From: Leptospira biflexa
Lineage (GTDB): Bacteria; Spirochaetota; DYNZ01
Reading direction: 5' to 3'
DNA length: 64,000 bases
Assembly (NCBI GenBank): GCA_020720805.1
Contig: DYNZ01000004.1
Location: 19,103 to 83,102 of the forward strand
Shown here: in pieces, positions 1 to 64,000 of the stretch
Layout of the letters: each line of letters opens with the position of its first letter
How positions within the stretch are numbered: position 1 is the first letter of the stretch
Position numbers and translations under genes: made by a program
The notes under the pieces: generated by a model
Told to the model about the DNA's origin: nothing
What the model saw: the letters and a program-made list of their open reading frames with translations, nothing else
Database searches by the model: none

Positions 1-920
1 TATCTCTGGAGATGATGAGTAAAGCTGCCGCTATCGCTGCGGAGACAGGTGGCAAGGCTGATGTTATCCTGCTGGGCACAAAAGCGAGGGAATTTGTTCA
101 GACTTTAACTCTCTATGGCGCGAATGAGATCTTTATCTCGGAAAAAAATATTTTTGATGAATATAAACCAGAACTATTCCTGCAAACCCTGCTTGGTTTT
201 TTGAATGGTAAGAATTATAATGCCGTACTGCTTGGAGCCACATTGCAGGGGAAAGATCTTGCAGCCATGCTTGCAGCTCGCCTGGAAACGGGGTTAGCCA
301 TGGATACCATTGAAATCCGCCTGGACGGGGATCGGCTTCTTTTTAAGAGGCCAGTCTACTCTGGTAAAGCTTACGCGTTTGTAAAGATTAAATCTGATCC
401 CCAGATTGCCACCATTCGTTCCAATAATTTAGAACTGGTTGAGCTCTCTGGCAAGGGTACGGTCACTGAGCTATCCACCCCGGATGTGACAGAGCGCGTG
501 TCTGTTCTGGAAAGATTACGCCAAAAAAGCGAGAGGATTGATGCGACTGAGGCCTCTATCGTAGTGTCTGGCGGCAGGGGAATGAAGAGCATGGAGAATT
601 TCCGGATTCTGGAGGAGCTGGCAGATGTCCTTGGAGCTGGTATCGGTGCATCAAGAGCAGCTACAGATGCAGGTTGGCGTCCTCATTCAGATCAGATCGG
701 ACAGACAGGCAAGGTTGTGTCGCCAAATCTTTATATCGCTTGCGGGATTTCAGGAGCCATCCAGCACATGGCAGGATGCGGCTCGAGTAAGTACATTGTC
801 GCTGTAAACAAAGATCCTGACGCTCCTATATTCCAGGTAGCAACCTACGGAATTGTGCATGATCTCCATGAATTTGTTCCTGTGTTTACAGAAGAAGTAA
901 AGAAAGTTAGAAGCAATTAA
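1..920 (+). CDS. etfA: Electron transfer flavoprotein alpha subunit, 5'-truncated by the window edge. The frame is open to position 3 and about 15-20 N-terminal residues are missing relative to typical EtfA.
   Basis: The translation has the C-terminal FAD-binding EtfA motifs (SGGRG...GASRAAVDAG...QTGKVV...IAVGISGAIQH...NKDPDAPIF). The in-frame upstream codons carry no stop, so the gene continues beyond the window. Confidence 0.85.
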   Translation, partial: SLEMMSKAAAIAAETGGKADVILLGTKAREFVQTLTLYGANEIFISEKNIFDEYKPELFLQTLLGFLNGKNYNAVLLGATLQGKDLAAMLAARLETGLAMDTIEIRLDGDRLLFKRPVYSGKAYAFVKIKSDPQIATIRSNNLELVELSGKGTVTELSTPDVTERVSVLERLRQKSERIDATEASIVVSGGRGMKSMENFRILEELADVLGAGIGASRAATDAGWRPHSDQIGQTGKVVSPNLYIACGISGAIQHMAGCGSSKYIVAVNKDPDAPIFQVATYGIVHDLHEFVPVFTEEVKKVRSN

Positions 921-937
921 TCAGAAGGGATGGGGAT

Positions 938-2290
938 ATGAAAGGATTTAAAATCGAGAATAAGGAAATTGTTATCGCTGGTGCCTTGAGGACCCCTATT
1001 GGACAGGTAAATAAAAGCCTCTCCGGTTTCTATAGCTATCAACTGGGAAGTCAGGTTGGCGAGGCTTTACTCAAACAGTTACAAATCAGCAAAAATGAGA
1101 TTAAGGGTGTTGTTGCAGCAGAAATAGGGCAATCCTCAAAAGCGCCCAATGTCGCAAGGGTGATGTCCGTGGATATGAATTTACCTTTGCAGATTCCCGC
1201 TATAACAGTGGCTAACAACTGTGTTTCTTCGTATGAGGCAGCCGCTGAGGCAATACGCAGGATCATCTTGGGAGAAGGAGATTTACAACTTGTCATCGGG
1301 ACTGAAGCGATGAGTAAATTTCCCCTCTATCTTGATGGTGCCAGGCAGAATAGTAAATTTGCTACTCCTGATAAGATTGTAAAAAATGTAACAGAATTGG
1401 AATCATCTCCGGATGTAAAAATTGTGGATGGCATTATCGAAGGACTGACAGATCCGACTCGCAATGCAAGTATGATTGAGACTGCTGAGATTGCTGTCCA
1501 AAACTATAATTTTAACCAGGAACAGCTCGATAAAGTTGCCTATGAGAGTTATAGTAAGGCATACAAGGCGATTACCGGAGGAAAATACGATAAATATATT
1601 CATAAAATGACTATCGACGGCGAAGAGTTCTCCCAGGATGAGTACATTATGAGTAAAACCGGATTTGTGGAGAAACCAGAACGGTTTGGAAAAGCCTCAC
1701 CTGTATTTGAACATCCCACTTTGGGCGGTATGAAAGCGTTTTATGAAAAATTTGGTTCTTATATCAACAAACCCTATTCACCCGGTAGCAAAGGTGCGGT
1801 CACACTCTTCAACTCCTGCCCACAATCGGATGGTGCAGGTGCAATGATTTTTACAACAGAAGATAAGGCAAAATCACTTGGATTACCCATCCTCGCACGG
1901 GTGGTAACTTACGCTATGTATGGGGTAGATCCAGCACACATGGGTATAGGAATGGCCTACGCTGGTGCTGAAGCATTAAAAAAATCGGGGCTCCAATTAA
2001 AAGATATTGGTTTCTTTGAGATGCACGAAGCCTTTGCGGCAACGATGTTAGGCTCTGTTTATGAGATGAGTGACCAGTTAGGTATCAATATGCGCGAACG
2101 GTATGAAAAAGGTGATATCAACCGTAATGGTGGTACATTGGCTCTTGGTCATCCGCTTGGCGCAACAGGCATTCGGGTGCTGATTAACCAATTGCTAGAG
2201 TTTGATTTTGATCATGATTCTGAATTTAGCCTGGGAACGATATGTGCCGGTGGAGGTGTTGCCGGCTCTTTTATTCTGCAAAGACCTTAA
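938..2290 (+). CDS. Thiolase family protein (acetyl-CoA C-acetyltransferase-like) with an internal insertion of about 60 aa.
   Basis: N-terminal RTPIG motif, NNC active-site Cys region, HEAFA His region, C-terminal NGG.LALGHPLGATG and CAGGG motifs. At 450 aa it is longer than the typical ~390 aa. RBS GGGATGGGG lies just upstream. Confidence 0.8.
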   Translation: MKGFKIENKEIVIAGALRTPIGQVNKSLSGFYSYQLGSQVGEALLKQLQISKNEIKGVVAAEIGQSSKAPNVARVMSVDMNLPLQIPAITVANNCVSSYEAAAEAIRRIILGEGDLQLVIGTEAMSKFPLYLDGARQNSKFATPDKIVKNVTELESSPDVKIVDGIIEGLTDPTRNASMIETAEIAVQNYNFNQEQLDKVAYESYSKAYKAITGGKYDKYIHKMTIDGEEFSQDEYIMSKTGFVEKPERFGKASPVFEHPTLGGMKAFYEKFGSYINKPYSPGSKGAVTLFNSCPQSDGAGAMIFTTEDKAKSLGLPILARVVTYAMYGVDPAHMGIGMAYAGAEALKKSGLQLKDIGFFEMHEAFAATMLGSVYEMSDQLGINMRERYEKGDINRNGGTLALGHPLGATGIRVLINQLLEFDFDHDSEFSLGTICAGGGVAGSFILQRP

Positions 2291-2301
2291 TCATCTGTGT
2301 A

Positions 2302-2350
2302 AAACTGTGGTAATCATTTTTCTGAATTGGCTACCACAGTTTCGCTTTTC
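2302..2350 (+). terminator. Candidate intrinsic terminator after the thiolase gene.
   Basis: Perfect 11-bp inverted repeat aaactgtggta...taccacagttt with a 19-nt loop, followed by the T-rich run cgcttttctgattt. Confidence 0.3.
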
Positions 2351-2447
2351 TGATTTACAAAAGACTCCAATCTGGAAAGATGGAATCTTGCTTCGATGCT
2401 TTCAGATATTGATTTGAAGCAAAATTCCGAATAACAATGGATAGCAT

Positions 2448-2870
2448 ATGGCTGCAAAGAGTGATATTCCAAATAGTGTCATTGGGGAAGGCTCTGTTTT
2501 TGAGGGCAAATTCTACATCAGCGGATCTTTACGAGTCGACGGAAAGTTTGAAGGTGAGATCGAAACAGATGAAGATATGATCATTGGCGACACCGGAAAG
2601 GTAAAGACCAATATTCGAGCTAAGAGGGTGATCGTTTCAGGAACATTGATTGGCAATATTGAAGCCACAGAAGAGGTCAGATTGCTACGCAATGGGAAAG
2701 TCATGGGTAATACCACTGCTCCGATGATTCAAATTCAGGAGGGGGTGATGGCTCAGGGAGAAATAAAAATTACTGGCAATGCCGGCTTCAAGGATGATAT
2801 CAAACGAATCATTGAGCAGGATTACAGTAGTGGTCAGATTATTGATTTTGATGCGGCGAATGCCCGATAA
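2448..2870 (+). CDS. Bactofilin (DUF583 polymer-forming cytoskeletal protein), paralog 1.
   Basis: Right-handed beta-helix bactofilin repeats: VIGEGSVFEGKFYISGSLRVDGKFEGEIET...GDTGKVKTNIRAKRVIVSGTLIGNIEATEEV. Length 140 aa. Confidence 0.8.
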   Translation: MAAKSDIPNSVIGEGSVFEGKFYISGSLRVDGKFEGEIETDEDMIIGDTGKVKTNIRAKRVIVSGTLIGNIEATEEVRLLRNGKVMGNTTAPMIQIQEGVMAQGEIKITGNAGFKDDIKRIIEQDYSSGQIIDFDAANAR

Positions 2871-2972
2871 GGGCTTAGACATTTTATAAATTTTTTTATT
2901 TATTTTTGATCTTTGCGGAGACGATGATAAAAGAGATGCATCATCTCCAAAAGATACCCTTGGATTTTTAGC

Positions 2973-4259
2973 ATGATTAAAAAAAAGTATAATATTTGGG
3001 AACAATTTTTTAAGAATTTTTCTGTAACCTACATTGGCTATGGAAAGTTTTTATACTATCATCGTAATCCCCGCACAAAGAAAATTAAATATGGAAAAAT
3101 TGATTTTACCACTCCAAAAGCGAAATTGGCACTCTCCTCCTTGATTAGTCTTTCGATCGTTTCCTCTTTTCTTTTTGTGCAGTTTCGTAAAGATACGCTA
3201 ACGGCAAAACCACATAAAACGGAAAATTCTCCTAAGATATCCCATGATAAAGATTCACAAATTACCCCCTTATTATCAGCAGAGGAGCTTCACCCAGAGG
3301 AAAAAAAGACAATCACCGGACTCATTTTAGAAGAGTCGCGTAAACTTCTGGATGCCTCAAAGCCTGGGGAGGAGTCCAGGCCAGAGCCTAAGGATAAGGG
3401 CAATACTTTAGACCAGGAAAAGCTCAAATCCCTGTCAGGTAAATCTGATATTGCTACCAGTATCGACGATGAGGATACGGAAAAATTAAAACGAAGTACT
3501 TTATTATCCGATGACACTCGCTTTATTCCTGAGCAGGAAAACAAAAAGGTAAAAATTTACCAATATACTGTCAAAAAGGGCGATAGTGTTGGATCATTGG
3601 CTCGTAAGTTTGGGATTTCTGCGGATACCATCGGAGGAAGTTCCGGAAAAATCATGAATATGGATGAAATCTGGCCTGGTTTGACGCTAAGTATTCCCAG
3701 CCGCGATGGAATTCTGTACAAGATGAAAAAAGGAGAGACATTAGCTCACATCGCGAATCGTTACGGTGTAGCATTGGCAAAAATTCTTGCCGTCAACGCA
3801 TTTGATGACCCTGATAATATTCCTGTAGGCAACCTTATTTTTCTTCCTGATATCAAGCCAAGAAACCTGTTTACAGGATTTCTCTGGCCTGTTGGGGGTA
3901 GAATTACCAGTCTGTATGGTTGGCGGCGTCACCCATTTGTAAATAGTTACCATTTTCATGAAGGTCTTGACCTATCAGCTCCCTATGTAAGCGTCAGAGC
4001 AGCAAAATCTGGAAAAGTTACCTTTTCTGGTTGGATGGGATCTTATGGTATGGTTGTCATTTTATCGCATCCGAACAACTACAAGACAATGTACGCTCAT
4101 AATTCCAGACTCTATGTTCGCGTAGGACAGTATGTTCGTCAGGGGCAGGTAATTTCGCAATCCGGCAGCACTGGGCGAAGTACAGGACCACATGTGCATT
4201 TTGAGATTTGGAAAAATAATCGACCCATGAACCCACTCGCATTACTCCGTAAAAGATAG
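2973..4259 (+). CDS. LysM-domain M23 family metallo-endopeptidase (NlpD/Csd-like). It has an N-terminal TM segment and a low-complexity linker.
   Basis: Two LysM-like modules (YTVKKGDSVGSLARKFGIS and YKMKKGETLAHIANRYGVALAKILAVN). C-terminal M23 motifs HEGLDL...MYAHNS...GSTGRSTGPHVHFEI. Confidence 0.8.
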   Translation: MIKKKYNIWEQFFKNFSVTYIGYGKFLYYHRNPRTKKIKYGKIDFTTPKAKLALSSLISLSIVSSFLFVQFRKDTLTAKPHKTENSPKISHDKDSQITPLLSAEELHPEEKKTITGLILEESRKLLDASKPGEESRPEPKDKGNTLDQEKLKSLSGKSDIATSIDDEDTEKLKRSTLLSDDTRFIPEQENKKVKIYQYTVKKGDSVGSLARKFGISADTIGGSSGKIMNMDEIWPGLTLSIPSRDGILYKMKKGETLAHIANRYGVALAKILAVNAFDDPDNIPVGNLIFLPDIKPRNLFTGFLWPVGGRITSLYGWRRHPFVNSYHFHEGLDLSAPYVSVRAAKSGKVTFSGWMGSYGMVVILSHPNNYKTMYAHNSRLYVRVGQYVRQGQVISQSGSTGRSTGPHVHFEIWKNNRPMNPLALLRKR

Positions 4260-4270
4260 GAAAATTTTTT

Positions 4271-4582
4271 ATGGAGCAGTTTCCGGCAAAAACCGGCGAT
4301 TCTATCATTTCAAATCAGATCGAGATTCCGCAAGGGGAGAAAATTGCCATCACCGACCATGGATGGGAAAGCCGTGGTCTGGAATTGGTCTGTCCACAAT
4401 GTGCCGTTTCCTCCCAGGATGTACTATTGCGGCCACGCAAAAAAAGAGGAAAGGACAGAGAGGGAATTGAAAGAGAGTATATCATCGGGTATCAGCCCTT
4501 TTCGTTATGTCCTCAATGTAAAATCGAAATCTCCGGATCAGAATTTTTTTGTTTTCCTTTTCTGCTATCCGCGATCGAATAA
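4271..4582 (+). CDS. Small zinc-ribbon hypothetical protein.
   Basis: 103-aa ORF with two CPQC motifs about 40 aa apart. Weak SD (aggaaaa) upstream. Its stop lies 3 nt before the TTG start of the next gene. Confidence 0.4.
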   Translation: MEQFPAKTGDSIISNQIEIPQGEKIAITDHGWESRGLELVCPQCAVSSQDVLLRPRKKRGKDREGIEREYIIGYQPFSLCPQCKIEISGSEFFCFPFLLSAIE

Positions 4583-4585
4583 GCC

Positions 4586-5884
4586 TTGGAATTAAATCAG
4601 GAGCAAAAAAAGGTCGTCTATTCGCCGATTGGCTGGAAACGTCTGCTAGCTTGCGCCGGATCCGGAAAAACAACCGTCCTCATCCAACGGGTTTTGTACC
4701 TCATATCCCAAGGGATGAAACCCAGCCGGATATTACTTATCACATTTACCCGCAAATCTGCACGGGAGATGCGATTACGGCTGCGTAGAATGCTGCCTGA
4801 TGGTTCCGAGTATCCCTGGGCTGGTACCTTCCACTCCCTGGCATTTCAGTTATTGCGCAGTTATAACACGATAGCCGATTACTCTCTGCTAAAGGATGGG
4901 GAGGAGGAGGAACTCAAAATGAGCATCGCTTCTCTCTATCAAAATAAGTTATTGTACATCCCTTATGATCTTTTAGCGAACATTAGAAAGCAAAGCGGAC
5001 TGCCTCTTTTTGTGAAGAATATTTATGAAGATTTCTCGCAGAAATTTCATGAGACCAAACGAACGCGCAAACAGATTGGTTTCGATGATTTTTTGCCACT
5101 TCTGTTGAAAGAATGGCAAGAAAATGAAAGTTATAGAAAAGATTTTTCAAATAGATTTGATGCAATTCTAGTAGATGAGTTCCAAGATACCAATCCCGAG
5201 CAGATCGAATTTTTGCAGAAATTTTTAATGCGAAGTCACGATTTTCTTGCTGTTGGTGATGATTGGCAGGCTATATATGGATTTCGTAATGCGGATATGA
5301 CAGTGTTAACCAGGTTCGAAAAATTTTTTCCAAACAGCAAAACATTTTTTTTAACCATGAACTATCGCTCAACTCCTCAAATTATACAAACAGCGAATCG
5401 AGTTTTGGCGTTAAATCGTGAAAAGGTGAAAAAAAAGATGAAGTCTGTTCTACCTGCCGGTTCTGAGGTCCATTTTTATTTTTTTGAGAATAGGAATGAG
5501 TTGCAAAAATGGATATCGGATGCCTGGGTTATGGGAACCAAAATCAGTAAAGAAAAGAAAACAATTTTATGCAGAACAAATGTGCAGTGCAATTTTTTTC
5601 TTCCCGCAGAATCGGAGACGGTAAGTGCTATGACGATCCATCAGGCAAAAGGTTTGGAATTTGATCATGTGCTTGTGGCCGCTTTGGAAGACCATGTTTT
5701 CCCGCATAGGGATGCGGATATCGAGGAAGAACGCCGTCTGCTATTCGTGGCACTTTCCCGGGCAAAAAAAAAGCTGGAGATCGGAATTATAAAAAGCCAT
5801 TTGTCGGTAGAAAAGCAGTTTTCGCGCGAATTGGGTTACGGAATCGTTAACCCTTTTGCATACTCTGAATTTGCTGAATCATAG
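4586..5884 (+). CDS. Compact UvrD/PcrA-like superfamily-1 helicase. It is 432 aa, and the 1B/2B accessory domains appear largely absent.
   Basis: All SF1 motifs sit in compressed order: Q (LNQEQKKVV), I (AGSGKTT), Ia (TFTRKSAREM), II (VDEFQD), III (GDDWQAIYGFRNAD), IV (NYRST), V (IHQAKGLEFDHV), VI (EERRLLFVALSRAKKKL). TTG start. Confidence 0.7.
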   Translation: MELNQEQKKVVYSPIGWKRLLACAGSGKTTVLIQRVLYLISQGMKPSRILLITFTRKSAREMRLRLRRMLPDGSEYPWAGTFHSLAFQLLRSYNTIADYSLLKDGEEEELKMSIASLYQNKLLYIPYDLLANIRKQSGLPLFVKNIYEDFSQKFHETKRTRKQIGFDDFLPLLLKEWQENESYRKDFSNRFDAILVDEFQDTNPEQIEFLQKFLMRSHDFLAVGDDWQAIYGFRNADMTVLTRFEKFFPNSKTFFLTMNYRSTPQIIQTANRVLALNREKVKKKMKSVLPAGSEVHFYFFENRNELQKWISDAWVMGTKISKEKKTILCRTNVQCNFFLPAESETVSAMTIHQAKGLEFDHVLVAALEDHVFPHRDADIEEERRLLFVALSRAKKKLEIGIIKSHLSVEKQFSRELGYGIVNPFAYSEFAES

Positions 5885-7391
5885 TCTGAATCTCATCAGG
5901 ATAAATTCCCTGTTGCTGAGCCCCTTCTAATACCCGTAAAGCTTCCTGGTAATTTCCCTGGTTGGCGTACGAGACTCCGGCATATAACCAGGCATCGTGG
6001 TAGCTGGTTTTGAGGTCGATAGCTTTTTCCATCTGGGCTGCTGCCTCGTGGAGGTTACCTAAACGGTAGTTCAATAAACCAAGTTTAAAAAAGATATCAG
6101 GTTCGCCAGGAAAATGAAGAAGAACTTTTTTATAGGTCTGTAAGGCAGCTTCATTTTTCTCCAAATGGAGCAAGGTATCGCTATAAAATAATAGACTTTC
6201 TGTATCGTCTGGGTTAATGGAGATGGCTTTTTCCAGATCCTGTAAAGCTTTTGAGAAATTTTTATTTTTATACGCCTCCATACCACTATTTTTGATCGTT
6301 GCAAATTCCTCCGCACTCTGCTGCAACTGCAGTTCAGGCTCTGAGGAAAGATCTTTGTCGAGCTCTGAGGTGATATCCAGATCGTCGTTCAGGGGAAAAT
6401 TAGCCTCTTTCGTGGTGATGGCAGGTTGCATATTCGCATCCAGGTCAATTGAGTCCGCATCAATATCGAGATCAATGTCATCCTCGGTTAATTCACCGAG
6501 ATCATGGAACTCCTCTGCCTGGCCAATCGCTTCAGGATTGGCTACTTTTTTTTGCTCCGATGCAAAAACAGGGTCAGGTAGCTGCTCTCTATCATTAGAC
6601 TCCACAATTCTTTCCGAACTTTGCAGCGCTTCCAGCTCTTCCATCGCGTTTTCATAGGCATCTGCCAGGTGATCAATTTCCTCTGCTAAAATACCAAAAT
6701 CATCATTGTTATAGTAATAGGTTCTGGTGTTCCACTTGCCCATGTTAATGTCATGGAGCGTGGTAAGCAGAATTTTTACAGGAGAAACAGTGTAATGTAT
6801 AAGGATGAAGTAGAGAGCGATGGCCAGGAGAAGAAAAAGGAGAGCACCCAGGGCTATTTTTAGCCAAAAAAAAGGAGCTACCTGTGAGAAACTGCTGATA
6901 GCGTTCTGATTTTCAAAAAGGATTCCAAGGATCCAATGCTTGTCATGGCTGGCACCTGAAATCGAGAGATAAATACGGCTCGAATAGCTGGCAGTTAAAG
7001 AGCTGTAACCTTTTGCGGCAATCTCAGATTGGAGCTGCTTCCAGAATAGGGCATTTTTATCATTCTTGAAATTTTCAGGAAGAGTCATCTGGCCAGATTG
7101 GGCTGCAAGGTCACCCTTCTGGTCAAAAATGATAAAATCATAAACTCCGAGTTTTAGGAGTACCTTTTTTAACTCTTCCTGTCTATCAGGAGAAATCGCG
7201 TTATTTTTCCAAAGCCCCTCTTTTTTGAGTATTGGTCGAATTCTATCCTGAACAATGTGCGGAAGTGATTCCGAATACAGCGCAGCGTATGCCTGAAGAG
7301 AATTTTTACGAATGCTCATACCAATGAGAATAAAAGTAGTCATTAGGATTATGGCAAAAATAAGATGAAAAAGGAACAATTTCGATTTCAT
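5847..7391 (-). CDS. Membrane-anchored sensor-like protein with a C-terminal TPR array. Architecture is TM1, periplasmic-like domain, TM2, HAMP-like helix, acidic low-complexity linker, then TPR repeats.
   Basis: Two hydrophobic segments (aa ~8-27 and ~180-200). A HAMP-like segment VSPVKILLTTLHDINMGKW...GILAEEIDHLADAYENAMEEL. A D/E-rich linker. C-terminal TPR-like repeats (ALQDLEKAISINPDD..., YKKVLLHFPGEPD..., AQMEKAIDLKTSYHDAW...). Confidence 0.65.
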   Translation of the reverse strand: MKSKLFLFHLIFAIILMTTFILIGMSIRKNSLQAYAALYSESLPHIVQDRIRPILKKEGLWKNNAISPDRQEELKKVLLKLGVYDFIIFDQKGDLAAQSGQMTLPENFKNDKNALFWKQLQSEIAAKGYSSLTASYSSRIYLSISGASHDKHWILGILFENQNAISSFSQVAPFFWLKIALGALLFLLLAIALYFILIHYTVSPVKILLTTLHDINMGKWNTRTYYYNNDDFGILAEEIDHLADAYENAMEELEALQSSERIVESNDREQLPDPVFASEQKKVANPEAIGQAEEFHDLGELTEDDIDLDIDADSIDLDANMQPAITTKEANFPLNDDLDITSELDKDLSSEPELQLQQSAEEFATIKNSGMEAYKNKNFSKALQDLEKAISINPDDTESLLFYSDTLLHLEKNEAALQTYKKVLLHFPGEPDIFFKLGLLNYRLGNLHEAAAQMEKAIDLKTSYHDAWLYAGVSYANQGNYQEALRVLEGAQQQGIYPDEIQTMIQQIQSMQKG

Positions 7392-7605
7392 GCAAGTTTG
7401 TCCATCTTAAAATACTTCCAAGCGTATGCTACGCTATATAACTATCGGATTTGCGCAAGGTAAAAACAAACCGCAAATAGGAATTATGATGCAGGCTAAA
7501 TGCAAAAGTGGAGGAATAATTAAAACAAGGGAATGTTCTTTGATTGACAAATAGAGCGATTGAAAAACAATTTCCAAGTAATGAGTTCATCGTTGGAGGC
7601 GGAAA

Positions 7606-7947
7606 GTGGCTCTGGATTCAAAAAAAAAGGGAAATGTTGTTATTGTTTACCTGAAGGGCAGGCTTGACGTTCATCTATCTGCTGATGTTGAAAGTGACTT
7701 AAATGTGCTGATTGAGAAGGAAAAGGGTTCGAATTTTCTTTTAAATCTAACAGATGTGGAATATATGAGTTCCAGTGGATTGCGTATTTTTGTGGCAACT
7801 ATGAGGATTTTGAAAGAGCATGGACGGCAGTTAAAGCTTTGTTCATTGAATAGCGCTGTCAAAAAGATTTTCGAAGTTGTAGAATTGATGGATATGTTTG
7901 ATGTAGAGGAAACGGAAGAGGCTGCGCTCAAATCTTTTGGGGTTTAG
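7606..7947 (+). CDS. STAS-domain anti-sigma factor antagonist (SpoIIAA/RsbV-like).
   Basis: 113 aa. Conserved phosphorylatable region LTDVEYMSSSGLRIFV. GTG start with GGAGG 7 nt upstream. Confidence 0.75.
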   Translation: MALDSKKKGNVVIVYLKGRLDVHLSADVESDLNVLIEKEKGSNFLLNLTDVEYMSSSGLRIFVATMRILKEHGRQLKLCSLNSAVKKIFEVVELMDMFDVEETEEAALKSFGV

Positions 7948-7996
7948 ATCAATAGCTGGGGCATTGCGTCCGCAATAGCCCCATCGTGATTTCATT

Positions 7997-8722
7997 TTAC
8001 CAGTTGTCGGATTGCCTATCGGTATACTTTGTTCTGACAATCGCTGTTACATCATCTAGATAAACATAACTCCACTGGTCATTCGTTGTAATGTTTCCTG
8101 GATTGAAAACAAAGGAGACAATTCTTAATTTGCTCTTTTGATTGAGAAAATGGTCTTGTTGTTTAACATGTGAGGGAATTTTAATCGATAATTTACGCCA
8201 GCCGCGAAAATTCAATTGACCGAATGTCAGATAATGGGTGTTATCATCGCTATCTTTTACAATAATCGATAGGCGGCCTGAAAACCCTTTTCCGTACGCC
8301 CAGAGATTCAAACCATAGCAAAATTCATCGATTATAATTGGTTTTATGGGGTAAATGGCCACAGCATCCTCTTTTTTGCCGAAAACCTTAATACCCAGAT
8401 ATTTTTTTGAATCCTTAATCGGGGCTGGATAGTCAGAACGGATTTTGATGTAGGCTTGTTTGTGGCCTTCAAAACGAAAATTTACCTGGTTTGCACCATA
8501 ATCCCCCGATTCAAAGTCCTCCAGGGGCATTTCCAGGTAAATTTTACGGTCTGCTTCCCCTTTTAGATCGAGAGGGGTAAAATTTTCCTCTTTAAATAAT
8601 ACATTTTCGTCGGTTTTTCCGGTTGAACTTTTCGTTGTTTCTGTATTCTGGCCAAATCCTGTTTCCAAAATGGAGAGGGTGAGTACCAATGCAGCGCCCA
8701 GGAAGAGAGCAGTTTTTTTCAT
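7997..8722 (-). CDS. Secreted protein with an N-terminal signal peptide. Its C-terminal region resembles spirochaetal flagellar filament outer-layer (FlaA) family proteins.
   Basis: Signal peptide MKKTALFLGAALVLTLSILETGFG. By recall, the segments GLNLWAYGKGFSGRLSIIVKDSDDNTHYLTFGQLNFRGWRKLSIKIP and KLRIVSFVFNPGN...YVYLDDVTAIV resemble the FlaA motifs LDFDGWRELVWENP and IIRFVGFQI...DFVTYFKDVKLIY. No search was run. Confidence 0.5.
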   Translation of the reverse strand: MKKTALFLGAALVLTLSILETGFGQNTETTKSSTGKTDENVLFKEENFTPLDLKGEADRKIYLEMPLEDFESGDYGANQVNFRFEGHKQAYIKIRSDYPAPIKDSKKYLGIKVFGKKEDAVAIYPIKPIIIDEFCYGLNLWAYGKGFSGRLSIIVKDSDDNTHYLTFGQLNFRGWRKLSIKIPSHVKQQDHFLNQKSKLRIVSFVFNPGNITTNDQWSYVYLDDVTAIVRTKYTDRQSDNW

Positions 8723-8836
8723 GGTTGCAATCCTTGCTTACAATTTTGTTTTGCCTGATAATTTTAGAAAAAGCTATCTTATGTATTATCATCGTTTTCC
8801 TGATTTCAGGAAATCAAGTGAACCGGAAAAAATTCA

Positions 8837-9634
8837 ATGAAATTATCAAAAAAGCGGGAAAATCGTCGGATTTTTCGCGATATTTCACCTAAACTAAATC
8901 GTTTCTCCGGGATTTATCCTGTTTCTTCCGTATTGCAGTTTTTTTTTCCCGCATTATGTCCCATTTGTCACCAAAGCCAAACCTGGGGAACGCTTGGTAT
9001 TTGCCAGAGTTGCGCTGCGGAGTTGGATCTCATTCTTCATTCGCAGGAGAAGCAGGAAAATTGTTTGCGTTGCGGCCTGCCTAGAACTGATTTGGACCAG
9101 GGCAATGGTTTTGATCAGGGGTGTTATCAATGTTCCAAGCGAAATATATACTATGATTCCTTTCATTACTTTTTTTATCATCGGCCGATCCTGAAACAGG
9201 CGATCCATGATTTGAAATTTCGCAAAAACCGTTATGTGGTAAAAATGTTGAGTCCATCTTTTTGGAAATCTGCTGTTGCGCGGTTTCAATGGGATGTGGA
9301 TTTTTTTACGACTATTCCTGTAAGTAAAAAGAGCGCAGCCATGCGAGGTGGAAATCAGACTGAGTTTCTCTTTGCCGGGTTGGAGCATTTTTTTCCTAAA
9401 GAGAGTATTTTGGAAAAACAGGAAGGACGTCATTTGCGTACCTATGGGCGAGTATCCCGTTTTTTTACTGTTTCTGAAGCATACCGTATTCAAGAAGGGA
9501 AAAATATCGTCGGAAAACGAATTCTTTTAGTAGATGACTTCAGTACCAGTGGGGCAACGATAAATTACTGTTCATGGTTATTGAAAGAGAAGCAGGCCAG
9601 TCATGTGATTGCCCTGGTTTTTATGCAGCACTAA
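8837..9634 (+). CDS. ComF family protein (phosphoribosyltransferase-domain competence protein ComFC-like) with an N-terminal Cys4 zinc finger.
   Basis: CPICHQ...CQSC zinc-finger motif. C-terminal PRTase motif ILLVDDFSTSGATI. Confidence 0.7.
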   Translation: MKLSKKRENRRIFRDISPKLNRFSGIYPVSSVLQFFFPALCPICHQSQTWGTLGICQSCAAELDLILHSQEKQENCLRCGLPRTDLDQGNGFDQGCYQCSKRNIYYDSFHYFFYHRPILKQAIHDLKFRKNRYVVKMLSPSFWKSAVARFQWDVDFFTTIPVSKKSAAMRGGNQTEFLFAGLEHFFPKESILEKQEGRHLRTYGRVSRFFTVSEAYRIQEGKNIVGKRILLVDDFSTSGATINYCSWLLKEKQASHVIALVFMQH

Positions 9635-9869
9635 AAACTTTCAGTGCAAACCTTTATTTTGGTTGCCATTATGGAGTTATTGGTTAGTTTTCGTTTTTAT
9701 ACTTATACTGTTTGCATTGGACTTTGTCCTGCAACCGTTAATGCCAAGGTCGATAAGGAAGCGGTTATGGCATTGCCCAACCGGTCAAATCTTGTGCTGA
9801 GTTTATCGAAGCATCGATGCTTTTTGGTATAGCAGGTAACTTATAGCTGATCTTTACTAAGGAAAAACT

Positions 9870-10202
9870 ATGGAAACAAGAGTAGAGGGCAACCTTGATA
9901 TTCTCATTTTGGATGGTCGCATTGATCAGGATATGACTGATACATTAGAACGCTATCTTCAGGAGTATCTGGATACTAAACGGTTTAAACTTATTGTGGA
10001 CATGACTGCAGTTTTACATATTTGTAGCTCTGCTCTGGGGGTGCTTGTTGCAACTAAGAAAAAATTTCAAAAATACGACGGAGATATAAAATTAATTCTA
10101 ATTAACGAAAATTTAAAGCAGTTGTTTGAGATAACTATGCTGAATAAGGTTTTTGAGATATTTGAAGACCAGAAAATGGCGATTAACTCCTTTGATGATT
10201 GA
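9870..10202 (+). CDS. STAS-domain anti-sigma factor antagonist, paralog 2.
   Basis: 110 aa, typical SpoIIAA-like length and layout (LDILILDGRIDQ...VDMTAVLHICSSALGVLV). Confidence 0.75.
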   Translation: METRVEGNLDILILDGRIDQDMTDTLERYLQEYLDTKRFKLIVDMTAVLHICSSALGVLVATKKKFQKYDGDIKLILINENLKQLFEITMLNKVFEIFEDQKMAINSFDD

Positions 10203-10237
10203 TCGAAGGGAAAAAAAATCGACCAATTTAGGTTTGT

Positions 10238-11257
10238 ATGCAAATAGTACAAAAATTTGAGTTAAAGCAAATCCTCAGTCCTATTTTACCGCTTCTGGAT
10301 CATGTTGATACCTATATTCAGAATTTTATTCATACGGATCTGCGCATCTTGAATGTAAGCGCCGCCCAGATTTTTAAAAAGCCCGGGAAAAAAATCAGGG
10401 CCTCCTTTGTGCTGCTCGGAGCTGGTTTGGGGTTAATCCCTGAAGGCTCAGGAGATAAGGAGTATAAAAAAAGGTTATCAACAGCTTTGGACCTGGCTGC
10501 TGGAGTAGAGCTGGTTCATGCGGCAACTCTGGTTCATGATGATATTATCGATCTGGCAAGCTTTCGGCGCGGCGAACAAACCGTCTCGTCGGCATTCGGT
10601 AATAAGGTAGGTGTACTGGTCGGTGATTGGCTGTTTACGAGGGGTTTGGATATTGCGGCAGCGGAAAAACACCCTAGGATTCTGCCAACGCTGATTGATG
10701 CCACGCGAGAAATGGTCAAAGGCGAGCTGGCCCAGATCGAATTTTCGGGGATAAAGACCATCCAGGAAAAGCATTACCTATCTATCATCAGCGCGAAAAC
10801 CGCAAAATTTCTGGGTGCCTGCATCCAGGTTGGCGCATACCATGCAGGTATGAGTGATGAAGATGCAGATTTGCTGTATCAGTTTGGCTATTCATGTGGC
10901 ATGGGGTTCCAGATAGCTGATGACCTGATGGATTTTTCCCAAAAAAGCGTTACGGGGAAAGATGGAGCAAATGACTATTTGGATGGAAAGGTCACATTGC
11001 CTGTCATTTATCTACTTGACAAAAGTGCGGATATAAAGAAAAAACTTATTGAGCTTTTCGCGGAGCGTGATCTTGAGAAATTCGGCATGCTACAGCAGTT
11101 GGTTTATGAACATAACACTTTAGAGATGGCGCTTGCAAAAGGACGGGTCTATGTAGATCAAGGGCTTTTGGCGCTGCGGAAATTGCGTATGCGGAATCAA
11201 AACATAGTGGAGATGCTGGAAAAACTGGTTGGGTTTTTCCTGAATCGTTCGTACTAA
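10238..11257 (+). CDS. Polyprenyl diphosphate synthase (trans-isoprenyl diphosphate synthase family, IspB/HepT-like).
   Basis: First aspartate-rich motif LVHDDIIDL and second motif GFQIADDLMDF. 339 aa. Confidence 0.85.
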   Translation: MQIVQKFELKQILSPILPLLDHVDTYIQNFIHTDLRILNVSAAQIFKKPGKKIRASFVLLGAGLGLIPEGSGDKEYKKRLSTALDLAAGVELVHAATLVHDDIIDLASFRRGEQTVSSAFGNKVGVLVGDWLFTRGLDIAAAEKHPRILPTLIDATREMVKGELAQIEFSGIKTIQEKHYLSIISAKTAKFLGACIQVGAYHAGMSDEDADLLYQFGYSCGMGFQIADDLMDFSQKSVTGKDGANDYLDGKVTLPVIYLLDKSADIKKKLIELFAERDLEKFGMLQQLVYEHNTLEMALAKGRVYVDQGLLALRKLRMRNQNIVEMLEKLVGFFLNRSY

Positions 11258-11275
11258 ACAAAAGGATGCAACTCT

Positions 11276-11497
11276 ATGATATCAGAGCAAAAACAGAAAA
11301 TGTTAGATTTGTATAATCAGGGCATGAATCATTACAAGGAAAGAAATTGGTCTAAGGCCAAGGACTTTTTTTCTCAGGCGCTTACGGTAGTTCCGAATGA
11401 CGGCCCAAGCAAATTGTATGTTTATAGATGTGAACAGTATGAAAAAACATCTCCGCCAGCGGATTGGAATGGTGTTTTTATTATGACTACGAAATAG
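11276..11497 (+). CDS. Small TPR-like hypothetical protein.
   Basis: 73-aa ORF with one TPR-like helix pair (YNQGMNHYKERNWSKAKDFFSQALTVVPND). It lies between the polyprenyl synthase and bactofilin 2. Coding status is uncertain. Confidence 0.35.
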   Translation: MISEQKQKMLDLYNQGMNHYKERNWSKAKDFFSQALTVVPNDGPSKLYVYRCEQYEKTSPPADWNGVFIMTTK

Positions 11498-11508
11498 GAG
11501 AGATTGCG

Positions 11509-11892
11509 ATGGGTAAAAAATTAAGAGCTGATCTGGCAGAAGTATTAATGGATCATGGCGGAAGCATCGCAACCATTTTAGGAGAGAAAACCGAATTTGA
11601 AGGTGTTATGGAATTTGAAAATTCCATCCAGATTGATGGGATTTTTAAAGGGGAGATCAAAACACCTGGGCTGGTTGTGATTAATGATGGTGCGTTGATT
11701 AAGGCCAATATCGATGCATCGATCGTCATTCTCGCAGGTGAGGTGGAGGGAAATATCCGGGCAACGGATAAGGTGATTATCCTCTCGGGCGGTAAATTAA
11801 AAGGAAATATCAAAACGGCAAAATTGAAGATATCTGATGGGGTGGTCTTTGATGGTAATTGCGAGATGATTAAATGGGAAAAAAGCGCATAA
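11509..11892 (+). CDS. Bactofilin, paralog 2.
   Basis: Bactofilin repeats (GEKTEFEGVMEFENSIQIDGIFKGEI...NIDASIVILAGEVEGNIRATDKVIILSGGKLKGNI). ATG at 11509 is preferred over the upstream in-frame 11464 start because an AGGAGAG RBS lies 7 nt upstream. Confidence 0.8.
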   Translation: MGKKLRADLAEVLMDHGGSIATILGEKTEFEGVMEFENSIQIDGIFKGEIKTPGLVVINDGALIKANIDASIVILAGEVEGNIRATDKVIILSGGKLKGNIKTAKLKISDGVVFDGNCEMIKWEKSA

Positions 11893-12025
11893 ACCATATA
11901 CGGGGTTTTTGATAAGCTGCGAAAAGTGGTTAAACCGTTTGATTTGCAAGCTGCAATTCTGTGAAGTCAATGGAAGCAGCCGAATCATTTTTATAAAGAT
12001 ATCTCCCTTCAAGTTGTAAGAGTTG

Positions 12026-12054
12026 TTGACAGTTAGAAGGCCTCTTTTTATCAA
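12026..12054 (+). promoter_or_regulatory. Candidate sigma70-type promoter for the rpsB operon.
   Basis: TTGACA, a 17-nt spacer, then TATCAA. It lies about 220 nt upstream of rpsB, implying a long leader. Confidence 0.25.
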
Positions 12055-12273
12055 GGCAAACTGGCCATTTCCTGCCATTGTTCTATCAAAAAATGAACTA
12101 TCGTGTCTAAAGGGCTGGAATTTGCTAAAAAATTAGAAGAACAATTGAGTTGTTACCAGGATATTTGCTTATTCAGGACGTAACTGTTCTGTTCCGAGAG
12201 CAGATATTTTGAAACCAGGATTCGAAATGAGTAAATTCTGGAAATTAATCGGATAAATGAAGGGAGAAACATT

Positions 12274-13113
12274 TTGTCCATTGTAAGTATGAAAGCATTG
12301 TTAGAGTCGGGAGTTCATTTCGGTCACCAAACCCGTCGTTGGAATCCAAAGATGAAGTCGTATATTTTTACAACCAGAAACGGTATTCATATTATCGATC
12401 TGCAGAAAACACGCCAAAAACTTGAGCAAGCATATTATAAAATGAAAGAGTTTGCCGCTGATGGAAAGAAAGTTCTGTTCGTCGGTACAAAAAAGCAGGC
12501 GCAATCGGCAATTGAACGCGAAGCGCAAAAATGCGGAATGTATTATATAGCATACCGTTGGCCAGGTGGCTTGTTGACCAATTTTGATACTGTTAAAAAG
12601 TCGATCACCCGTTTAAGGGATATCGAAAGTATGCAGGAAAAAGGGGCCTACAATGTTGAAACAAAAAAAGAGCGCCTGGAGTTAGAGCGAGAAGGACAAA
12701 AATTGAATCGAGTTTTAAGCGGAATCAAGGATATGCATAAATTGCCAGATGCAATGTTTATCATTGATCCAAAAAGGGAGGCGATCGCTGTCCAGGAGGC
12801 GCGTAAATTAGGAATTCCTATCTTTGCTGTAGTTGATTCCAATTGTGATCCAACCGAAGTAGATTTCCCGGTTCCTGGCAATGATGATGCGATTCGAGCG
12901 ATTGTCCTGTTTCTGGAGGTCATGTCGCGTGCGGTCATCTCTGGGGTGACCGGTCAGGATATCGAGATTGAAGCGGAAGAGTCTGAAGATAGAAACGCTG
13001 ATTCGGGGCGCGAAGAGAGAGCGAAAGATCGCGATAACCGGGATATGCGTCATACCAGTTCCATCGGTGCTCAATCTGGTTTTCAGCCTGAGAACGAAAA
13101 GGTGGAAAGCTAA
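12274..13113 (+). CDS. rpsB: 30S ribosomal protein S2.
   Basis: Strong S2 N-terminus ([19 protein letters not shown]). TTG start with an AGGGAG RBS 7 nt upstream. Acidic C-terminal tail. Confidence 0.95.
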
Positions 13114-13173
13114 GTTGGTAGATAATGTGCGCAGAGAGTGCTGCCCGCACTTTTGAGCGTTTTAATCCTAAGG

Positions 13174-13226
13174 GTCGAATTTTGCGCTAGCGTGAAATTC
13201 GACACAAAACCTTTGCAAGGTTTTTG
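13174..13226 (+). terminator. Tandem hairpins between rpsB and tsf, attenuator- or terminator-like.
   Basis: A 9-bp perfect stem gtcgaattt...aaattcgac (13174-13203). An 8-bp stem aaaacctt tgc aaggtttt follows (13206-13224), with 5 consecutive T after the loop. Confidence 0.35.
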
Positions 13227-13377
13227 CTCGGTTAGAATTGGCCTCTATGGGCGATGTCGTGCAGCGTGCATATTGCTTTCAGATTATGAAATCTCATGGG
13301 AAGCGACGCTATGGAGAAAACCAATTTCTTTGTTAGGAATAATATTTTTTTAAGGAAAAGATTAGGGGAGAAGACAG

Positions 13378-14268
13378 GTGTCTGAACAAGCCGTATCAAA
13401 GGAATCGTTGAAAGAGCTTCGCGAAAAGAGTGGAGCTGGAATTGTGGATTGTAAAAAAGCGCTTCAGGAAAGCAATGGAGATTTATCCAAGGCGATGGAT
13501 CTGCTTCGTGAAAAAGGTCTGGCTTCAGCAGCTAAAAAATCAGGTCGATCCGCATCAGAAGGTTCAGTCGCGATTCAAACCAGCGCTGATGGCAAATTTG
13601 CAGCGATGGTCGAAATAAATTGCGAAACTGATTTTGTTACAAAAACGGATGATTTTCAGGAGTTGGTTTCCGGCGTTGCTTCTACAGCTGTTGCGACTCG
13701 TGCAGCGGATTTGGAAAAATTGCAAAAGGCAAGCATTGTCAATGCATCCTCAGTTTCCGTTGAAGATTTTATTAAAGAAAAAATCGGTAAAATCGGCGAG
13801 AATATTGTTTTGCGCAAATACGCATCAATGACTGCTGCAGCCCAGAGTTATTTGGCATCCTATGTACACAGCAATGGTAAAATTGGTGTATTACTTGAGG
13901 CCGAATCTGATAAGCCTGAAATATATCAGAAAGAAAATTTTCAGAACTTTATGAAGGATATCTGTATGCATATCGCTGCTACAGCTCCGGCCTATCTGGA
14001 TAGGACAATGGTAAATCCTTCAGAATTGGACAAAGAGCGGGCTATTTATAAAAAGCAGGTTCTCGAAGAGGGTAAGCCTGAGAATATAGCAGATAAAATC
14101 GTCGAGGGAAAACTTAATAAATTTTATGAGGATGTTTGCCTGCTCGATCAGGAGTTTATCAAGGAAAATAAAATCAAGGTAAGCCAGGTTGTCGACCGTG
14201 AGGCGAAAGCTTTAGGCGGAAAAATTGTCCTAAAACAATTCACTAGAATTGTATTGGGTCAGGAATAG
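13378..14268 (+). CDS. tsf: Elongation factor Ts.
   Basis: N-terminal UBA-like EF-Ts motif (LRE.SGAGI.DCKKAL...GDL.KA...LREKG). GTG start. Confidence 0.95.
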   Translation: MSEQAVSKESLKELREKSGAGIVDCKKALQESNGDLSKAMDLLREKGLASAAKKSGRSASEGSVAIQTSADGKFAAMVEINCETDFVTKTDDFQELVSGVASTAVATRAADLEKLQKASIVNASSVSVEDFIKEKIGKIGENIVLRKYASMTAAAQSYLASYVHSNGKIGVLLEAESDKPEIYQKENFQNFMKDICMHIAATAPAYLDRTMVNPSELDKERAIYKKQVLEEGKPENIADKIVEGKLNKFYEDVCLLDQEFIKENKIKVSQVVDREAKALGGKIVLKQFTRIVLGQE

Positions 14269-15015
14269 GTGGAACACCCGTTGCCACAGCTTAAGTATAA
14301 GCGCATCCTGCTTAAGCTGAGCGGGGAAGCACTGATGGGGAATTCTGATTATGGGATATCCCCCGAAGTTGTGTATTATATCGCGAAAGAAATCTATGAT
14401 GTGTATCAAGCTGGCGTTGAGCTGGCCATTGTCATCGGCGGTGGTAATATATACCGTGGATTGAATGCTCAGAAAACGGGTATTGACCGGACTACCGGCG
14501 ACTATATGGGTATGCTGGCAACAGCCATCAATAGCCTTGCTCTTCAGGATCAGCTTGAGAAATTAGGTCTATTTACGAGAGTTATGAGCGCCATTACCAT
14601 ATCGGCTGTTGCGGAACCCTACATCCGACGTCGGGCTATTCGTCATCTAGAAAAGGGGCGATTGGTTATTTTTGCTGCTGGAACGGGCAATCCTTTTTTT
14701 ACAACTGATACTGCGGCTTCATTGAGGGCTCTTGAGATTAACGCTGATGTTATAATTAAAGCAACCAAAGTCGAGGGTATCTTTGATAAAGATCCAAAGG
14801 TAGATCCTACCGCGGTTAAGTTTGATAAAATTACCTATCAGGATGTACTCAATAAGAGCTTGAAAGTTATGGATGCTACGGCAATTGCTCTATGCATGGA
14901 GAATCGTTTGCCGATTTTAGTCTATAATATGACTACTACAGGCTATCTTATGAGGCTTGTGCAGGGTGAGAATATTGGAACCCTGGTAAGCCACTGCGAT
15001 TCAAAAAAATCATAG
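14269..15015 (+). CDS. pyrH: UMP kinase.
   Basis: [12 protein letters not shown]...[10 protein letters not shown]...[12 protein letters not shown] motifs. GTG start abutting the tsf stop. Confidence 0.95.
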
Positions 15016-15063
15016 TTACGACCAAACAATCTTACTCTATTATATTTGTGAGCGTATTAGATT

Positions 15064-15621
15064 ATGAAAAATGAAATAATGAAAGATCTGAAAGAGAAGA
15101 TGTCCAAATCGATCGTTAGTCTTAAATCTGATTTGGCAACGATTCGAAGCGGCCGCGCTAATGCATCGATTTTGGATAATATATCCGTGGAAGCCTATGG
15201 CTCAATGATGCCCATCAATCAATTAGGCACGATATCGATTCCAGAAGCTCGCGCTATTGTGATCCAACCCTGGGACAAAAGCATTCTTAGTGCTTTAGAA
15301 AAGGCAATACAGAAAAGTGATCTTGGTTTAAATCCGAATAATGATGGTTCTATCATCAGGATTAACCTTCCGGAACTGACGGAAGAGCGCAGAAAAGAGA
15401 TGGTGAAGCAGGTAAAAACAAAATGCGAAGATGCAAAAGTCGCAGTGAGAAATATTCGCCGCCATGGGAATGATAAAATGAAGGAGCTGGAAAAGAGTGA
15501 GCATCTAAGCGAGGATGAGATTAAAGATGGGCTCGATGAAATCCAGAAGCTGACAGATAAATATGTTGGCGAAATCGATAGCATCATGGAAAAAAAAGAG
15601 CAAGATATAATGACTGTATAA
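15064..15621 (+). CDS. frr: Ribosome recycling factor.
   Basis: 185 aa with typical RRF features (LATIRSGRANASILDNI...IRINLPELTEERRKE). Confidence 0.95.
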   Translation: MKNEIMKDLKEKMSKSIVSLKSDLATIRSGRANASILDNISVEAYGSMMPINQLGTISIPEARAIVIQPWDKSILSALEKAIQKSDLGLNPNNDGSIIRINLPELTEERRKEMVKQVKTKCEDAKVAVRNIRRHGNDKMKELEKSEHLSEDEIKDGLDEIQKLTDKYVGEIDSIMEKKEQDIMTV

Positions 15622-15631
15622 CAGCCATTCA

Positions 15632-16402
15632 ATGCACACTAACCGCAATTCATTGAAAAATCAGAAACTTATTTCTGAATTAAAGAGCCAGATTATTAGA
15701 GAAAATTGTCCAAAGCATATTGGTATCATTATGGATGGAAATGGGCGCTGGGCGCAGCAACGCGGTCTATCCAGAAGTGCCGGTCATGAAGCTGGCGCTC
15801 AAGCGATAGAACGATTAATGGATGCTGTGCTGACCTGGCCAATTCAAGCCATCAGCCTATACTCTTTTTCTAAGGAAAATTGGAATCGTCCCAAGGAGGA
15901 GATTTCTTTTTTATGGCGTCTGCTTGTATCCTTTATAAAAGGGACCTTAAAAAAAATCCAGCAACAGAATATAAAAATATTGCATAGCGGCGACCTTGAT
16001 GAGTTGCCGTTGCAAGCGCAACGAGCCATAGCAAAGGCGATGAATGCCACGGAAAAAAACACGGGTCTTATTTTAAATTTTTGCATCAATTATGGAGGGC
16101 GTCAAGAAATTGTTAGAGCCTTCAAGAATGCGGTACCTGAGGTTTTTCATGATGGCCATATTGCCATTGACAAAATTACGGAGCAATTGGTGGAAAAATA
16201 TCTTTATACTGCCGGATTGCCTGAACTGGATCTTCTAATTCGTACCAGCGGAGAGTTGCGTCTATCGAATTTCTTATTATGGCAGGCTGCCTATTCTGAA
16301 TTTTGGATAACAGAAAAATATTGGCCAGATTTTGACGAGATTGATCTTTTGGAGGCTCTAGCATCCTTTCAAAATAGAGGAAGACGGTTTGGTGGTTTAT
16401 AG
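15632..16402 (+). CDS. uppS: Undecaprenyl diphosphate synthase (cis-prenyltransferase).
   Basis: HIGIIMDGNGRWA...GLSRSAGH motif and C-terminal RFGG. Confidence 0.9.
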   Translation: MHTNRNSLKNQKLISELKSQIIRENCPKHIGIIMDGNGRWAQQRGLSRSAGHEAGAQAIERLMDAVLTWPIQAISLYSFSKENWNRPKEEISFLWRLLVSFIKGTLKKIQQQNIKILHSGDLDELPLQAQRAIAKAMNATEKNTGLILNFCINYGGRQEIVRAFKNAVPEVFHDGHIAIDKITEQLVEKYLYTAGLPELDLLIRTSGELRLSNFLLWQAAYSEFWITEKYWPDFDEIDLLEALASFQNRGRRFGGL

Positions 16403-17328
16403 TGAAACCCAAAAAAAATGAACCTCATCAGACGAAAAATAATACAATCATACGCGTTTTAACTGGACTAACTTTAGGTCCATTGTTTTTGGTGATGTTG
16501 TTTGTTGATGTTTGGTATTCCATTCCCCTATTTGTCACGTTGATAGCTGCGATGGTTATTGGTTTACGTGAATTGCATACTATGCATAAAATGAAAGGAA
16601 TTATTTTTTCATTAAACATAGCTGCTTTTCTTGGAATTATCTTTATTTCACTTTTTTATGTTTACTATCTACATTCTAGCTATCCTGAAAAATTTTTGGC
16701 ATTTTCTAAAATAAAATATTTTTTATGGGAATATCTTTTTCTGGCTTCTTTGATTGCAATTTTTTTTACATTTATCCAACAGATTTTTTTGCGTCCCCTT
16801 GAGCATTCGGGAAGCAATGTATCCCTAACGTTTTTTTCTGTTTTTTACATCGCTATTCCTATCGCTTTAATTTTTATGTTAAAAGCGAATGCAAGCTATG
16901 GCAATCAGGCTGTTTTATTAGCAGCCGTCTCCTCATTCATCGCTGATACTGGCGCCTTTTTTATTGGAAAAAATTTCGGCAAACATAAAGCGAACATATC
17001 GGCCAGTCCTAATAAGACCTGGGAGGGGTTTGCCGGAGGTATTTTTTTTAACATTCTTGGTATGCTGCTGGTGACCTATCTTTTTCAAACATTTTTTGAC
17101 GGTGCTCTGCTTTCCTATTTCGAAGCATTGATTTTGGGGGGTGTGCTAGCCATTAGCGGTCAGGTAGGTGATTTAGCAGAATCATCATTCAAACGCTCCT
17201 GTCAAATCAAGGATAGCGGTAAAGTGATTCCTGGACATGGCGGAATATTAGATTTGGTCGATGCGGCATTAGTCAACATTCCAGCCTTATTTGTTTATCT
17301 AAAAATATTTAGACCAGAATATTTTTGA
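16402..17328 (+). CDS. cdsA: Phosphatidate cytidylyltransferase.
   Basis: Multi-TM protein with the CdsA signature SPNKTWEGFAGG. GTG start overlapping the uppS stop. Confidence 0.85.
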   Translation: MKPKKNEPHQTKNNTIIRVLTGLTLGPLFLVMLFVDVWYSIPLFVTLIAAMVIGLRELHTMHKMKGIIFSLNIAAFLGIIFISLFYVYYLHSSYPEKFLAFSKIKYFLWEYLFLASLIAIFFTFIQQIFLRPLEHSGSNVSLTFFSVFYIAIPIALIFMLKANASYGNQAVLLAAVSSFIADTGAFFIGKNFGKHKANISASPNKTWEGFAGGIFFNILGMLLVTYLFQTFFDGALLSYFEALILGGVLAISGQVGDLAESSFKRSCQIKDSGKVIPGHGGILDLVDAALVNIPALFVYLKIFRPEYF

Positions 17329-17356
17329 ATTATTTGAGCCGGGTGGGAGATTAATC

Positions 17357-18538
17357 TTGATAAAACGGATTATCATTATGGGTGCGACGGGCTCAGTGGG
17401 AAGTCAAACCATTGATATTCTGGCCAGGCATTCTGAAAATTTTTTACTTTCCGGCGTTTCAATTCATAATAATGTTGAAAAATTGGTTTCACTACTTTCC
17501 CCAATGCCAACACACCTTTTACCAGAATGGATAGCGATCTCTTCAGAGCAATGTCAAACGGCGACGCTTCAGGACTTCTATACATCGAAAGGCAAGAGAT
17601 GCAAAATTCTACAAGGAACGAAAGCCCTGACTGATTTAGTCGATGCAACAAAGCCGGATCTATTCGTTGCCAGCATAGTTGGCTCTGCTGGATTGCCTTC
17701 ATTGATTAAAGCTCTGTCTATGGGGATTGATGTAGCATTAGCAAATAAGGAAGCCTTGGTTATGGGCGGGGAGTTAGTTAAAAAGTTATGTCAGATGCAT
17801 GGTTCTCGTTTACTGCCAGTTGATTCTGAGCACAGCGCTTTGTTTCATTTGATTCACGGTCATGGCAGAGAGAATATTAAAAATATTATTCTAACAGCAT
17901 CAGGTGGCTCTTTTCGGGATTTGTCGATTTCTGAATTGAAGTTTGTTACTCCTGAGCAAGCGCTTCGGCATCCAACCTGGGCAATGGGTCCCAAGATTAC
18001 CATTGATTCTGCGACACTTATCAATAAAGGTTTGGAGGTCATAGAAGCACATTTTTTGTTTGATCAACCGTACCAGGGTATTCAAGTTGTTGTTCATAAA
18101 GAGAGTATTATCCATGCAATGGTTGAATTTTTTAATGGACTCATTTATGCTGAAGTTTCGCCGCCAAGTATGCTTTTCCCAATTCAGTCAGCACTTTTTT
18201 GGCCTGAAATTAGTCGAGATTTTCTGGCGTCCATAGATTTTCAAAAGTTTTTTCAATTGAGTTTTATGCCGGTGGATCATGGTAAATACCCTGGTTTAAA
18301 ATTATGTTATCAGGCAGGCGAAGCAGGAGCCAATGCTGTGATTGTATTGAATGCTGCCAATGAAGTGGCAGTGAATACCTTCTTAAATGGCAAAATTCCC
18401 TTTACTGGTATTTGCGAGATCATAGATCGGACATTACAGTCTATTGCCAGGCAGAATGTTTCCACATTAGAGGATATTTTGTATTTTGATTCCATGGCAC
18501 GGGAACGCGCTGTGGCTTTTACAGGAGAGTATGTATGA
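17357..18538 (+). CDS. dxr: 1-deoxy-D-xylulose 5-phosphate reductoisomerase.
   Basis: N-terminal NADPH-binding IIIMGATGSVGSQT, plus LANKEALV and PVDSEHSA motifs. TTG start. Confidence 0.9.
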   Translation: MIKRIIIMGATGSVGSQTIDILARHSENFLLSGVSIHNNVEKLVSLLSPMPTHLLPEWIAISSEQCQTATLQDFYTSKGKRCKILQGTKALTDLVDATKPDLFVASIVGSAGLPSLIKALSMGIDVALANKEALVMGGELVKKLCQMHGSRLLPVDSEHSALFHLIHGHGRENIKNIILTASGGSFRDLSISELKFVTPEQALRHPTWAMGPKITIDSATLINKGLEVIEAHFLFDQPYQGIQVVVHKESIIHAMVEFFNGLIYAEVSPPSMLFPIQSALFWPEISRDFLASIDFQKFFQLSFMPVDHGKYPGLKLCYQAGEAGANAVIVLNAANEVAVNTFLNGKIPFTGICEIIDRTLQSIARQNVSTLEDILYFDSMARERAVAFTGEYV

Positions 18539-20124
18539 ATCTTATTGCTGGAATTTTTGTCCTCAGTTTAAGTATTCTCATTCATGAACTGGGTCATTTG
18601 TTATTTGGCAGATTGGTCGGAATTCGCGCCCGGGTTTTTTCCTTTGGTTATGGCAAGGGAATCTTAAAAAAAACAATCGGTGATACAACCTACCAGATTA
18701 CTGCGATACCGCTGGGGGGATATGTTCAATTTTACGGAGATGATATTACCCAACGCGACCAGGCCAAACCAGGTGATTTTTTTTATGTCGGGCCATTGAA
18801 AAGAATCATTCCCGTAATTGGCGGTCCCCTCATGAATTTGGTACTTGGATTGATTATTTTCGCTTTTTTTAATTTTGTGGGAAGTGAGAAGCCTTCATCT
18901 AGGATTTTTGTTCCCAGGGAGACAGCCATCCCCGACAAACAAACCGGTTTGATGAAAAAAATTGAAAGTCCAGCTTACAAGGCAGGACTTCGTAACGGCG
19001 ATAAAATCGTTGAAATCAATGGAAAAAAGATTTCAACCTATGCAGATATGAAAGCCGCAGTTATTTTTAACTCAAGCAAGATGATGGATGTCACATTCAT
19101 TAGGGATGGTAAGGAGCGAACAGTTAAGGTGGAATCGATTATCCCCAATGAAGGAGATTTTCCAATTATTGGAGTACAGCCTTATTTTTATTTTGGAATT
19201 CAAAAAATTATTCCGTCAGGGCCAGCATTTCATAGCGGATTTTTAGAAAAGGATATTATCGTTTCTATAGACGGAATCGTTCATAACTCCTTAGAAGAGA
19301 TGATTCGGTATTTGCAACAGAAGCAAATCGGCAAAGTGAAGATAGAAATCGAGAGATCTGGTAAAAGATTAACAAGGGAACTCATTCTTGAATCCAAAAA
19401 TAAAATAATTTTTCAGAATCCTGTTTTGTCCTCTGTTCCAGGATTTTCTTTGGATAATCAATCGATTATTTATTCAGATAGCCTTGCCAGTGCCATTAAC
19501 AAAAAAATAATAAAAATTAATGGCAATATCGTAGCAAATGAAGCTGATTTGCAGAAAATTATCCAGGCGAATCGCGGTAAAAAGGTTTCTATTGAAACGG
19601 GAGCAGGTCAATACACTGTGGTTTTATCATCTGAAAAAATTAATTTTGCAGGAATCTCGTTCCAGATAGCAAAGGTTGATTCTGAAATGGTCAAATATGG
19701 CATCATGGCATCGATCGGTATGGCTTTTATAGATGCATGGGATTTTGTTATCCTGAATTTGAAAGGAATAAAGAAATTATTTTCAGGAGAATTGTCCGTT
19801 CAAGAGAATTTATCTGGCCCAATCCGAATCGCCAAAATGGCCGGTGATGTTGCCGAGCACGGATGGGGGCCGTTATTTCTATTTCTGGCTCAAATCTCGG
19901 TTGTACTCATGATTATGAACCTATTGCCCATTCCTGTTGTGGATGGGGGACATATTCTGTTTTTTCTGGTTGAGGCCGCAATGGGAAAACCTCTGAACCA
20001 GAAATTGCAGGAAAAAATAATGGGTTTTGGAGTATTCTTTTTAATTTCGCTTGGTGTATATGTCATATTCAATGACATATTATCCCTAGAATTTATTAAA
20101 AATATTATTCACCTGTTTGGATAG
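18535..20124 (+). CDS. rseP: RIP zinc metalloprotease RseP (site-2 protease) with tandem PDZ domains.
   Basis: HELGHLLFGR HExxH motif in TM1, a PDZ-rich middle, and a C-terminal LLPIPVVDGGHI motif. It is 529 aa, longer than the typical ~450 aa. Confidence 0.85.
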   Translation: MNLIAGIFVLSLSILIHELGHLLFGRLVGIRARVFSFGYGKGILKKTIGDTTYQITAIPLGGYVQFYGDDITQRDQAKPGDFFYVGPLKRIIPVIGGPLMNLVLGLIIFAFFNFVGSEKPSSRIFVPRETAIPDKQTGLMKKIESPAYKAGLRNGDKIVEINGKKISTYADMKAAVIFNSSKMMDVTFIRDGKERTVKVESIIPNEGDFPIIGVQPYFYFGIQKIIPSGPAFHSGFLEKDIIVSIDGIVHNSLEEMIRYLQQKQIGKVKIEIERSGKRLTRELILESKNKIIFQNPVLSSVPGFSLDNQSIIYSDSLASAINKKIIKINGNIVANEADLQKIIQANRGKKVSIETGAGQYTVVLSSEKINFAGISFQIAKVDSEMVKYGIMASIGMAFIDAWDFVILNLKGIKKLFSGELSVQENLSGPIRIAKMAGDVAEHGWGPLFLFLAQISVVLMIMNLLPIPVVDGGHILFFLVEAAMGKPLNQKLQEKIMGFGVFFLISLGVYVIFNDILSLEFIKNIIHLFG

Positions 20125-20137
20125 AAAGGAACTGGGA

Positions 20138-21871
20138 ATGAGGTGGTCTGAATATTTACTTCCTACTCTTAAGGAGGATCCGGCAGATGCGCAGATTGCG
20201 TCTCACCGTCTGATGATTCGAGCTGGATTGATACGCAAGGAGGCAACGGGAATTTATAGTTATTTGCCTGCTGGTTTTAAGGTATTACGAAAGATTGAAA
20301 ATATTATTCAGGAAGAGATGGATCGAAGTGGAGCTTACCGTGTTATGCTTCCCATCTTAACCAGTGCCCATCTATGGCAGAAGTCGGGTCGGTGGAATGT
20401 CATGGGAAAGGAGATGGTTCGTCTAAAAGACCGGCACGAAAATGATTACGCCTTAGGGCCCACCCATGAAGAATCCATAACAAATATGGTGGGTCAAACC
20501 ACATTTTCTTACCGTGACTTACCGTTAAATCTATACCAGATGCATACGAAGTTCAGAGATGAAATCCGTCCGCGTTTTGGCGTTATGCGAAGTCGTGAAT
20601 TTATAATGAAAGACGCTTATTCATTTGCTATGGACGAAGCCGGTCTTGACAAGCATTACCAGCAGATGCGTAAAACATATAGAAATATATTTTTACGGGT
20701 TGGTCTCGAAACGATACCCGTGCAGGCCGATGTAGGAGCCATGGGAGGGTCAGCCTCTGAAGAGTTTATGATACTTTCATCTATTGGTGAGGAGATCATT
20801 ATTCATTGCCCTTCTTGTCAGTATACCGCAAATCAGGAGGAAGCCAGAAGAAGATCGTTTGAAAAATCAGGTGGAATAAATGGAGACAGGCCGGCACGGG
20901 AGATAGTGGATACGCCATCGGTAAAATCGATTTCTGAATTGGTTCAGTTTTTTGGATTAACAGAAAAGGACTTTTTAAAGAGTGTTGTATATAACGCGGA
21001 TCAAAGAATTATAACTGTCTTTATCAGGGGTGATCTCGAGATCAATGAAATTAAGTTAAAAAATTATTTGAAGGCTCTTGATTTAGTAATGGCTCAAGAT
21101 GCTGAAATACGGGAAGAGCTGGATCAGGAGCCAGGTTTTATTGGTCCAATTCAAATTAAAGGCCATGTCTTGTTTGACCATTCTGTTCTGTCAATGGAGA
21201 ATGTCATTTGCGGGGCTGGTCATAAAGATCGGCATTATAAGAATGTAGTTGTAGGGCGGGATTTTGAAATAGCGGAATCGATAGACTTGCATAAGGTTCA
21301 GGAAGGTCATCCTTGTCCTGTTTGCGGACATGCGTTGATCGAAAAGCCCGGGATAGAACTTGGACATATTTTTAAGTTAGGAAAAAAATATACTCGCTCA
21401 ATGGGAGTAACGGTTCTTGATGAGAAAGGTAAGGAAGTGCAGCCATTGATGGGATGCTATGGTATTGGTGTGAATAGAACCATGGCAGCGGTCATAGAGC
21501 AGCATCACGATGATAATGGAATCCTCTGGCCAATATCCGTTGCACCGTTTGAAATTGGAGTGACATCATTTGCAAAGAAAGCTGATGAAATAACAAGATG
21601 TGACTCCTTTTACGAAACGTTACTTTCTGCTGGTTTTGATGTTTTGTATGATGATCGTCCATTGTCGCCAGGCATAAAATTTAAAGATATGGATTTAGTG
21701 GGAATACCAATTTCGCTTGTATTAGGAAAGAACTTTTTTCAGGATGGATCTATTGAAATCAGAGTCAATAGGGGCCAGAGCAAATACTTAGTAGCTTCGA
21801 AAGATGCTATTGCTACTATTCAGAAAATCAGGAGTGAAATGTTTCAATCTCTGAGAAAAATCATAGAATAG
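20138..21871 (+). CDS. proS: Proline--tRNA ligase, bacterial type with an editing domain.
   Basis: MRWSEYLLPTLKE N-terminus typical of ProRS, plus class II aaRS motifs. ATG at 20138 is preferred over the in-frame GTG at 20117 because an AAAGGAA RBS lies upstream. Confidence 0.9.
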   Translation: MRWSEYLLPTLKEDPADAQIASHRLMIRAGLIRKEATGIYSYLPAGFKVLRKIENIIQEEMDRSGAYRVMLPILTSAHLWQKSGRWNVMGKEMVRLKDRHENDYALGPTHEESITNMVGQTTFSYRDLPLNLYQMHTKFRDEIRPRFGVMRSREFIMKDAYSFAMDEAGLDKHYQQMRKTYRNIFLRVGLETIPVQADVGAMGGSASEEFMILSSIGEEIIIHCPSCQYTANQEEARRRSFEKSGGINGDRPAREIVDTPSVKSISELVQFFGLTEKDFLKSVVYNADQRIITVFIRGDLEINEIKLKNYLKALDLVMAQDAEIREELDQEPGFIGPIQIKGHVLFDHSVLSMENVICGAGHKDRHYKNVVVGRDFEIAESIDLHKVQEGHPCPVCGHALIEKPGIELGHIFKLGKKYTRSMGVTVLDEKGKEVQPLMGCYGIGVNRTMAAVIEQHHDDNGILWPISVAPFEIGVTSFAKKADEITRCDSFYETLLSAGFDVLYDDRPLSPGIKFKDMDLVGIPISLVLGKNFFQDGSIEIRVNRGQSKYLVASKDAIATIQKIRSEMFQSLRKIIE

Positions 21872-21889
21872 AGGTTTATTGTATTTTGT

Positions 21890-21912
21890 ATGGCAACAGA
21901 TGCCATTTTTAT
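21890..21912 (+). terminator. Candidate intrinsic terminator after proS.
   Basis: Stem atggca, loop acaga, stem tgccat, followed by ttttatgttt. Confidence 0.4.
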
Positions 21913-21952
21913 GTTTCCAGGTAATTATTGTATTGACATATAGTATGGTGTC

Positions 21953-22819
21953 ATGATCTATGATTATATGTCGAAAAGAGAGTGGTGTCCCACTCTCTTT
22001 TTTTTGCAAAAAGGAATTTACTATTTGGAAAATCGAGAGGAAATAGAGAATTTAATCATTAACGCGTGCAGTCAAAATCAGCTGGTTCTTGATGATTTGC
22101 GGATAGTTCCTTTAAAAGGAAAGGTGCATATTGAGGTTCGGGTTGAAAAGCGTTTAGCCTGGGAATGGTTTTTGCAAAATCAGGAAATTCCTTTGCATCG
22201 TTATGCTATAGAAGAGCAGTTTGCACTGCGAATATCGCTGGAAGAGTGTGAAATTTTATCATCGGCGATCAATTTGCAGATGGATCAGAGATTTCCGGAC
22301 TTGGATTATGAGCTTGAAGTTAGTTCTCCAGGCCTGTTTCGGGAATTTCGATTTTGGGGCGAATTATTCCTGTTTCGTAACCATTATATTCAATGGAAAA
22401 CTGAAAAAGGGAGTTATCGCGGTTTTTTTCTTGGTTTGGAAGGAATAGAATCACAAAATTTTTTGATCAATCAATTTCCAGAATTGCTAAAAAATCGTTT
22501 TTCTGCGCCTAAAAATCAACTCTCTTTTTGTGGCAATGGGGTGCATTATGAGAATAGATTTTTATTTGTCGAGATTTTGCAGAAGGGCTTATTGAAAAAG
22601 GAAGCCTCTCTGTTAACTGAGATGCTAAAGGCGCTTAGGGAAAAAATAGCAGATAAAGAGTCCTCCCTGGCATTGCTGGAAAATAGAGACATCTTTACTG
22701 CAGAAAAAAATGTCGTTCATGGCGCGCATTTCAAGAAAATTGCCCAAAAGGTTAAAATATTTGCTTGTGCATATCATGAATTAAAAAGAGTAAACTTGGA
22801 ATATATTTTAAGTACATAA
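21953..22819 (+). CDS. rimP: RimP-like ribosome maturation factor with a C-terminal extension of about 130 aa.
   Basis: It occupies the conserved position immediately upstream of nusA. The RimP core motif LEVSSPGL is present. It is 288 aa against ~150 aa for canonical RimP. Confidence 0.6.
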   Translation: MIYDYMSKREWCPTLFFLQKGIYYLENREEIENLIINACSQNQLVLDDLRIVPLKGKVHIEVRVEKRLAWEWFLQNQEIPLHRYAIEEQFALRISLEECEILSSAINLQMDQRFPDLDYELEVSSPGLFREFRFWGELFLFRNHYIQWKTEKGSYRGFFLGLEGIESQNFLINQFPELLKNRFSAPKNQLSFCGNGVHYENRFLFVEILQKGLLKKEASLLTEMLKALREKIADKESSLALLENRDIFTAEKNVVHGAHFKKIAQKVKIFACAYHELKRVNLEYILST

Positions 22820-22894
22820 ATACTCCTGAAAAATGGATATAAAAATTGCTCCGGAATGGTCGGAATTATTAGAAATGAGGACGGTAAAGGTAAG

Positions 22895-24244
22895 ATGTCT
22901 GTAAATAGTGTTTTTGAAGCAGTGCATCAGTTGATTTCAGATAAGGGATTGGACAGAGAAAAAGTGGTCGATGTTGTTCAGCAAGCTCTGTTGTCAGCCT
23001 ATAGAAAAAAATATGGAAATAATTCCAATGTAGAGGCAATTTTTGATAAAGAATCAGAAACAATTAAGGTTTTGGTTCGCAAATTTGTCGTAAAAAGCAT
23101 AGAGAACGACCAAACCCAGATTTGTATTACGGAAGCTCAAAAATTAAATCCAGATGCCCAACTTGGAGATGAAATTCCGATAGAAGAGGATCTAAGCAAA
23201 ATGGGTCGTATCGCTGCTCAGACCGCCCGTCAGGTGGTTATCCAACGCCTTAAAGAGCTTGAAAAGGATATGATCTATCGTGAGTACAAAGATAAAGAAG
23301 GGGATTTGATAAACGGTTATTTTCAACGGATTCATCGGAATAATATCTTTGTAGATTTGGGAAAGACAGAGGGTATGTTACCTCCAAGCGAACGGCTTTC
23401 AAAAGAGAAGTATCGCCCGGGCGATAGAGTAAAGGCTCTCATCTTGGAGGTTCGCAATTCCGCTAAGGGTCCTCAGGTTATTTTATCGAGAAATCATGTA
23501 AATTTTGTAAAAAAACTATTTGAACTTGAGATTCCTGAGATTTATGACGGTATTGTTGAGATTGTGCGAATCGTCCGGGAGCCAGGGTATCGAACAAAAG
23601 TGGCTGTTATGTCTGCCCGGGATGATATAGATCCAGTGGGCGCATGCGTAGGTATGAAGGGTATGAGAATTCAGTCTATTGTTCGGGAAATAGATAATGA
23701 AAAAATTGATATTGTGGAATATACTGAAAATCCCATTCAGTTTGTGACTAAAGCTCTACAGCCGGCAAAAATTAAGGAAGTGATTCTTGTCGATAAAGAA
23801 AACGCTCTGGCCGTAGTCGCAGAGGATCAATTATCTCTGGCAATCGGTAAAGCAGGTTCCAATGCAAAACTTGCATCAAAATTGACAGGCATTGCAATCG
23901 ATATTAAAAATGATACCCAATATCAGGAATACCTTGAAATCCGTATGGAAGAGTCACGCAAGAGGGCGAATGAACTCTTCAAGGATAAAGAGGATCATGG
24001 TGTTGTTGTTGAGCATGAGGAGATTGAAGAGGAGTTTGAGGGCACACCATTGGATCAGTTGGAAGGTTTAACCGACAGATTGTTGGCAGCATTGCAAGAA
24101 GCAAACATTTCAACAGTAGAAGAGTTGCTGGAGATGACTCTGGAAGATTTAACAGCAATCAAAGGAATCGGGTTAAAAACAGCAGAGCAGATCCAGTCCG
24201 TGCTTGCAGAAAATATTGTTCTCGAAGAAGTTGACGAAGATTAG
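22895..24244 (+). CDS. nusA: Transcription termination/antitermination factor NusA with an acidic C-terminal repeat region.
   Basis: N-terminal FEAV..L..KGL....V......AL..AY motif, S1 and KH regions, acidic tail. ATG 22895 is preferred over the upstream in-frame 22856 start. Confidence 0.9.
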   Translation: MSVNSVFEAVHQLISDKGLDREKVVDVVQQALLSAYRKKYGNNSNVEAIFDKESETIKVLVRKFVVKSIENDQTQICITEAQKLNPDAQLGDEIPIEEDLSKMGRIAAQTARQVVIQRLKELEKDMIYREYKDKEGDLINGYFQRIHRNNIFVDLGKTEGMLPPSERLSKEKYRPGDRVKALILEVRNSAKGPQVILSRNHVNFVKKLFELEIPEIYDGIVEIVRIVREPGYRTKVAVMSARDDIDPVGACVGMKGMRIQSIVREIDNEKIDIVEYTENPIQFVTKALQPAKIKEVILVDKENALAVVAEDQLSLAIGKAGSNAKLASKLTGIAIDIKNDTQYQEYLEIRMEESRKRANELFKDKEDHGVVVEHEEIEEEFEGTPLDQLEGLTDRLLAALQEANISTVEELLEMTLEDLTAIKGIGLKTAEQIQSVLAENIVLEEVDED

Positions 24245-24292
24245 AGAAGCAATTTTTATTTTAATGAATTCAATACAAAAAGCGTAGATTAT

Positions 24293-26725
24293 ATGTCCAT
24301 TGAAAATGATTTTGATAAACAGAAGAAAAATGTTCCCCTTAAGGATCTTTTAAAGAAAAAGAATACGAATCAGCCTTCTGAGGAAGAAAACCAATCATTA
24401 GTTTCGAACCGGAAAAAGATTGTTATTAAGAAGTTAAAGGTTGTTCTAAAAAAATCAGATTCTAGCGAGAATTCTACCCGTGATAGCGGTGAAGCCGGGG
24501 GTTCTTCTGGCTCTGGTTCCGTGAAATTGGTATCATCCTTTGATAGTGGACAGAGCAAAAGAGGACCTGTTAAAAATGAGGTTTCGTTGGGTATTAAAAA
24601 GAGTACCGATGAAGCGAAAATTCAGGAGAGCATTCAAAAAAGTATAGCCGCCCATAAAGAGCGGCGTGAGGCAGAGACTCGCCAAGCCGAGCTGGATAAG
24701 CTCAAGGCGGTTGAGCGGGAGAATAGTGCAAGAAATGCAGAAAAGAGCGCCCCAACAAGCCCAGTATTAAAAGAAAAAAGCGAAACAGTAGTAAAGCCAG
24801 CGGAGTCAACTGGATCTGATTTCAAGAAAAAGAAAAACAAGGATCGTCGAGACCAAAAAAAGGAGAACTGGGGTTCCAAGAAAGAGAAAGAGGGTGAAGA
24901 AAAACTGGATAAGGTGATCGTGTTTCAAGGTAAACATCGGGAACCTCAGCAGCCCAAAGTACCTATCCTGCCAAAGCAGATTGAAATCCTGGAGACCATT
25001 ACCGTTGGTGATCTTGCCAAGAAGATGAATCTCAAAGCCAGTGATATCATTGGAAAGTTGATGAAACTTGGTATGATGACTACAATTAACCAGGTACTGG
25101 ATTCTGACACCGCAACCCTGGTTGCGACTGAGTATGGTATGGATGTTCGCATCGTCAGTCTTTATGAAGAAACCATCATTGAGCATACACGTATAGACCG
25201 CCCAGAGGATCATTCGGAACGACCACCCGTAATTACAATCATGGGACACGTTGATCATGGAAAAACAAAGCTGCTGGATGCTATCCGTGAGTCCAATGTC
25301 GTGCAAGGGGAAGCTGGAGGCATTACACAGCATATTGGCGCTTACCAGGTGAAAATTCAGGGTAAAAGAGTTACATTTTTAGATACTCCGGGACACGAGG
25401 CTTTTACGCTAATGCGCTCACGAGGAGCCCAGGTTACAGATATCGTTGTTCTGGTTGTAGCTGCGGACGACGGGGTTATGCCTCAAACAATGGAGGCTAT
25501 TAACCATGCCCGCGATGCAAAAGTGCCCATTATCGTTGCTATCAATAAAATAGATCTTGAAACTGCAAATCCGGAGCGAATCAAAAAGGAATTGAGCGCC
25601 TATGATTTAACTCCAGAAGATTGGGGTGGGCAGACAATCTATGTGGAGCTTTCGGCTAAGAATAAAACGAATATCGATACGTTAATAGAGATGATTTTAT
25701 TGCAGGCTGAAGTTCTGGAATTGAGGGCAAATTCTTCGATTCACGCCAAGGGAACCATCATTGAAGCGAAACTGGATCAGGGGCGTGGTCCTGTCGCCAC
25801 GGTGTTGATCCAGCATGGAACCTTGCGCATTGGCGATCCTTTCGTGGCTGGGGTCTATTTTGGTAAGGTTCGAGCCATATTTAATGATATTGGAGATAAA
25901 ATTGAGATAGCCGGACCCGCTGATCCCGTGGAAATAATTGGATTAAACGGTGTGCCTGACGCAGGAGACCCGTTTGAGTCCGTTGAAAATGAGCGCTATG
26001 CCAAGCAGATAGCACAGAAGCGGCAGGAATTGAAACGACATGAAGAGAGTAAGCGCGTTCAAAAGATAACCTTAGAGCATTTGAACCAGATGATTGCCAA
26101 AGGTGATGTCAAGGAGCTTAAGATTATCATCAAAGCGGATGTTCGCGGTAGTGCGGAAGCCCTACGTGATTCTTTGCAGAATCTTTCAAACGACCAGGTT
26201 ACAGTGCAGGTGATTCATGCGGGTACAGGTGCCATCAATGAGTCTGATGTACTTTTAGCTGCAACATCGAATGCAATTATCATAGGATTCCATGTTCGGC
26301 CAAATAGTAAAGCTGCGGATCTAGCGTCCAAAGAGAATGTGGATATGAAGTTCTACAATATTATTTATAATGTTGTAGATGATATTCGCGGTGCTATGGA
26401 GGGATTGTTGGATCCAGAACTCCAGGAACAGGCTAACGGAAAAGGAGAGGTTCGCGAGACTTTCAAAATATCGAGAGTGGGCACAATTGCGGGAGCTTAT
26501 GTTCTCTCCGGCAAGATTGTCCGTTCGCATAAGGTGCGCTTAATCCGAGAGGGAGAGATTCTTTTTGATGGAGAATTTAAGTCTCTCAAGCGGTTTAAGG
26601 AGGATGTTAACGAAGTCAATGCTGGATTTGAATTTGGTTTCTTGTTGACCGGTTTCAATGATATTCAAGCAGGAGACTCCTTCGAGACCTACGAGATTAA
26701 AGAGGTAAAACAGGTTTTGAATTAA
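24293..26725 (+). CDS. infB: Translation initiation factor IF-2.
   Basis: Low-complexity K/E-rich N-terminus, then a GTPase domain [17 protein letters not shown]...DTPGHEAF...NKID. Confidence 0.95.
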
Positions 26726-26726
26726 T

Positions 26727-27095
26727 ATGGCCGCGCCGAGACGAGTAGAAAAAATACAATCTTTGATTCAACGAGAGATCAGTTCCTATCTCATCAAGGA
26801 GATTCAAAATCCACACATTGGATTTGTTACGATTCTTAGGGTAGAGATGAATCGGGATTTAACGGTAGCTAAGGTTTTTGTATCATTTTTCGGCGATGAG
26901 AAATTAAAAAATCAAAGCTACAAAGCATTGCGATCTACAGAGAAATATGTTCAGTTTCTACTTGGTAGAAATTTAACCATGAAAAATACGCCATTAGTTC
27001 ATTTTGTCTTATCGGACGCTTTGGAAGCAGGGGACAATATGAGCGAAAAGCTTTCCCAGCTTGAGAGTAACCCCTTGTCAAAAGATGAAATGTAA
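26727..27095 (+). CDS. rbfA: Ribosome-binding factor A.
   Basis: RVEKIQSLIQREIS motif. The start lies 1 nt after the infB stop. Confidence 0.9.
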   Translation: MAAPRRVEKIQSLIQREISSYLIKEIQNPHIGFVTILRVEMNRDLTVAKVFVSFFGDEKLKNQSYKALRSTEKYVQFLLGRNLTMKNTPLVHFVLSDALEAGDNMSEKLSQLESNPLSKDEM

Positions 27096-27109
27096 GGATT
27101 GAATGGTTT

Positions 27110-28105
27110 ATGTTCATTCAAGATGGTGTCTTTCTTGTTAACAAGAGAGCAGGAAGAACATCAAACCAGGAGCTGACCGCGCTTAAAAAGAGGCTTAATG
27201 TCAAAAAGATGGGTCACGCCGGCACTCTTGATAAATTTGCCTCTGGATTGATGGTGATCGCAACAGGAAAATATACTAAATTGTTGGATATCTTTCTTAA
27301 ATTTCCCAAATGGTATTTTTTTGAAGTCGATTTTACGAAGATTACAGAAACCCTTGATCCTGAAGGTGAAACAGTTGAATCCTTTGCTGGAGAGTTATCG
27401 AGGAATCAGGTCGCGGATCTTTTGCCCGCATTCCAGGGGAAGATTCACCAGACTCCACCGCTCTATTCAGCCTTAAAAGTACATGGCCGCAGGTTATCAG
27501 ATTGCGCCCGATTGCAAGCAAAAGGGGTGGTTGTTTCCATACCAGAAATCGCGTCGAGAGAGATCGAGATATATCGATTGCGTCTATACCCAAAATCTGT
27601 CAGCCAATTTGTGGTGCATTGCTCGTCCGGTACCTATGTGCGATCTCTGGCGCGTGACATTGGACAAAGGGCTGGTATGGGTGGAACGACCATCCGTTTG
27701 TGTCGAACGCGGATTGGCTCCTGGCATTATAAAAGGGGGGTTCGCTCAGAGGATGTTGGGTCAGATCCCCAGAGCCTGGAGATAGCCAGGTTGGGGGCGG
27801 CAGACTTTCGTAAGCTTGGTTGCACCGCCACAATTGACAATAGCAATCGGAGTTTGTTAACTCAAGGGAGGGTTCCGCAGATTGAAGGGTTGCAAAATAT
27901 TCAAAGTGGAGGGTTGCTGCCCTTGCTATTTGTGTTTGATACAGATCAGCGTCTAGTTGCTTTTTCCTGGCTTCAAGATATGGAGAAGGAGCAGAGATCT
28001 GCCGCTATCGATCAGAACCGTATGAATAGGCGAATCCTACAAAAAAGTAATTGCCAAAATATCGACCTTTCCAGGTTGTTTACAAAATGGAAGATTCTAA
28101 TATAA
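27110..28105 (+). CDS. truB: tRNA pseudouridine(55) synthase with a C-terminal extension.
   Basis: [12 protein letters not shown] catalytic Asp motif in the N-terminal TruB fold. 331 aa. Confidence 0.85.
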
Positions 28106-28163
28106 AATTAGAAGTATATTGAGTTGTTTTTTTAGATTCATTAATGAAAGGGGAGGCAGCGCC

Positions 28164-28430
28164 TTGATCCAGGTAGAAGAAAAAAAAGGTATCATTGAAG
28201 GAAATAAGCTTCATGACAAAGATACAGGCTCGCCAGAGGTGCAAATTGCACTGATAACTGCGAGAATTAACGATTTAAATGACCATTTTAAGGTTCATAA
28301 AAAAGATTTTCATTCGCGTCGCGGTTTGTTGAAACTGGTAGGTCGCAGAAGAAGACTTCTTGATTATGTGAAGAAAAAAGATGTAGAACGATATCGCAGT
28401 ATCATAGGAAAATTAGGAATCAGAAAATAA
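28164..28430 (+). CDS. rpsO: 30S ribosomal protein S15.
   Basis: [12 protein letters not shown]...[27 protein letters not shown] at 28164 with a GGGAGG RBS gives the canonical 89 aa. The upstream 28119 ATG would add an atypical 15-aa extension. Confidence 0.9.
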
Positions 28431-28453
28431 ATCAGATAGGAAACGGTATTTGA

Positions 28454-30562
28454 ATGTCAAGTGTAGAAAGTAAAGAATCCAGATATGAAATCGAATTAGA
28501 TGGCAATACCATCGCAATAGAGACCGGCTGGCTGGCAAAACAGTCAAATGGGGCTGTGGTAGTGCGTTCTGGAGATACCGTAATTCTGGCCACAGCGGTA
28601 ATGTCCACCGAAGTCAAAGAGGGGCAGAATTTTTTTCCATTAACGGTTGAGTATAAAGAGAAATTCTATGCTGCAGGTAAAATACCCGGAGGGTTTATTA
28701 AGCGGGAAGGGAAGCCACGCGAGAAAGAGATATTGGTCTCTCGCCTAATTGATCGTCCACTACGTCCACTTTTTCCTGAGTTCTTTTTAAACGAAGTACA
28801 GATCATGACTCAATTGTTATCTGCTGATCCAAATATTCCAGCCGATGTTCTCTCTATTATTGCTTCATCAGCCTGTCTTGCTATATCGGATATACCCTTT
28901 CATGGACCAGTTGCAAGTGTTCGCGTGGGACGAATCAACAACGAATTTGTACTCAATCCGTCCTGGAAAAAGTTAGAAGAGAGCGATCTTGATCTCGTGG
29001 TAGCGGGAACAGATGTAGCTGTTTTGATGATTGAAGGGGTGAGTAAATTTGTATCTGAAGAGGATATGATCGCTGCGGTTGAATTCGCACATGAAAGAAT
29101 TCGTAAAATTTGCCAGCTGCAAAGTAAAATGGCAGCTGAAATCGGTAAACCGAAATATAAATACACTGAGATTCAACCTGACCAGAATTTAGTTCAGGAA
29201 ATTCACAACCGATTTCGCGCCCAACTTCACGCAGCCTGTTTTATTTCTGAAAAGCAGGCACGAAATGATACCATTGATGGAGTTCTCCAGGCTGCTTTAA
29301 CTGATCTGATGAAAGAATCAGATGGATCAGAAAAGGAGGCAGCGATTAAAGAGATATTTCACAATTTGGAAAAAGAGATTGTGCGCGAGGAGATTCTGGT
29401 TCATGGTAAGCGAACAGATGGCAGGGGATTGACAGATGTTCGTAATATCGATATTCGCTTGGGTTTATTGCCTCGAGCCCATGGATCAGCCCTATTTACC
29501 CGAGGTCAGACCCAGAGTTTAGGCGTGGTAACCTTGGGTACCCAAGGGGATTCTCAAAGGACAGATGATCTTGAAGGGGAATCAAGTAAGCGGTTCATGC
29601 TGCATTACAATTTCCCATCCTTCAGTGTAGGGGAAGTTCGTAAAAATACTGGGCCAGGGCGTCGCGAAATTGGTCATGGTAATTTGGCTGAAAGGGCTCT
29701 GGAAAATATCATTCCATCGAATAAAGATTTTCCTTATACCATACGATTGGTTTCTGATATCCTGGAATCGAATGGCTCTTCTTCTATGGCCTCTGTTTGC
29801 AGTGGATGCCTGGCTCTTGCTCAGGCCGGTGTACCCATACGGGAGACCGTTGCCGGTGTGGCTATGGGGCTAGTTTTGGGGAAGGATGGCAAATATGCAG
29901 TTTTAACCGATATTTCTGGCACAGAAGATCACTTAGGAGATATGGATTTCAAAGTAGCTGGATCAAAGAATGGAATTACATCCTTTCAGCTTGATATCAA
30001 GGTAGAGGGGATAACTCCTGCCATTATGAAAGCTGCATTAGAGCAGGCCAAAATTGGCAGATTTTTCATACTTGATAAAATGATTATGGCAATTCCAAAG
30101 CCATCAGATTCACTTTCCAAATATGCTCCGCGTATCAGTACGATTCAGATTCCCGTGGAAAAAATTGGCGAATTAATTGGACCTGGAGGGAGAAATATTC
30201 GAGCTATCATGGAGGATAGTAAGGCGGAGATCAATATTGAGGATAGCGGTGTTGTGACTGTCGCGGCAAGTAACCAGGAGTCGAGTGCCAGAGCCTTAGA
30301 GATGATTCGAGCTACGATTGAGGAGCTTGAGGTAGGTCGTATTTATGAGGGAAAAGTGAAGCGGATCATGGAGTACGGCGCTTTTGTGGAGGTTGGTCCA
30401 GGCAAAGAGGGTCTTTGTCATATTTCCAAGCTCGACAAACAACGTGTCCGTGCCGTGCGGGATGTCGTTAATGAGGGTGATATGATTAAGGTAAAAGTTT
30501 TAGCCATTGATGATCGTTCCGGAAAAATTGACCTATCACGAAGAGATGCTATGGAATCCTAA
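28454..30562 (+). CDS. pnp: Polyribonucleotide nucleotidyltransferase (PNPase).
   Basis: Two RNase PH domains, then KH and S1 domains at the C-terminus. 702 aa. Confidence 0.95.
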   Translation: MSSVESKESRYEIELDGNTIAIETGWLAKQSNGAVVVRSGDTVILATAVMSTEVKEGQNFFPLTVEYKEKFYAAGKIPGGFIKREGKPREKEILVSRLIDRPLRPLFPEFFLNEVQIMTQLLSADPNIPADVLSIIASSACLAISDIPFHGPVASVRVGRINNEFVLNPSWKKLEESDLDLVVAGTDVAVLMIEGVSKFVSEEDMIAAVEFAHERIRKICQLQSKMAAEIGKPKYKYTEIQPDQNLVQEIHNRFRAQLHAACFISEKQARNDTIDGVLQAALTDLMKESDGSEKEAAIKEIFHNLEKEIVREEILVHGKRTDGRGLTDVRNIDIRLGLLPRAHGSALFTRGQTQSLGVVTLGTQGDSQRTDDLEGESSKRFMLHYNFPSFSVGEVRKNTGPGRREIGHGNLAERALENIIPSNKDFPYTIRLVSDILESNGSSSMASVCSGCLALAQAGVPIRETVAGVAMGLVLGKDGKYAVLTDISGTEDHLGDMDFKVAGSKNGITSFQLDIKVEGITPAIMKAALEQAKIGRFFILDKMIMAIPKPSDSLSKYAPRISTIQIPVEKIGELIGPGGRNIRAIMEDSKAEINIEDSGVVTVAASNQESSARALEMIRATIEELEVGRIYEGKVKRIMEYGAFVEVGPGKEGLCHISKLDKQRVRAVRDVVNEGDMIKVKVLAIDDRSGKIDLSRRDAMES

Positions 30563-30609
30563 GAATAGATCTTAGGAATGAATTTTTCTTTTTTTCTGCT
30601 CGCAACAAA

Positions 30610-30625
30610 CCTGGATTCGTCCAGG
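30610..30625 (+). other. Stable UUCG-tetraloop hairpin downstream of pnp. It could be a terminator or an RNA-processing element.
   Basis: cctgga ttcg tccagg: a 6-bp GC-rich perfect stem with a ttcg loop. Confidence 0.3.
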
Positions 30626-30692
30626 TGCAGTTCTTTGAAGAGGTTTAGTCAATTAACCTTGCTTGTGTATTTCGCCAGCCCCCAATTTTTGA

Positions 30693-31985
30693 GTGGTAGT
30701 TTTCGTGAAATCTAATGAAAAAAAAATATTTATGGGAAAGCTTGCGGGGATACCCATAAATATCCTTTATGAACAGGCAGATTTTATCCCAACAGTTTCC
30801 ATGGGAATCTGGGTCAATAGCGGTTCGCGGCACGAGCAGAATGATCAACTAGGGTATGCCCACCTAGTAGAACATATGGCCTTTAAGGCTATTCCTAAAT
30901 TCGGGGCTCGCCAGGTTGCCCAGAAAATAGACGAATTAGGCGGTCACCTGAACGCCTCTACTTCCCGTGAAAATACATTTTATTACGTCACCGTCACACC
31001 TGATTTATTGATAAAGGGACTTGATCTGCTGATTCAGATCGTTCTGTTTCCTCTCTTCTCGGAAAAAGAGCTAAAGCGCGAGCAGGGTGTTATCTTAGAA
31101 GAGATCAAAATGTACCAGGATTCTCCGGATGATTTTATTCTGGATTACTTTTTAGAAGAAGTCTATAAAAAAAATAGTATTGCACATACAGAATTGGGCA
31201 ATCAAGAGAGTGTATTGGGGTGTACGATTAAAAGTCTCATGGATTTTTATAATCAGCACTACCATAGCGGCAATATTCTTTTTACCATGGTTGGCTCAGA
31301 TCCTGTTGATAAAGCTCTGGCTGCCATTGAAAAAGTATTTGAGAAATATCAAAATCTTGTTAAGCAGCCAAGATCGGTTACCAAACCTAAAAAGCCTGTT
31401 TTTCAACCTGGTTTTTATCATTTGGAAAAAGATCTGGAACAGGTACAATTTGTCGCTGCATTTCCGGCTTATGAAGTAACGAATCAACGCAATTTTGCCC
31501 TTGAGTTGCTGAATATTATGGTTGGAGGAAATCAATCTTCCCTGCTGTTTCAGTCAATACGGGAGAAAAAAGGTTTATGCTATACAATATCCTCTGCTCG
31601 GACAACATTTCTGGACTCAGGTTTTTGGGGAATTTATGGCGCAACTATGCCAGATAGGTTAGTTGTCACCCTAACAACCATGAAGAAAGAACTGGAAAGG
31701 CTTTCAAAAAAATTTTTCACTAAAGGTAATCTTTTTGCTGCAAAAAATTTCTTTAATCTGAATTTTTTAATGTCCCTTGAGTCCAGCGAATATAGAATGT
31801 TCCGGTTGGCAAAGAATTTTCTTTTGTACGGACGCCAAATTGATTATTTGGCGGTAAAACAGAAAGTGGACGCAATTTCAATGGAAGAGGTGTTGCAAGA
31901 ATATCGCGACATTGTTGATTTCCGGAAAATTGCGTTAGTCTCCCTTGGCAAAAAAACGCAGGAAATAAATGGTCATTTTACCTGA
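30693..31985 (+). CDS. M16 family zinc peptidase (pitrilysin-like).
   Basis: Inverted zinc-binding motif HLVEHMAF (HxxEH) and a downstream E. The start is ambiguous among GTG 30693, GTG 30705 and ATG 30732. Confidence 0.8.
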   Translation: MVVFVKSNEKKIFMGKLAGIPINILYEQADFIPTVSMGIWVNSGSRHEQNDQLGYAHLVEHMAFKAIPKFGARQVAQKIDELGGHLNASTSRENTFYYVTVTPDLLIKGLDLLIQIVLFPLFSEKELKREQGVILEEIKMYQDSPDDFILDYFLEEVYKKNSIAHTELGNQESVLGCTIKSLMDFYNQHYHSGNILFTMVGSDPVDKALAAIEKVFEKYQNLVKQPRSVTKPKKPVFQPGFYHLEKDLEQVQFVAAFPAYEVTNQRNFALELLNIMVGGNQSSLLFQSIREKKGLCYTISSARTTFLDSGFWGIYGATMPDRLVVTLTTMKKELERLSKKFFTKGNLFAAKNFFNLNFLMSLESSEYRMFRLAKNFLLYGRQIDYLAVKQKVDAISMEEVLQEYRDIVDFRKIALVSLGKKTQEINGHFT

Positions 31986-33672
31986 TGCAAAGGAAGGATC
32001 AAAAACGAACGACATGGATGACCAGAAAATAAAAATAATGCCAATTGGCGGTGTCGGAGAGATCGGCCGCAACATGATGTTGCTTGAATACGAGCAGGAT
32101 TTGGTCATTATTGACGTGGGATTAAAATTTCCTGATTCGCACCTACCTGGGGTCGATCTGATTCTTCCGGATTTTTCTTATGTGTTGCAGAATGAGAAAA
32201 AATTAAAAGCAATTTTAATTACCCATGGTCATGAAGATCATATTGGAGGGCTTGTCTATTTATTGAAAGATATTGCTGCGCCAGTATATGCTACCAGATT
32301 AACGCTCGGCTTGATTGGAAATAAAATGATTGAGCATGGATTGCAGGAACGGCAGCTTTTTCATGAAGTCAAACCTAGAGATCGCGTAACCATTGGAAAG
32401 TTTCGAGTCGAATTCATTAACGTTAACCACTCTATTGCTGGTTGTTTAGCGCTTGCCATCAATACTCCTGTAGGCACGGTTATCCACACGGGTGATATAA
32501 AAATTGATTCTAATCCTATAGATAATGCTTTATTTGATTTTTATACCTTTGCGCGATATGGCGAAGAGGGGGTGTTGCTATTACTATCGGACTCAACGAA
32601 CGCCAATCGTCCTGGATATACCCGATCAGAAAGTATCACAGGAAAGAAGATCAATGATATCGTTGCAGCTGCAAAGGGAAGGGTTATCATTGCCTCCTTT
32701 GCCTCGAATATCCATAGAATTCAACAGATCATTCAAGTGGCTAGGGCCAATGGTCGTAAAATTGCTCTTTCCGGCCTATCGATGCTAAAAAATGTTGAGT
32801 TAGCGAGACAGCTTGGCTATCTTGAGTATGAAGAAAATGATCTCATCCCATTAAATGATCTAAAATTTCATCCGGATAATAAAATAGCCATTATCACGAC
32901 AGGCAGCCAGGGGGAGCCGCTATCGGCATTAACCAGAATAGCGAATAAAAAACATGCTCATATCAAGGCAGTGGTTGGAGATACGATAATTATATCTGCT
33001 TCCATTATTCCCGGGAATGAAAGAGCGGTCGCTGACAATATCAACAAATTAATGATGTTGGGGGCTGCGGTTGAAATCAACTCCGGTAATGGTATTCATG
33101 TCAGCGGTCATGCGAGCCAGGAAGAGCTAAAGACTATTATTAATATTACTCGCCCCAAATTTTTTATGCCCGTGCATGGTGAGTACCGGCATTTGGTTGC
33201 GCATGCTGATCTGGCAATTGCGACTGATATTCAGCCTGAGAATATTATTATTGCTCAAAATGGCGAAATTATCATTCTGGATCAAAATGGTTACCAAAAG
33301 CGTGGAAATATTCCTGCTAACGATATTTATGTGGACGGGAAAACAATTGGCGATATCGGTTCTTCCGTATTAAAAGATCGAATCACTCTTTCGGAAAATG
33401 GGATCGTTTTTATTGTCATTGTTCTGAGTCAGGATTTTTTTCTGGCCGAGGCGCCCCGCTTTGTCATGCGAGGCTTTATTTTTTCGAAAACAGCTCAAGC
33501 TGTTTACCAGGAGATGGAACTTAATATCGAAAAAATTGTTGATAAGTGGCGATTGGGCAGCCGCAAGAAGGGACTTGAGCATAGGATTAAGAGTACCTTG
33601 AAAAAAATTCTGTTCACATTAACGGGACGTGAGCCCATGATAGAGGTTGAAATCATTCGCCTAGAATATTAA
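31969..33672 (+). CDS. rnj: Ribonuclease J (metallo-beta-lactamase/beta-CASP RNase).
   Basis: IMPIGGVGEIGRNM, HGHEDHIGG and beta-CASP motifs. AGGAAA RBS 5 nt upstream of 31969. Confidence 0.85.
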   Translation: MVILPDAKEGSKTNDMDDQKIKIMPIGGVGEIGRNMMLLEYEQDLVIIDVGLKFPDSHLPGVDLILPDFSYVLQNEKKLKAILITHGHEDHIGGLVYLLKDIAAPVYATRLTLGLIGNKMIEHGLQERQLFHEVKPRDRVTIGKFRVEFINVNHSIAGCLALAINTPVGTVIHTGDIKIDSNPIDNALFDFYTFARYGEEGVLLLLSDSTNANRPGYTRSESITGKKINDIVAAAKGRVIIASFASNIHRIQQIIQVARANGRKIALSGLSMLKNVELARQLGYLEYEENDLIPLNDLKFHPDNKIAIITTGSQGEPLSALTRIANKKHAHIKAVVGDTIIISASIIPGNERAVADNINKLMMLGAAVEINSGNGIHVSGHASQEELKTIINITRPKFFMPVHGEYRHLVAHADLAIATDIQPENIIIAQNGEIIILDQNGYQKRGNIPANDIYVDGKTIGDIGSSVLKDRITLSENGIVFIVIVLSQDFFLAEAPRFVMRGFIFSKTAQAVYQEMELNIEKIVDKWRLGSRKKGLEHRIKSTLKKILFTLTGREPMIEVEIIRLEY

Positions 33673-33788
33673 CCAGTTACCTCTGCGCTGCTTGGACTTT
33701 TTTCCTGCCTCAAACATTTCGCTAAGGGAATCCGTCGATTTCTCCGAGTATAAATAGGGAAGAGACATAAACGGAGGCTTGACGAACT

Positions 33789-36551
33789 GTGTACTATCTG
33801 ATTTCCATACCCTTGCTGATTTGGTTGTTTGTTTCTGCCGCCAACAATGATACGGTTAGTCTAATCTACCATTGGAGAGATCTGCCAATACCATCTCTGC
33901 CAAAATTTTTTCTTGGTAACGCGATCTATGTAGCCCTGGTTCTATTTTCTGGAAAGCTCTTTATGCAGTTTTGGGATCGGAAGATAGGTCGGCAATATAG
34001 GGGTCATTTCCTCTCTCACTCTCTTTTTTATACAACAGCATCCTTGGTTGTTGTCGGTTTTTCTGCGTTTTTTTCCTTTTTATCTCCCAAGGATGCGATT
34101 TGGGGGGGGTATTGGGGACATCAAATGTACGATTTCGTGCGGAATTCTTTCGGTGAAAATCCTGCCTTATTGTTATTGCTGATTCTGCTTTCCTTAGCGG
34201 TTCTCCTCCATTTCCGAATCTCCTGGGTCTCTCATTTTGTCATTGAGTCAAATGATGATCCAATAAAATCTTTTCTAGCAAAAGAGAGGGAGAGTATTCC
34301 CCGTCGTACCCCAGGAAAAACCTCTTATCCCCAGAATTCTATCCAGCATAAAATTCAGGAGAAGAGACTTTTGGGCAATATACCTTGGTTTACGATTGCC
34401 GAGAAGGAGGATCGTCCCCGTTTTTACGAGGTAAAAGAACAGGTCCTTGCTCTGTCCGGGAAAAAAAGAGGAAGCAAAGTCGCGGTTATTTTTGCCGGCG
34501 AAGTTACTGAGCGAAATGCTTCCTTAAAAGATGGCGAAGGTTTCTGGAACCGCCAAAGTCGTGGTTTTCTTGATCCAATTCGCATTCGTGACGAAAATGA
34601 GGTTTTTATCTTTAAAACAAAAAGTGATCAGGAAAAAAGGGACAGGGACAATTATCCCCCGTTGGAGGTGGCAGCAGTCGCAAACCTGGCTCCCTTGAAA
34701 AACCATGAGGAAATCTCCTCGGTCAACATCAATGAGGAGATGCTTGTAGATAAAGGATTGGTATCCTCACAGCACGATTCTCCTGTTGGCAATGATCATG
34801 TAGAGCCATTTGATGGATGTGAGGATTGTTTTGAGGACGGAGAAATCGATCAGATGATCGATGAAGAGGAGATTCTGGAGCAAACCGAGATCAATGAAGA
34901 TCAGGTTTTGGGGCATTCCCCGATGGCTCAGGGAATCTCCCCTCGTGACGAGCAAAACCAGATTCCTGAGGAGATCCAGGATGAAGTAATCGCAGAAGCT
35001 AGGACAACGGTAAAAATTGAACGTTCTTTGGCTAAAACAGAGAAGAGCCGATCGGAAGTTCAGCTAACATTCGATCAGGATTTTGAGAAGGATCTTCTCT
35101 ATTATGATTCACGGGAGTTTCCTCAGTATGTGATTCCCAGAGATATTTTTGAGGAATCGGTTCCTGAAAATGAATTTATCTATAAAACAGAAATCAATAT
35201 TGGTGCCGCAAAGTTGGAGGAGACTTTGGCTCAATTTTCTATCGAGGCCAAAGTGATTGGACATAAGCGCGGTCCCGTTGTTACGATGTACGAGGTGGCG
35301 ATTGCTCCTGGCATAAAGGTCAATCGCATTACAAACCTTGCGGATGATATCGCTATGGCATTTGCTTCTGAAAGCGTGCGCATTATTGCGCCAATTCCTG
35401 GAAAGTCTGCCATAGGGATTGAAGTTCCTAATAAGCACCGCTCTATTGTTCGCCTCGGAGATTTGTGGAATAAGGAGGATGTATTGAAAAAAGGATCGCT
35501 GGTTTTCCCTCTTGGAAAAAAATTAAATGGTGAAGTGGAGTTTCTTGATTTAACGAAAATGCCGCATCTGCTTATCGCTGGTGCAACCGGTTCTGGTAAA
35601 TCTGTTTGCGTCAATTCTATCATAAGTTCGCTGATCTACCGCTATGATCCCTCTCATGTCCGTTTTCTTCTCATTGACCCAAAGCTGGTTGAGTTACAGC
35701 TCTATAATGGAATTCCTCATCTGCTTCATAAGGTTATCACTGATGCCAAGAGTGCCACTGCGGCTCTCTATTGGGTGATCCAGGAGATGGAATACAGATA
35801 TACGATGCTATCCAAGTTAAATGTTCGTGATCTGAACAGCTACAACAGCAAGGTAGAGTCCTATATTTCGCAGGGGTACAAAGATTATAAACGTTTCCCC
35901 TTTTTAGTTATTTTGATTGATGAGTTCGCAGATTTAATGATGGTAAGCGGCAAAGAGTTGGAGGATTTTGTCACTCGAATCGCACAGAAATCCCGAGCTG
36001 TAGGAATCCATCTCATCCTGGCAACGCAACGTCCATCGGTAAATATTATTACTGGAATCATCAAAGCCAATTTTCCGGCTCGGATTGCATTCCAGGTGGC
36101 CTCCATGGTAGATTCTCGGACGATTATTGACCAGAAAGGTGCAGAGAAGCTGCTTGGTAAAGGGGATTCACTCTTTCAATCTCCCTATATGAGTTTTCCT
36201 TTCCGATCGCAAACAGCCTATGTAACAGAGGAGGAGGTGCTGGATCTTGTGAAAGTGGTTCAGCCTATGGCCAAGCCCCGTTTTATTCAGTTAGAATTGC
36301 TGGATGAGGAGACTGGTTCCTCAGTGAATTTCGATGAGGATGATGATCTCTTTGAAGAGGCCGTGGACATTATTCTGGAATCGAGAAAGGCATCGGCATC
36401 CTATTTGCAGCGTCGTCTCAGGATTGGCTACAATCGCGCTGCCCGTATGATTGAAGCGATGGAAGAGCTTGGTTATATCGGTGCCGCCCAGGGAAGTAAA
36501 CCACGGGATATCCTGGTGGATAAAATAGAGAAAAAAAATATCTCTGCCTGA
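33789..36551 (+). CDS. ftsK: DNA translocase FtsK.
   Basis: N-terminal TM segments and a long acidic linker. Motor domain with Walker A LIAGATGSGKSV and Walker B LVILIDEFADL. C-terminal gamma winged-helix domain (ASYLQRRLRIGYNRAARMIE). GTG start. Confidence 0.9.
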   Translation: MYYLISIPLLIWLFVSAANNDTVSLIYHWRDLPIPSLPKFFLGNAIYVALVLFSGKLFMQFWDRKIGRQYRGHFLSHSLFYTTASLVVVGFSAFFSFLSPKDAIWGGYWGHQMYDFVRNSFGENPALLLLLILLSLAVLLHFRISWVSHFVIESNDDPIKSFLAKERESIPRRTPGKTSYPQNSIQHKIQEKRLLGNIPWFTIAEKEDRPRFYEVKEQVLALSGKKRGSKVAVIFAGEVTERNASLKDGEGFWNRQSRGFLDPIRIRDENEVFIFKTKSDQEKRDRDNYPPLEVAAVANLAPLKNHEEISSVNINEEMLVDKGLVSSQHDSPVGNDHVEPFDGCEDCFEDGEIDQMIDEEEILEQTEINEDQVLGHSPMAQGISPRDEQNQIPEEIQDEVIAEARTTVKIERSLAKTEKSRSEVQLTFDQDFEKDLLYYDSREFPQYVIPRDIFEESVPENEFIYKTEINIGAAKLEETLAQFSIEAKVIGHKRGPVVTMYEVAIAPGIKVNRITNLADDIAMAFASESVRIIAPIPGKSAIGIEVPNKHRSIVRLGDLWNKEDVLKKGSLVFPLGKKLNGEVEFLDLTKMPHLLIAGATGSGKSVCVNSIISSLIYRYDPSHVRFLLIDPKLVELQLYNGIPHLLHKVITDAKSATAALYWVIQEMEYRYTMLSKLNVRDLNSYNSKVESYISQGYKDYKRFPFLVILIDEFADLMMVSGKELEDFVTRIAQKSRAVGIHLILATQRPSVNIITGIIKANFPARIAFQVASMVDSRTIIDQKGAEKLLGKGDSLFQSPYMSFPFRSQTAYVTEEEVLDLVKVVQPMAKPRFIQLELLDEETGSSVNFDEDDDLFEEAVDIILESRKASASYLQRRLRIGYNRAARMIEAMEELGYIGAAQGSKPRDILVDKIEKKNISA

Positions 36552-36601
36552 AAATCAAATTCAAATTTTCATTGACAAGGGAACAATCCTTCAAATTTTA
36601 G

Positions 36602-36624
36602 CACTACTCTAGCAATTTGGGAAT
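36602..36624. promoter_or_regulatory. 23-bp near-perfect palindrome upstream of rplM-rpsI. It could be an operator or a leader hairpin.
   Basis: gcaatttggga a tcccaaattgc: 11-bp perfect arms around a single central nucleotide. Confidence 0.3.
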
Positions 36625-36811
36625 CCCAAATTGCCGGGTTATGCATTGCTTTGTGACATAATCAACATTCATTTTGGCAATTTAATATGAGGTATTTTGA
36701 TTACAGAATACCAGCTGATGGGAATGATATACTGCGAAGAAAGTGCTCTTCGGCAAAGCTCAGCCATGGGGAAAACAGATATCTTTTGGGTATAACATAA
36801 AGGTTAATGAA

Positions 36812-37273
36812 ATGGAAAATATGAATAAAACTTTCTCGATTAAAGCGAAAGAAGTCGATAAAAAATGGGTTATATTGGATGCTGAAGACCAGATCCTGGG
36901 AAGATTGGCCACGAAGACAGCCATGATTCTGCGTGGAAAACACAAAGCTACCTATACTCCGTCCATGGACATGGGTGATAATGTGATTATCATTAATGCT
37001 GAAAAAATCAAACTAACTGGCTTAAAAGCGGAAAAGAAAGTCTATCGCTGGCACTCTCTTTTTCCAGGGGGGTTGAAGGAGAGAAGCTTCTCGCAAGTAT
37101 CCTCGGAGAGTCCAGAAAAGATCATTGAGCACGCGGTAAGGGGGATGCTTCCAAAAACAAAATTGGGCAAGAAGCTTTTTCAGAATTTGAAGGTTTACCA
37201 GGGAGCTGAGCATCCGCATATAGCGCAGAATCCTGTAAAAATTGCATTAGATGTAAATTCGAAAGAACAGTAG
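36812..37273 (+). CDS. rplM: 50S ribosomal protein L13.
   Basis: KTFSIKAKEVDKKWVILDAEDQILGRLAT is a typical L13 N-terminus. ATG 36812 is preferred over the upstream in-frame 36743 start. Confidence 0.9.
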   Translation: MENMNKTFSIKAKEVDKKWVILDAEDQILGRLATKTAMILRGKHKATYTPSMDMGDNVIIINAEKIKLTGLKAEKKVYRWHSLFPGGLKERSFSQVSSESPEKIIEHAVRGMLPKTKLGKKLFQNLKVYQGAEHPHIAQNPVKIALDVNSKEQ

Positions 37274-37284
37274 GTTATTGAATC

Positions 37285-37677
37285 ATGAGTGAAGTAAAAA
37301 AGATCTACATAGGTAGAAGAAAAAGTTCCGTTGCTCGCGTTATCGTAGAAAAAGGTACAGGTGAGTTTACTGTAAATGGTATGCCAGCGGATGATTATTT
37401 TCGTCGGAAAACCCTAGGTTTGATTATTCGTCAACCATTGGAATTGGTAACCGAGATTAACCGTTATAATATTCAAGCGAATGTTGATGGCGGCGGTTGG
37501 TCTGGCCAGGCAGGAGCCCTGCGGCTTGGCATCTCCCGTGCATTGAATGATATCAATGAAAAATGGAGACCGGAGTTAAAAAAGGCAGGATTTCTAACTC
37601 GTGATTCAAGAAAAGTTGAGCGAAAAAAATACGGGCGTAAAAAAGCTCGTAGAAGTTTTCAGTTTTCAAAACGTTAA
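37285..37677 (+). CDS. rpsI: 30S ribosomal protein S9.
   Basis: C-terminal [15 protein letters not shown]9 signature. Confidence 0.95.
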
Positions 37678-37706
37678 TCCGCTTCACTATATTTATCTGG
37701 GGTGGT

Positions 37707-40373
37707 ATGAATTCATCAGAAATCAGAAAATCTTTTATCGATTATTTTGTTTCGAAGCAGCATACGTATGTTCCATCAGCGCCCGTAGTGCCTGCTGATG
37801 ATCCTACGATCATGTTTACCAATGCTGGAATGAATCAATTTAAGGATCTCTTCCTGGGTACAGGTGATCGAACCTACACGCGTGCTGCAAATTCTCAAAA
37901 ATGTATTCGGGTTAGCGGTAAGCACAATGACCTGGAGGAGGTAGGATTTGATACCTACCACCATACCTTTTTTGAAATGCTCGGTAACTGGTCTTTTGGT
38001 GATTATTACAAGAAGGAAGCCATCGTCTGGGCTTGGGAACTTTTAACTGACGTCTGGAAGTTGCCCCAGGACAAATTGTATGCAACAGTATTTCGGGATG
38101 ATGATGAGGCAGAAGAGCTGTGGAAGCAGCATACCTTTATCTGTCCGGATCAGGTTCTTCGATTTGGCGAAAAAGAAAATTTTTGGGAAATGGGCGACAC
38201 CGGTCCCTGTGGTCCTTGTTCGGAAATCCACATGGATCTTGGCGAGGAGGCGTGCGATAAACAGCATGTACCTGGTCATGAGTGCAGGGTGAATGGAGAT
38301 TGTGGACGGTTTATTGAAATCTGGAACCTTGTTTTTATTCAATTCAACCGTAAGCCAGATGGCTCCCTGGAGGAGTTGAAAAGCAAGCATGTGGATACAG
38401 GTATGGGATTTGAGCGCATTACCGCCATCATGCAGCAAAAAACCTCAAATTACGATACAGATATTTTCCAGCCTATTATTAAAGCGACGGAGGCTCTTTG
38501 TACTGCCTCCTATAAAGAGAATCCTGTCCCCTTCCGTGTCATCGCGGATCATATCCGTACTTTGAGCTTTGCCATCGCCGATGGGGTTGTTCCTTCCAAT
38601 GAAGGACGTGGATATGTCATTCGCCGTATTTTACGGCGTGCTTCGAGGTATGGCCGGAATATAGGTTTTCTTAAGCCCTTTCTCGGCCAGCTATCTAAGG
38701 TTGTTGTCGAGACAATGGGGGATATTTTTCCCGAATTAAAAGAGAAAGAGAAGTATATCCAGGAAGTTCTCAAATCAGAGGAGAGTAATTTTTTACAGAC
38801 TCTGGAACAGGGGATTCAGCGTTTTGAACAACTAGTATCTCAGGATACCATCCAGGCTTCCAAGGTGATCCCTGGTGAAGAGGCTTTTCGTTTGTACGAT
38901 ACCTATGGATTTCCATTTGATTTGACCTCCCTCATGGCTCGTGAACGAGGTTTTATCGTTGATGAGGCAGCATTTCAAAAATCACTGGAAGAACAGAGAG
39001 AACGGGCCAGGGCTCATGCCAAGAGAGACGATCTCCTGCTAAAATATGTTCAGCAAAACTCTTCTTCTTTCGCGAAAACCAAATTTGTCGGATACGATAC
39101 GGAGGAGATACGCGCCAGGTTACTTCTAGTGCTGGAACAGAAGGTGGACGCTCTTTCCGAACAAAAAATGGTATCCGGTGGCCAGAATGATTCAGAAAAA
39201 AGATGGGCTGTTTTTGAACAGTCTCCCTGTTATGGTGAGGGAGGTGGACAGGTCGGTGATCATGGGGTTATTTTTGACTTAACTCATCAACCTGTTGCAA
39301 ACATTCTCGACACCCAGAAAAGGGAGGAGAGGTTTTTTCATCTGATTCAATTGATAGGAAATGGTTCCTTGCAATCAGGCCAAGAATATTTCATACAAAT
39401 AGATCGTCATCGTAGACGTGGTGTTATGGCAAATCATACTGCTACCCACGCATTGCAGAAAGCGCTTCGTCTCACCCTGGGTGATCATGTAGGCCAGGCA
39501 GGAAGTTTAGTACATCCTGATAGGCTTCGCTTTGATTTTACACACCATAAGCCCTTATCCGTAGAGGAGCTGAGTAAAATTGAAGAGCTTGTCAATGGAA
39601 TGATACAAAGCTATTTACCAGTTTCGATCCAACATACCAATATGGAAAAAGCCAAAGAGATGGGCGCCATGGCTTTTTTTGGTGAAAAGTATGGCGAGGA
39701 GGTTCGCGTAATTCAATTTGGCGATAGTATAGAGCTTTGTGGCGGAACTCATGTACGCAATACAGCCGATATACTTATATTTAAGATCTTAAAAGAGAGT
39801 TCACCGGGAGCAGGAATTCGTCGAATAGAAGCGGCTGCTGGTTACCAGGCCGCTAATTTACTTCTTGAGCAGAGTAGAATTTTAGAGAAAGTGGTCAAAT
39901 CTATGGGAGTGAGCGCTGTTCAACTTCCTGAGACAATACAGATTTTGCAGGAAAAAGCCAAACAACAGCGAAAAACTGACTCTAGCGCAACAACTGAAGC
40001 GCTTAATATCAAAGAGATTTTGGAGCAATATACAAAAATCAACCACTTTGAAGTCCTCTCTTTTATTTTTCCAGAAAACACAGATATGGAAATCTTGCGA
40101 CAAACAGCAGACCGGTTCCGAGATAAAGATGTAAATAGAGTAGCGTTATTGGCAACTCATAATAGTGACAAAGCAATACTGCTTTTTGCATGCAGTAAAG
40201 AGCTGGTTACCCAGAATATGGATTGTAATCAATTGATGAAAGTCGCATCACCGTTTATTCAAGGCGGAGGTGGCGGACGTCCTGATTTTGTGCAGGCTGG
40301 CGGAAAACGCAAGGAGGGATTGTCCGAATCTCTTCATGCCGCTCAAGATTTTATCTCAAAGATGAAAGGATGA
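37707..40373 (+). CDS. alaS: Alanine--tRNA ligase.
   Basis: N-terminal class II catalytic domain, editing domain with HTATH and CGGTH motifs, C-terminal DHHA1-like domain. 888 aa. Confidence 0.95.
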   Translation: MNSSEIRKSFIDYFVSKQHTYVPSAPVVPADDPTIMFTNAGMNQFKDLFLGTGDRTYTRAANSQKCIRVSGKHNDLEEVGFDTYHHTFFEMLGNWSFGDYYKKEAIVWAWELLTDVWKLPQDKLYATVFRDDDEAEELWKQHTFICPDQVLRFGEKENFWEMGDTGPCGPCSEIHMDLGEEACDKQHVPGHECRVNGDCGRFIEIWNLVFIQFNRKPDGSLEELKSKHVDTGMGFERITAIMQQKTSNYDTDIFQPIIKATEALCTASYKENPVPFRVIADHIRTLSFAIADGVVPSNEGRGYVIRRILRRASRYGRNIGFLKPFLGQLSKVVVETMGDIFPELKEKEKYIQEVLKSEESNFLQTLEQGIQRFEQLVSQDTIQASKVIPGEEAFRLYDTYGFPFDLTSLMARERGFIVDEAAFQKSLEEQRERARAHAKRDDLLLKYVQQNSSSFAKTKFVGYDTEEIRARLLLVLEQKVDALSEQKMVSGGQNDSEKRWAVFEQSPCYGEGGGQVGDHGVIFDLTHQPVANILDTQKREERFFHLIQLIGNGSLQSGQEYFIQIDRHRRRGVMANHTATHALQKALRLTLGDHVGQAGSLVHPDRLRFDFTHHKPLSVEELSKIEELVNGMIQSYLPVSIQHTNMEKAKEMGAMAFFGEKYGEEVRVIQFGDSIELCGGTHVRNTADILIFKILKESSPGAGIRRIEAAAGYQAANLLLEQSRILEKVVKSMGVSAVQLPETIQILQEKAKQQRKTDSSATTEALNIKEILEQYTKINHFEVLSFIFPENTDMEILRQTADRFRDKDVNRVALLATHNSDKAILLFACSKELVTQNMDCNQLMKVASPFIQGGGGGRPDFVQAGGKRKEGLSESLHAAQDFISKMKG

Positions 40374-40382
40374 ACTAGATTT

Positions 40383-40877
40383 ATGTCTGTAACTTCTTTT
40401 TCCTTTGATGTTGTTTCTAAAGTGGATTTACAGGAGCTTGACAATGCAATCAATCAGGCGAATAAAGAAATTTCACAGCGTTATGATTTTAAAGGCTCCG
40501 TTTCTCAGATCGAATTAAAAGAGGAGCAGTTGATTTTATTGTCTGATGATGAGATGAGACTAAGAGCGGTTATCGATGTATTACAGAGTAAATTGATCAA
40601 ACGTCAGATTAGCCTGAAAGCTCTTTCGTATGGAAAAATTGAGCCAGCTGCAAAGGGTACTGTCAGGCAAACAGTGGACATCAAACAGGGAATCGATAAG
40701 GAGGCGGCTAAAATCATCAATAATATGATCAAAGATTCAAAAATAAAAGTAAATAGTCAGATTCAAGGCGAACAGTTGCGGGTGACGGGGAAATCAAAAG
40801 ATGACCTTCAAACTGTTATTCAAATGCTCAAATCTGCTGACCTGGAAATAGAGTTGCAATTTGTGAACTTTCGATAA
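40383..40877 (+). CDS. yajQ: YajQ family nucleotide-binding protein (UPF0234).
   Basis: 164 aa. [19 protein letters not shown] and [24 protein letters not shown] match the YajQ family along the full length. Confidence 0.85.
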
Positions 40878-40891
40878 ACCGATCGAAATCC

Positions 40892-41575
40892 TTATCTCAA
40901 ATAGAGATTCCCGAAATAATACCATACCCATCCAAAATAGAGGATGCCTGCCGCAGTTAACCAGGAGAAATTCTGCTCAAAGAATCTTTTTAGTCTTTGT
41001 GCCAGTCTGTGAAGCAGCTGGAGGATTAGGAAAAAGATCAGTATCTTTGCAACGATGAATCCTCCTAAAAAAGCAAAGAGAGCTGATTCGACCTGCACTG
41101 ATTGGATAAAGTCTGGTGTAAAATGCCAGAGTTGACCTAATGTGTAGAACAGCAACGGTTCCGGTAGTGGTAGCAGAAGGAAAGCTATGAAAACTGAGGG
41201 GGTATTGTAAGATAGGAAATAGCTAAGGCTATTTGTTGCGTTTGCAGTGTAACCGGAAAAAATAAGAGGCAATCGCAAATCCAGAAAGCCAATGAGACTG
41301 AATATGGCTCCGCTTGTGACCATTAGCACCGATAGAAAAATCAACATTTTTCCTGTTTTTTGTAATTGGACAAAGACAAGGGGGGCTAGCAGGAATACCA
41401 GCGGTAAGGGTATTGCAAAAAAGTGCAGAAGGATCAAGGCCCAGAGAAACCAACGAAATCCTTTTTTTTTGGTCCATTTTAAAATTAAATGAAAGAAATG
41501 TCCAAACCAGTCTTTGTACGTGGGTATGACATAGATTTTTTCATCGTCAGTATTCTCTGGCAACCATGGCTTCAT
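40892..41575 (-). CDS. Hypothetical polytopic membrane protein.
   Basis: 227 aa with 5-6 hydrophobic segments. It is the last gene of the - strand trmH-family/DUF503/oxidoreductase/tmk operon. Confidence 0.5.
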   Translation of the reverse strand: MKPWLPENTDDEKIYVIPTYKDWFGHFFHLILKWTKKKGFRWFLWALILLHFFAIPLPLVFLLAPLVFVQLQKTGKMLIFLSVLMVTSGAIFSLIGFLDLRLPLIFSGYTANATNSLSYFLSYNTPSVFIAFLLLPLPEPLLFYTLGQLWHFTPDFIQSVQVESALFAFLGGFIVAKILIFFLILQLLHRLAQRLKRFFEQNFSWLTAAGILYFGWVWYYFGNLYLR

Positions 41576-41595
41576 GTTGCTCTCTCCATTTTCTG

Positions 41596-42243
41596 TTATT
41601 GCGTTTTCAGTAATGCTGTCATTTTTTCTTGTAATTGTTCAAATATCATATGTTGTGGTGCGTTTGCGTTGATTATTTCAATATTCTTATCCCATTTAAT
41701 AAGGTTTAGATAGATTTTTCGTGCATCTGTTAAAAATGATATCTTTTCAAAATAGGTTATAGCATGTCCCCTCTGAGAGATTCGTTCCAATGCTTGTTCC
41801 TCTGGCAGATCGAAGAGAAAAGTTTTTTCTGGAAACGGAAACTGCCTTTTAATATTTTCATTTAATACATAGGCTGCTCCCAGGCGTACTCCTTGATAAA
41901 CTGCATTGGAGTAAATATACCGATCCATTAAAATAATCTTTCCTGCCTCAATTGCCGGATTGATATTTTGAACTACATCCTCTGATCTATCTAAAAGGAT
42001 CATATTCAACTCTTCTTCTGCTGTCAATTGTTTATCATCCATGAATTTTTCACGGAGAATTTTTCCTGTGCCATCCAATTTTGGTTCTATCAGGCATGTA
42101 TGCAGAAGCTTTTTGGATTGAAACCAAGCGCATAATTTTTGAAACTGTGTGCTTTTGCCGCTTCCGTCAATGCCTTCCAATACAAAAAAACCTCGTTTTC
42201 GGAGATTTTCCGGAAAAGGTATGGATATCATCTCATGGTTCAT
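41596..42243 (-). CDS. tmk: Thymidylate kinase.
   Basis: P-loop FFVLEGIDGSGKSTQ and DRY motif. Confidence 0.85.
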   Translation of the reverse strand: MNHEMISIPFPENLRKRGFFVLEGIDGSGKSTQFQKLCAWFQSKKLLHTCLIEPKLDGTGKILREKFMDDKQLTAEEELNMILLDRSEDVVQNINPAIEAGKIILMDRYIYSNAVYQGVRLGAAYVLNENIKRQFPFPEKTFLFDLPEEQALERISQRGHAITYFEKISFLTDARKIYLNLIKWDKNIEIINANAPQHMIFEQLQEKMTALLKTQ

Positions 42244-43301
42244 AGCTGAATTGTCCTTCCTTTTTGGGATGCTGATTTGTAAATTGCATCCATCAGAACC
42301 ATTCCCGGATAGGCATGTTTTAATTCAGACTGAAAAATAAATTTTTTCCCTTTACCAGAATGAAAAAAAGCTTGAACCTCTTGATATAGAGCCAAAAAAG
42401 GAGCAAGATTGTGATTTGTTCTGTAATTTTGATCCTGCATTAAGCTGTGAAATCCCTGGTAGTAAGGAGAGTCCTGTGCCAGATATAGCTTTTCATATCC
42501 ATTACCGATCGTAAATCGGCCATGCGATCCCCAGATATCCAATTCAAAATGAAAATAATCCATGATTCCAGAAAATTCAAGGTGTACAGATACACCATTT
42601 TCGTCCATAAGATTGGCCGTGATCCATTTTTCTGTTCCCGAGATAGGTGTTTCATGGAATTCTCCCCAGGCTCTTACCTGGGTAATGCGTGGCAGAATAC
42701 GAGTAACAAGGTCAATCAGGTGCGTACCGTCATGTAAAAGAATGCCTCCATGCTTGTTACTTCGCTCCAAGGTTTTCGCACTATTCTTTCCGCTATTGCT
42801 GTACACATATCCATTGATCGATCGAATGGTACCAATTTTTTTTCCTTCAATCATGCGAAACAGACTACGGTAGCGTGGGCTGTATCTCCGCTCATGGTTG
42901 ACCAGAATTCTTGAAGGAGAGGTATGTAGCTGGCTTATTATTTTTTTTGTTTGGGCCAGAGTCATGGTAACAGGTTTTTCACAGACAATCACAGGAATTT
43001 TCGCAGTAATGGCAGTGGATAAAATTTTATAATGACTCTCAGTCCAAGTCGCAATGATGAGCAGGTCAGGATGGTTGTTCTTTAAGAGTTTTTTGACGTC
43101 AGGATATAGTTGAGCCTCTTTAAGGGGAAATTGGCGGGCGAATTCCTCCAAATTGGTAGCATTGATATCACAAGCTGATGTTATCCGGAAATCTGGGATC
43201 ATTTGCAGAGCCCCTGCATGCGTGCAGGGTTTTTGACGTTTAGGATCTTGTTCCAGTTTCCAGGCTATCCGTCCGCATCCGATAATTGCAGTTTCGATCA
43301 T
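42240..43301 (-). CDS. Gfo/Idh/MocA family NAD(P)-dependent oxidoreductase.
   Basis: N-terminal Rossmann fold AIIGCGRIA. 353 aa. 4-nt overlaps with both flanking genes. Confidence 0.8.
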   Translation of the reverse strand: MIETAIIGCGRIAWKLEQDPKRQKPCTHAGALQMIPDFRITSACDINATNLEEFARQFPLKEAQLYPDVKKLLKNNHPDLLIIATWTESHYKILSTAITAKIPVIVCEKPVTMTLAQTKKIISQLHTSPSRILVNHERRYSPRYRSLFRMIEGKKIGTIRSINGYVYSNSGKNSAKTLERSNKHGGILLHDGTHLIDLVTRILPRITQVRAWGEFHETPISGTEKWITANLMDENGVSVHLEFSGIMDYFHFELDIWGSHGRFTIGNGYEKLYLAQDSPYYQGFHSLMQDQNYRTNHNLAPFLALYQEVQAFFHSGKGKKFIFQSELKHAYPGMVLMDAIYKSASQKGRTIQL

Positions 43302-43612
43302 AGGTTTTCATCCATCTGTAACTCTCGTGTATCCCAAAAAATGGATTGCAGTGAGAGGATTTCAAATCCGCCGGCACTTTCAGCGTAATCTTCAAAATAG
43401 GAAACGAGTTTATTTGCTTCGTCTTGATTGTGAACAAGAGATGCGGCTATGATCTGCGTGCGTTGCCATTTGTCCTGAAACCCATCTTCTCGAATCGAGA
43501 TGTGAAATTTTTCCTGAGAGGAGGCTATGATGGATTTAACCCGCTTTCTTTTTTCTTTGAGGGAATGGCATTCAGGCAGGAAAATATCCATCGTGATCAG
43601 GTTAATCAACAT
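43298..43612 (-). CDS. DUF503 family protein (YlxP-like).
   Basis: 104 aa with the DUF503 signature (PECHSLKEKRKRVKSI...FHISIRE...QDKWQRTQI). Confidence 0.7.
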   Translation of the reverse strand: MLINLITMDIFLPECHSLKEKRKRVKSIIASSQEKFHISIREDGFQDKWQRTQIIAASLVHNQDEANKLVSYFEDYAESAGGFEILSLQSIFWDTRELQMDENL

Positions 43613-44432
43613 TACCGGAAGCCTCTATAAAATAGTGCAAAAGAGATAGAAAGGAGGTGGTAGCATGTGCGACATTTAGACTTTGGATCTTATAATCCAT
43701 GGGTAAGCGGATTTTGCGCACCTTCAATTTACGAAATGATTTTCTGATACCCTTTTCTTCATTGCCCATAACCAGTGCGTAACCTCTTGCTCTTAGTGAA
43801 GTGGGTTGCCATCTGAAAATATTTTCTGCGTCGAAATCTGTTACGGTTAATAAAACCGGAATTTCGCTTTCAGATATTTTTTGCAAAAAAGGATGCAGGT
43901 TAGATACAGTAACAAGTTGAATCCATGAAAATGCGCCTGCGCTAATGCGGTGCACAGCCGGAGTTATACTGCAACTGCCGTCCTGCCCCTGGACGATAAA
44001 ATCTACCCCCAGCGCTGCAGCATTACGGCATATAGCTGAAAAGTTTTGAATATCTGTGATATGGTCTAAAATCAGAATCCTGGCATCGCTGGTGAATAAA
44101 TCCCAAAATTTTTTCTCCGAAAGAGAATGGAGCACTGGGTAATCGGTAAAAAGGATAACTCCTTGGTTGCTGTGTGGCTCTGTAATTTTATTCAGGTAAG
44201 AGGCATGCTGAATATCTATCTCAAGGGAAAATTCTTTTATTAATTCTTGCGCTTCTACGGGCATTCGATCCGCTGTGCTTTCACTCCCTTTAGAACGTAA
44301 AAAATGAAAGGAGGCGAGAACTTTGTTAAAGAGAACCGAATCTTTGTGCTGGATACTTCGTAAAGCACGGATATACTCTTTGACCGGGTGCTGGCCATAT
44401 ATAGGGAATTGGTTGTTTTTTTGCTCGGGCAT
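43602..44432 (-). CDS. TrmH/SpoU family RNA 2'-O-methyltransferase (RlmB-like).
   Basis: SPOUT C-terminal motifs (ALVMGNEEKGI, IPM....SLNVA). Confidence 0.8.
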   Translation of the reverse strand: MPEQKNNQFPIYGQHPVKEYIRALRSIQHKDSVLFNKVLASFHFLRSKGSESTADRMPVEAQELIKEFSLEIDIQHASYLNKITEPHSNQGVILFTDYPVLHSLSEKKFWDLFTSDARILILDHITDIQNFSAICRNAAALGVDFIVQGQDGSCSITPAVHRISAGAFSWIQLVTVSNLHPFLQKISESEIPVLLTVTDFDAENIFRWQPTSLRARGYALVMGNEEKGIRKSFRKLKVRKIRLPMDYKIQSLNVAHATTSFLSLLHYFIEASGNVD

Positions 44433-44549
44433 CGATACTTTGATCTTTCCTCGATTGTTTCATAAAAATTTGGCAAGGCATCAAGAAGAGATCAAGAAAC
44501 AACGGGAAGAAAAATCAAGCATAATATCTTGGAAATGTTTGGAGCAAAA

Positions 44550-45914
44550 ATGGCAAAGATAAAGAGTGTTTTCAAGTGCATGAATTGTGGCTATGAGAGC
44601 ATTAAATGGTTGGGGCGATGTCCTAATTGTGAAGCTTGGAATACCCTTACAGAAAGATTGCCCAAAAATTCGGATGTAGATCGATCTGAAAGGGGAACCC
44701 CTCTGGTGCAACAGTTATACCAAATTTCTTATGAAGAGAAGCAGAGGGTCAGTAGTGGATTTGCAGAACTGGATCGTGTTTTGGGCGGCGGCTTTGTTTT
44801 TGGGTCAACAATTCTCATGGGCGGAGAACCTGGTGCTGGCAAATCAACATTGCTTTTACAGATAGGAATGAATTTAGCACTCCAAGGCAAAAAAGTATTG
44901 TATATGAGCGGGGAAGAGAGCGATAATCAGGTCGCTATGCGCGCGCAACGTATTGGCTCTGGGGAGATACCAGAAAATATACTATTTATATCAAGGGCAG
45001 ATGTTGAATTTGGTACCCAGGTCTGCGTTGACCAGAATATTGATTTTCTCTTTATTGATTCCATACAAACCGCTTTTCTTTCCGCCATACAAACTTCGCC
45101 AGGCAGTATTTTGCAGGTAAGAGAATCAGCCGCATATCTTTGTGATTTTGCCAACAGAAGTGGCATAGTAGTCATTATCGTTGCCCATATTACAAAGGAG
45201 GGTAGTATTGCCGGTCCCAAAATCCTCGAGCATTTAGTGGATAACGTGTTATATTTTGATGGGGAACGATCTGATAATTTGCGAATGATTCGCTCCTATA
45301 AAAATCGATTTGGAAATATCAATGAAATTGCATTATATAAAATGGAAGAGACTGGATTGTTTGAGGTAGATAATCTTCAGGATTTTTTTGTGAAAATGCA
45401 CTATCTGGAAAAAACCAGCGGAAGCACCATTGTACCAACTCGCCAGGGATCTTTAATGGTGCTCATCGAAATTCAAACTTTGGTAAATGAGATTGCCTTT
45501 CAATCACCGCGTAGGGCCTCAGAAGGAATTGATCAGAATAAGTTACATCTATTGGTTGCCGTCTTAGATAAATACTCTGGAATCAATTTACGAAATCATG
45601 ATGTTTTCGTGAAAATGGGTAGTGGTTTTATGCAATATGATACGGCAATGGATTTGGCACTTCTTGCTGCAATATACTCCTCATTGATGCAAAAACCGCT
45701 TCCTGAAAAAACTTTTTTTCTTGGTGAAGTAACACTCGGTGGTATGGTGCGTCCCGTGAAAAATGCTACTGATCGCTTGGAAATTATGAATCAGGTCGGA
45801 TGGCACAAGGGTATTATTTCTGCTCATGATAAAGAAAATGCAGCAAATTTTCAGGGAGATTTACTTTTTGTTGAGAGCCTTGACCAGATGCTGCGCTATC
45901 TTCATGGGAAATAA
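44550..45914 (+). CDS. radA: DNA repair protein RadA/Sms.
   Basis: N-terminal C4 zinc finger (CMNCGY...CPNC), RecA-like Walker A GGEPGAGKST, KNRFG motif, C-terminal Lon-like domain. ATG 44550 (MAKIK...) is preferred over the upstream 44529 start. Confidence 0.9.
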   Translation: MAKIKSVFKCMNCGYESIKWLGRCPNCEAWNTLTERLPKNSDVDRSERGTPLVQQLYQISYEEKQRVSSGFAELDRVLGGGFVFGSTILMGGEPGAGKSTLLLQIGMNLALQGKKVLYMSGEESDNQVAMRAQRIGSGEIPENILFISRADVEFGTQVCVDQNIDFLFIDSIQTAFLSAIQTSPGSILQVRESAAYLCDFANRSGIVVIIVAHITKEGSIAGPKILEHLVDNVLYFDGERSDNLRMIRSYKNRFGNINEIALYKMEETGLFEVDNLQDFFVKMHYLEKTSGSTIVPTRQGSLMVLIEIQTLVNEIAFQSPRRASEGIDQNKLHLLVAVLDKYSGINLRNHDVFVKMGSGFMQYDTAMDLALLAAIYSSLMQKPLPEKTFFLGEVTLGGMVRPVKNATDRLEIMNQVGWHKGIISAHDKENAANFQGDLLFVESLDQMLRYLHGK

Positions 45915-46010
45915 ATAGACTGATTTAATCAGGGATTCCTTAACTTGGCAGAGATGAAAAATAACGTATATTTCCTACTCTTAAAATTTATTTCAGAATC
46001 ATGACTTAAA

Positions 46011-48413
46011 TTAGTCTATCATGTAATTAACATAATTGGCAAATATTTTTTTATAATACTCTCTGGTTTCCAGAAATGGTATTGTTTCCCCTAGTAACAT
46101 GACGTTTTCCGAACTGTAACGTCGTTCCCAAATTATTGCAGTACCTGGTCCAGCATTATAGGCACTGCTAAGCCAGAGAAGATTTCCTCCAAACCGGCGG
46201 TTTTGCTGTCTGATATAATTAGTTGCGGAGAGGATGGAAATTTCTGGATCATTCAGGTTGGGGGGATCAAAGCCGAGTCTTTTTGCGATCGGTTGCCCTG
46301 TTAGGGGCATTAATTGCATCAAACCTATTGCCCCCGCAGAGGACGAGATACGTTCGATAAAGGCTGATTCTGCTTTCATGATCGCCCAAATTAACTCTGG
46401 ATCCACATGAAATCTGGATGAAGCAGATTCTACGATATTTTTATATGGCTTGGCAAAGGCGCTCTGCTTAAGAATTTTTTTCAATGTTCCTGAACATATT
46501 CGATAATTTCCATGGGTTTTGAAAATTTTTAGTGCTTGCAATAAGCTCTGATCGGCATCGGAAAGATGGCTACTCAGGCTCATGAGCAAAAGATGATGCT
46601 GTTCTTTGGAGAGATTTCTTTCTAGGATATCATCGGCTATTTGGTATAATCCAATTTTTGCAAAGATTCCAGCATCAATCGAGGGAGAGTTTTTTCCCTC
46701 AAAGATTTTAGACAAATCGGGCAAAAGAATATCATTTTGGGGGCAATGTTGTTTGTATGAGAATGGGTAGGAAATGATCTCCTGCTGTAACCCTGGCATT
46801 GCAATAGCCCTGTTAACATCATCATTCAGATAGTGGAATAGAGGTTTACTTGCAAGGAGGATGTTGAGTTTTTCCAAATAGCGAACGGTACTATCAGATA
46901 AGGTAAGGTTGCTTTTTTGCAGAATAGGGTTGGTTTTATCTTTTAGCAAGCTTGTAAATTTTTTTCTATTGTTGTTCTGAAGGTAGATTGCAGCCAATAG
47001 TGAATAGTAACTGTAATGATCTCGCTGTAGTAAAGGGTAAAGATAGTAGCTAAGATTTTCGAAACGGTTGGCTCCAAGCGAGATTGCTGACCAGAATAAA
47101 AGTCGTTCTGTTAGCTGATGAGGAGGAATATTTTTCCATAACTCCTTGCTAAAGGAGGCGGCTTTGATCCAATCCTGGTTTTTTATAAAATGAAAAATAT
47201 GGTGCCAATAGACGTTATCAATATATGGACGGCTGCTTCTATCTTTCAGAAATATTTGAAAACTCTCATGGAGGATTGAATTTGAGTTAATCGGTCCGCG
47301 TGAAGCTAATGTGACCAGTAACTGCAATTTTGTGAAAAATTCACCCTTGTAAGAGTGTTTATTGAATAGGGTGAGTATATCGTTTGCTTGTGAATAGAAA
47401 AGTCTATATTTTTTTTTCTGCAATAATCTTCGTTGACTATTGATAAATATTGTTCCGGCTTCTTGCTGATTTTTCTCCCAAATTTTTTCTGCCAATACAG
47501 CTGGCCAAGTTGTGTCGATAAAAAAATTTCTCTGCTCTAAACGGGCTTGCAAAAATAGTATATCCTGGTCTCGAATAGCAATACTATCAAGAATTTGTTT
47601 CGCTTCATTTTTTAATCCTGATTGAAACAAAATAATGGCAGCTTGGCAAAGAATGGATGGCTCCTGGCGAAATTCTTTGGAATTTTTCGCAATTTCACGG
47701 GACGCAATCTTTTTCATCCAGAATGGGTTTTCGCCCTGTAGTATTATTCGGTATTGATCGACTGCTTTTTGAGATTGTCCTTGCTTGTTATAAATTGTGG
47801 CAAGTTTTAGGCGATTCACGGTAAAACGTTCTGCCAGATGATGAAATATCGCCGATGCTTTTTCGTATTGTTTTTCAAAAATTAATTTTTCGCCAGTTAG
47901 ACGCTGAAATTCATTTGATAGAAACGGGTTTTCCACATCAGAAAAAAGATTGATTACAGCCATGCTGCCGTTGTACAAGCCAAAATCCTGAAGAATATCG
48001 CTGATATAGATAGCGGCGTAAGGTGCCAGGGGAGAAAGTGTAGTTGTTCTCATGTATGTTACAATTTCCTGATTTGCGATACGCTTTGGTGTAGAGTCTC
48101 CCTTTTGGGCGGATGCAGATTTCAGAAAAGCGAACAGTGCTTCCTTCTTTTGGTTTTGTTTCCATAAGGCGTAACCTTCCAGAAAGGATAAGGCGTAATG
48201 TTTGGATGACTGTCTTTTTAGGGCTGCGGCAACCGGTATCCACTGCTCCTGCTTTACCCAGGATCTGATTTTCGGGTTTAAATAGATTTTCTGCCACTCT
48301 TGAAAATCGATAGCTTTGATTTCACCTCGCCCTGAACAACTTGCGGATGAAAGGAAGAGCAAAAGCGTTAAAAGCACCATAAAAAAGGTTGATTGTAAGG
48401 TAGTTTGATTCAT
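46011..48413 (-). CDS. Soluble lytic murein transglycosylase (Slt70-like): a superhelical N-terminal domain plus a C-terminal SLT domain.
   Basis: Signal peptide. Long alpha-helical repeat region. C-terminal SLT catalytic motifs ES.F......S.AGA.GLMQLMP and AYNAGPG. 800 aa. Confidence 0.8.
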   Translation of the reverse strand: MNQTTLQSTFFMVLLTLLLFLSSASCSGRGEIKAIDFQEWQKIYLNPKIRSWVKQEQWIPVAAALKRQSSKHYALSFLEGYALWKQNQKKEALFAFLKSASAQKGDSTPKRIANQEIVTYMRTTTLSPLAPYAAIYISDILQDFGLYNGSMAVINLFSDVENPFLSNEFQRLTGEKLIFEKQYEKASAIFHHLAERFTVNRLKLATIYNKQGQSQKAVDQYRIILQGENPFWMKKIASREIAKNSKEFRQEPSILCQAAIILFQSGLKNEAKQILDSIAIRDQDILFLQARLEQRNFFIDTTWPAVLAEKIWEKNQQEAGTIFINSQRRLLQKKKYRLFYSQANDILTLFNKHSYKGEFFTKLQLLVTLASRGPINSNSILHESFQIFLKDRSSRPYIDNVYWHHIFHFIKNQDWIKAASFSKELWKNIPPHQLTERLLFWSAISLGANRFENLSYYLYPLLQRDHYSYYSLLAAIYLQNNNRKKFTSLLKDKTNPILQKSNLTLSDSTVRYLEKLNILLASKPLFHYLNDDVNRAIAMPGLQQEIISYPFSYKQHCPQNDILLPDLSKIFEGKNSPSIDAGIFAKIGLYQIADDILERNLSKEQHHLLLMSLSSHLSDADQSLLQALKIFKTHGNYRICSGTLKKILKQSAFAKPYKNIVESASSRFHVDPELIWAIMKAESAFIERISSSAGAIGLMQLMPLTGQPIAKRLGFDPPNLNDPEISILSATNYIRQQNRRFGGNLLWLSSAYNAGPGTAIIWERRYSSENVMLLGETIPFLETREYYKKIFANYVNYMID

Positions 48414-48753
48414 GAGGCAGTTTACTTTCTATTTTTTAAAAATAGGGCATGGTGAGATCAAAAATTTGGTTATAAATAGGTTTTCATGTTGTAGTGTTTG
48501 CTATTAACAAGAATAAACCGGTTTCCCTTATGGTCATGCTACCCAAATTAACTATTTATATAGCACTTTAGCGCTGCAGGCTTTGGGAGACCAATTTATT
48601 TATGACAATTATGCCAGAAAGAGCGAAGAGCTCTTTCTGGGCCATGTAAATCTAAAACATTTACAAATTTTTATCGTATAATCTTAAAAGAATGAGAGAA
48701 TCATACCGAAAAAAATTTGTTTTTTATTGCCTTTTTCTGTAAATATGGTTTTT

Positions 48754-48811
48754 ATGTATCCAGACTAGTTCGGATACATAGCAATGAAAGTGGAAAAAAC
48801 ACTTTCATTGC
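48754..48811 (+). promoter_or_regulatory. Two tandem perfect hairpins in the 451-bp intergenic region upstream of the hypothetical/bactofilin/pdxA gene string.
   Basis: Hairpin 1 is atgtatcc (10-nt spacer) ggatacat, an 8-bp stem at 48754-48779. Hairpin 2 is gcaatgaaagtg (loop gaaaaaa) cactttcattgc, a 12-bp perfect stem at 48781-48811. No upstream co-directional gene is present for them to terminate. Confidence 0.3.
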
Positions 48812-48864
48812 AGAATACAACGATCCAAACAGGAATTCAACTATTTTTCTTATTTTAATGGTCT

Positions 48865-49611
48865 ATGGGCACTGATTTACACAAAGAAGAGATTGCGCGT
48901 ATCGAAGAGGTGGCTCACGAGCTGGCATTAATTTTAAACACAGTAAAGAGTCCTGCTCAGATAAGCCGTATCCAGAGGAACCTTGAATCATTTAGTAATC
49001 GATATAAGGAGTTGACAGGGAACGATTTATCGGAGACAATTCTCTCTAAATCGTCCGATTCAAGCCAGGTTTTAACAAAAAGCAGATTTCTGTCTAAAAT
49101 AAGAATTGAGCGTGCCTCCCCTCATTGTGAGTACCATGAGATAAATCTAATCTCATCCATTGTTAAAGAGTTTGAGGTCAACTACTGGAGCCTTCTTAGC
49201 GACAGGCATATAAAGCTGGATTACTCAACGGCATCGGAGCGGGACTCCTATTTTACCAAGCTGGAAGAGTTCAAACGCAACTTAAAATTGATCCTGGAAA
49301 ATATTGAAGAGGCGCATCGGACCCAGTCTCGTGAATATCTAGCAAGATTAAGAACGATGCGTATCAAACAGGAGAGGCAAATATTGCTTGAATTTCATGA
49401 TTTCTTTCGTTCTATCAGTCAGTTTCTTGAAAAAATTGTCTTGAATCTTGATGAGGGGAGCAATATCGTACTCAATTCCGACGAAATGGTCACCTATGAC
49501 CGTCATGATGGAAAACCTTATTTTAAAGGGAAAAGTGTTGCTGAGGCAGTGCGTATGATTTATGAGTTTACAAAGGAGTCCGCAGAATCGATCCGGGTTC
49601 CGGATCTATAA
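48865..49611 (+). CDS. Hypothetical protein, predicted alpha-helical, with no recognisable domain.
   Basis: 248-aa ORF on the same strand, 57 nt upstream of bactofilin 3. Coding-like composition. Confidence 0.55.
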   Translation: MGTDLHKEEIARIEEVAHELALILNTVKSPAQISRIQRNLESFSNRYKELTGNDLSETILSKSSDSSQVLTKSRFLSKIRIERASPHCEYHEINLISSIVKEFEVNYWSLLSDRHIKLDYSTASERDSYFTKLEEFKRNLKLILENIEEAHRTQSREYLARLRTMRIKQERQILLEFHDFFRSISQFLEKIVLNLDEGSNIVLNSDEMVTYDRHDGKPYFKGKSVAEAVRMIYEFTKESAESIRVPDL

Positions 49612-49667
49612 ACGTATTTCAGGAAAAACATAATTCATGATAAGAGTGAATCAATAAAGGTAAAGAT

Positions 49668-50120
49668 ATGGCATTAAGTAGAACATCTTCAGAAATGGTA
49701 AATAGCTCTATCGGAGAGGACTCCTTCTTCATGGGAAGATTCCATATCAACGGATCTCTCCGGGTGAATGGACGGTTCGAGGGAAAAACGTTGCAGGCTG
49801 AGCAGTTATATGTTGGCGCAACCGGAAAGATCAAAACGAATATTCGCGCTGTTTCCGTGATTGTCGAGGGAATGATCATAGGCAATGTAGAAGCCAGCAG
49901 CCGAGTTATGCTTTTGCCGACAGCCCGCATTCTGGGAAATATTAAGACTCCGGAATTGATAATCCAGAATGGGGTAATCCTCGAAGGGCAGGTTACCATA
50001 ACTCCAAGCCAGGATAGTTCAGCAAAGGAGATGATTGAATCTGAGTTTGGTGATGATTTTATTCCTCAGGTCTCCCTTTTTTCTGAATATCATGATCCGA
50101 AAAAACAGAAAAAGAGTTAA
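49668..50120 (+). CDS. Bactofilin, paralog 3.
   Basis: Bactofilin repeats (SIGEDSFFMGRFHINGSLRVNGRFEGK...TGKIKTNIRAVSVIVEGMIIGNVEASSRV). The stop overlaps the pdxA start (TAATG). Confidence 0.8.
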   Translation: MALSRTSSEMVNSSIGEDSFFMGRFHINGSLRVNGRFEGKTLQAEQLYVGATGKIKTNIRAVSVIVEGMIIGNVEASSRVMLLPTARILGNIKTPELIIQNGVILEGQVTITPSQDSSAKEMIESEFGDDFIPQVSLFSEYHDPKKQKKS

Positions 50121-51232
50121 TGAACGAATCTATGCAACCCCATCCAAGAAAGAGCTCCGGGATTCCTGTTATCGGAATCACTGCTGGCGATCCTGGAGGT
50201 ATCGGCCCAGAGGTGGTTGCCAAGGCTCTTGAAAATTTAAAAAATAGTGGGAGAACAGGTAAAAAGGGGAGCCTTCCCTGGGATTTTATTCCTGTAATTC
50301 TGGGTGACTCACTTTTTTTTGAGTCCTTTCTATCCAACAATCATGATCTTTTCAAAATCCTAAAAAAATTTGATTTAGGAAAAATGGCAGGGGCTCTTGA
50401 GGTTTTATTGCGGAGCGGCAGGGGTATCTTTCTGGATCTAGGCAACTCTTTAGAGCACAAAACCATAGGAAAAAGTACGGACGAAAATGCCAGGGCATCC
50501 TATTCCTACTTCCGTACTGCGGTAGAATTGGATCAAAAGGGTTTCCTGGATGGCATTGTCACAGGTCCGGTTAATAAGGGTGCGATTAATGGAGCGGGAA
50601 TTCCTTTTGTAGGGCACACGGAAGAGTTTATTCGTCTCATCTCTGATCGGGAGCCGGTACGTCCCTATATGCTTATGCATAGTCATGTCATTAATGTCAT
50701 TCTGTTAACGACACACCATCCGGTTCGAGATATAGAAAAAATTTTGTCCCCTGATCATAGTTATGAGGCTGTCCAGGCGGCAGCAGCATTTTTACGCATG
50801 ATCCATAAAAAAGAGCCGCTCATCGCGTTTTTGGGAATTGATCCCCATGTCGGGGATAAGGGAGCAATTGGAACGATTGATCATACTTTTTCTATCCCGC
50901 TGATCCAAGAGATGAATAAAAGGGGATTGGCTGTGGAAGGACCATTCGCGGCTGATAGCTTTTTTTCAAAAAAAAATCTTGAAAAATATAATCTTATCAT
51001 TTCGGCCTACCACGATCAGGGATTGATCCCTTTCAAAATGTTGAGTTTTGGAAAAGGGGTGAACGTTACCCTGAACTTGCCCCTGCGGCGTACTTCGCCA
51101 GATCACGGAACTGCCTACGAGCTTGCCGGAACCGGTAGCGCTGATGCTGGCAGTATGGTAGAGGCAATCCAGCTCTGCCGGCTCTGGATCCGAGCTGAAA
51201 AGAGCAATCCCGTAATTGGACAAAGTGAGTAA
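50120..51232 (+). CDS. pdxA: 4-hydroxythreonine-4-phosphate dehydrogenase.
   Basis: IGITAGDPGGIGPEV and HTEEF...H.. metal-binding motifs. 370 aa with a short N-terminal insertion. Confidence 0.85.
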   Translation: MNESMQPHPRKSSGIPVIGITAGDPGGIGPEVVAKALENLKNSGRTGKKGSLPWDFIPVILGDSLFFESFLSNNHDLFKILKKFDLGKMAGALEVLLRSGRGIFLDLGNSLEHKTIGKSTDENARASYSYFRTAVELDQKGFLDGIVTGPVNKGAINGAGIPFVGHTEEFIRLISDREPVRPYMLMHSHVINVILLTTHHPVRDIEKILSPDHSYEAVQAAAAFLRMIHKKEPLIAFLGIDPHVGDKGAIGTIDHTFSIPLIQEMNKRGLAVEGPFAADSFFSKKNLEKYNLIISAYHDQGLIPFKMLSFGKGVNVTLNLPLRRTSPDHGTAYELAGTGSADAGSMVEAIQLCRLWIRAEKSNPVIGQSE

Positions 51233-51671
51233 ATCTATGCTATCCTCGGAAATCGTTGTTTTTATCTATATCCTCTGGTTTTTGGCAGTTCTTTTCTGGC
51301 TATTGCGGCGCGGTATAGAGTTAATCTGGAAGCTGGCTGCGGTTGCTGCATTTGCTGCCCATCTCTATTTTCAGTATCCTGTTTTTTTGAAGGTTTGGCA
51401 GGAGATTGAAAGTGATTACGTTCAATTTCTTATGAAATTTACTGTCTCGCTTGGCAAAACCTTTTTTGAACTCTGGAGTGCAATCTGGATGATTGTCATG
51501 GTGGCTGTATTCTATATGGTAAATGAGTTGGCTGCTGAAAAATGGGTTAAAACACTGTTCTTTTTAACGCTCCTAGTTTGGGCAATTTGGTTTGTGAATT
51601 TTTTTTACGGAAAAGAGATAGGAGAATACCTGGGAAAAGAGATTCCAGCCTTTTTCCCTCGAAATTCCTGA
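51216..51671 (+). CDS. Hypothetical membrane protein.
   Basis: 151 aa with 3-4 hydrophobic helices. It overlaps the pdxA stop by 17 nt. Confidence 0.5.
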   Translation: MDKVSKSMLSSEIVVFIYILWFLAVLFWLLRRGIELIWKLAAVAAFAAHLYFQYPVFLKVWQEIESDYVQFLMKFTVSLGKTFFELWSAIWMIVMVAVFYMVNELAAEKWVKTLFFLTLLVWAIWFVNFFYGKEIGEYLGKEIPAFFPRNS

Positions 51672-51820
51672 CCTTGTAGAAAAACTGCTTGCTAATCTAG
51701 GCCGGCAAAACTTTTTTGCACAAAGGCACTTATTCTTAACTATACATCAATAACTTCAACTACCCACCTTTAAGGGACATAATAAAGATACGAATTCTAC
51801 TAACTGAAAGGGAAAATACC

Positions 51821-52237
51821 ATGAGTCCGATTATGGAAATTGAAAAGGATATCATTACAAAAAATGAGTATGAAATTCCAGATTTTAAGGTGGGGGATAC
51901 CATCAAGGTTCACCAAAAAATCGTGGAAGGAAATAAGGAGCGAATTCAGGTATTTGAAGGCGTGGTCATCGCTCGCAATAACAAGGGAAATAGTAAGACT
52001 TTTACAGTAAGACGAGTTTCTTATGAGGTGGGTGTTGAGCGGGTGTTCCCATTATTCACACCCAGGATCGCTCGTTTGGAGATTGTGAGAAGAGGCCGGG
52101 TTCGCCGCGCTAAATTGTATTTTCTCCGTGATAAAATTGGTAAAGCGGGGCGTATTCGTGAGAAAAAAGGGGCATGGAACATTTTGGCCGCCAAAGCCAA
52201 AAACACAGAAGCTGCCTCAACTGAAGCAGAGGTCTAA
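51821..52237 (+). CDS. rplS: 50S ribosomal protein L19 with a C-terminal extension of about 20 aa.
   Basis: [28 protein letters not shown]....FTVRR.S.GVGVER.FPL and [17 protein letters not shown] match L19. Confidence 0.9.
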
Positions 52238-52895
52238 TCCCATAACAGACAGTAATCCCCTGAGAAGCCTTGATCAGGTCATAGATTTTGCCGCACTTGG
52301 CAACAAGAGGTGGGTGGCTGGAATTGATGAGGTTGGCAGGGGTGCCTGGGCAGGTCCCATGACTTTGGCAATGGTTATAAGAGCTGTTCCAGAGGCCTTT
52401 GTATCACTGGATAAACGGATTACAGATTCCAAGAAGGTTCATCTAGGAGTGCGACCGGCATTAGCCAGGATGATTAAGAGTAAAGCCGCACTTACCAGAT
52501 TTGCCTGGTGCCGGTCGGAGGAAATCGACCTCTATGGATTAACTCAGAGCACCATTAGCGCGGTTATGTACCTTCTCGATAAGGTTCCGAAAATAATGCA
52601 GGGCGATTTAATGGTTTGTTTGGATGGTCGCTGGAACATTTCCCATTCCATACCTGTCTTATCCATCATTAAGGGAGATTCGCTTGTTCCTGTTATTTCC
52701 GAAGCTTCGATTCTTGCTAAGGTAGCCCGTGACCGCTACATGGAGATACGGGGATCAGCATTTCCTCAATATGGCTGGGCTCAAAATAAGGGGTATGGTA
52801 CAGCTCATCATAAAAATGCTTTGAAACAATGGGGAATATCACCTTACCATAGAAAGAGTTATCAGCCAATTCAGTCGCTTTTAGCAACACCATAG
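52128..52895 (+). CDS. rnhB: Ribonuclease HII. The start is uncertain: the first in-frame start is GTG 52128, which overlaps rplS by about 110 nt.
   Basis: Catalytic motif [16 protein letters not shown] and downstream D/E residues. No ATG occurs between the L19 stop and the catalytic motif. Confidence 0.75.
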
Positions 52896-52907
52896 AAAGT
52901 TGTACAG

Positions 52908-53210
52908 ATGGAAGCATTCTTTAAATTCATAATCAAATATGCAGTTCTCGTCGCGATTGCAGCTGCAGTGTCGTGGTATTTTTACTATTTTCGACGTAAG
53001 GACATTTTTGGTAAATTTGCTGGAGGAATGGTTGTAGCTATTTTGGGCGCCATTATCTTTGATCTAATTTTTACACTTCACTTCATGAAAGAGATTCTGG
53101 ATTTTTTAACCACCAGAACCTATGTGCATATCCCAGGAGCGTTTTTAGGTGGTTTTCTTGCTCTTTATGTTCTTAACAAGATCAACCACGATCAGGATCG
53201 CCGCAATTAA
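52908..53210 (+). CDS. Small membrane protein, possibly GlsB/YeaQ/YmgE (transglycosylase-associated) family-like.
   Basis: 100 aa with two hydrophobic helices carrying small-residue GxxxG-like motifs (FAGGMVVAILGAIIF). Confidence 0.4.
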   Translation: MEAFFKFIIKYAVLVAIAAAVSWYFYYFRRKDIFGKFAGGMVVAILGAIIFDLIFTLHFMKEILDFLTTRTYVHIPGAFLGGFLALYVLNKINHDQDRRN

Positions 53211-53211
53211 C

Positions 53212-54891
53212 TTAGAAAACGGCATGGGTGATCCAGGCGTTGCTCTCTTTGCCAGGTTCTACCCCCTGTAAAAAGTCTTCCAGACGCAGAAATGGTCGGA
53301 GAAATAGCCAGCGCTCTTTTCTTTTTTTACCGATTCCAGGTAATCTGCTTATCGACCCCGAGGAGATAGAGTTGATATAGATTGGGATGGGTATTCCTAC
53401 CAGGGACCTTTGCTCGTGGTCTATGATACAGAGATCATATTTTTGATAGATTTCAAGATCAGCAAATATTTTACAGGTGATGGGATAGCTAGACAGGGGG
53501 CGCCCCAGCGTGTAGCCATTTTCCAGTTTTTCGATCAGAACATTTCTTAGAATTGTGCCCGCAGGAAAGACAAGTTTCAACATTGGTGTATCGATCTCTT
53601 CTCGAATCTTCTGTTTAAAGTAAAGAAATCTATTCCTCAACCGAGTATTTATTTTACTGGCCATGCCAGCCTCTGCCAACTCTGTATCCTGGTGAGTCAC
53701 GACTTGTCGAATGTTGATTCGCCTTAATAAAACGCCTTCTTCTAACACTTGTTTCAAAAAGCGATAGTTCATCTCAAATGTACCCTCCCGTTCGGCTTTT
53801 AATCCATGGATTAGATTGATTCCAGGAAGCAAAGCAGGTAGCCCTTCGCGTCGGTGACCGCCGCACTGATTGATAAGATGGACCACCTCCATTGCTTGTA
53901 CGCTATCCACTTTCAGGCGATTTGCCGCAATTACCTCAGGATCAACACTTTCGATGCCAAGAGCTGCTGTGTCGCCAGGTGAATTCATGGATGCAATGGC
54001 AGTAAGGATTTCTCTGGATTCCATAGGAAAGTGGGCAATCGTACCGGGGTTTACATTGTCAAGGTGCAGTAGCTGGATACCAGGCGTGGAACTTATAGCA
54101 CGATAGAGGTCAATTACCGCTTTGGGTTCTGGTTTTGGGAAACTGGATTGAAATATCTCCAATCTGCTCTGGTAGGCCAGAATATCCGCCTGTCGACCCA
54201 AACGAAAAAAGAAGATGCCAACCTCTATCAGAGCGGAAACCTCGCGGTGAATGTCTGCAATTTCGCGGAAATGAACAGAGCCGTATAGTTTTTCTGTGCA
54301 GAATGAACAGAATTGGTTGCGAGGACAGCCGCGATAGGTTTCGATTTCAGCGATGATATGGGGATAAAACCGCGCTTGACGGCTGATCTGGGCGCCGAGC
54401 AAACTCCAATGGCTGACTTCATGGTTGCTACGTCGGGCTCGCAATTCCAAAGCGTCGGGAATCTCTCTAGTCTTCGTCCAATTGTAGGCAATTTTCTCCA
54501 GGTCTCCTGGGCAAATATGGATATTTTGGTGGTTGATTGTCTCTTGTTGCCAGATTCTTGCCAGGGAAAAGGGACCACCAAGAAAAATAGGGCTTTTTTG
54601 ATAGCGGATATTTTGGAATAACTGCAGAAGTTCGGCGATGGTTCCTATGCGCGTTGCCAGGTATTTGCCGGGGACTGTTGAGCCTCCGAAAATAAAAAGG
54701 GCATCGTACTCTTTGCTTAGAGAAAAACCATTATCTCGCAAGGAATCGATATGAATATAATCAATTTCCTCCCAGTCGAGGCCGCCAGCGCGCAGCGCTC
54801 CAGCGATATAACGGCTATAAGGGGAGAGAAAGGGTGGAACCCCGAGACAAGTAGGTTCGTCAACATAAAAATCGAGAATGGCAACTGGCAT
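53212..54891 (-). CDS. Putative radical SAM-type enzyme with a non-canonical Cx5Cx2C cluster motif and an N-terminal Rossmann/B12-like domain.
   Basis: ETYRGCPRNQFCSFC lies in an Fe-S context. N-terminal region DALFIFGGSTVPGKY. 559 aa. Confidence 0.55.
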   Translation of the reverse strand: MPVAILDFYVDEPTCLGVPPFLSPYSRYIAGALRAGGLDWEEIDYIHIDSLRDNGFSLSKEYDALFIFGGSTVPGKYLATRIGTIAELLQLFQNIRYQKSPIFLGGPFSLARIWQQETINHQNIHICPGDLEKIAYNWTKTREIPDALELRARRSNHEVSHWSLLGAQISRQARFYPHIIAEIETYRGCPRNQFCSFCTEKLYGSVHFREIADIHREVSALIEVGIFFFRLGRQADILAYQSRLEIFQSSFPKPEPKAVIDLYRAISSTPGIQLLHLDNVNPGTIAHFPMESREILTAIASMNSPGDTAALGIESVDPEVIAANRLKVDSVQAMEVVHLINQCGGHRREGLPALLPGINLIHGLKAEREGTFEMNYRFLKQVLEEGVLLRRINIRQVVTHQDTELAEAGMASKINTRLRNRFLYFKQKIREEIDTPMLKLVFPAGTILRNVLIEKLENGYTLGRPLSSYPITCKIFADLEIYQKYDLCIIDHEQRSLVGIPIPIYINSISSGSISRLPGIGKKRKERWLFLRPFLRLEDFLQGVEPGKESNAWITHAVF

Positions 54892-55075
54892 TATGTTTTA
54901 CCTGAAACATTGTGGATAGAGATTGCCCAAAGACACTTTAGGTTTGTACTATTAAGGTATGGCGATATTCAGTTTTGCATCCTTTTTTTAGCGGAAACGT
55001 TATAGCCCCATGCGAATTCTTGTGCGTCCTGGTTAATCTTTAATGAACCCATTCCCGATAATCTAAAATGAGAAG

Positions 55076-57103
55076 GTGTATTTTTTAACGAATAGGTTGC
55101 TGATGAAAGTAAGGAATCAATCACTTTTCACCGGAATGGGGCAGTTTCTGTTAATTCTGTTGGTATGGATCATTGCGACACCCGTGTCCGCAGGGTTTTT
55201 AGAGCTGGATCAGAAAAAATCAGGTGAAATGAAGGATAGTTCAAAGCAAGATCGTAACCTCGATCCGCTTGATTCAGGGGATTATACCCCTTCTCTGTTT
55301 CAAGGGGATAATTTTCCTGAGGATTTAGCCCGGAATATCCGCGCTGCTTCGACCAGTGGAACCTCAGTGCGCATCTCCTGGGAATTTAAATATCCGGTTG
55401 GCAAAAGGCATTACACACTTTTTCGTCACACCGAGCCCATCGACTCTCTTGCGAAACTTGAAAAATCGGAAGTTATCGGTACATTTCCTGCGGATGAAGT
55501 AAAAATAGATGACCAAGGATTGCCGAAAGGGCTCTATTTTTATGCGGTTGTTGAAAAAGAGAGATTGATTCAGAAAAAAGTTGATTTTTTCCCGGGTCAG
55601 AATTTTACTCAGGATCCTGTTGCGCTAAGCGGCGAAGAGGCGGTACAGAAGAATAATATTGCCATAATTGAAAAACTGCTGGTAGAATTTGTCAATCCGG
55701 CCACAAAAAATGTGGGCTCTTTGAGCTGGATCTGGCGTGGGTCTTCTGAAGTTAATTTGTTGATTTATCGTGCTCAAGAGCCAATTGATTCTCAGGAAAA
55801 GCTGAAAAAGGCCGAGTTGCTTGTTGAGATTCCAGCAGAATTGCAGAAATTTTTAGATTACACCCTTTATACTGGGAAGCCAAATTATTACGCTTTGGTT
55901 GCGCGCAGCGAAAGCGATAAAATGCAAACAAAACAGGATCAACCTGTATTGCTAATTGCTGATCAAAATTATTCTACCAGAGCGCTGCGCACTGACTCTT
56001 TGCCGGAAATGCTGCTGCTGAATTTTGATGCAAAAATGGTTAAAACCGATGAGCAAAATCAATGTCAGGCGCAGCTATCGTGGCGTTATCCAAAGGAGAT
56101 GCTCTCTCCGAAGCAATGGGAGGTGCGTATTTACCGCTCCATGAAAACCATCTCATCGGAAGCGGACTTGCAAGCAGATATGCTGGTTGTTGAGATGAAT
56201 GGAGCATTTCAAAAATATACAGATATGCCATTGGATTGCAGCAAACCCTATTACTATGCCTTGATTCTTGGGACCGGGAAACCGCTGACCTGGTTTACAA
56301 AGATTGACGCGAAGCGAAATTATCTTCTTGTCTCAAAGAGCAGCAAACAACAAGCTCCCGTAATCAGCCAGGATCCACAGGATCGGACGAAAAAGCCGTC
56401 AGGTTCTATTGCGTCCTATACCCAGATATTCTCCTCATTGAGTGCTAAGCCTGATGCAAGGGGAGTGCAAATCCTGTGGCGCTATCAAAAGCAAATCCCC
56501 GAAAGATATCAAAAGCAATGGATCTATATCATTCGTACTGATGAGCCGCCAATCGATTTCGAGACTGTGAGAAATCATGGTGTGATTGTTCATGAATTTT
56601 TAATGAGCAGTGGATTAGAAGCTTTTATAGACGAAACACCCATTGAACGTAAGGTTTATTATTATGTCTTATTGATTGGGCCAGGAAAATCCAGGGTGAC
56701 ACCGCTGGAATATCGGACTGGGTATAATGTTTATGCGCAAGGAGTGATTCCCTTTTTGGAAAAATCCAACCACAATGCGAATGGTTCCTTGCAAAAGAGA
56801 GACCCCAAAAAAAAGAGGATGTTTACGCCAGCCGGGCAGCTTGATATGGTGGAGTTAAATAATATTCTAAATGATTATTACTACCAAGGACAGTATTCCC
56901 AGAGTTACCGTAAACTGGAGATTTTTATAAACAATGCAAATCGTATTGTGAAAAGTAAAGCCTTGTTATATCAGGGTCGATCATTGTACAAGATGGAACG
57001 ATACAGGCAAGCTTTGCCTTATTTCCTGGACAGGGATGTTCAGGAATTATACCAAAAAGAGGCGCTTTTCTGGCAACAGGCTATTTATAAGAAACTGAGA
57101 TAA
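55076..57103 (+). CDS. Secreted or periplasmic protein with four FN3-like repeats and a C-terminal TPR-like tail.
   Basis: Signal peptide (the likely true start is MKVRNQ at 55103, cleaved after VSA). Four ~100-aa modules share a ..[LI]SW...P.....Y.[IV].R...PI.S...L.......YYYA[LV][LIV] pattern. Each module opens with VRISWEFKY, LSWIWRG, AQLSWRYPK or VQILWRYQK. Confidence 0.6.
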   Translation: MYFLTNRLLMKVRNQSLFTGMGQFLLILLVWIIATPVSAGFLELDQKKSGEMKDSSKQDRNLDPLDSGDYTPSLFQGDNFPEDLARNIRAASTSGTSVRISWEFKYPVGKRHYTLFRHTEPIDSLAKLEKSEVIGTFPADEVKIDDQGLPKGLYFYAVVEKERLIQKKVDFFPGQNFTQDPVALSGEEAVQKNNIAIIEKLLVEFVNPATKNVGSLSWIWRGSSEVNLLIYRAQEPIDSQEKLKKAELLVEIPAELQKFLDYTLYTGKPNYYALVARSESDKMQTKQDQPVLLIADQNYSTRALRTDSLPEMLLLNFDAKMVKTDEQNQCQAQLSWRYPKEMLSPKQWEVRIYRSMKTISSEADLQADMLVVEMNGAFQKYTDMPLDCSKPYYYALILGTGKPLTWFTKIDAKRNYLLVSKSSKQQAPVISQDPQDRTKKPSGSIASYTQIFSSLSAKPDARGVQILWRYQKQIPERYQKQWIYIIRTDEPPIDFETVRNHGVIVHEFLMSSGLEAFIDETPIERKVYYYVLLIGPGKSRVTPLEYRTGYNVYAQGVIPFLEKSNHNANGSLQKRDPKKKRMFTPAGQLDMVELNNILNDYYYQGQYSQSYRKLEIFINNANRIVKSKALLYQGRSLYKMERYRQALPYFLDRDVQELYQKEALFWQQAIYKKLR

Positions 57104-57117
57104 AAAGGAAACCCAAA

Positions 57118-58335
57118 ATGAAAATGGCAACGCTAATATCAGGTATCCTAATGGTTGTATTAGGAATTTTTTCATTAATATTCTATGATCACTATTGGTC
57201 GCCAAAGCGTCAGGCTGAAACGATGTTGCGCGAAGCGATTCTCATTGCAGAGCGCAAGACTCCTGAGGCTACCAATGATGCGCTAAAGATTCTTACATCG
57301 ATTTATGCAAAATACCAGGAGTTGCCTGTTGCCAGCAGGGCGTTGATGCACATCGGTTTGGCTTATGAAAAACTGGGATTAAATGAAAGCGCTCTTGAGA
57401 AGTATAATTTTCTAAAAAGCAATGCGCGGGGATTGAACAGGAGTGAACAGGATCTTATTAGCAAACGAATTGCCCACATTCAAATTTTAAGGAATTATTC
57501 CGATGAAGCTGTTTCTCAGTTGTACCAGCTATTGAGTCGAAGTACAGATATGAGGTTTCGGAGTCAGATTTACACTGAGTTAGGAATGCTATATTATAAA
57601 GAGGGTCAGTTGAAAAAAGCCCTTAACGCCTACTCCATTGCAGAAAAGGAGTATGGCCACAATCGCAATGCGACTCTCGGAAAAGCACAGGTATTAAAAG
57701 CGCTTGGTGATCACGACCAGGCATTTGGTATCTATCAGGGTTTTCTCAAATATGGCTTTGAGGGTTCGGATGAATCTAAAGAGGTCAGCTTTCATTTTCG
57801 TAATCAGGCGTACCAACGCGGTAGAGAAAGTCTGGAGAGAAAGAGTTATTGGCAGGCAGTCAGATATTTTCGCATTGTTTTGGATAAATTTCCGGCAAGT
57901 CAAGAAGCATCGCAATCGCTTTACTGGATAGCAGAGGCCTATTTTGGATTAGGAAAATTTTATCCTGCAATAGAGTATTTTAAGCGTGTAGCCGTTTTGG
58001 ATAAGCATGACAAAAAAGATGACGCTTTATTCAAATTGGGAGAAAGCTATTTTGAGTTGAAAAAATTTGAAATTGCTGCAAAATATTTCAATGATATTAT
58101 CCGTTACTATCCTGGAAGCTCATATTTTAATCTGGCAAAAGAGTGGAAGGAACAGTGCGAAAATGAAATTCTAAGCAGAATGAAAAGCTCGCAGAGAAAT
58201 GTGCCGCTGCCCGAAGAGCGCACCTTTTCAAATCAAAAAGATGAAACGGATATAAGCCAGGATGAACCCCGCAACCATAGCGCAGGTAATACCAAAGTAA
58301 CAGCTCCTTCAGGTAAAGGATTTACGGAACTTTGA
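57118..58335 (+). CDS. TPR-repeat protein with an N-terminal membrane anchor.
   Basis: N-terminal hydrophobic helix, then at least 6 TPR-like repeats. It starts 15 nt after the previous gene. Confidence 0.65.
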   Translation: MKMATLISGILMVVLGIFSLIFYDHYWSPKRQAETMLREAILIAERKTPEATNDALKILTSIYAKYQELPVASRALMHIGLAYEKLGLNESALEKYNFLKSNARGLNRSEQDLISKRIAHIQILRNYSDEAVSQLYQLLSRSTDMRFRSQIYTELGMLYYKEGQLKKALNAYSIAEKEYGHNRNATLGKAQVLKALGDHDQAFGIYQGFLKYGFEGSDESKEVSFHFRNQAYQRGRESLERKSYWQAVRYFRIVLDKFPASQEASQSLYWIAEAYFGLGKFYPAIEYFKRVAVLDKHDKKDDALFKLGESYFELKKFEIAAKYFNDIIRYYPGSSYFNLAKEWKEQCENEILSRMKSSQRNVPLPEERTFSNQKDETDISQDEPRNHSAGNTKVTAPSGKGFTEL

Positions 58336-58389
58336 ATTGGGCCGAACACCTTCGTGGCTATTTGTGTCCACGAAGGTGTCATCCCCGTT

Positions 58390-59790
58390 TTACTCGCGGT
58401 ACCATCTTGTACCCTGAGGTGTATCCTCAATGATAATGCCATCCTGCTTTAGTATGTCGCGAATTTCGTCAGCCCTCTTAAAATTTTTATCTGCTCTTGC
58501 TTTCTGTCTTTCCTGCACAAGATTGTGAATGGTTTCGTTCCTATTGTCGGAGTTTTCCTCCTGTGTTGGAAAAATAAACCCAAAAACAGCATCTAGGGAC
58601 TTTAGGTGAGAGATAAGCGCGCTAACAGAGATGTCCCCTTCATTGACCGGCTGTTCCAATGCCTGGTTTGCAAGATGAATCAGGGAGAAGAGTACCGCGA
58701 GTGCTTCTGATATGTTGAGATCTTGATCCATTGCCGTTTCAAAATCCTGAAGGTGTTGCTGTACTGTGATTGTGGACAGAAGGGGGCGCTCTACAGGTAC
58801 CTCATAGAGGCGCCGGGTTAAACTATCAATTTTTTTAAGGGCATGGCGCGCTGATATTAATCCATCCAGAGTAAAATTCAATTTTTTTCGGTAATGTGCT
58901 GAAATGAGTAGATAACGTATTTCTCTTCCCGTATAACCCCGTTCAATCAAATCATTTAATGTATAGAGGTTTCCTAGAGATTTGCTCATTTTTTGATTTT
59001 CTACTAAAAGATGTTCAACATGGAGCCAATAGCGCACAAAGGTATGATTGCCGCAAGCTTCGCTTTGTGCGATTTCATTCTCATGGTGAGGAAAAATAAG
59101 GTCAACACCACCGGTATGGATATCCAGGGATTCTCCCAGAATCTCCTGGGACATGGCAGAGCATTCAATATGCCAACCTGGACGACCGGCTCCAAAGGGG
59201 GTTTCCCAGAATGGCTCATTTTCCTTCCTGCTTTTCCAAAGGACAAAATCGCGGATGTCATCTTTATCATATTCATCAGCATCATAACGAGTGCCGCTTT
59301 GTAAACCTTGGGTGTCGATTCTTGAAAGGCGGCCATATTTGGGAAATTTTGCAATTTTGAAATATGTGGATCCATCGCTTTGATAGGTGAAATTCTGTTC
59401 ATTCAGTTTTTCAATAAACTTCACCATATGCGGGATGTAATCGGTTGCTTTGGGATTGTGTTCAACCGGTTCGATATTTAAGGATTTGCAATCCTGAAAA
59501 AAGATATTGGTATATTTGGTGGTAAAGTCTTGAAGGGAGAGATTCTTTTTTTGAGAACCAGTTATTGTTTTATCGTCAATATCAGTGATATTCAACACAT
59601 GGTTTACCCCATAACCTTTATATTTGAGATATCGACGCAATAAATCATTAAAGATAAAGGTTCGAAAATTGCCAATATGCGCATAATTGTAGACAGTTGG
59701 ACCACAGGAATAGATTTTGACCTGATCTGGATTTTGCGGTAAGAATGTTTCAAGCTGCCGGCTCATAGAATTGTAAAATTGCAGTGTCAT
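58390..59790 (-). CDS. cysS: Cysteine--tRNA ligase.
   Basis: Class I motifs HIGN (CGPTVYNYAHIGNFRTF) and KMSKS. 466 aa. Confidence 0.95.
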   Translation of the reverse strand: MTLQFYNSMSRQLETFLPQNPDQVKIYSCGPTVYNYAHIGNFRTFIFNDLLRRYLKYKGYGVNHVLNITDIDDKTITGSQKKNLSLQDFTTKYTNIFFQDCKSLNIEPVEHNPKATDYIPHMVKFIEKLNEQNFTYQSDGSTYFKIAKFPKYGRLSRIDTQGLQSGTRYDADEYDKDDIRDFVLWKSRKENEPFWETPFGAGRPGWHIECSAMSQEILGESLDIHTGGVDLIFPHHENEIAQSEACGNHTFVRYWLHVEHLLVENQKMSKSLGNLYTLNDLIERGYTGREIRYLLISAHYRKKLNFTLDGLISARHALKKIDSLTRRLYEVPVERPLLSTITVQQHLQDFETAMDQDLNISEALAVLFSLIHLANQALEQPVNEGDISVSALISHLKSLDAVFGFIFPTQEENSDNRNETIHNLVQERQKARADKNFKRADEIRDILKQDGIIIEDTPQGTRWYRE

Positions 59791-59813
59791 AGGATCCTCA
59801 ACATTGGCTCAAA

Positions 59814-60767
59814 TTGAATATGAATCAAATCATAAGAAAACCTTCCGAAATCAACCAGTTTTTCCAGGAAAATGGCGGTGCGCCGTTAAAAAAGCTGGGA
59901 CAGAATTTTTTCATAAATGAGGCTTTGCTCCGCAATCTGGTTCAGGAGATTCGCGAGCCATCTATACAGAGAATACTGGAAATTGGACCAGGATTCGGTA
60001 TGTTGACGCAGCTGATCGCAATGCGGTATGGACGGTGCCGTCCAGAGGTGTTTTTGTTGGAAAAAGACACAATGCTTTGTAAATACCTCCAGCAAACCAT
60101 TCCTGTTGCGATCCACGATGTTCCGATGCAGATTGTATGTGGAGATTTTTTAAAGCCCCCTCAGGAGTTTTTGGATGTTATCGACTTCTGGAAAAAAGAG
60201 CAGCGGGAGCGCAGCAATCAAAATTTACCGGCGTTTCATTATCTATTAGCAGGAAATTTGCCTTACCATATTAGTTCTGATGTATTACTGTGGATGCTTG
60301 AACAGAATTTATTTTCCTCCGGTTTTTTTGTTCTTCAGGATGAGTTTGTGGAAAAACTGGTGCGTCCTGGAAATAGATTAAACCATTGGGTCTTAGCGCA
60401 TGGTTCAGTTACAATTTTAAAAAAAATAGATAAAAATAATTTTTTTCCAGTCCCCGGTGTTGATAGCAGGGCATTTTTATATCAACGGGATCAAAGTCGA
60501 ATAGATGTTTTTCTACAAAAAAATGGATATGCAATTTCAACCAATCAGTTTTTTAAGGCTCTGGAAAAAATATTAAAAATCCTTTTTTGGGCCAATAGAA
60601 AAACGGTTCAGTCTATATTAAAAACGAATCCCCATCAACCATACGATGTTAACGTTATCCAACGCTGGCATGAGGTTTTTGCTATCGATTTTCAAAAAAG
60701 GCCAGAAGAGTTGGAAGCGGAAGAGGTCTGGCAATTGGCAATTGGCTCTCTTTTGTTCCTGAAATAG
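59814..60767 (+). CDS. rsmA: 16S rRNA (adenine1518/1519-N6)-dimethyltransferase RsmA/KsgA with internal insertions.
   Basis: LGQNFFINE, SAM-binding EIGPGFGMLT and LAGNLPYHISS motifs. 317 aa. Confidence 0.8.
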   Translation: MNMNQIIRKPSEINQFFQENGGAPLKKLGQNFFINEALLRNLVQEIREPSIQRILEIGPGFGMLTQLIAMRYGRCRPEVFLLEKDTMLCKYLQQTIPVAIHDVPMQIVCGDFLKPPQEFLDVIDFWKKEQRERSNQNLPAFHYLLAGNLPYHISSDVLLWMLEQNLFSSGFFVLQDEFVEKLVRPGNRLNHWVLAHGSVTILKKIDKNNFFPVPGVDSRAFLYQRDQSRIDVFLQKNGYAISTNQFFKALEKILKILFWANRKTVQSILKTNPHQPYDVNVIQRWHEVFAIDFQKRPEELEAEEVWQLAIGSLLFLK

Positions 60768-60771
60768 AGGT

Positions 60772-63402
60772 TTGGTTATGGCTAAAATTACTTTGGACGA
60801 AAAAGGAATGGAATTTGATAGAAAATGGTTTCCTTCCTGGTTTCCGCATCCTATGTCGCCTGCGCGGGATAAGGCTATTCATTTTTTCTCGAAAATTTTG
60901 GCGGTAGCTAATCCTGCGCAATACCTGGGCGATGAGTACCAGTCCGTTCAGAAAGATCTGGCAAAAATGGAAGTGCGTATTGCGCTATCCTATCCAGATC
61001 TTTATGAAATTGGTATGGCGAATAGAGGAATCGCCTTATTATATGAAGCGGTTAATCGGTTAGATTTCGCGTATGCTGAGCGTGTTTTTGCGCCCTGGCT
61101 GGATATGGAAAAACTGCTTCGCTCAGAGAATTATAAACTCTTTACTTTGGAAAGCGCTACTCCTGTTGCTTTAATGGACATCTGGGGTTTTAACCTCAAT
61201 CATGAATTATTGATAAGCAATGTTTTGCTCATGCTTGATCTTGCTGGATTGCCTTTGTTGGTCGAGCAACGTAGCGAAGAGGATCCTATCATTATCTTTG
61301 CTGGTTCCGCTTCTTCAAATCCTGAACCGCTCAGGAGATTTGCCGACCTTTTTTTTATTGGTGAAGGAGAAGATGCTATTCTTGAGATTTGCAATATCGT
61401 TAGAGATTCTAAAAAGAGAAAATTATCGCGAAAAGCAAGAATTCAAAGACTTTCTGAAATCATCGGCCTTGGGCATCCTAATATTGATAACAATCGAATT
61501 GCAAAACGGTATATCACGAATCCTCAAATGCATTTGATTGAAAAGCCCATTTTGTCGAATATAAAAATTTCACAAAATCGAATGGTAGTCGAACTTGCCA
61601 GGGGATGCGGTTGGGGTTGTCGTTTTTGCCAGGCAGGCTTTATTAAAAGGCCTCTTCGGAATTTTCGAAATGTGGATGCTGACGCAATCGTCCAGAAAAC
61701 TAAAGAAGCAGGTTGGGAAGAGATTAGTCTTAATGCATTATCGATTGGAGATTTTCCTGGATTGGCCGATCTTATTGATTCATTAACCGAAAAGGCCTAT
61801 CCTGCCGGAATTTCAATAAGTTTACCATCCCTGCGTATAGATAATGAGAGTGCTGACATCATTGAAATTACAGGAGGTGTGCGCAAGAGTTCATTGACAT
61901 TTGCTTTGGAAAGCGGCTCCTCCTATATTCGTAATGTGATTCGAAAAAATATTGTTGAAGAAGATTTATATAAAATGTCCTATATTTTTTACCGAAGAGG
62001 ATGGGATATTATTAAAATCTATTTTATGTTAGGTTTGCCAAATTTTCACAATATTGATGAAGCTGGTGAAATCATCAGGGTTCTTGATAATATGTCAAAA
62101 CTTGCGTCAGCTGTTTCGCCTCGTAAAAGAGTTCATGTTACAGTTTCGCCGTTTGTGCCTAAGGCGCATACACCATTTCAATGGGTAGCCATGCAATCTA
62201 TGGAGTATTTTGAAACTTCTCTTCGAAGGATTCGTGCACAGGTCAGCAAACGGGTGCAGGTTAAATATCATGACCCCAAAATGTCTATCTTAGAATCGGC
62301 GCTTTCGCGTGGTGATCAATCCGTTGGCAGTGCCATAGAAAAAGCGTATCAAGATGGTTGCCGCTTTGATGGTTGGAGCGAAACGTTTCATTACTCACTT
62401 TGGCAAAAAGCCTTTGAAGATAGTGGTTTGAATTTACTTTATATTGCATCTCGTGGTTTTGATATCACTGAACCATTGCCATGGCAATATATTGAGGCAG
62501 CTCATCAGAAGCAGCTTCAATATGATTATTTGAAATCAAAAAAGATCAGTATGGAAAATAATCATAAAGATCCTGATCAGGATATTATAATGGGAATTAT
62601 AGAACACCAAAAAAGACAAATTGGAGGGAAGAGCAGACGTAACAATCCAGAAACCACATTAGGCTTAGAAGAAAGGCAACTCATTGAAAAAAAATGGATC
62701 ATATCATTTAGCAAGCAGGGTGTATTGCGATTTATCTCTCATTTAGATTATTTGGAACTTGTCAAATCTGTGTTAAGAAGAGCCGGATTGCCTTTGACTT
62801 TGAGTCAAGGATTTCATTCCAGAGAAAAAATAACATTACCGCCGGCGCTAAGCCTCGGTATCAGCAGCATGGCTGAACCATTTTTAATCTCGTTTTTTTC
62901 AAACCAGGATCTTGCTACGGATGAGGTGCGACAAAAAATACAAAGTCAATTACCTCTTCAAAATAGAGTAGGGAAGATCTACCCTTGGGAAGGAAAGTTA
63001 ATTTTTGATAACGTGACTTATTATATCTATTTGCAAGAAAAAATTTTTGAAAATACGGATCAGCAATGGCTATATGAAAGTTTTTCGCAATTTATAAAGA
63101 CAGGAGAATACCACAAAGAGAAAAAAAGTTCTGGAATGAAGCATGGTAAAAGAAATCGAACGATTCAATCTTCAATTCAAACATTAAAGAAAATTATTGA
63201 AGCAGTACTGGAAACGAACATCGAGAGATCTCTGGCATCCTTCCAGAAGCCGTTTGCTGAATTCAAAATAAAATTAAACGATCAAAATGCGATAGGTATT
63301 GCAGCAATGTTAAATCTCTACACAATGCAAACATGGGACTTACCATGGCATCGTTGCTTTTTTGTAGAAAGGATTGCTTTAAATGGAGAAACTTTTATTT
63401 AA
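60772..63402 (+). CDS. Fused radical SAM protein: a B12-binding-like/radical SAM (TIGR03960-like) N-terminal part and a DUF2344 (TIGR03936-like) C-terminal part.
   Basis: Canonical CxxxCxxC (ARGCGWGCRFCQAGF). The C-terminal module RFISHLDYLELVKSVLRRAGLPLTLSQGFHSREKITLPPALSLGISS matches the DUF2344 signature. Confidence 0.7.
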   Translation: MVMAKITLDEKGMEFDRKWFPSWFPHPMSPARDKAIHFFSKILAVANPAQYLGDEYQSVQKDLAKMEVRIALSYPDLYEIGMANRGIALLYEAVNRLDFAYAERVFAPWLDMEKLLRSENYKLFTLESATPVALMDIWGFNLNHELLISNVLLMLDLAGLPLLVEQRSEEDPIIIFAGSASSNPEPLRRFADLFFIGEGEDAILEICNIVRDSKKRKLSRKARIQRLSEIIGLGHPNIDNNRIAKRYITNPQMHLIEKPILSNIKISQNRMVVELARGCGWGCRFCQAGFIKRPLRNFRNVDADAIVQKTKEAGWEEISLNALSIGDFPGLADLIDSLTEKAYPAGISISLPSLRIDNESADIIEITGGVRKSSLTFALESGSSYIRNVIRKNIVEEDLYKMSYIFYRRGWDIIKIYFMLGLPNFHNIDEAGEIIRVLDNMSKLASAVSPRKRVHVTVSPFVPKAHTPFQWVAMQSMEYFETSLRRIRAQVSKRVQVKYHDPKMSILESALSRGDQSVGSAIEKAYQDGCRFDGWSETFHYSLWQKAFEDSGLNLLYIASRGFDITEPLPWQYIEAAHQKQLQYDYLKSKKISMENNHKDPDQDIIMGIIEHQKRQIGGKSRRNNPETTLGLEERQLIEKKWIISFSKQGVLRFISHLDYLELVKSVLRRAGLPLTLSQGFHSREKITLPPALSLGISSMAEPFLISFFSNQDLATDEVRQKIQSQLPLQNRVGKIYPWEGKLIFDNVTYYIYLQEKIFENTDQQWLYESFSQFIKTGEYHKEKKSSGMKHGKRNRTIQSSIQTLKKIIEAVLETNIERSLASFQKPFAEFKIKLNDQNAIGIAAMLNLYTMQTWDLPWHRCFFVERIALNGETFI

Positions 63403-63451
63403 ATTCAGCAATAATTCATTCAGACATTTCAGGGCGATGCTAGTGAAAGGC

Positions 63452-64000
63452 TTACAAAGATGATTGGTCTAGCTCGATATTAAATTTTTTTACCATTTCC
63501 GGAACAACTCGTTTTATTTCATCATTATATTCGCTGTTTTCATCGGGAAAATGTTGAAAGGAAATAGCAAGACTGGCTATTAAAAATTTATATTCCAGAA
63601 AAAATTCCGATTCTTTGTTTTGAATGAATGGAAAAAGCAGTAGAATCAATTTATGAATAAAAATGCTTTCGTGGGGATTCAGAAAAAATGCCTCGATAAT
63701 TTTAATTTCTTCGTTAATAAAGGCCAGAAAAACATAGAGCATTAGTTCCTCAAGAGATACAAAAGTACTGTCTTCGATGAGTTGTTCTGCTGTTATTTTT
63801 TTCTGTTTATAATTCTGAAGCTGCCGCAAATTGTCTGTAAGTAAATTTTTATCATCACCAGGAAATCTTTCGGTGTGCTTTTGAAAAAGTTTTTGCGTAA
63901 GCAGTTTGTCACCATTGTTGGCTGCGGCAATCACTCGGTAAAGGGAAAGCAATCGAATTCCTTCATTTTCTTCAACTTCTCTTTCGTTGCCGGTCGGTTG
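63452..64000 (-). CDS. Hypothetical protein, probably 5'-truncated by the window end. The frame stays open upstream of the TTG at 63952 up to position 64000.
   Basis: 166+ aa ORF with no recognisable domain. The in-frame upstream codons (..NEREVEENEGIR..) carry no stop. Confidence 0.4.
   Translation of the reverse strand, partial: QPTGNEREVEENEGIRLLSLYRVIAAANNGDKLLTQKLFQKHTERFPGDDKNLLTDNLRQLQNYKQKKITAEQLIEDSTFVSLEELMLYVFLAFINEEIKIIEAFFLNPHESIFIHKLILLLFPFIQNKESEFFLEYKFLIASLAISFQHFPDENSEYNDEIKRVVPEMVKKFNIELDQSSL

Follow-up and report, generated by a model that had tools for sequence, protein, structure and literature searches.

Does the string of four genes at positions 2448-5884 of the 64,000-nt stretch of DNA analysed here (the window) encode one cell-shape module with two unfamiliar members, or two gene pairs that are simply neighbours? 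Its open reading frames, all on the + strand, specify a bactofilin, a LysM-LysM-M23 peptidase, a 4-Cys protein and a UvrD/PcrA-like helicase, and the gaps between them are 102 nt (bactofilin/M23), 11 nt (M23/zinc-ribbon) and 3 nt (zinc-ribbon/helicase). The ORF list reproduced the co-directional layout, coordinates and gaps of the initial annotation, and its four gene identities held as well, by Pfam domains for three genes and by a conserved Cys pattern for the 103-aa ORF. We lean towards the second answer, in which two two-gene units are neighbours in a single narrow, uncultured lineage and probably share a transcript. The lineage is a spirochaete, as flaA, the gene for the flagellar sheath of spirochaetes, is found 2 kb downstream of the string.

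The string is closed at its 3' end by a convergent gene for a 514-aa membrane/TPR protein (5847..7391, − strand; ORF list), whose 3' end overlaps that of the helicase gene by 38 nt. Besides matching TPR families, its product weakly resembles sensor-kinase models in their N-terminal parts. The same convergent neighbour recurs 3' of the helicase in the loci L001, L003 and L004, and is a SpoIIE-TPR protein in the latter two. No terminator-like site was found on the + strand between the genes of the string, and the four genes probably form one operon. The window itself provides the background for such spacing. In a longest-ORF model with 58 genes and 44 same-strand neighbour pairs, 47 of the 58 genes lie on the + strand, the median same-strand gap is 15.5 nt, and gaps of ≤3 nt and ≤11 nt occur in 13 and 18 of the 44 pairs, respectively. 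Co-directionality and short gaps are thus the background here, and tight spacing by itself is therefore a weak sign of shared function.

The first two genes are readily recognised. The bactofilin (2448..2870, +, 140 aa), the paralogue paired with the M23 gene, matches PF04519 over residues 10-106 (E 2.4e-26) and the solved bactofilins 2n3d and 6ria. It is followed by the A/T-rich spacer (2871..2972, +), in which a hairpin at ~2913-2950 has an RNA fold z-score of -2.87; the spacer contains no terminator-like T-run, and its sequence is not conserved relative to L001, L003 and L098. According to Pfam, hydropathy and a motif scan, the 428-aa product of the second gene (2973..4259, +) is a bitopic metallopeptidase, in which a Lys/Arg-rich cytoplasmic tail (~50 aa) leads into a TM helix (52-70) and, past a linker of low complexity, two LysM domains (~198-292; two stretches, E 5.4e-18) and the Peptidase_M23 domain (328-421, E 1.1e-33) follow. 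The catalytic motifs HxxxD (H329) and HxH (H407) are intact, and the nearest solved M23 domains are 3slu, 6muk, 5j1l and 4rny.

Bactofilin genes adjoin M23 genes in 226 species, and LmdC binds BacA via its cytoplasmic tail (PMC10945521). Known pairs are BacA-LmdC of Hyphomonas neptunium and Rhodospirillum rubrum, CcmA-Csd1 of Helicobacter pylori, BB0246-BbbG of Borrelia burgdorferi (bb0246-bbbG; PMC13393453) and LbbD/LEPBI_I1430 of Leptospira biflexa, where lbbD adjoins the M23 gene (PMC10945521). In L. interrogans, the adjacent LIMLP_13115/13120 are both 1.5-fold down in biofilm (PMC11442865). Our pair resembles these in the adjacency of the genes, in the bitopic peptidase with cytoplasmic tail, TM helix and intact M23 domain, and in the spirochaete host. 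It differs from them in the two LysM domains and the long linker of low complexity of its peptidase, in gene order and spacing (bactofilin first with a 102-nt gap, whereas lmdC and bacA overlap), and in being continued by two more genes of what is probably one operon. The pair is a known, widely conserved shape module, as initially proposed, in agreement with both the literature and the reverse-synteny test described below. Bactofilin polymers in the cytoplasm would position the peptidase through its conserved N-terminal tail, and the positioned enzyme would cut peptidoglycan locally and thereby set cell curvature or helicity. Tight spacing is also seen elsewhere in the window with a third bactofilin gene (49668-50120), which shares 1 nt with pdxA.

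Within the lineage, M23 orthologues are 50-60% identical along their whole length, and their cytoplasmic tail is strongly conserved. The closest orthologues beyond it, P0143 (L091) and P0140 (L092), are 48-51% identical in M23 and 61-62% in bactofilin, which is as close as the lineage members L003 and L098; their tails are unlike those of the lineage. Across L001, L003, L098, L091 and L092, the bactofilins encoded 5' of the M23 orthologues share 61-74% identity with ours. In L091 and L092, bactofilin likewise lies immediately 5' of M23, in another genomic context with pnp-M16 upstream, and neither a zinc-ribbon nor a helicase gene was found downstream of M23, where Hexapep/GT4 genes or glyS stand instead.

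The third gene (4271..4582, +) encodes an orphan, acidic zinc-ribbon-like protein of 103 aa (pI 5.2) without a match in Pfam, NCBIfam, PHROG or PADLOC. An AGGA overlapping the M23 stop codon lies 9-10 nt 5' of its ATG. The protein contains CxxC motifs at 41-44 and 80-83, and its family counts five members among 1.84 billion (1.84e9) representative proteins. C41, C44, Y74, C80, C83, C94 and P96 are invariant in all five homologues at only 22-35% overall identity, and because of this Cys/Pro/Tyr pattern in otherwise diverged proteins we regard the ORF as a real gene. As judged from these sequences, it is an orphan restricted to one uncultured spirochaete lineage. All five genes lie directly 5' of a compact helicase gene (gaps of -10 to +24 nt), and at least four of the five directly follow M23 (-4 to +35 nt at the loci that show the upstream gene). 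The fragment preceding the zinc-ribbon gene in L004 aligns only weakly with an M23 C-terminus (25% identity) and lacks HxH.

The helicase (4586..5884, +, 432 aa, pI 9.15) starts with TTG and matches UvrD-helicase with residues 3-249 (profile positions 1-271, E 2.1e-54) and UvrD_C (E 8.7e-29) in Pfam, while it remains far below every NCBIfam equivalog cut-off, e.g., 245 bits vs 911 for PcrA. Its TTG start leaves room for suspecting artefact or decay, namely a truncated UvrD pseudogene preceded by a chance frame or its own broken-off N-terminus. One gene caller indeed reports 371 aa (JGI call P0001, beginning at M62 and losing Walker A), and the small ORF, itself without a family match, shares the reading frame of the helicase in the window, with TAA-GCC and hence one stop codon between them. 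However, the NCBI/Logan copy (P0125) also has 432 aa, and the TTG start is sound, since homology begins at residue 2-3 and the upstream frame holds only GCC before the blocking TAA. The frames of the two genes differ in L001, L004 and L098, which rules out a read-through fusion, and a Cys-rich N-terminal extension occurs in none of the compact homologues. Across 14 compact homologues, motifs Q, I, Ia, II, III, IV, V and VI vary little or not at all, and the AF2 model is confident (pLDDT 82.4, pTM 0.79), its best Foldseek matches being PcrA, UvrD and Rep (TM ~0.8 query-normalised, ~0.55 target-normalised). This modelling bore out a UvrD-type fold for the 432-aa protein, and the strain-specific, pseudogenised UvrD fragment considered in the initial annotation is contradicted by the intact motifs and the coherent compact subfamily. 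Together with the Cys pattern kept in five loci, these effectively refute artefact or decay, which we consider scarcely credible.

Aligned with PcrA (1pjr), the helicase falls into two matching blocks, 2-311 (PcrA 11-337) and 341-399 (PcrA 554-617), so that ~29 residues stand in for ~215 of PcrA (338-553; 2B with the neighbouring parts of 2A). All SF1A motifs and domains 1A, 1B and 2A are shared with UvrD, PcrA and Rep (1pjr, 2is1, 1uaa), the best sequence and fold matches, whereas 2B and the canonical C-terminal extension of ~100 residues are missing. The earlier description of a helicase stripped to its motor core is right for 2B and the C-terminal extension; domain 1B is kept. Compact helicases of this kind span 390-490 aa, carry the motif III signature GDDWQ and are ~30-35% identical to the canonical enzymes over the core; when compact members are queried by BLAST, 97% of their five best hits are themselves compact, vs 25% expected. 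By sequence, they are a coherent subfamily that is broad, old and uncharacterised.

The absence of 2B has precedents in UvrD/PcrA/Rep-type SF1A motors. PcrA^s (MPN340) of Mycoplasma pneumoniae is naturally 2B-less and an active ATP-dependent helicase (PMC3720892), and E. coli Rep engineered without 2B is an activated monomer helicase (PMC13238157). PcrA^s, however, at 529 aa, is a species-specific paralogue of recent origin, 47% identical to PcrA, whereas the 432-aa helicase here is without the C-terminal extension as well and comes from a broad, old subfamily. It would be an ATP-driven 3'-5' ssDNA translocase or helicase that does without the autoinhibitory 2B and the RNA-polymerase-binding C-terminus of UvrD/PcrA.

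A short, UvrD-like helicase next to a small protein also recalls defence systems, and the two genes could be a Gabija-like GajB with its partner, or mobile, prophage-derived cargo. GajB is likewise short and UvrD-like (8jqb, 499 aa), and the helicase matches many PADLOC GajB models, one DRT-associated helicase model and PHROG 1967 'DNA helicase'. These matches, however, are to profiles of 430-725 positions and stem from UvrD homology of a generic kind, and similarity to solved GajB is limited to the N-terminal motif (residues 20-66, E 7.6e-11). Moreover, no GajA/OLD-type or other PADLOC protein was detected among the five genes tested, the zinc-ribbon protein matches neither PHROG nor PADLOC, base composition lacks an island-like break, and the setting is a conserved core-genome one common to relatives (ETF, thiolase, flaA, with rpsB-tsf further on). 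We consider such an origin very improbable.

The question then becomes whether, in this lineage, all four proteins act jointly. The DNA motor might be tied by the zinc-ribbon protein to the basic tail of M23 or to polymerised bactofilin, in which case chromosome handling would be coupled to local wall remodelling. Myxococcus bactofilins scaffold the ParABS machinery and offer an analogy. The order bactofilin-M23-zinc ribbon-helicase is kept, tightly spaced, in all four loci in which the region is visible, the fifth being cut, and the M23/zinc-ribbon junction (-4 to +35 nt) persists down to 42% helicase identity. This junction is as tight as the zinc-ribbon/helicase junction within the lineage, which counts against two separate units, as do the lack of a + strand terminator-like site inside the string, a zinc-ribbon gene known only from this arrangement, and the lineage-specific conservation of the M23 tail. 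However, the flanks (ETF, thiolase, TPR/SpoIIE, STAS, FlaA) are equally conserved in the same loci, so that the linkage is indistinguishable from ordinary lineage synteny.

Outside the lineage, seven neighbourhoods were sampled, five around distant compact helicases (L006, L007, L008, L089, L090) and two around bactofilin-M23 pairs (L091, L092). Neither bactofilin nor a zinc-ribbon gene lies near any of the five helicases, and M23 is found near one of them. In L006, a LysM-LysM-M23 gene and then a TPR gene come directly after the compact helicase gene. Together with four Parcubacteria-type loci, in which M23 is divergently adjacent to a full-length UvrD-like gene, L006 indicates that helicase-M23 adjacency recurs, which would favour a joint module. 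The L006 peptidase is of a different topological type, however, as its N-terminus consists of a signal/TM segment alone and a cytoplasmic tail is missing. Bactofilin, helicase and M23 are all mentioned in four papers of the literature searched, though not in any title or abstract, and no link emerged at that level. With the equally close L091/L092 pairs lacking both genes and bactofilin absent at all five distant helicases, a joint module is, in our estimate, quite unlikely. Of the two options initially offered for the zinc-ribbon/helicase pair, the unrelated coupled pair is favoured for these reasons, whereas the add-on to the bactofilin module finds no support outside the lineage and, within it, is improbable rather than refuted. 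The proposed gene-neighbourhood check gave this same divided outcome: outside the lineage the two pairs occur apart, inside it always together. In the preferred arrangement of two juxtaposed units, bactofilin-M23 and zinc-ribbon/helicase would have no functional link.

Since the zinc-ribbon gene occurs nowhere but at loci with adjacent M23 and helicase genes, its position does not distinguish between the helicase, the M23 tail/bactofilin, or both as partner. The protein could act in the cytoplasm on the complex of M23 tail and bactofilin, as its regulator or adaptor, the helicase being merely the next operon gene. Its constant place just after M23 where the upstream gene is visible, the acidic protein facing a Lys/Arg-rich tail, and a wider compact-helicase subfamily that manages without such a neighbour agree with this assignment. 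On the other side, the equally close L091/L092 pairs manage without the gene, the L004 fragment resembles M23 only weakly, and helicase translation appears to depend on zinc-ribbon termination, as the TTG lies 3 nt after the stop and has no Shine-Dalgarno of its own. We regard membership in the first unit as unlikely, albeit the best placed of the alternatives.

Within the two-unit arrangement, gene order and charge (pI 4.8-5.8 for the zinc-ribbon proteins vs 9.0-9.7 for the helicases) make it most probable that the acidic protein partners the basic helicase without 2B, specifically in this lineage; the two genes would be translationally coupled. SF1A monomers are activated by accessory proteins, e.g., MutL, PriC, RepD and Ku (PMC13238157). 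The concept of a dedicated partner is shared with MutL-UvrD, PriC-Rep, RepD-PcrA and Ku-UvrD1, with the candidate encoded immediately upstream here. Known partners, however, work mostly through a change in the orientation of 2B, a domain that this helicase does not have, and the zinc-ribbon protein is unrelated to MutL, PriC, RepD and Ku and has no detectable homologue beyond the five loci. It may serve as an adaptor or regulator that replaces the targeting or control for which other helicases use accessory proteins or the parts absent here.

The four co-directional reading frames proposed in the initial annotation, with gaps of 102, 11 and 3 nt, were reproduced exactly. On the forward strand lie a bactofilin gene (2448-2870, 140 aa), an M23 peptidase gene (2973-4259, 428 aa), a zinc-ribbon ORF (4271-4582, 103 aa) and a compact helicase gene with a TTG start (4586-5884, 432 aa). 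The gene names given to them were also correct: Pfam agrees for the bactofilin, the LysM/M23 peptidase and the UvrD-like helicase. The zinc-ribbon protein matches nothing in Pfam, and an NCBIfam search of all four proteins yielded no equivalog-level match. The arrangement as such is nothing special within the window, as a longest-ORF gene model places 47 of its 58 genes on the + strand, with a median same-strand gap of 15.5 nt and 13 of 44 such gaps at or below 3 nt. Tight operon spacing in compact genomes is by itself no sign of shared function. The promoter and terminator scan stayed at chance level, with counts at shuffle expectation, and bears on operon boundaries only in that no terminator-like site was found inside the string on the + strand. 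An imperfect hairpin (GGAGACGATGAT...ATGCATCATCTCC) lies at about 2913-2950 within the bactofilin-M23 spacer, and the surrounding 125-nt region folds with a z-score of -2.87. It has no T-run after it. In three related loci (L001, L003 and L098) its sequence is not conserved, and it was dropped as a functional element owing to this lack of sequence conservation. A search of the window against Rfam gave no matches, rRNA included, at the gathering threshold or at E<=1.

The first two genes represent an already known module, here with one more spirochaete example. Residues 10-106 of the bactofilin span positions 1-97 of the 98 in PF04519 (E 2.4e-26), and the protein, which carries the central beta-helical polymerisation domain of bactofilins (DUF583) between short tails, matches the solved structures of BacA (2n3d) and the Thermus bactofilin (6ria). 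The peptidase combines two LysM stretches with Peptidase_M23 (PF01551, E 1.1e-33), and its zinc ligands, H329-EGL-D333 (HxxxD) and H407-V-H409 (HxH), are intact and kept in relatives. From a hydropathy window the protein is predicted to be bitopic, its single hydrophobic segment (52-70) following a putatively cytoplasmic N-terminal tail of 50 aa with high conservation among lineage members. With its conserved tail, one predicted transmembrane segment and both zinc motifs, the peptidase fits the pattern of LmdC, a bitopic protein whose cytoplasmic tail binds BacA (PMC10945521). Adjacency of a bactofilin and an M23 gene was described for 226 species, and in L. biflexa lbbD adjoins the M23 gene LEPBI_I1430 (PMC10945521). 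In Borrelia, the B. burgdorferi gene bb0246 adjoins bbbG (PMC13393453), and in L. interrogans LIMLP_13115 and LIMLP_13120 are adjacent, both being 1.5-fold down in biofilm (PMC11442865). Among the best 120 M23 matches, none was a Leptospira protein. By analogy with these family members, the pair most likely functions in the manner of BacA-LmdC and LbbD. Bactofilin polymers on the membrane would recruit the peptidase via its cytoplasmic tail, the LysM domains would tether it to the sacculus, and helicity would be shaped by its local endopeptidase action.

The closest relatives of the helicase, 41-51% identical, all come from metagenome assemblies and mark five related loci. The closest, L001 (helicase identity 51%), runs from ETF and thiolase genes through bactofilin, LysM/M23, a small Cys ORF and the compact helicase to a convergent TPR gene, STAS and flaA. 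L003 (43%) keeps this string through STAS with a SpoIIE-TPR gene as the convergent neighbor, and its contig stops before flaA. L098 (42%) holds bactofilin, LysM/M23, small Cys ORF and helicase between two cut contig ends, and L004 (42%) comprises the zinc-ribbon and helicase genes, a convergent SpoIIE-TPR gene, STAS and flaA, with the upstream gene cut after 33 codons. The fifth contig, L005 (41%), is cut within the helicase. Across these loci, the junction between the M23 and zinc-ribbon genes measures -4 to +35 nt and that between the zinc-ribbon and helicase genes -10 to +24 nt. Identities between the window and L001 fall from 84% for STAS, 77% for thiolase, 74% for bactofilin and 60% for M23 to 51% for the helicase, 38% for TPR and 32% for the zinc-ribbon protein. 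Since synteny extends over the whole region and beyond the four genes, what is conserved within the lineage does not tell a functional link apart from an inherited gene order. The window comes from a spirochaete lineage that is uncultured and thinly sampled, with the locus in a core-genome context; the assignment to spirochaetes is based on FlaA in the window and on the neighbors in the related loci.

In L004, the 33-codon C-terminal fragment upstream of the zinc-ribbon gene (2-103) shows only a weak alignment to the C-terminus of M23 (25% identity), with LTL in place of the catalytic HxH, and the contig ends there. The fragment belongs to a degenerate M23 of the LytM-like, non-catalytic kind or else to an unrelated gene.

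Outside the lineage, the next-closest M23 peptidases are P0143, from the 3.7-Mb contig of locus L091, and P0140 (locus L092). They are 48-51% identical to the window peptidase, and their upstream bactofilins 61-62% identical to that of the window, which makes these loci as close as L003 and L098. In both, the bactofilin gene sits immediately 5' of the peptidase gene, while the upstream context differs (rpsO-pnp-M16) and Hexapep/GT4 genes or glyS follow downstream. Neither locus has a zinc-ribbon gene or the helicase near the pair, as confirmed by a six-frame HMM scan. The bactofilin and M23 genes therefore move together, with the break lying precisely between the M23 and zinc-ribbon genes. Bactofilin adjoins M23 in the window, L001, L003 and L098 as well as in these two outgroups with their different flanks. 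Together with the predicted bitopic topology of the peptidase and its intact ligands, and in agreement with PMC10945521, this bears out the shape module recognized in the initial annotation. That annotation had further asked whether the helicase and the zinc-ribbon ORF accompany bactofilin-M23 pairs across genomes, and the answer is divided: the four genes stay together inside the lineage, and in the outgroups the pair occurs without them. We therefore lean, by a modest degree, toward a string of two units juxtaposed in one lineage. Of the two possibilities originally considered for the second unit, an undescribed add-on or an unrelated coupled pair, the outgroup loci favor the latter, leaving a small residual chance for true functional integration of the four genes.

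The helicase matches UvrD-helicase (E 2.1e-54) and UvrD_C in Pfam, and its SF1A motifs comprise Q7, GSGKT (25-29), TFTRK (53-57), DEFQD (197-201), GDDWQAIYGFR (224-234), NYRS (259-262), TIHQAKGLEF (350-359) and EEERRL...SRA (380-393). Motifs Q, I, Ia, II, III, IV, V and VI of the RecA-like domains 1A and 2A are invariant or nearly so across 14 homologues, and motif III reads GDDWQ in the compact members. Compared with PcrA (1pjr), helicase residues 2-311 correspond to PcrA 11-337 and 341-399 to PcrA 554-617. About 29 residues replace PcrA 338-553 (~215 residues, the 2B subdomain with adjoining 2A segments), and the C-terminal extension is missing too. The 2B subdomain is absent from the window helicase and from all compact homologues. 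An AF2 model (pLDDT 82.4, pTM 0.79) supplied the structural check that had been suggested and matches the fold of PcrA, UvrD and Rep without 2B, with a TM of ~0.8 when normalized to the query and only ~0.55 when normalized to the target. The best NCBIfam scores of 245 bits for PcrA (cut-off 911), 234 for UvrD (965) and 208 for Rep (951) remain far below threshold, and equivalog-level membership was found for none of PcrA, UvrD, Rep, HelD and helicase IV.

Its length is well anchored at the N-terminus. TTG is the sole possible start, as the upstream in-frame codons are GCC and then TAA, homology to PcrA and family members begins at residue 2-3, and the NCBI/Logan copy also has 432 aa. The JGI call has 371 aa and starts at M62, so that the Q motif and Walker A are lost (window 4586-4771); the reason is the true TTG start, which has no Shine-Dalgarno sequence. 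Annotation pipelines may be truncating members of the compact subfamily systematically.

Roughly a quarter of the best 120 helicase matches have 390-490 aa with near-full coverage. Among the top-5 BLAST partners of these compact members, 97% are compact, compared to 25% expected, and no compact protein occurs among the top-5 partners of full-length proteins. Judged by sequence, the compact helicases are a coherent, widespread, uncharacterised subfamily. The initial annotation had allowed for a pseudogenised UvrD fragment; the intact motifs in 14 homologues, the confident AF2 model and the coherent subfamily speak against it and argue for a natural 2B-less motor. The protein is most likely an ATP-dependent 3'-5' translocase/helicase of SF1A, judging from its intact motifs and from the activity of PcrA^s and of Rep lacking 2B. 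Given the absence of the autoinhibitory 2B subdomain, it would be constitutively competent as a monomer, for which Rep lacking 2B provides a precedent (PMC13238157), and PcrA^s is a natural 2B-less helicase that is active (PMC3720892).

Five more distant compact helicases, 32-36% identical to that of the window, were sampled together with their surroundings. In four of these loci (L007, L008, L090 and L089, a Spirochaetota MAG), bactofilin, M23 and Cys-rich ORF were all absent near the helicase gene. Small ORFs beside the compact helicases of L089 and L008 were considered as zinc-ribbon counterparts and rejected, being neither Cys-rich nor related. In the fifth locus, L006, a stretch at 6001-9569 holds the compact helicase followed by genes for a LysM-LysM-M23 peptidase (36% identical) and a TPR protein; at its N-terminus this peptidase carries just a signal/TM segment and no cytoplasmic tail. 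A scan of metagenome contigs with the single helicase returned only relatives of 27-33% identity, mostly full-length, and no further lineage members. When genome contigs were scanned with the compact-helicase alignment, the motif patterns proved universal and 78 of the 80 loci listed were generic full-length UvrD/PcrA, for which reason this collection served solely as a background set. In four Parcubacteria-type loci of Patescibacteria (L010, L023, L087 and L088), an M23 gene and a full-length UvrD/PcrA-like gene diverge from each other across ~140-600 nt. The remaining ~75 generic UvrD loci listed have no M23 within 8 kb. Taken with L006, these four loci show that helicase-M23 adjacency recurs in separate clades. 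It may reflect clade synteny or a real link, and is too thin for a functional claim.

The zinc-ribbon protein is a true orphan that occurs in this lineage only. Among 1.84 billion representative proteins, an exhaustive HMMER search found just five members at E<=1e-10, four of them already known from a word-indexed search with the zinc-ribbon alignment and the fifth added by HMMER; two other matches to the profile were repeat proteins and were discarded. An HMM scan of the 98 fetched loci revealed no hidden copies. The five sequences share invariant C41, C44, Y74, C80, C83, C94 and P96, the linker between the two CxxC knuckles varies, and a zinc ribbon is the candidate fold. All five are acidic (pI 4.8-5.8), whereas the compact helicases are all basic (pI 9.0-9.7). 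The AGGA of the zinc-ribbon gene overlaps the M23 stop codon, and the helicase TTG follows 3 nt past the zinc-ribbon stop without a Shine-Dalgarno sequence, a junction that would fit termination-reinitiation coupling. Both genes share a frame in the window, and a read-through fusion was excluded on the differing frames in relatives and on the finding of a Cys-rich N-terminus in no homologue. The acidic protein, probably co-translated, would serve the helicase as a lineage-specific adaptor or brake. Alternatively, it could bind the basic M23 tail, or both partners, among which the data do not discriminate. The pairing of a zinc-ribbon protein with a 2B-less helicase is new, the former being found in five known loci only. 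If the partnership is real, it would offer a minimal natural system in which to study the targeting and control of an SF1A motor without 2B and the C-terminal RNA-polymerase-binding region.

A more far-reaching idea, slightly less probable still than functional integration in general, is that the zinc-ribbon protein forms a physical bridge between the bactofilin/M23 shape apparatus and a 2B-less, constitutively active DNA motor, so that the four genes encode one machine. Such a machine would keep processing of the nucleoid or of DNA in step with peptidoglycan remodelling at specific sites, and the M23-UvrD adjacency in L006 and the Parcubacteria-type loci would then faintly reflect a broader, as yet undescribed connection between helicases and wall hydrolases. 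The preferred juxtaposition of two units draws on the break observed in the outgroups. A defence system was also considered and rejected: PADLOC gives only GajB-type matches for the helicase and none for four neighboring proteins, which amounts to generic helicase homology in a core-genome context with partner genes absent. In Gabija, GajB adjoins the OLD-family ATPase/TOPRIM nuclease GajA, but no such protein is among these four neighbors. A prophage origin was discarded likewise, as the PHROG matches reflect generic helicase homology and the context is core genome.

Downstream, a convergent membrane/TPR gene (5847-7391, -) shares 38 nt with the 3' end of the helicase gene; its counterpart in L003, L004 and L005 is a larger SpoIIE (PP2C phosphatase)-TPR protein. 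Beyond it lie two STAS (anti-sigma antagonist-like) genes (7606-7947 and 9870-10202). STAS genes and the TPR protein surround flaA, which encodes the spirochaete flagellar sheath protein (7997-8722, -, PF04620), and rpsB-tsf follow further on. The TPR and STAS genes suggest a partner-switching cluster whose phosphatase domain was lost or lies elsewhere in the window/L001 lineage. Upstream of rpsB, a bactofilin paralogue (11509-11892, PF04519 E 3.4e-27) is preceded directly by a single-TPR ORF of 73 aa (11276-11497), as in L001. A third bactofilin gene (49668-50120, E 3e-24) shares 1 nt of its stop codon with the start of pdxA (50120-51232) and lies near an SLT lytic transglycosylase of 800 aa (46011-48413, -). 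With the genes starting at 2448, 11509 and 49668, the window thus holds three bactofilins, consistent with reports of multiple paralogues in Leptospiraceae. Located 3 kb downstream of the string, 8837-9634 encodes another Cys-rich ribbon protein. It is ComF-like, begins with a double zinc ribbon (PF18912), ends in a phosphoribosyltransferase domain, and shows no sequence relationship to the 103-aa protein.

Follow-up and report, generated by a model that had tools for sequence, protein, structure and literature searches.

The stretch of DNA analysed here (64,000 nucleotides, referred to throughout as the window) contains three bactofilin genes, all on the forward strand and each with different neighbours (Table 1). 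The initial annotation had placed bactofilin open reading frames at these positions, and all three are present: their products match the Pfam Bactofilin profile PF04519 with scores of 92.3 bits for Bac1 (E 2.4e-26, profile positions 1-97 of 98), 95.0 bits for Bac2 (E 3.4e-27, positions 1-98) and 85.5 bits for Bac3 (E 3e-24, positions 2-97), against a cutoff of 27.9 bits. A six-frame HMM scan of the window found no fourth bactofilin. The neighbours are likewise as first listed, with an M23 peptidase beside Bac1, STAS, polyprenyl synthase and small TPR genes before Bac2, and a hypothetical protein and pdxA on either side of Bac3.

Table 1. Positions in the window of the bactofilin genes and their neighbours.
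Feature	Coordinates	Strand	Basis of assignment
Bac1, bactofilin, 140 aa, group A	2448..2870	+	PF04519, structure matches, clade
LysM-M23 peptidase, 428 aa, predicted bitopic peptidoglycan endopeptidase, Bac1 partner	2973..4259	+	Peptidase_M23, LysM
STAS protein, neighbour on Bac2 side	9870-10202		
Polyprenyl synthase, neighbour on Bac2 side	10238-11257		
TPR73, 73 aa, Bac2 partner	11276..11497	+	TPR_2 below cutoff, AF2 model, synteny
Bac2, bactofilin, 127 aa, group B	11509..11892	+	PF04519, structure matches, clade
SLT-domain lytic transglycosylase, 800 aa, divergent, upstream of Bac3 cluster	46011..48413	-	PF01464 SLT
hyp248, 248 aa, soluble, predicted all-helical	48865..49611	+	Upstream of Bac3, homologues in same position
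Bac3, bactofilin, 150 aa, group C	49668..50120	+	PF04519, structure matches, clade
pdxA, 370 aa	50120..51232	+	PF04166, 256 bits
Polytopic membrane protein, 144 aa, recurrent fourth gene of Bac3 cluster	51237..51671	+	Hydropathy, weak homology

Bac2 is taken to begin at the ATG at 11509, where a GGAGAG ribosome-binding site overlaps the upstream stop codon and where homologues begin MxKK; both features favour this codon over a TTG at 11464, and the longer reading frame from the latter was rejected. The Bac3 start is backed by the conserved family N-terminus MAL.K, relative to which a JGI gene call beginning at Met22 (P0198, 129 aa) is too short. The N-terminus of Bac1 is MAAKSD. The canonical MFSKKKK membrane-targeting motif is absent from all three proteins, and alanine occupies residue 2 in 117 of 119 Bac1-family and 106 of 118 Bac3-family proteins. 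These termini agree with a published comment that the N-terminal motifs of Spirochaetota are fundamentally unlike MFSKKKK and may bind other factors (PMC12448750); compared with the canonical targeting sequence described there, the window proteins and their families begin MA.K or M.KK, with a small second residue rather than MF.

Hexapeptide-repeat proteins are also beta-helical, and one Bac3-family match (P0241) has an additional PF00132 annotation, raising the question as to whether one or more of the genes might encode another left-handed beta-helix protein, such as a fragment of a hexapeptide-repeat transferase. The chance of this is negligible, and the reading is ruled out by the full-length PF04519 matches in all three (E 1e-24 to 1e-27), with no competing Pfam family, and by the PDB matches, which are to bactofilins only; the whole beta-helix domain of each protein matches both 2N3D (BacA of C. 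crescentus) and 6RIA (a T. thermophilus bactofilin). A recent duplication within this genome was also considered, since three copies in 48 kb are, by our estimate, far closer together than expected for a few paralogs scattered at random over a genome of a few Mb, and the differing neighbours could be accidental consequences of a local expansion. However, the copies are only 31-46% identical to one another (Bac1/Bac2 37%, Bac1/Bac3 46%, Bac2/Bac3 31%), each has a higher identity (48-79%) with orthologues from Leptospira and other orders than with the other window copies, and accession numbers from another MAG place the Bac3 orthologue about 790 genes away from those of Bac1 and Bac2. In a neighbor-joining tree of 86 short sequences (107 domain columns, no outgroup) Bac1, Bac2 and Bac3 each fall in a separate clade defined by gene context, and all four groups recovered are monophyletic, with bootstrap values out of 200 of 197, 187, 200 and 197 for groups A, B, C and D respectively. 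A fourth lineage, in which the M23 gene precedes the bactofilin gene, is seen in relatives; it is absent from the window. The low identity and the separation of the clades rule out recent tandem-type duplication, which we regard as wholly implausible, and the three are ancient paralogs whose clades match their genomic contexts.

The homologues closest to Bac1 come from Spirochaetota and Leptospirales MAGs, the first at 74% identity and the next at about 65%. The adjoining peptidase (Peptidase_M23 115.7 bits, LysM 65.1 bits; no NCBIfam equivalog at its cutoff) has a cytoplasmic N-terminal motif followed by a transmembrane helix (a single segment at residues 50-71 by hydropathy prediction), a low-complexity linker, two LysM domains and an M23 domain in which the catalytic motifs HxxxD (HEGLD) and HxH (HVHFE) are intact. 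The N-terminal motif, FKN..FS.x[YH][IL]GxGxFLY, is common to the window protein and three orthologous partners, and a LysM-M23 gene lies downstream of the Bac1-type gene in six of six lineages (the window, L174, L005/L006, L175, L177 and L178). The pairing remarked upon in the initial annotation is thus real and conserved, but it is not new: bactofilin and M23 peptidase have been published as a conserved functional module in which BacA binds LmdC directly via the cytoplasmic tail of LmdC, and the published table of pairs includes L. interrogans (two pairs), Turneriella, Treponema, Spirochaeta and Borrelia (PMC10945521).

As in the BacA-LmdC systems of Hyphomonas neptunium and Rhodospirillum rubrum (PMC10945521) and the CcmA-Csd1/Csd2 system of H. 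pylori, the bactofilin gene adjoins an M23 peptidase gene and the pairing is kept across lineages. The window peptidase is also predicted to be bitopic like LmdC, with a short conserved cytoplasmic N-terminus, one transmembrane helix and intact zinc/catalytic motifs. It differs in that its periplasmic part comprises two LysM domains after the linker in place of the LmdC coiled coil; the gene order in the window is bactofilin then M23 with a gap of 100 nt, and Bac1, unlike BacA, has no MFSKKKK motif. By analogy, the Bac1-M23 pair probably works as BacA-LmdC does, with the polymer recruiting the hydrolase by its cytoplasmic tail; Bac1 would bind the N-terminal tail of the adjoining LysM-M23 DD-endopeptidase, giving rise to localised peptidoglycan cleavage.

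Bac2 is preceded by TPR73, with 11 nt between the TPR73 stop codon, which the Bac2 ribosome-binding site overlaps, and the Bac2 ATG. The TPR_2 profile scores 25.1 bits against TPR73, just under its cutoff of 27, and an AF2 model (pLDDT 94) has helices at residues 4-21, 25-38 and 43-57 followed by an extended tail; as modelled, the protein is a single TPR hairpin with a capping helix and an extended C-terminal tail, the latter bearing the motif DGPSKLY..RC..Y...PP.DW.GV..M.TK. There are at least 535 confirmed TPR73 loci in GTDB genomes, and the best 80 of these are all titled Spirochaetota except for L036 (a MAG titled Bacteroidota) and L028 (an unclassified 'uncultured bacterium'). A Bac2-type bactofilin lies directly downstream on the same strand in 79 of the 80, the sole exception being L036, which encodes a fused protein of 816 aa; among these best 80 loci, therefore, every free-standing TPR73 gene (79 of 79, across the phylum) precedes a Bac2-type bactofilin, although this and our other locus counts are drawn from MAGs and metagenomes that are phylogenetically non-independent. 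Bac2 homologues include those of Leptospira spp. at 48-50% identity. The initial annotation had grouped STAS, polyprenyl synthase and the small TPR gene together as the Bac2 context; the last of these is a conserved partner, but the other two are merely local neighbours, recurring only in the closest relative and absent from the Bac2 neighbourhoods of L005 and the Leptospira locus L010. The TPR73-Bac2 coupling appears to be undescribed in the literature searched. We propose that Bac2 acts with the co-translated TPR73, whose groove or extended PP.DW.GV tail could provide an adaptor, or a cap or regulator of the Bac2 polymer.

The Bac3 clade is the most conserved of the lineages, with a mean within-clade domain identity of 80%, and Bac3 itself shares 57% identity with a Leptospira protein conserved genus-wide (in a cluster that includes Q8F7Z3_LEPIN). 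Its C-terminal extension is also conserved (SAKDLIE.EY). The Bac3 stop codon and the pdxA start codon overlap by one base (TAATG), and a PdxA gene is directly downstream of the Bac3-type gene in all 62 testable metagenome loci as well as in Leptospira, L092 and L093. This coupling too appears to be undescribed in the literature searched. Because pdxA is not known to be connected with the cytoskeleton, and none of the papers searched mentions a bactofilin together with pdxA, hitch-hiking in the operon is no less probable than a functional link.

Two further genes recur in this cluster. The 144-aa protein downstream of pdxA has four hydrophobic windows, of which two overlap, giving at least three hydrophobic stretches (by hydropathy scan only); it belongs to no Pfam or NCBIfam family, is weakly homologous to 147-aa proteins of Leptospira (E 5e-9) and L093 (E 2e-14), and has a family counterpart of about 145 aa downstream in 42 of 56 testable Bac3-type loci. 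The hypothetical protein upstream of Bac3, hyp248, finds no match in Pfam, NCBIfam or PDB sequences, and an AF2 single-sequence model is all-helical with low confidence (pLDDT 54). It was described initially as novel, and while it is indeed uncharacterised it is not unique: homologues of 255-265 aa stand at the corresponding place in Leptospira (E 1e-32), L092 (E 1e-31) and L093 (E 2e-46), and many MAGs have a homologue there too. It is less constant than the invariant pdxA: 30 of the 63 metagenome loci that could be tested have it ahead of the Bac3-type gene, Leptospira included; since it is missing from about half of the loci it is not essential to the function of the lineage. Upstream of the cluster, Leptospira (L007-L009) and L092 likewise have a divergently transcribed SLT gene, and the C-terminal domain of the window protein is 37% identical to its Leptospira counterpart. 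We propose that Bac3 is expressed from an operon that also holds pdxA and the gene for a small polytopic membrane protein, joined in many lineages by one for a helical protein of about 250 aa; the membrane and helical proteins are the likely anchor and adaptor, and pdxA would most probably be a passenger coupled at the level of translation.

The initial annotation considered the distinct partner of each paralog to be the notable feature, and this is borne out well beyond the window genome. We think it likely that the three window genes are orthologous to members of three bactofilin lineages, ancient and spread throughout the Spirochaetota, and that each lineage is linked genetically to a client or adaptor gene of its own. 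The gene pairs are near-invariant; from these and from homology we infer the partner interactions and any further function. Each bactofilin would form a nucleotide-independent beta-helical scaffold beneath the inner membrane and, because none of the three carries MFSKKKK, we propose that the partner confers positioning and job. Relative to Caulobacter BacA/BacB with PbpC, the fold is the same and the polymer architecture presumably so, and each polymer would likewise recruit a client with a cytoplasmic tail.

Two other explanations bear on the partners. Over its whole length TPR73 is homologous (40-52% identity) to the very C-terminus of class III nucleotide cyclases with CHASE2 and Guanylate_cyc domains, with the last 70 or so residues of the cyclases aligning end to end, including the invariant D.P...R...PP.DW.GV....K. 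About 56 of the best 150 TPR73 matches are to long proteins and lie at the extreme end of these, the long matches tested contain Guanylate_cyc in nine of nine cases and CHASE2 in eight of nine, and in truncated gene calls the TPR73-like module comes immediately after the final strand of the cyclase domain. TPR73 could accordingly be mainly a cyclic-nucleotide signalling component, a detached cyclase tail acting in trans, and its linkage to Bac2 a means of localising or controlling cAMP/cGMP signalling rather than cell-wall work. We consider this rather improbable: neither the window nor the immediate surroundings of the TPR73-Bac2 pairs inspected contain a cyclase gene, no bactofilin gene was found near the two fused cyclases examined (L036 and L176), and the tail has no known role in cyclases and no solved structure that we could find. 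The fused cyclases examined belong to other phyla (e.g. Elusimicrobiota and the Bacteroidota-labelled MAG), whereas TPR73 is free-standing, Spirochaetota-wide and always followed by a Bac2-type bactofilin.

Alternatively, conserved operon architecture might involve no physical or functional coupling, with the bactofilins acting alone or with unlinked clients, and pdxA, TPR73 and hyp248 being co-transcribed neighbours kept by descent. The window is a core housekeeping region, pdxA encodes a PLP-biosynthesis enzyme and in E. coli shares a mixed operon with genes for envelope and ribosome functions (surA-pdxA-rsmA), and the inconstancy of hyp248 noted above also speaks for this account. It is unlikely, in that the adjacencies outlast reshuffled surroundings across Leptospirales, Spirochaetales, Brevinematales and Treponema, and adjacency kept amid reshuffled neighbours is a classic signature of functional coupling. 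Free-standing TPR73, furthermore, adjoins one particular bactofilin clade, and the M23 pairing is functional by experiment in other phyla (PMC10945521). Genetic linkage of each bactofilin to its own client or adaptor is thus the reading that we prefer.

The organism was initially described as spirochete-like, and this is supported by the best homologues, which are from Spirochaetota and Leptospirales MAGs and Leptospira, and by a match to FlaA; the abundance of STAS and TPR proteins, also invoked, is not needed for the taxonomic call. The window comes from an uncultured spirochaete other than Leptospira, the best named relatives being Spirochaetota and Leptospirales MAGs (59-79% identity). The five L. 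biflexa bactofilins invoked initially, one of which affects helical pitch, are likewise documented: PMC13393453 cites Jackson et al. 2018 for LbbA-LbbE in the Leptospiraceae and identifies LbbD as affecting pitch. As with LbbA-E, and with BbbA, BbbF and BbbG of Borrelia, the window genome has several anciently diverged bactofilin paralogs. The Leptospira orthologue of Bac3 lies in the same context of a helical 250-aa protein, bactofilin, pdxA and membrane protein, those of Bac2 are each preceded by a 74-aa counterpart of TPR73 (e.g. L090), and a Bac1-like bactofilin-then-M23 pair is listed for L. interrogans (PMC10945521). Borrelia bbbA is flanked by rho, and in L005 and L175 the Bac1-type pair is followed by rho. 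The window differs from the Leptospira loci examined in that it contains three lineages within 48 kb, whereas each of those has a single bactofilin gene.

The three bactofilin genes claimed for the window in the initial annotation, referred to here as Bac1, Bac2 and Bac3, are all present at the coordinates proposed, and the product of each scores far above the 27.9-bit gathering cutoff of the bactofilin profile (Pfam PF04519, IPR007607). Searches of the PDB with the three proteins return the solved bactofilins 2N3D (Caulobacter crescentus BacA) and 6RIA (Thermus thermophilus), matched over about 95 residues with E values from 4e-6 to 2e-9, and no other protein family; when the window is scanned in all six frames with an HMM of Bac1-3, no fourth bactofilin appears. 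The mutual identity of the three proteins is only 31-46%, so they are not recent duplicates, a possibility that the initial annotation had left standing.

Features of the window discussed in the text, with coordinates on the 64,000-nucleotide stretch
Feature	Coordinates	Strand	Remarks
Bac1	2448-2870	+	PF04519, 92.3 bits, profile positions 1-97 of 98
LysM-M23 peptidase	2973-4259	+	428 aa; two LysM domains and Peptidase_M23 (115.7 bits); 102-nt gap after Bac1
103-aa protein	4271-4582	+	two CxxC pairs, zinc-ribbon-like, no family hit; 11-nt gap after M23 gene
UvrD-like helicase	4586-5884	+	short, 432 aa; 3-nt gap after 103-aa gene
STAS-domain protein	7606-7947	+
FlaA (PF04620)	7997-8722	-	Leptospira FlaA2 model, 54 bits against a cutoff of 440 (weak)
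STAS-domain protein	9870-10202	+
TPR73	11276-11497		73 aa; precedes Bac2
Bac2	11509-11892	+	PF04519, 95.0 bits, profile positions 1-98 of 98
pnp-M16 peptidase run	28454-31985		compared gene 30693-31985
SLT lytic transglycosylase	46011-48413	-
hyp248	48865-49611		248 aa; precedes Bac3
Bac3	49668-50120	+	PF04519, 85.5 bits, profile positions 2-97 of 98
pdxA	50120-51232		PF04166, 256.4 bits against a cutoff of 27
Membrane protein	51237-51671		144 aa
ORF	53212-54891	-	559 aa, no Pfam hit on record
ORF	55076-57103	+	675 aa, no Pfam hit on record

The start sites of two of the genes warrant comment. The Bac2 ATG at 11509 lies 11 nt past the TPR73 stop codon, itself overlapped by a GGAGAG ribosome-binding site; a longer reading frame opening at TTG 11464 was rejected, as it overlaps the TPR73 gene, has no ribosome-binding site, and is at odds with homologues that start MxKK. 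The Bac3 start at 49668 is backed by the conserved N-terminus of its family. The JGI gene call (P0198, 129 aa) begins at the internal Met22 and omits 21 residues, and because these are conserved across the Bac3 family the P0198 annotation is truncated.

In all three proteins the bactofilin domain is flanked by short tails, with the N-termini MAAKSD (Bac1), MGKKLR (Bac2) and MALSRT (Bac3). A membrane-targeting motif of the MFSKKKK type is typical of bactofilins, being neither obligatory nor family-defining, and it is absent from the N-termini of Bac1-3 and of their families. The Bac1- and Bac3-family N-terminus is nonetheless conserved, with alanine at residue 2 (MA.K...) in 117 of 119 and 106 of 118 proteins respectively; the initiator methionine is therefore probably removed. 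The N-termini of Spirochaetota bactofilins have been described as being of a fundamentally different kind that may interact with other factors (Osorio-Valeriano et al., PMC12448750).

The initial annotation singled out the distinct partner of each paralog, and this holds well beyond the window. We constructed a neighbor-joining tree of 86 sequences over 107 bactofilin-domain columns, labeled by gene context only, in which clade and context coincide and all four contexts are monophyletic. Group A, the Bac1 type, in which the bactofilin gene is followed by an M23 peptidase gene, is recovered in 197 of 200 bootstraps; group B, the Bac2 type, preceded by TPR73, in 187; group C, the Bac3 type, followed by pdxA, in 200; and group D, in which the M23 gene comes first and which is absent from the window, in 197. 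A sister relationship of groups A and C is recovered in 188 of 200 bootstraps. Mean identity is 80% within group C compared with 50% within group B, which suggests that the pdxA-linked lineage is under much stronger constraint. There is thus a phylum-wide rule by which the bactofilin clade predicts the adjoining gene: M23 after, M23 before, TPR73 before, or pdxA and a small membrane protein after.

The order of a Bac1-type gene followed by a LysM-M23 peptidase gene is found in the window and in five other lineages: the closest relative of the window (L174), a Spirochaetales MAG (L005/L006), a Leptospirales MAG (L175), and two metagenome lineages (L177 and L178). The HEGLD (HxxxD) and HVHFE (HxH) motifs, intact in the window enzyme, are shared by all four aligned peptidases. 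On the basis of hydropathy, which shows a single peak at residues 50-71 following a basic 49-residue tail, a bitopic topology is predicted, with a cytoplasmic tail, one transmembrane helix and a periplasmic enzyme. The four aligned partners also have in common an N-terminal motif before the transmembrane helix, FKN...[FV]S[VL].[YH][IL]G.G.FLY, of which the part from FS onwards appears compatible with a beta-hairpin, judged from sequence alone.

The M23 endopeptidase LmdC is recruited by BacA through a conserved beta-hairpin in its cytoplasmic tail, and adjacent bactofilin and M23 genes have been catalogued in 226 species, with two pairs each in L. interrogans and Turneriella and others in Treponema, Spirochaeta and Borrelia (Pohl et al. 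2024, PMC10945521); the adjacency has also been pointed out for Borrelia bb0246 and bbbG (PMC13393453). The window pair resembles the BacA-LmdC module in that the two genes adjoin and the pairing is kept in relatives, and its peptidase resembles LmdC in its intact metal-binding and catalytic motifs and predicted bitopic topology. It differs in having a low-complexity linker and two LysM domains between the transmembrane segment and the M23 domain, where LmdC has a periplasmic coiled coil. The Bac1-M23 pair should therefore be treated as a putative LysM variant of the BacA-LmdC type of module.

The gene rho comes after the Bac1-type/M23 pair in two lineages (L005:11722-13149 and L175:7806-9365), and it also flanks Borrelia bbbA, a member of the LbbA-like clade (PMC13393453), a hint that the LbbA/BbbA clade may be the counterpart of Bac1. 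Downstream in the window, the trio of M23, 103-aa and UvrD-like genes recurs only in the closest relative. In one metagenome lineage (L177:3592-6479) Bac1-M23 comes directly after rbfA-truB-rpsO-pnp-M16 peptidase, and the window contains the same pnp-M16 run but with Bac1-M23 26 kb away, suggesting that an ancestral arrangement has been rearranged.

For Bac2, the initial annotation listed three upstream neighbors, a STAS protein, a polyprenyl synthase and a small TPR protein, of which only the last, TPR73, proves to be a conserved partner; the other two are local. All three accompany Bac2 only in the 74-78% identical relative L174. The Spirochaetales MAG (L005) has TPR73-Bac2 with neither STAS nor polyprenyl synthase there, and in Leptospira a 74-aa TPR73 homologue (44% identity) lies directly before the Bac2-type gene in a neighborhood that is otherwise unrelated. 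A TPR73 alignment was used to scan GTDB, each species being represented by one genome; at least 535 loci were confirmed, and the best 80 were analyzed. Nearly all of these are titled Spirochaetota (Leptospirales, Spirochaetales, Brevinematales, Treponema, Alkalispirochaeta, Marispirochaeta, Sediminispirochaeta), the other titles being a Bacteroidota MAG (L036) and an unclassified 'uncultured bacterium' (L028). In 79 of these 80 loci a same-strand bactofilin gene starts within about 0-190 nt after TPR73, and every one of these bactofilins is closest to Bac2 rather than to Bac1 or Bac3, such that the TPR73-Bac2 pair is near-obligate. At the sole exception (L036:3754-6201) no bactofilin follows; the ORF there, 816 aa long, ends in the TPR73 module and is probably the fused (cyclase) form of it.

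In 13 of the best 80 loci (L013, L018, L029, L030, L032, L034, L038, L041, L045, L049, L058, L082 and L086), many of them in Spirochaetales genomes, TPR73-Bac2 is preceded at a distance of about 5 kb by a second bactofilin pair, on the same strand and of the group D type.

TPR73 itself reaches no curated family in Pfam or NCBIfam, its TPR_2 score of 25.1 bits being under the cutoff of 27. An AlphaFold2 model from a 35-sequence alignment (pLDDT 94) places helices at residues 4-21, 25-38 and 43-57, corresponding to one TPR hairpin and a capping helix, with residues 58-73 modeled as an extended tail. Invariant residues are found in the third helix and the tail (D42, P44, Y48, R51, P60, D63, W64, G66, V67, M70 and K73). 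Foldseek with this model retrieves generic TPR domains (TMq 0.6-0.74), and in the PDB a profile built from 81 homologues aligns with consensus TPR proteins over positions 12-46, never over the tail.

A phmmer search of 1.84 billion cluster representatives with TPR73 yields 3,411 hits. When generic multi-TPR proteins are set aside, the matches that cover its full length in a single stretch, at 40-52% identity, form two groups: free-standing proteins of 65-120 aa, and stretches at the very C-terminal end of longer proteins (250-1,300 aa). Among the long hits tested all nine contain a Guanylate_cyc (class III nucleotide cyclase) domain and eight of the nine a CHASE2 domain; their source name is 'adenylate cyclase', one is from Elusimicrobiota, and in truncated gene calls the module comes directly after the last strand of the cyclase domain. 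TPR73 is thus similar to the C-terminal tail of CHASE2-type class III cyclases, but unlike them has no catalytic domain in its polypeptide, and no cyclase is encoded in the window. By these alignments TPR73 is classed as a free-standing relative of the CHASE2-Guanylate_cyc tail and not as a cyclase. At the two neighborhoods viewed of cyclases with a fused TPR73-like tail (L036 and L176), no bactofilin is found nearby.

The third locus has the order SLT lytic transglycosylase (divergent), hyp248, Bac3, pdxA and the 144-aa membrane protein, with gaps of 56 nt before Bac3 and 4 nt after pdxA; the pdxA start overlaps the Bac3 stop as TAATG, and the assignment of pdxA is at the family level. The order described in the initial annotation, Bac3 between a novel hypothetical protein and pdxA, is borne out, except that the hypothetical protein, although uncharacterized, is not unique: homologues of hyp248 recur elsewhere. 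The same order surrounds a 147-aa Leptospira bactofilin that is 57% identical to Bac3, one 90%-identity cluster of which covers pathogenic, intermediate and saprophytic species and includes Q8F7Z3_LEPIN, and it is seen again in a Spirochaetales MAG (L092) and another Spirochaetota lineage (L093). At these positions hyp248 matches proteins of 255-265 aa (E 1e-31 to 2e-46), and the similarity of the membrane protein to its counterparts is weaker (E 5e-9 and 2e-14).

A metagenome scan with a Bac3 alignment gave 80 loci, whose neighbors were checked with HMMs where testable. PdxA is directly downstream, usually overlapping, at 62 of 62 testable loci, the small membrane protein is downstream at 42 of 56, and the hyp248 family (hyp250) is upstream at 30 of 63, with unrelated upstream genes at the loci without it. 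From these counts pdxA is the invariant neighbor and hyp248 recurrent but dispensable. No relatives of hyp248 are found in Pfam, NCBIfam or the PDB (the last by profile search with 33 homologues), a metagenome scan with a three-sequence hyp248 alignment gave 436 pattern matches with none confirmed, and its single-sequence AlphaFold2 model, all-helical, has a confidence (pLDDT 54) too low for a fold search. The 144-aa membrane protein likewise belongs to no curated family in Pfam or NCBIfam.

The large SLT-domain transglycosylase is a further cell-wall enzyme linked to a bactofilin locus; it is also divergent from the Bac3 cluster in Leptospira (L007:3272-5521) and in L092 (992-3019). In both of these the cluster is followed by Glycos_transf_4, dapA, dapB and DAC-domain (diadenylate cyclase, cdaA-like) genes, a run without a counterpart in the window; in Leptospira it continues with ybbR, and the corresponding L092 ORF has no Pfam hit.

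Bactofilins shape helical and stalked bacteria, and in Borrelia BbbF and BbbG are essential organizers of peptidoglycan insertion. To our knowledge few direct bactofilin clients are known besides PbpC and M23 peptidases. Because Bac1-3 and their families lack an MFSKKKK-type sequence, we infer a working model, building on the observed family membership, paralog age and gene linkage, in which each polymer would rely on its linked partner. The Bac1 polymer would rely on the bitopic LysM-M23 endopeptidase, through the enzyme's cytoplasmic tail, the best supported of the three cases by analogy to BacA-LmdC; Bac2 would rely on TPR73 as an adaptor or assembly regulator; and Bac3 would rely on the small polytopic membrane protein, together with the helical 250-aa protein where present. 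Most simply, pdxA would be a translationally coupled passenger, and no publication linking it to bactofilins was found in the literature searched. The main alternative is that the adjacencies other than those with M23 carry no functional meaning. We consider this unlikely, because the bactofilin-partner pairs persist while all of the surrounding genes change across orders.

In a more specific version of the partner model, TPR73 would serve the Bac2-type bactofilin throughout the phylum as its dedicated adaptor or polymer regulator, and would either have arisen from the CHASE2 class III cyclase tail or have been the source of it; its invariant extended tail, PP.DW.GV..M.TK, would dock on the beta-helix or on a cyclase. 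Likewise, the ~145-aa membrane and 250-aa helical proteins would be the anchor and adaptor of Bac3. It is doubtful that all of this is correct as it stands, but if the TPR73 part is true it would constitute a previously unrecognized link between a bactofilin scaffold and cyclic-nucleotide signaling in spirochaetes, or a first protein regulator of bactofilin assembly; the membrane and helical proteins, if true, would be the missing anchor and adaptor of a highly conserved lineage without a canonical targeting sequence. The rule that clade predicts neighbor provides concrete candidate partners testable in Leptospira biflexa or Borrelia, and flags an uncharacterized module common to TPR73 and CHASE2 cyclase tails.

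Several spirochaete bactofilin paralogs, a spirochaete-wide bactofilin tree (PMC13393453) and the M23 pairing (PMC10945521) are already known, and Bac1-3 themselves are new members of known lineages. No publication on TPR73, hyp248 or the membrane protein was found in the literature searched, and within it the TPR73-Bac2 pair, the kinship of TPR73 to the CHASE2 tail, and the coupling of Bac3 to pdxA with its membrane-protein neighbor seem to be undescribed.

The presence of three paralogs within 48 kb is unusual, with echoes elsewhere. Bac3 is orthologous to the genus-wide Leptospira cluster (57% identity and the same hyp250, pdxA and membrane-protein neighbors), and Bac2 to a bactofilin of Leptospira spp. 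(48-50% identity and the same 74-aa upstream gene), each Leptospira locus examined having one bactofilin. Bac1 is tied to a Leptospira bactofilin only indirectly, through the M23-linked pairing catalogued for L. interrogans. In the Spirochaetales MAG L005, Bac1-M23 and TPR73-Bac2 are 4 kb apart and the Bac3 orthologue is about 790 genes from them, judged by accession numbers. These arrangements are consistent with an ancestral bactofilin cluster that dispersed to different degrees. The tightest cluster seen is in the Leptospiraceae MAG HKST-UBA14 (L019:6001-7129), where TPR73, a Bac2-type gene and a Bac3-type gene, whose product is 62% identical to window Bac3, are contiguous on one strand.

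The window sequence is also present on a 116-kb contig of MAG GCA_974334805.1, as well as in JGI metagenome 3300000234 and in run SRR1560848. The top homologues of Bac1-3 are 74-79% identical, followed by Spirochaetes, Spirochaetota, Leptospirales and Leptospiraceae MAGs at about 55-68% and Leptospira at 48-57%. Together with the FlaA protein, these homologues agree with the spirochete-like organism initially proposed, and support its placement as an uncultured spirochaete nearest to Leptospirales-labeled MAGs. The weak score against the FlaA2 equivalog sets the flagellar sheath protein of the window far from those of Leptospira; its divergent gene is flanked by the two STAS genes.

GC content is about 41% and GC skew uniformly positive. 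Scans for tRNAs and Rfam families find none in the window, and promoter and terminator sites around the three bactofilin loci are no more numerous than in shuffled sequence, so that gene spacing is the sole basis for the operon boundaries. The remaining window is core housekeeping, from rpsB onwards and including nusA-infB-rbfA-truB-pnp, RNase J, FtsK, rplM, alaS, a radA-like gene, rplS and cysS. The 559-aa and 675-aa ORFs are divergently transcribed and followed by the gene for a 405-aa TPR protein.

Follow-up and report, generated by a model that had tools for sequence, protein, structure and literature searches.

In Rep and in mycobacterial UvrD1, 2B serves as an autoinhibitory and partner-docking domain (PMC13646824, PMC13238157). 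Once it is removed by engineering, as in Rep-delta2B of Escherichia coli and UvrD1-delta2B of Mycobacterium smegmatis, the monomer gains helicase activity (PMC13646824, PMC13238157); in the UvrD1 construct, aa 404-585 are replaced by SGSG (PMC13646824). These unbridled helicases slowed the growth of both E. coli and M. smegmatis (PMC13646824). In canonical enzymes, 2B and the C-terminal tail carry the contacts to MutL, UvrB and RNA polymerase (RNAP) (PMC13646824, PMC13238157), and nucleotide excision repair (NER) in M. smegmatis depends on 2B in vivo (PMC13646824). Autoinhibition has been argued largely from such engineered deletions, which activate the monomer and harm the cell (PMC13646824, PMC13238157). 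Natural loss of 2B is already on record, since DarH of the DarHTG system resembles UvrD-family helicases and has no 2B (PMC13069673). Mycobacterial UvrD2 carries a tetracysteine module that is critical for unwinding and dispensable for ATPase activity (PMC3424565), a precedent for a Cys4 element that couples a motor to helicase action.

The locus described here lies in a stretch of 64,000 nucleotides of Leptospira biflexa DNA (the window) and encodes a short UvrD-like helicase preceded by a small zinc-ribbon protein (ZnR). A conserved chromosomal clade that has long been without 2B would be natural test material for 2B control. It poses the questions of how the enzyme is restrained, which task it performs and whether control by 2B can be replaced by a small ZnR acting in trans.

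The helicase gene

The open reading frame is real and encodes an SF1A helicase of the UvrD/PcrA/Rep type (Table 1). Its match to the UvrD family is far beyond chance, with E 2.1e-54 for the Pfam profile UvrD-helicase (PF00580, profile positions 1-271 of 271) and 8.7e-29 for UvrD_C (PF13361). The best phmmer match in the PDB is PcrA (1pjr, E 1e-49), where aa 2-311 correspond to PcrA 11-337 and aa 341-399 to PcrA 554-617. With the AlphaFold2 (AF2) model (pLDDT 88.5, pTM 0.86; confidence is low over the last 8-10 residues), Foldseek places PcrA, UvrD and Rep on top, at TMq ~0.8 and TMt ~0.56 (~56% of the target covered). Database annotation of the short helicases is merely a generic "ATP-dependent helicase".

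The start of the gene is called differently in different sources. A product of 432 aa is also present in NCBI and Logan data; the JGI call of 371 aa begins at an internal ATG and loses Walker A, so that the disagreement matters: the shorter call drops the ATP-binding loop. The TTG start is unusual, and no obvious Shine-Dalgarno sequence lies upstream. The N-terminus lines up with those of ATG-started orthologs, whose starts coincide with it at the M-x-L-N-x-E-Q position. Promoter and terminator scans over 2200-7700 were uninformative, with counts at or below shuffle expectation.

Table 1. Features of the helicase locus (positions in the window)
Feature	Position	Strand	Basis
LysM/M23 peptidase gene, probable operon neighbour, functional membership uncertain	2973..4259	+	Pfam: Peptidase_M23 E 1e-33, LysM E 5e-18
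ZnR, acidic protein of 103 aa with a 4-Cys zinc ribbon, orphan (as far as searched) and conserved partner upstream of the helicase	4271..4582	+	ORF and profile search
ZnR, first zinc knuckle C41-P-Q-C44	4391..4402	+	tgt cca caa tgt in the DNA; C41 and C44 invariant
ZnR, second zinc knuckle C80-P-Q-C83	4508..4519	+	tgt cct caa tgt in the DNA; C80 and C83 invariant
2B-less short SF1A UvrD/PcrA/Rep-like helicase, 432 aa, terminal extensions missing	4586..5884	+	ORF list; TTG start
Motif I (Walker A) ACAGSGKT, aa 22-29, K28	4649..4672	+	aligned to PcrA AGAGSGKT
Retained 1B, all-helical, ~aa 93-188, trimmed by ~20 aa relative to full-length relatives	4862..5149	+	AF2 model and segment census
Motif II DEFQD, aa 197-201	5174..5188	+	D197, E198, Q200 and D201 invariant in alignment A1
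Motif III VGDDWQAIYGFRN, aa 223-235, fourth position aromatic	5252..5290	+	alignment of short homologs
Junction where 2B would insert, aa 336-347, 12 residues joining the 2A halves	5591..5626	+	segment census
Motifs V and VI, TIHQAKGLEF ... EEERRLLFVALSRAK, aa 348-394	5627..5767	+	aligned to PcrA 554-617

Domain architecture

The original prediction held that both 1B and 2B must be nearly absent. This was half right, because 1B is kept. The 2B part stands: the domain is missing from the AF2 model, and its position is taken by 12 aa, as against a median of 16 (12-27) in 28 short homologs and of 190 (143-243) in 91 full-length ones. Alignment gives the same picture, as aa 311-341 span PcrA 337-554 with no canonical 2B insertion, and confidence at the junction is high (pLDDT 85-91). 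The 1B part does not stand, since this domain measures 96 aa compared with a median of 118 in the 91 full-length homologs. PF00580, which spans 1A and 1B, is matched end to end, and the AF2 model places 1B helices at 106-121, 128-132, 141-160, 166-179 and 181-188, mostly with pLDDT 89-98.

Replacement of the 2B insertion by the 12-residue link is the one main cause of the reduced size. The N-terminal lead and the C-terminal tail are also both short. Residue 420 is followed by 12 more aa, with no C-terminal extension of the Tudor or RNAP/UvrB-binding type; full-length homologs carry up to 114 residues beyond the counterpart of residue 420.

Catalytic motifs

That so compact a protein of 432 aa would retain all SF1 motifs was borne out by alignment to PcrA and UvrD. 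The RecA-like 1A/2A core carries motifs Q, I, Ia, II, III, IV, V and VI, which places the protein in SF1A at the superfamily level. Motif Q reads ELNQEQ (aligned to PcrA/UvrD and the short homologs), Ia TFTRKSAREM, III VGDDWQAIYGFR and IV NYRS (with R261), and motifs V and VI are given in Table 1. In motif I, G25, G27, K28 and T29 are conserved in at least 90% of 29 short homologs. The invariant residues are V223, G224, D225, D226, Q228, I230, Y231, F233 and R234 in motif III, and T350, H352, K355, G356, L357, E358, F359, E381, E382, R384 and R392 in motifs V and VI. Substituted catalytic residues would have spoken against the original prediction; they are intact here and unchanged across the 29 short homologs. 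The protein likewise keeps the residues that align with motifs Ia, III and V of PcrA, which bind ssDNA.

Among the top whole-protein matches, GDD[WYF]Q in motif III is found in 28 of 29 short proteins and 2 of 91 long ones. It was dropped as a family signature and is not diagnostic, because VGDDWQ[SA]I, when sought in metagenomes, turned up mostly in full-length proteins with 2B.

The zinc-ribbon partner

The CPQC...CPQC zinc-ribbon protein reported immediately upstream of the helicase can be read directly in the DNA (Table 1). In addition to the four knuckle cysteines C41, C44, C80 and C83, residues C94, Y74 and P96 are invariant in four orthologs. ZnR has no match in Pfam, NCBIfam or PADLOC. 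The AF2 model has an all-beta core (pLDDT 73-88) and modest confidence overall (pLDDT 64), and the fold search gave nothing significant (all E >= 0.2). A word-indexed profile search recovered the four input proteins and no further member, and an exhaustive one over 1.84 billion representatives found five real members together with two chance repeat proteins. The fifth member sits in the same synteny as the other four. By these searches, ZnR appears to be a genuine orphan.

The pairing with the helicase is conserved, as anticipated. In all five loci for which upstream DNA is available (the window, L001, L003, L004 and L092), ZnR lies directly upstream of the helicase ortholog, and it is found only beside these helicases. 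The ZnR stop and the helicase start are separated by 3, 4, 24, -4 and -10 nt in the five loci, and the two genes are probably translationally coupled. The proteins are of opposite charge (pI 4.8-5.8 for ZnR, 9.2-9.7 for the helicase). In the distant contexts read, ZnR is missing from the other sub-clades of short helicases, and the small ORFs upstream of two of them (L174, L086) encode no zinc ribbons; ZnR therefore does not seem to be required for the 2B-less architecture to function.

Family and relationship to housekeeping helicases

Orthologs of the helicase measure 429-459 aa, share 41-54% identity and lie in the same chromosomal synteny; they are thus equally short, which disposes of the concern that they might be full-length. 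More than 30 homologs at 30-54% identity have the same 2B-less architecture. In crude neighbour-joining (NJ) trees without support values, the short homologs form one pure clade (28/29 and 32/33), separate from the full-length proteins in the sample. The helicase appears to belong to an old and diversified clade in which the 2B insertion was lost and 1A, 1B and 2A were kept. A scan of a genome collection for named orthologs yielded, as the best among the matches listed, proteins of 33-35% identity, mostly full-length, and no cultured close relative. No short or close relatives were found on plasmids or phages.

The closest family, by both sequence and fold, is the PcrA/UvrD/Rep core. The RNA-polymerase recycling motors HelD and HelR are marked by an N-terminal secondary-channel arm and clamp-opening domains, which this protein does not have. 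It falls far below the cut-offs of both (HelD_BACSU 57.3 vs 419 bits, HelR 36.1 vs 750 bits); the alignment is confined to their C-terminal motor half, and both reach a TMq of 0.48-0.61 in Foldseek. The helicase could be the streamlined housekeeping UvrD/PcrA equivalent of its lineage, acting in NER, mismatch repair or replication conflicts; its core-chromosome position, its conserved synteny and its best matches agree with this, as does the presence of recN-like and dnaA genes close to one distant short homolog. However, its scores are far below the NCBIfam equivalog cut-offs (in bits, 245 vs 911.2 for PcrA, 230.5 vs 1144.45 for UvrD, 208.3 vs 951.45 for Rep), and in the trees the short proteins group apart from the full-length ones sampled. 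The need for 2B in NER in M. smegmatis (PMC13646824) and the location of the MutL, UvrB and RNAP contacts on parts that this protein does not have also make such a role unlikely.

Genomic context

The gene order ETF, thiolase, bactofilin, LysM/M23, ZnR, helicase, TPR, STAS, FlaA is common to the ortholog loci, and the locus is part of the core chromosome, with conserved housekeeping and cell-envelope synteny. The LysM/M23 gene, whose stop is 11 nt from the ZnR gene, occupies the same position at L001, L003 and L092. This tight spacing, and the order bactofilin, M23, ZnR, helicase kept in four loci, could mean that the ZnR-helicase module is tied functionally to the co-oriented envelope and shape genes (bactofilin, LysM/M23, TPR), for example by linking chromosome processing with division or septation. 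P0007 (locus L090), a short helicase at a distant 34% identity whose gene directly precedes LysM-LysM-M23 and TPR genes, points the same way. However, across 170 loci, adjacency to M23, TPR or bactofilin genes was confined to the lineage of the window and L090. Five distant contexts of short helicases (L086, L088, L089, L173, L174) have no M23 or TPR neighbour, and an M23-like match occurs in 3 of 80 metagenome loci, in no case next to a short form. Gene order that is conserved in a single lineage can simply have been inherited, and we know of no mechanism that joins SF1A helicases to peptidoglycan hydrolases. A functional link to the envelope is distinctly improbable.

The original prediction also hinted at a defence or accessory role, with the helicase as a component resembling GajB of Gabija, DarH or a DRT-associated helicase, and ZnR could then be a sensor or an effector. 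PADLOC scores are good, the best match being RTasHel, the model of a DRT-associated helicase (6.5e-64), followed by the GajB models (1.7e-54 and weaker). Moreover, a natural 2B-less protein, DarH, belongs to a defence system (PMC13069673), and defence operons often contain small partner proteins. However, the PADLOC profiles, of 540-675 positions, are matched in 2-3 pieces, and phmmer to solved GajB chains aligns only aa 20-66, around Walker A; this is consistent with generic similarity of the UvrD core. The immediate neighbours, which are LysM/M23, ZnR and a TPR membrane protein, have no PADLOC match. No OLD or TOPRIM domain is among them, so the earlier statement that this is not Gabija holds. 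There is also no nuclease neighbour and no reverse transcriptase gene nearby, and neither a DarT ADP-ribosyltransferase nor a DarG-type antitoxin is present in the window neighbourhood or the orthologous loci. Synteny with housekeeping and envelope genes that persists at 41-54% ortholog identity is unlike a defence island, and together with the lack of plasmid or phage relatives it speaks against the hint. The locus would serve chromosome maintenance, and a part in phage defence is very improbable.

Its deficit of ~250 aa relative to canonical enzymes, its TTG start without an obvious Shine-Dalgarno sequence and the truncated JGI product might suggest that the helicase is what remains of a full-length UvrD after decay or truncation, as a deletion remnant or pseudogene. 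This is effectively refuted already by the invariant catalytic residues, the architecture shared with orthologs and more distant homologs, the confident model across the junction, the monophyly of the short clade in the NJ trees and the N-terminus aligned to ATG-started orthologs; the protein is instead intact, conserved and without 2B by nature.

Proposed function

The intact motifs suggest that the helicase is an active, ATP-driven 3'-5' motor on ssDNA. It would most likely be a constitutively de-repressed monomeric translocase or helicase, because 2B is autoinhibitory and its engineered deletion turns the monomer into a helicase; by this analogy, monomeric helicase activity is expected. The usual controls that act through 2B or the C-terminal tail (dimerisation, MutL, UvrB/UvrC, RNA polymerase) would not be usable. 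The acidic ZnR, translated just before, may bind the basic helicase and regulate or target it in trans, an interaction predicted from gene order, coupling and charge. The two-gene module would serve the maintenance of chromosomal DNA. To this proposal as a whole, a monomeric 3'-5' motor that is de-repressed, is partnered in trans by ZnR and works in chromosome maintenance, we give a probability of roughly 0.6. Since 2B-less constructs slow growth, the natural proteins may be tuned otherwise, perhaps to translocate or to displace proteins instead of unwinding DNA.

A further-reaching suggestion is speculative and rather doubtful. The pair might be an undescribed two-component helicase in which the autoinhibitory and targeting role of 2B in cis has passed to an acidic ZnR subunit in trans, and the wider clade of short chromosomal helicases might be natural delta-2B helicases that act as monomers in a distinct housekeeping role.

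Comparison with known systems

Among compact or 2B-less enzymes, GajB (~490-500 aa) is also a UvrD-like helicase, and its PADLOC models match the window protein. It differs in that the helicase of the window has no GajA (OLD ATPase and TOPRIM) beside it and lies in a chromosomal housekeeping setting. DarH, compared by description only (PMC13069673), shares the UvrD-like motor and the lack of 2B. However, its operon contains a DarT toxin and a DarG-like antitoxin, whereas the helicase described here is accompanied by envelope and housekeeping genes and an orphan ZnR.

UvrD2 likewise associates an SF1A UvrD-like motor with a CxxC...CxxC module. In UvrD2, a family restricted to Actinomycetales, this module belongs to the same polypeptide (a fusion in cis) and follows the motor on its C-terminal side, as CxxC-(14)-CxxC with HRDC after it. 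Here the Cys4 element is encoded by a separate upstream gene, reads CxxC-(35)-CxxC and is acidic and all-beta. Homology between ZnR and the UvrD2 module was not detected in Pfam, profile or fold searches, and the helicase, which ends after 2A, has no Pfam match to HRDC.

PcrA, UvrD and Rep are the best matches and share all motifs, but differ from the short protein in having 2B and a C-terminal Tudor or RNAP-binding tail. Being without 2B, the helicase would lack the GIG-type duplex contact, dimerisation through 2B-2B and the docking surface for MutL, PriC or RepD. It scores 4-5 fold below the equivalog cut-offs and falls in a separate clade. The closest likeness in architecture is to Rep-delta2B and UvrD1-delta2B, which consist of 1A, 1B and 2A with a very short link in place of 2B and have intact catalytic motifs. 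However, these laboratory constructs retain the extensions of their parent enzymes at both the N- and the C-terminus and slow growth, whereas the helicase of the window represents a natural, conserved and apparently diversified family, with a trimmed 1B, no C-terminal tail and, in its own lineage, a dedicated ZnR.

Domain Architecture of the Helicase

The ORF exists as the original prediction had it, and its 432-aa product is, judged by sequence, a UvrD-like SF1A helicase at the superfamily level. The Pfam UvrD/REP N-terminal model matches over its whole profile (positions 1-271, E 2.1e-54) and UvrD_C in two pieces (E 8.7e-29), and phmmer against PDB sequences finds PcrA (1pjr, E 1e-49) with UvrD and Rep just behind. 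The exact product is present in the NCBI- and Logan-derived gene calls, which start at TTG 4586. In the JGI call (P0001, 371 aa), translation begins at an internal ATG (M62), so that the Q motif and Walker A are lost. Orthologs, most of which use ATG, have their N-terminus at the same M-x-L-N-x-E-Q position, which confirms the 432-aa form over the shorter call. All the motifs named in advance were located in the PDB phmmer alignment and in an alignment of 29 homologs that lack the 2B domain ("short" homologs). Across these 29, the catalytic residues are intact and invariant: motif I (AGSGKT, K28), motif II (D197, E198, Q200, D201), motif III (VGDD.Q.IY.FR), motif IV (NYRS, R261), motif V (T350, H352, K355, G356), and motif VI (E381, E382, R384, R392). 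The 3' end of the gene overlaps that of a convergent TPR gene by 38 nt, and no terminator-like site was found between the two ends.

Domains 1B and 2B had been predicted to be nearly absent, which holds for 2B but not for 1B. In the PDB alignment, residues 2-311 pair with PcrA 11-337 and residues 341-399 with PcrA 554-617, leaving ~215 PcrA residues without a counterpart. In a MAFFT alignment with 119 homologs (28 short and 91 full-length, i.e., 2B-containing), the 2B position (aa 336-347) holds 12 aa, compared with medians of 16 (12-27) in the short and 190 (143-243) in the full-length proteins. The 1B domain (aa 93-188) is kept, slightly trimmed (96 aa; full-length median 118, range 95-125). 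The N-terminal lead measures 2 aa, as against 21 in full-length homologs, and the tail beyond residue 420 measures 12 aa (full-length median 27, up to 114), while the 1A and 2A pieces have the same length in both classes. The AlphaFold2 model, built from a 29-sequence alignment, is confident overall (pLDDT 88.5, pTM 0.86), at the 2B junction (pLDDT 85-91), and in most of the helical 1B. Foldseek matches this model to PcrA, UvrD, and Rep with TM ~0.8 query-normalized and ~0.56 target-normalized, the values to be expected of a protein that retains some two thirds of the canonical enzyme.

A Family of Short Helicases

The original prediction allowed that orthologs might be full-length; the nearest relatives (P0002-P0005) have 429-459 aa and 41-54% identity. 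The contigs of three of these show the window's gene order: ETF-beta, ETF-alpha, thiolase, bactofilin, LysM/M23 peptidase, small Cys protein, helicase, convergent TPR protein, STAS, FlaA-like, and ComF-like. A further two dozen or so short homologs (391-493 aa) show 30-37% identity at 88-97% query coverage, and one member of a neighboring short-helicase cluster is annotated "ATP-dependent helicase [Spirochaetota bacterium]". Neighbor-joining trees (~420 core columns, the 2B region dropped by the gap filter; simple distance trees without support values) place 28 of 29 short proteins in one pure clade among 120 sequences, and 32 of 33 with 63 independently found metagenome ORFs included. Such trees argue for, without proving, a single ancient loss of 2B and later diversification; inside the clade, pairwise identity averages 37%. 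The short protein P0083 groups with full-length proteins, apparently through an independent loss.

The motif III variant VGDDWQ[SA]I occurs in full-length UvrD-like helicases at ~60 of 80 metagenome loci (L093-L172), some of them of 880-1040 aa with long N-terminal extensions (L116, L124, L142, L147, L171), so the aromatic residue is not specific to the short clade. Upstream of the distant short helicases P0075 and P0056, the same pair recurs: an unannotated ~112-117-aa gene, then QueH (epoxyqueuosine reductase).

The Zinc-Ribbon Partner

The ORF upstream encodes, as predicted, a protein with C41-P-Q-C44 and C80-P-Q-C83 (here ZnR), and the two genes are paired in all five loci with upstream DNA; L005, whose contig begins at the helicase, lies outside this count. 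No Pfam, NCBIfam, or PADLOC model matches the 103-aa ZnR. Proteins at the same position in the orthologous loci L001, L003, and L004 share 22-34% identity with it, and C41, C44, C80, C83, C94, Y74, and P96 are invariant. Among 5.8 billion proteins, a word-indexed search returned these four only. Exhaustive profile searching across 1.84 billion representatives brought in a single further genuine member, P0134 (E 1.6e-12), on an NCBI MAG contig with the order bactofilin, LysM/M23, ZnR, helicase, the helicase fragment having 42% identity to the window protein. Two marginal repeat proteins from that search were regarded as chance matches. The profile search revealed no fusion of the module to the helicase or any other protein. 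ZnR is absent from the loci of other short-helicase sub-clades, and small ORFs upstream of two of those helicases contain no CxxC.

The distances from ZnR stop to helicase start in the five loci (3, 4, 24, -4, and -10 nt), together with the lack of a clear Shine-Dalgarno sequence ahead of the helicase start, suggest translational coupling. In the window only, the two ORFs share a frame, with TAA and a single codon (gcc) ahead of the TTG start; in orthologous loci, the frames differ or the genes overlap by 4 or 10 nt, which indicates two genes rather than a read-through fusion. In every pair, ZnR is acidic (pI 4.8-5.8) and the helicase basic (pI 9.2-9.7). The inter-knuckle loop varies in length and charge, which counts against its being a conserved DNA-binding element. 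In the AF2 model of ZnR, the N-terminus is disordered and the all-beta core is moderately confident (73-88); a fold search with the model gave no significant match.

Proposed Mechanism

SF1A monomers are 3'-5' ssDNA translocases whose helicase activity is restrained by 2B and freed by dimerization, partner proteins, or 2B deletion (PMC13238157; PMC13646824). In UvrD1-delta2B, where SGSG takes the place of aa 404-585, ATPase activity is preserved and helicase activity appears, but NER function in vivo is lost and growth is slowed, the last also an effect of Rep-delta2B (PMC13646824). The window helicase is in effect a natural version of this construct, from which we infer an ATP-driven 3'-5' motor that would unwind or strip proteins as a monomer, beyond control via 2B or a C-terminal tail. 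It is very probably an active, conserved, 2B-less SF1A motor; that it acts as a de-repressed monomeric helicase is a balanced judgment. In this lineage, the motor would work with ZnR, which is proposed to bind it and to restrain or direct it; physical partnership stands at roughly even odds. Mycobacterial UvrD2, in which a cis tetracysteine module governs unwinding but not ATPase activity (PMC3424565), offers a partial precedent, with no detectable homology between that module and ZnR. The overall reading, a 2B-less motor with a ZnR partner, is given a probability of about 0.6. Domain content, intact motifs, conservation as a family, and the pairing of the genes are observed; activity, oligomeric state, contact with ZnR, and the role in the cell are deduced. 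A streamlined replacement of the housekeeping UvrD/PcrA is unlikely, as 2B is needed for NER in mycobacteria and the short helicases form a separate clade.

Genomic Setting

The window is core chromosome: it carries genes for IF-2, PNPase, FtsK, AlaRS, ProRS, RseP, and RNase J, and also for ETF, thiolase, bactofilin, STAS, polyprenyl synthase, and a FlaA-like sheath protein. The FlaA domain and weak matches to Leptospira-type NCBIfam models are suggestive of a spirochete. No Pfam model matches a 675-aa ORF at E <= 1e-5. The bactofilin gene is directly followed by the LysM/M23 peptidase gene, a pairing kept in L001, L003, and L092 (GCA_964501965.1) that resembles cell-shape modules known from helical bacteria. 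The convergent membrane/TPR protein (514 aa; 501 aa in L001) has weak HAMP or sensor-kinase-like N-terminal matches; its counterparts in L003, L004, and L005 (712-803 aa) include a SpoIIE (PP2C phosphatase) domain. Taken together with the STAS protein beside it, it looks like a partner-switching module whose phosphatase domain was lost in the window lineage. The ComF-like gene adjoins the FlaA-like gene, and both are kept in syntenic loci.

Coordinates of the features (window unless another locus is named)
Feature	Position	Strand	Remarks
Bactofilin, LysM/M23 peptidase	2448-4259		
ZnR	4271-4582		103 aa
ZnR and helicase, same frame	4271-5884		
Helicase	4586-5884	+	TTG start, 432 aa
Helicase start, on which gene callers differ	4586-4771	+	
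Helicase/TPR overlap	5847-5884		
Membrane/TPR protein	5847-7391	-	
STAS protein	7606-7947		
FlaA-like	7997-8722	-	
ComF-like	8837-9634	+	DZR_2 (double zinc ribbon), phosphoribosyltransferase domain
Position syntenic with L001 bactofilin	11464-11892		L001 13112-13329; PF04519, domain read in L001
675-aa ORF	55076-57103	+	
TPR counterpart, L003	7319-9730		
TPR counterpart, L004	1788-3995		
TPR counterpart, L005	3382-5520		
P0007 neighborhood, L090	5001-8569		
QueH-containing neighborhood, L088	3950-6341		
QueH-containing neighborhood, L174	3601-6278		

A functional link of the helicase to the co-oriented bactofilin, M23, and TPR envelope genes would agree with the 11-nt spacing between the M23 and ZnR genes and with the distant short helicase P0007 (34% identity), which has genes for a LysM-LysM-M23 peptidase and a TPR protein directly behind it in the same orientation. 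However, the M23 and TPR neighborhood is absent from the five other distant contexts read and from beside every short helicase in 80 metagenome loci, which makes the link improbable. The neighbors of P0007 are of the same kinds as in the window but differ in order, and could reflect ancestral synteny or a functional link.

A role as a defense component is more doubtful still. As predicted, no OLD/TOPRIM gene adjoins the helicase, and its neighborhood holds nothing similar to a defense partner. PADLOC gives high scores (RTasHel, 6.5e-64; GajB models), yet these profiles of 540-675 positions are matched in pieces, which reflects the shared motor. With the helicase as tblastn query, 72,556 plasmid and 50,697 phage records yield no match above 36% identity; those listed are all two-piece, spanning ~1.8-1.9 kb, which marks them as full-length, 2B-containing proteins. 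Decay is effectively refuted, the helicase being a family member and not a remnant.

Comparison with Known Systems

Neither a chromosomal, widely diversified clade of 2B-less helicases nor the orphan ZnR partner was found described in the searchable literature, whose incomplete coverage makes this absence of evidence. The enzyme class is ordinary and the proposed mechanism draws on gene order and analogy; to helicase specialists, a natural delta-2B clade with a possible trans regulator would be of use in approaching a question of long standing. Loss of 2B in nature has a precedent: DarH of the DarHTG defense system is described as a UvrD-family helicase without 2B (PMC13069673). The window helicase fails the defining features of DarHTG, as it does those of Gabija, DRT, HelD/HelR, and UvrD2, and it differs from canonical PcrA, UvrD, and Rep in lacking 2B and the C-terminal tail and in scoring under the equivalog cut-offs.
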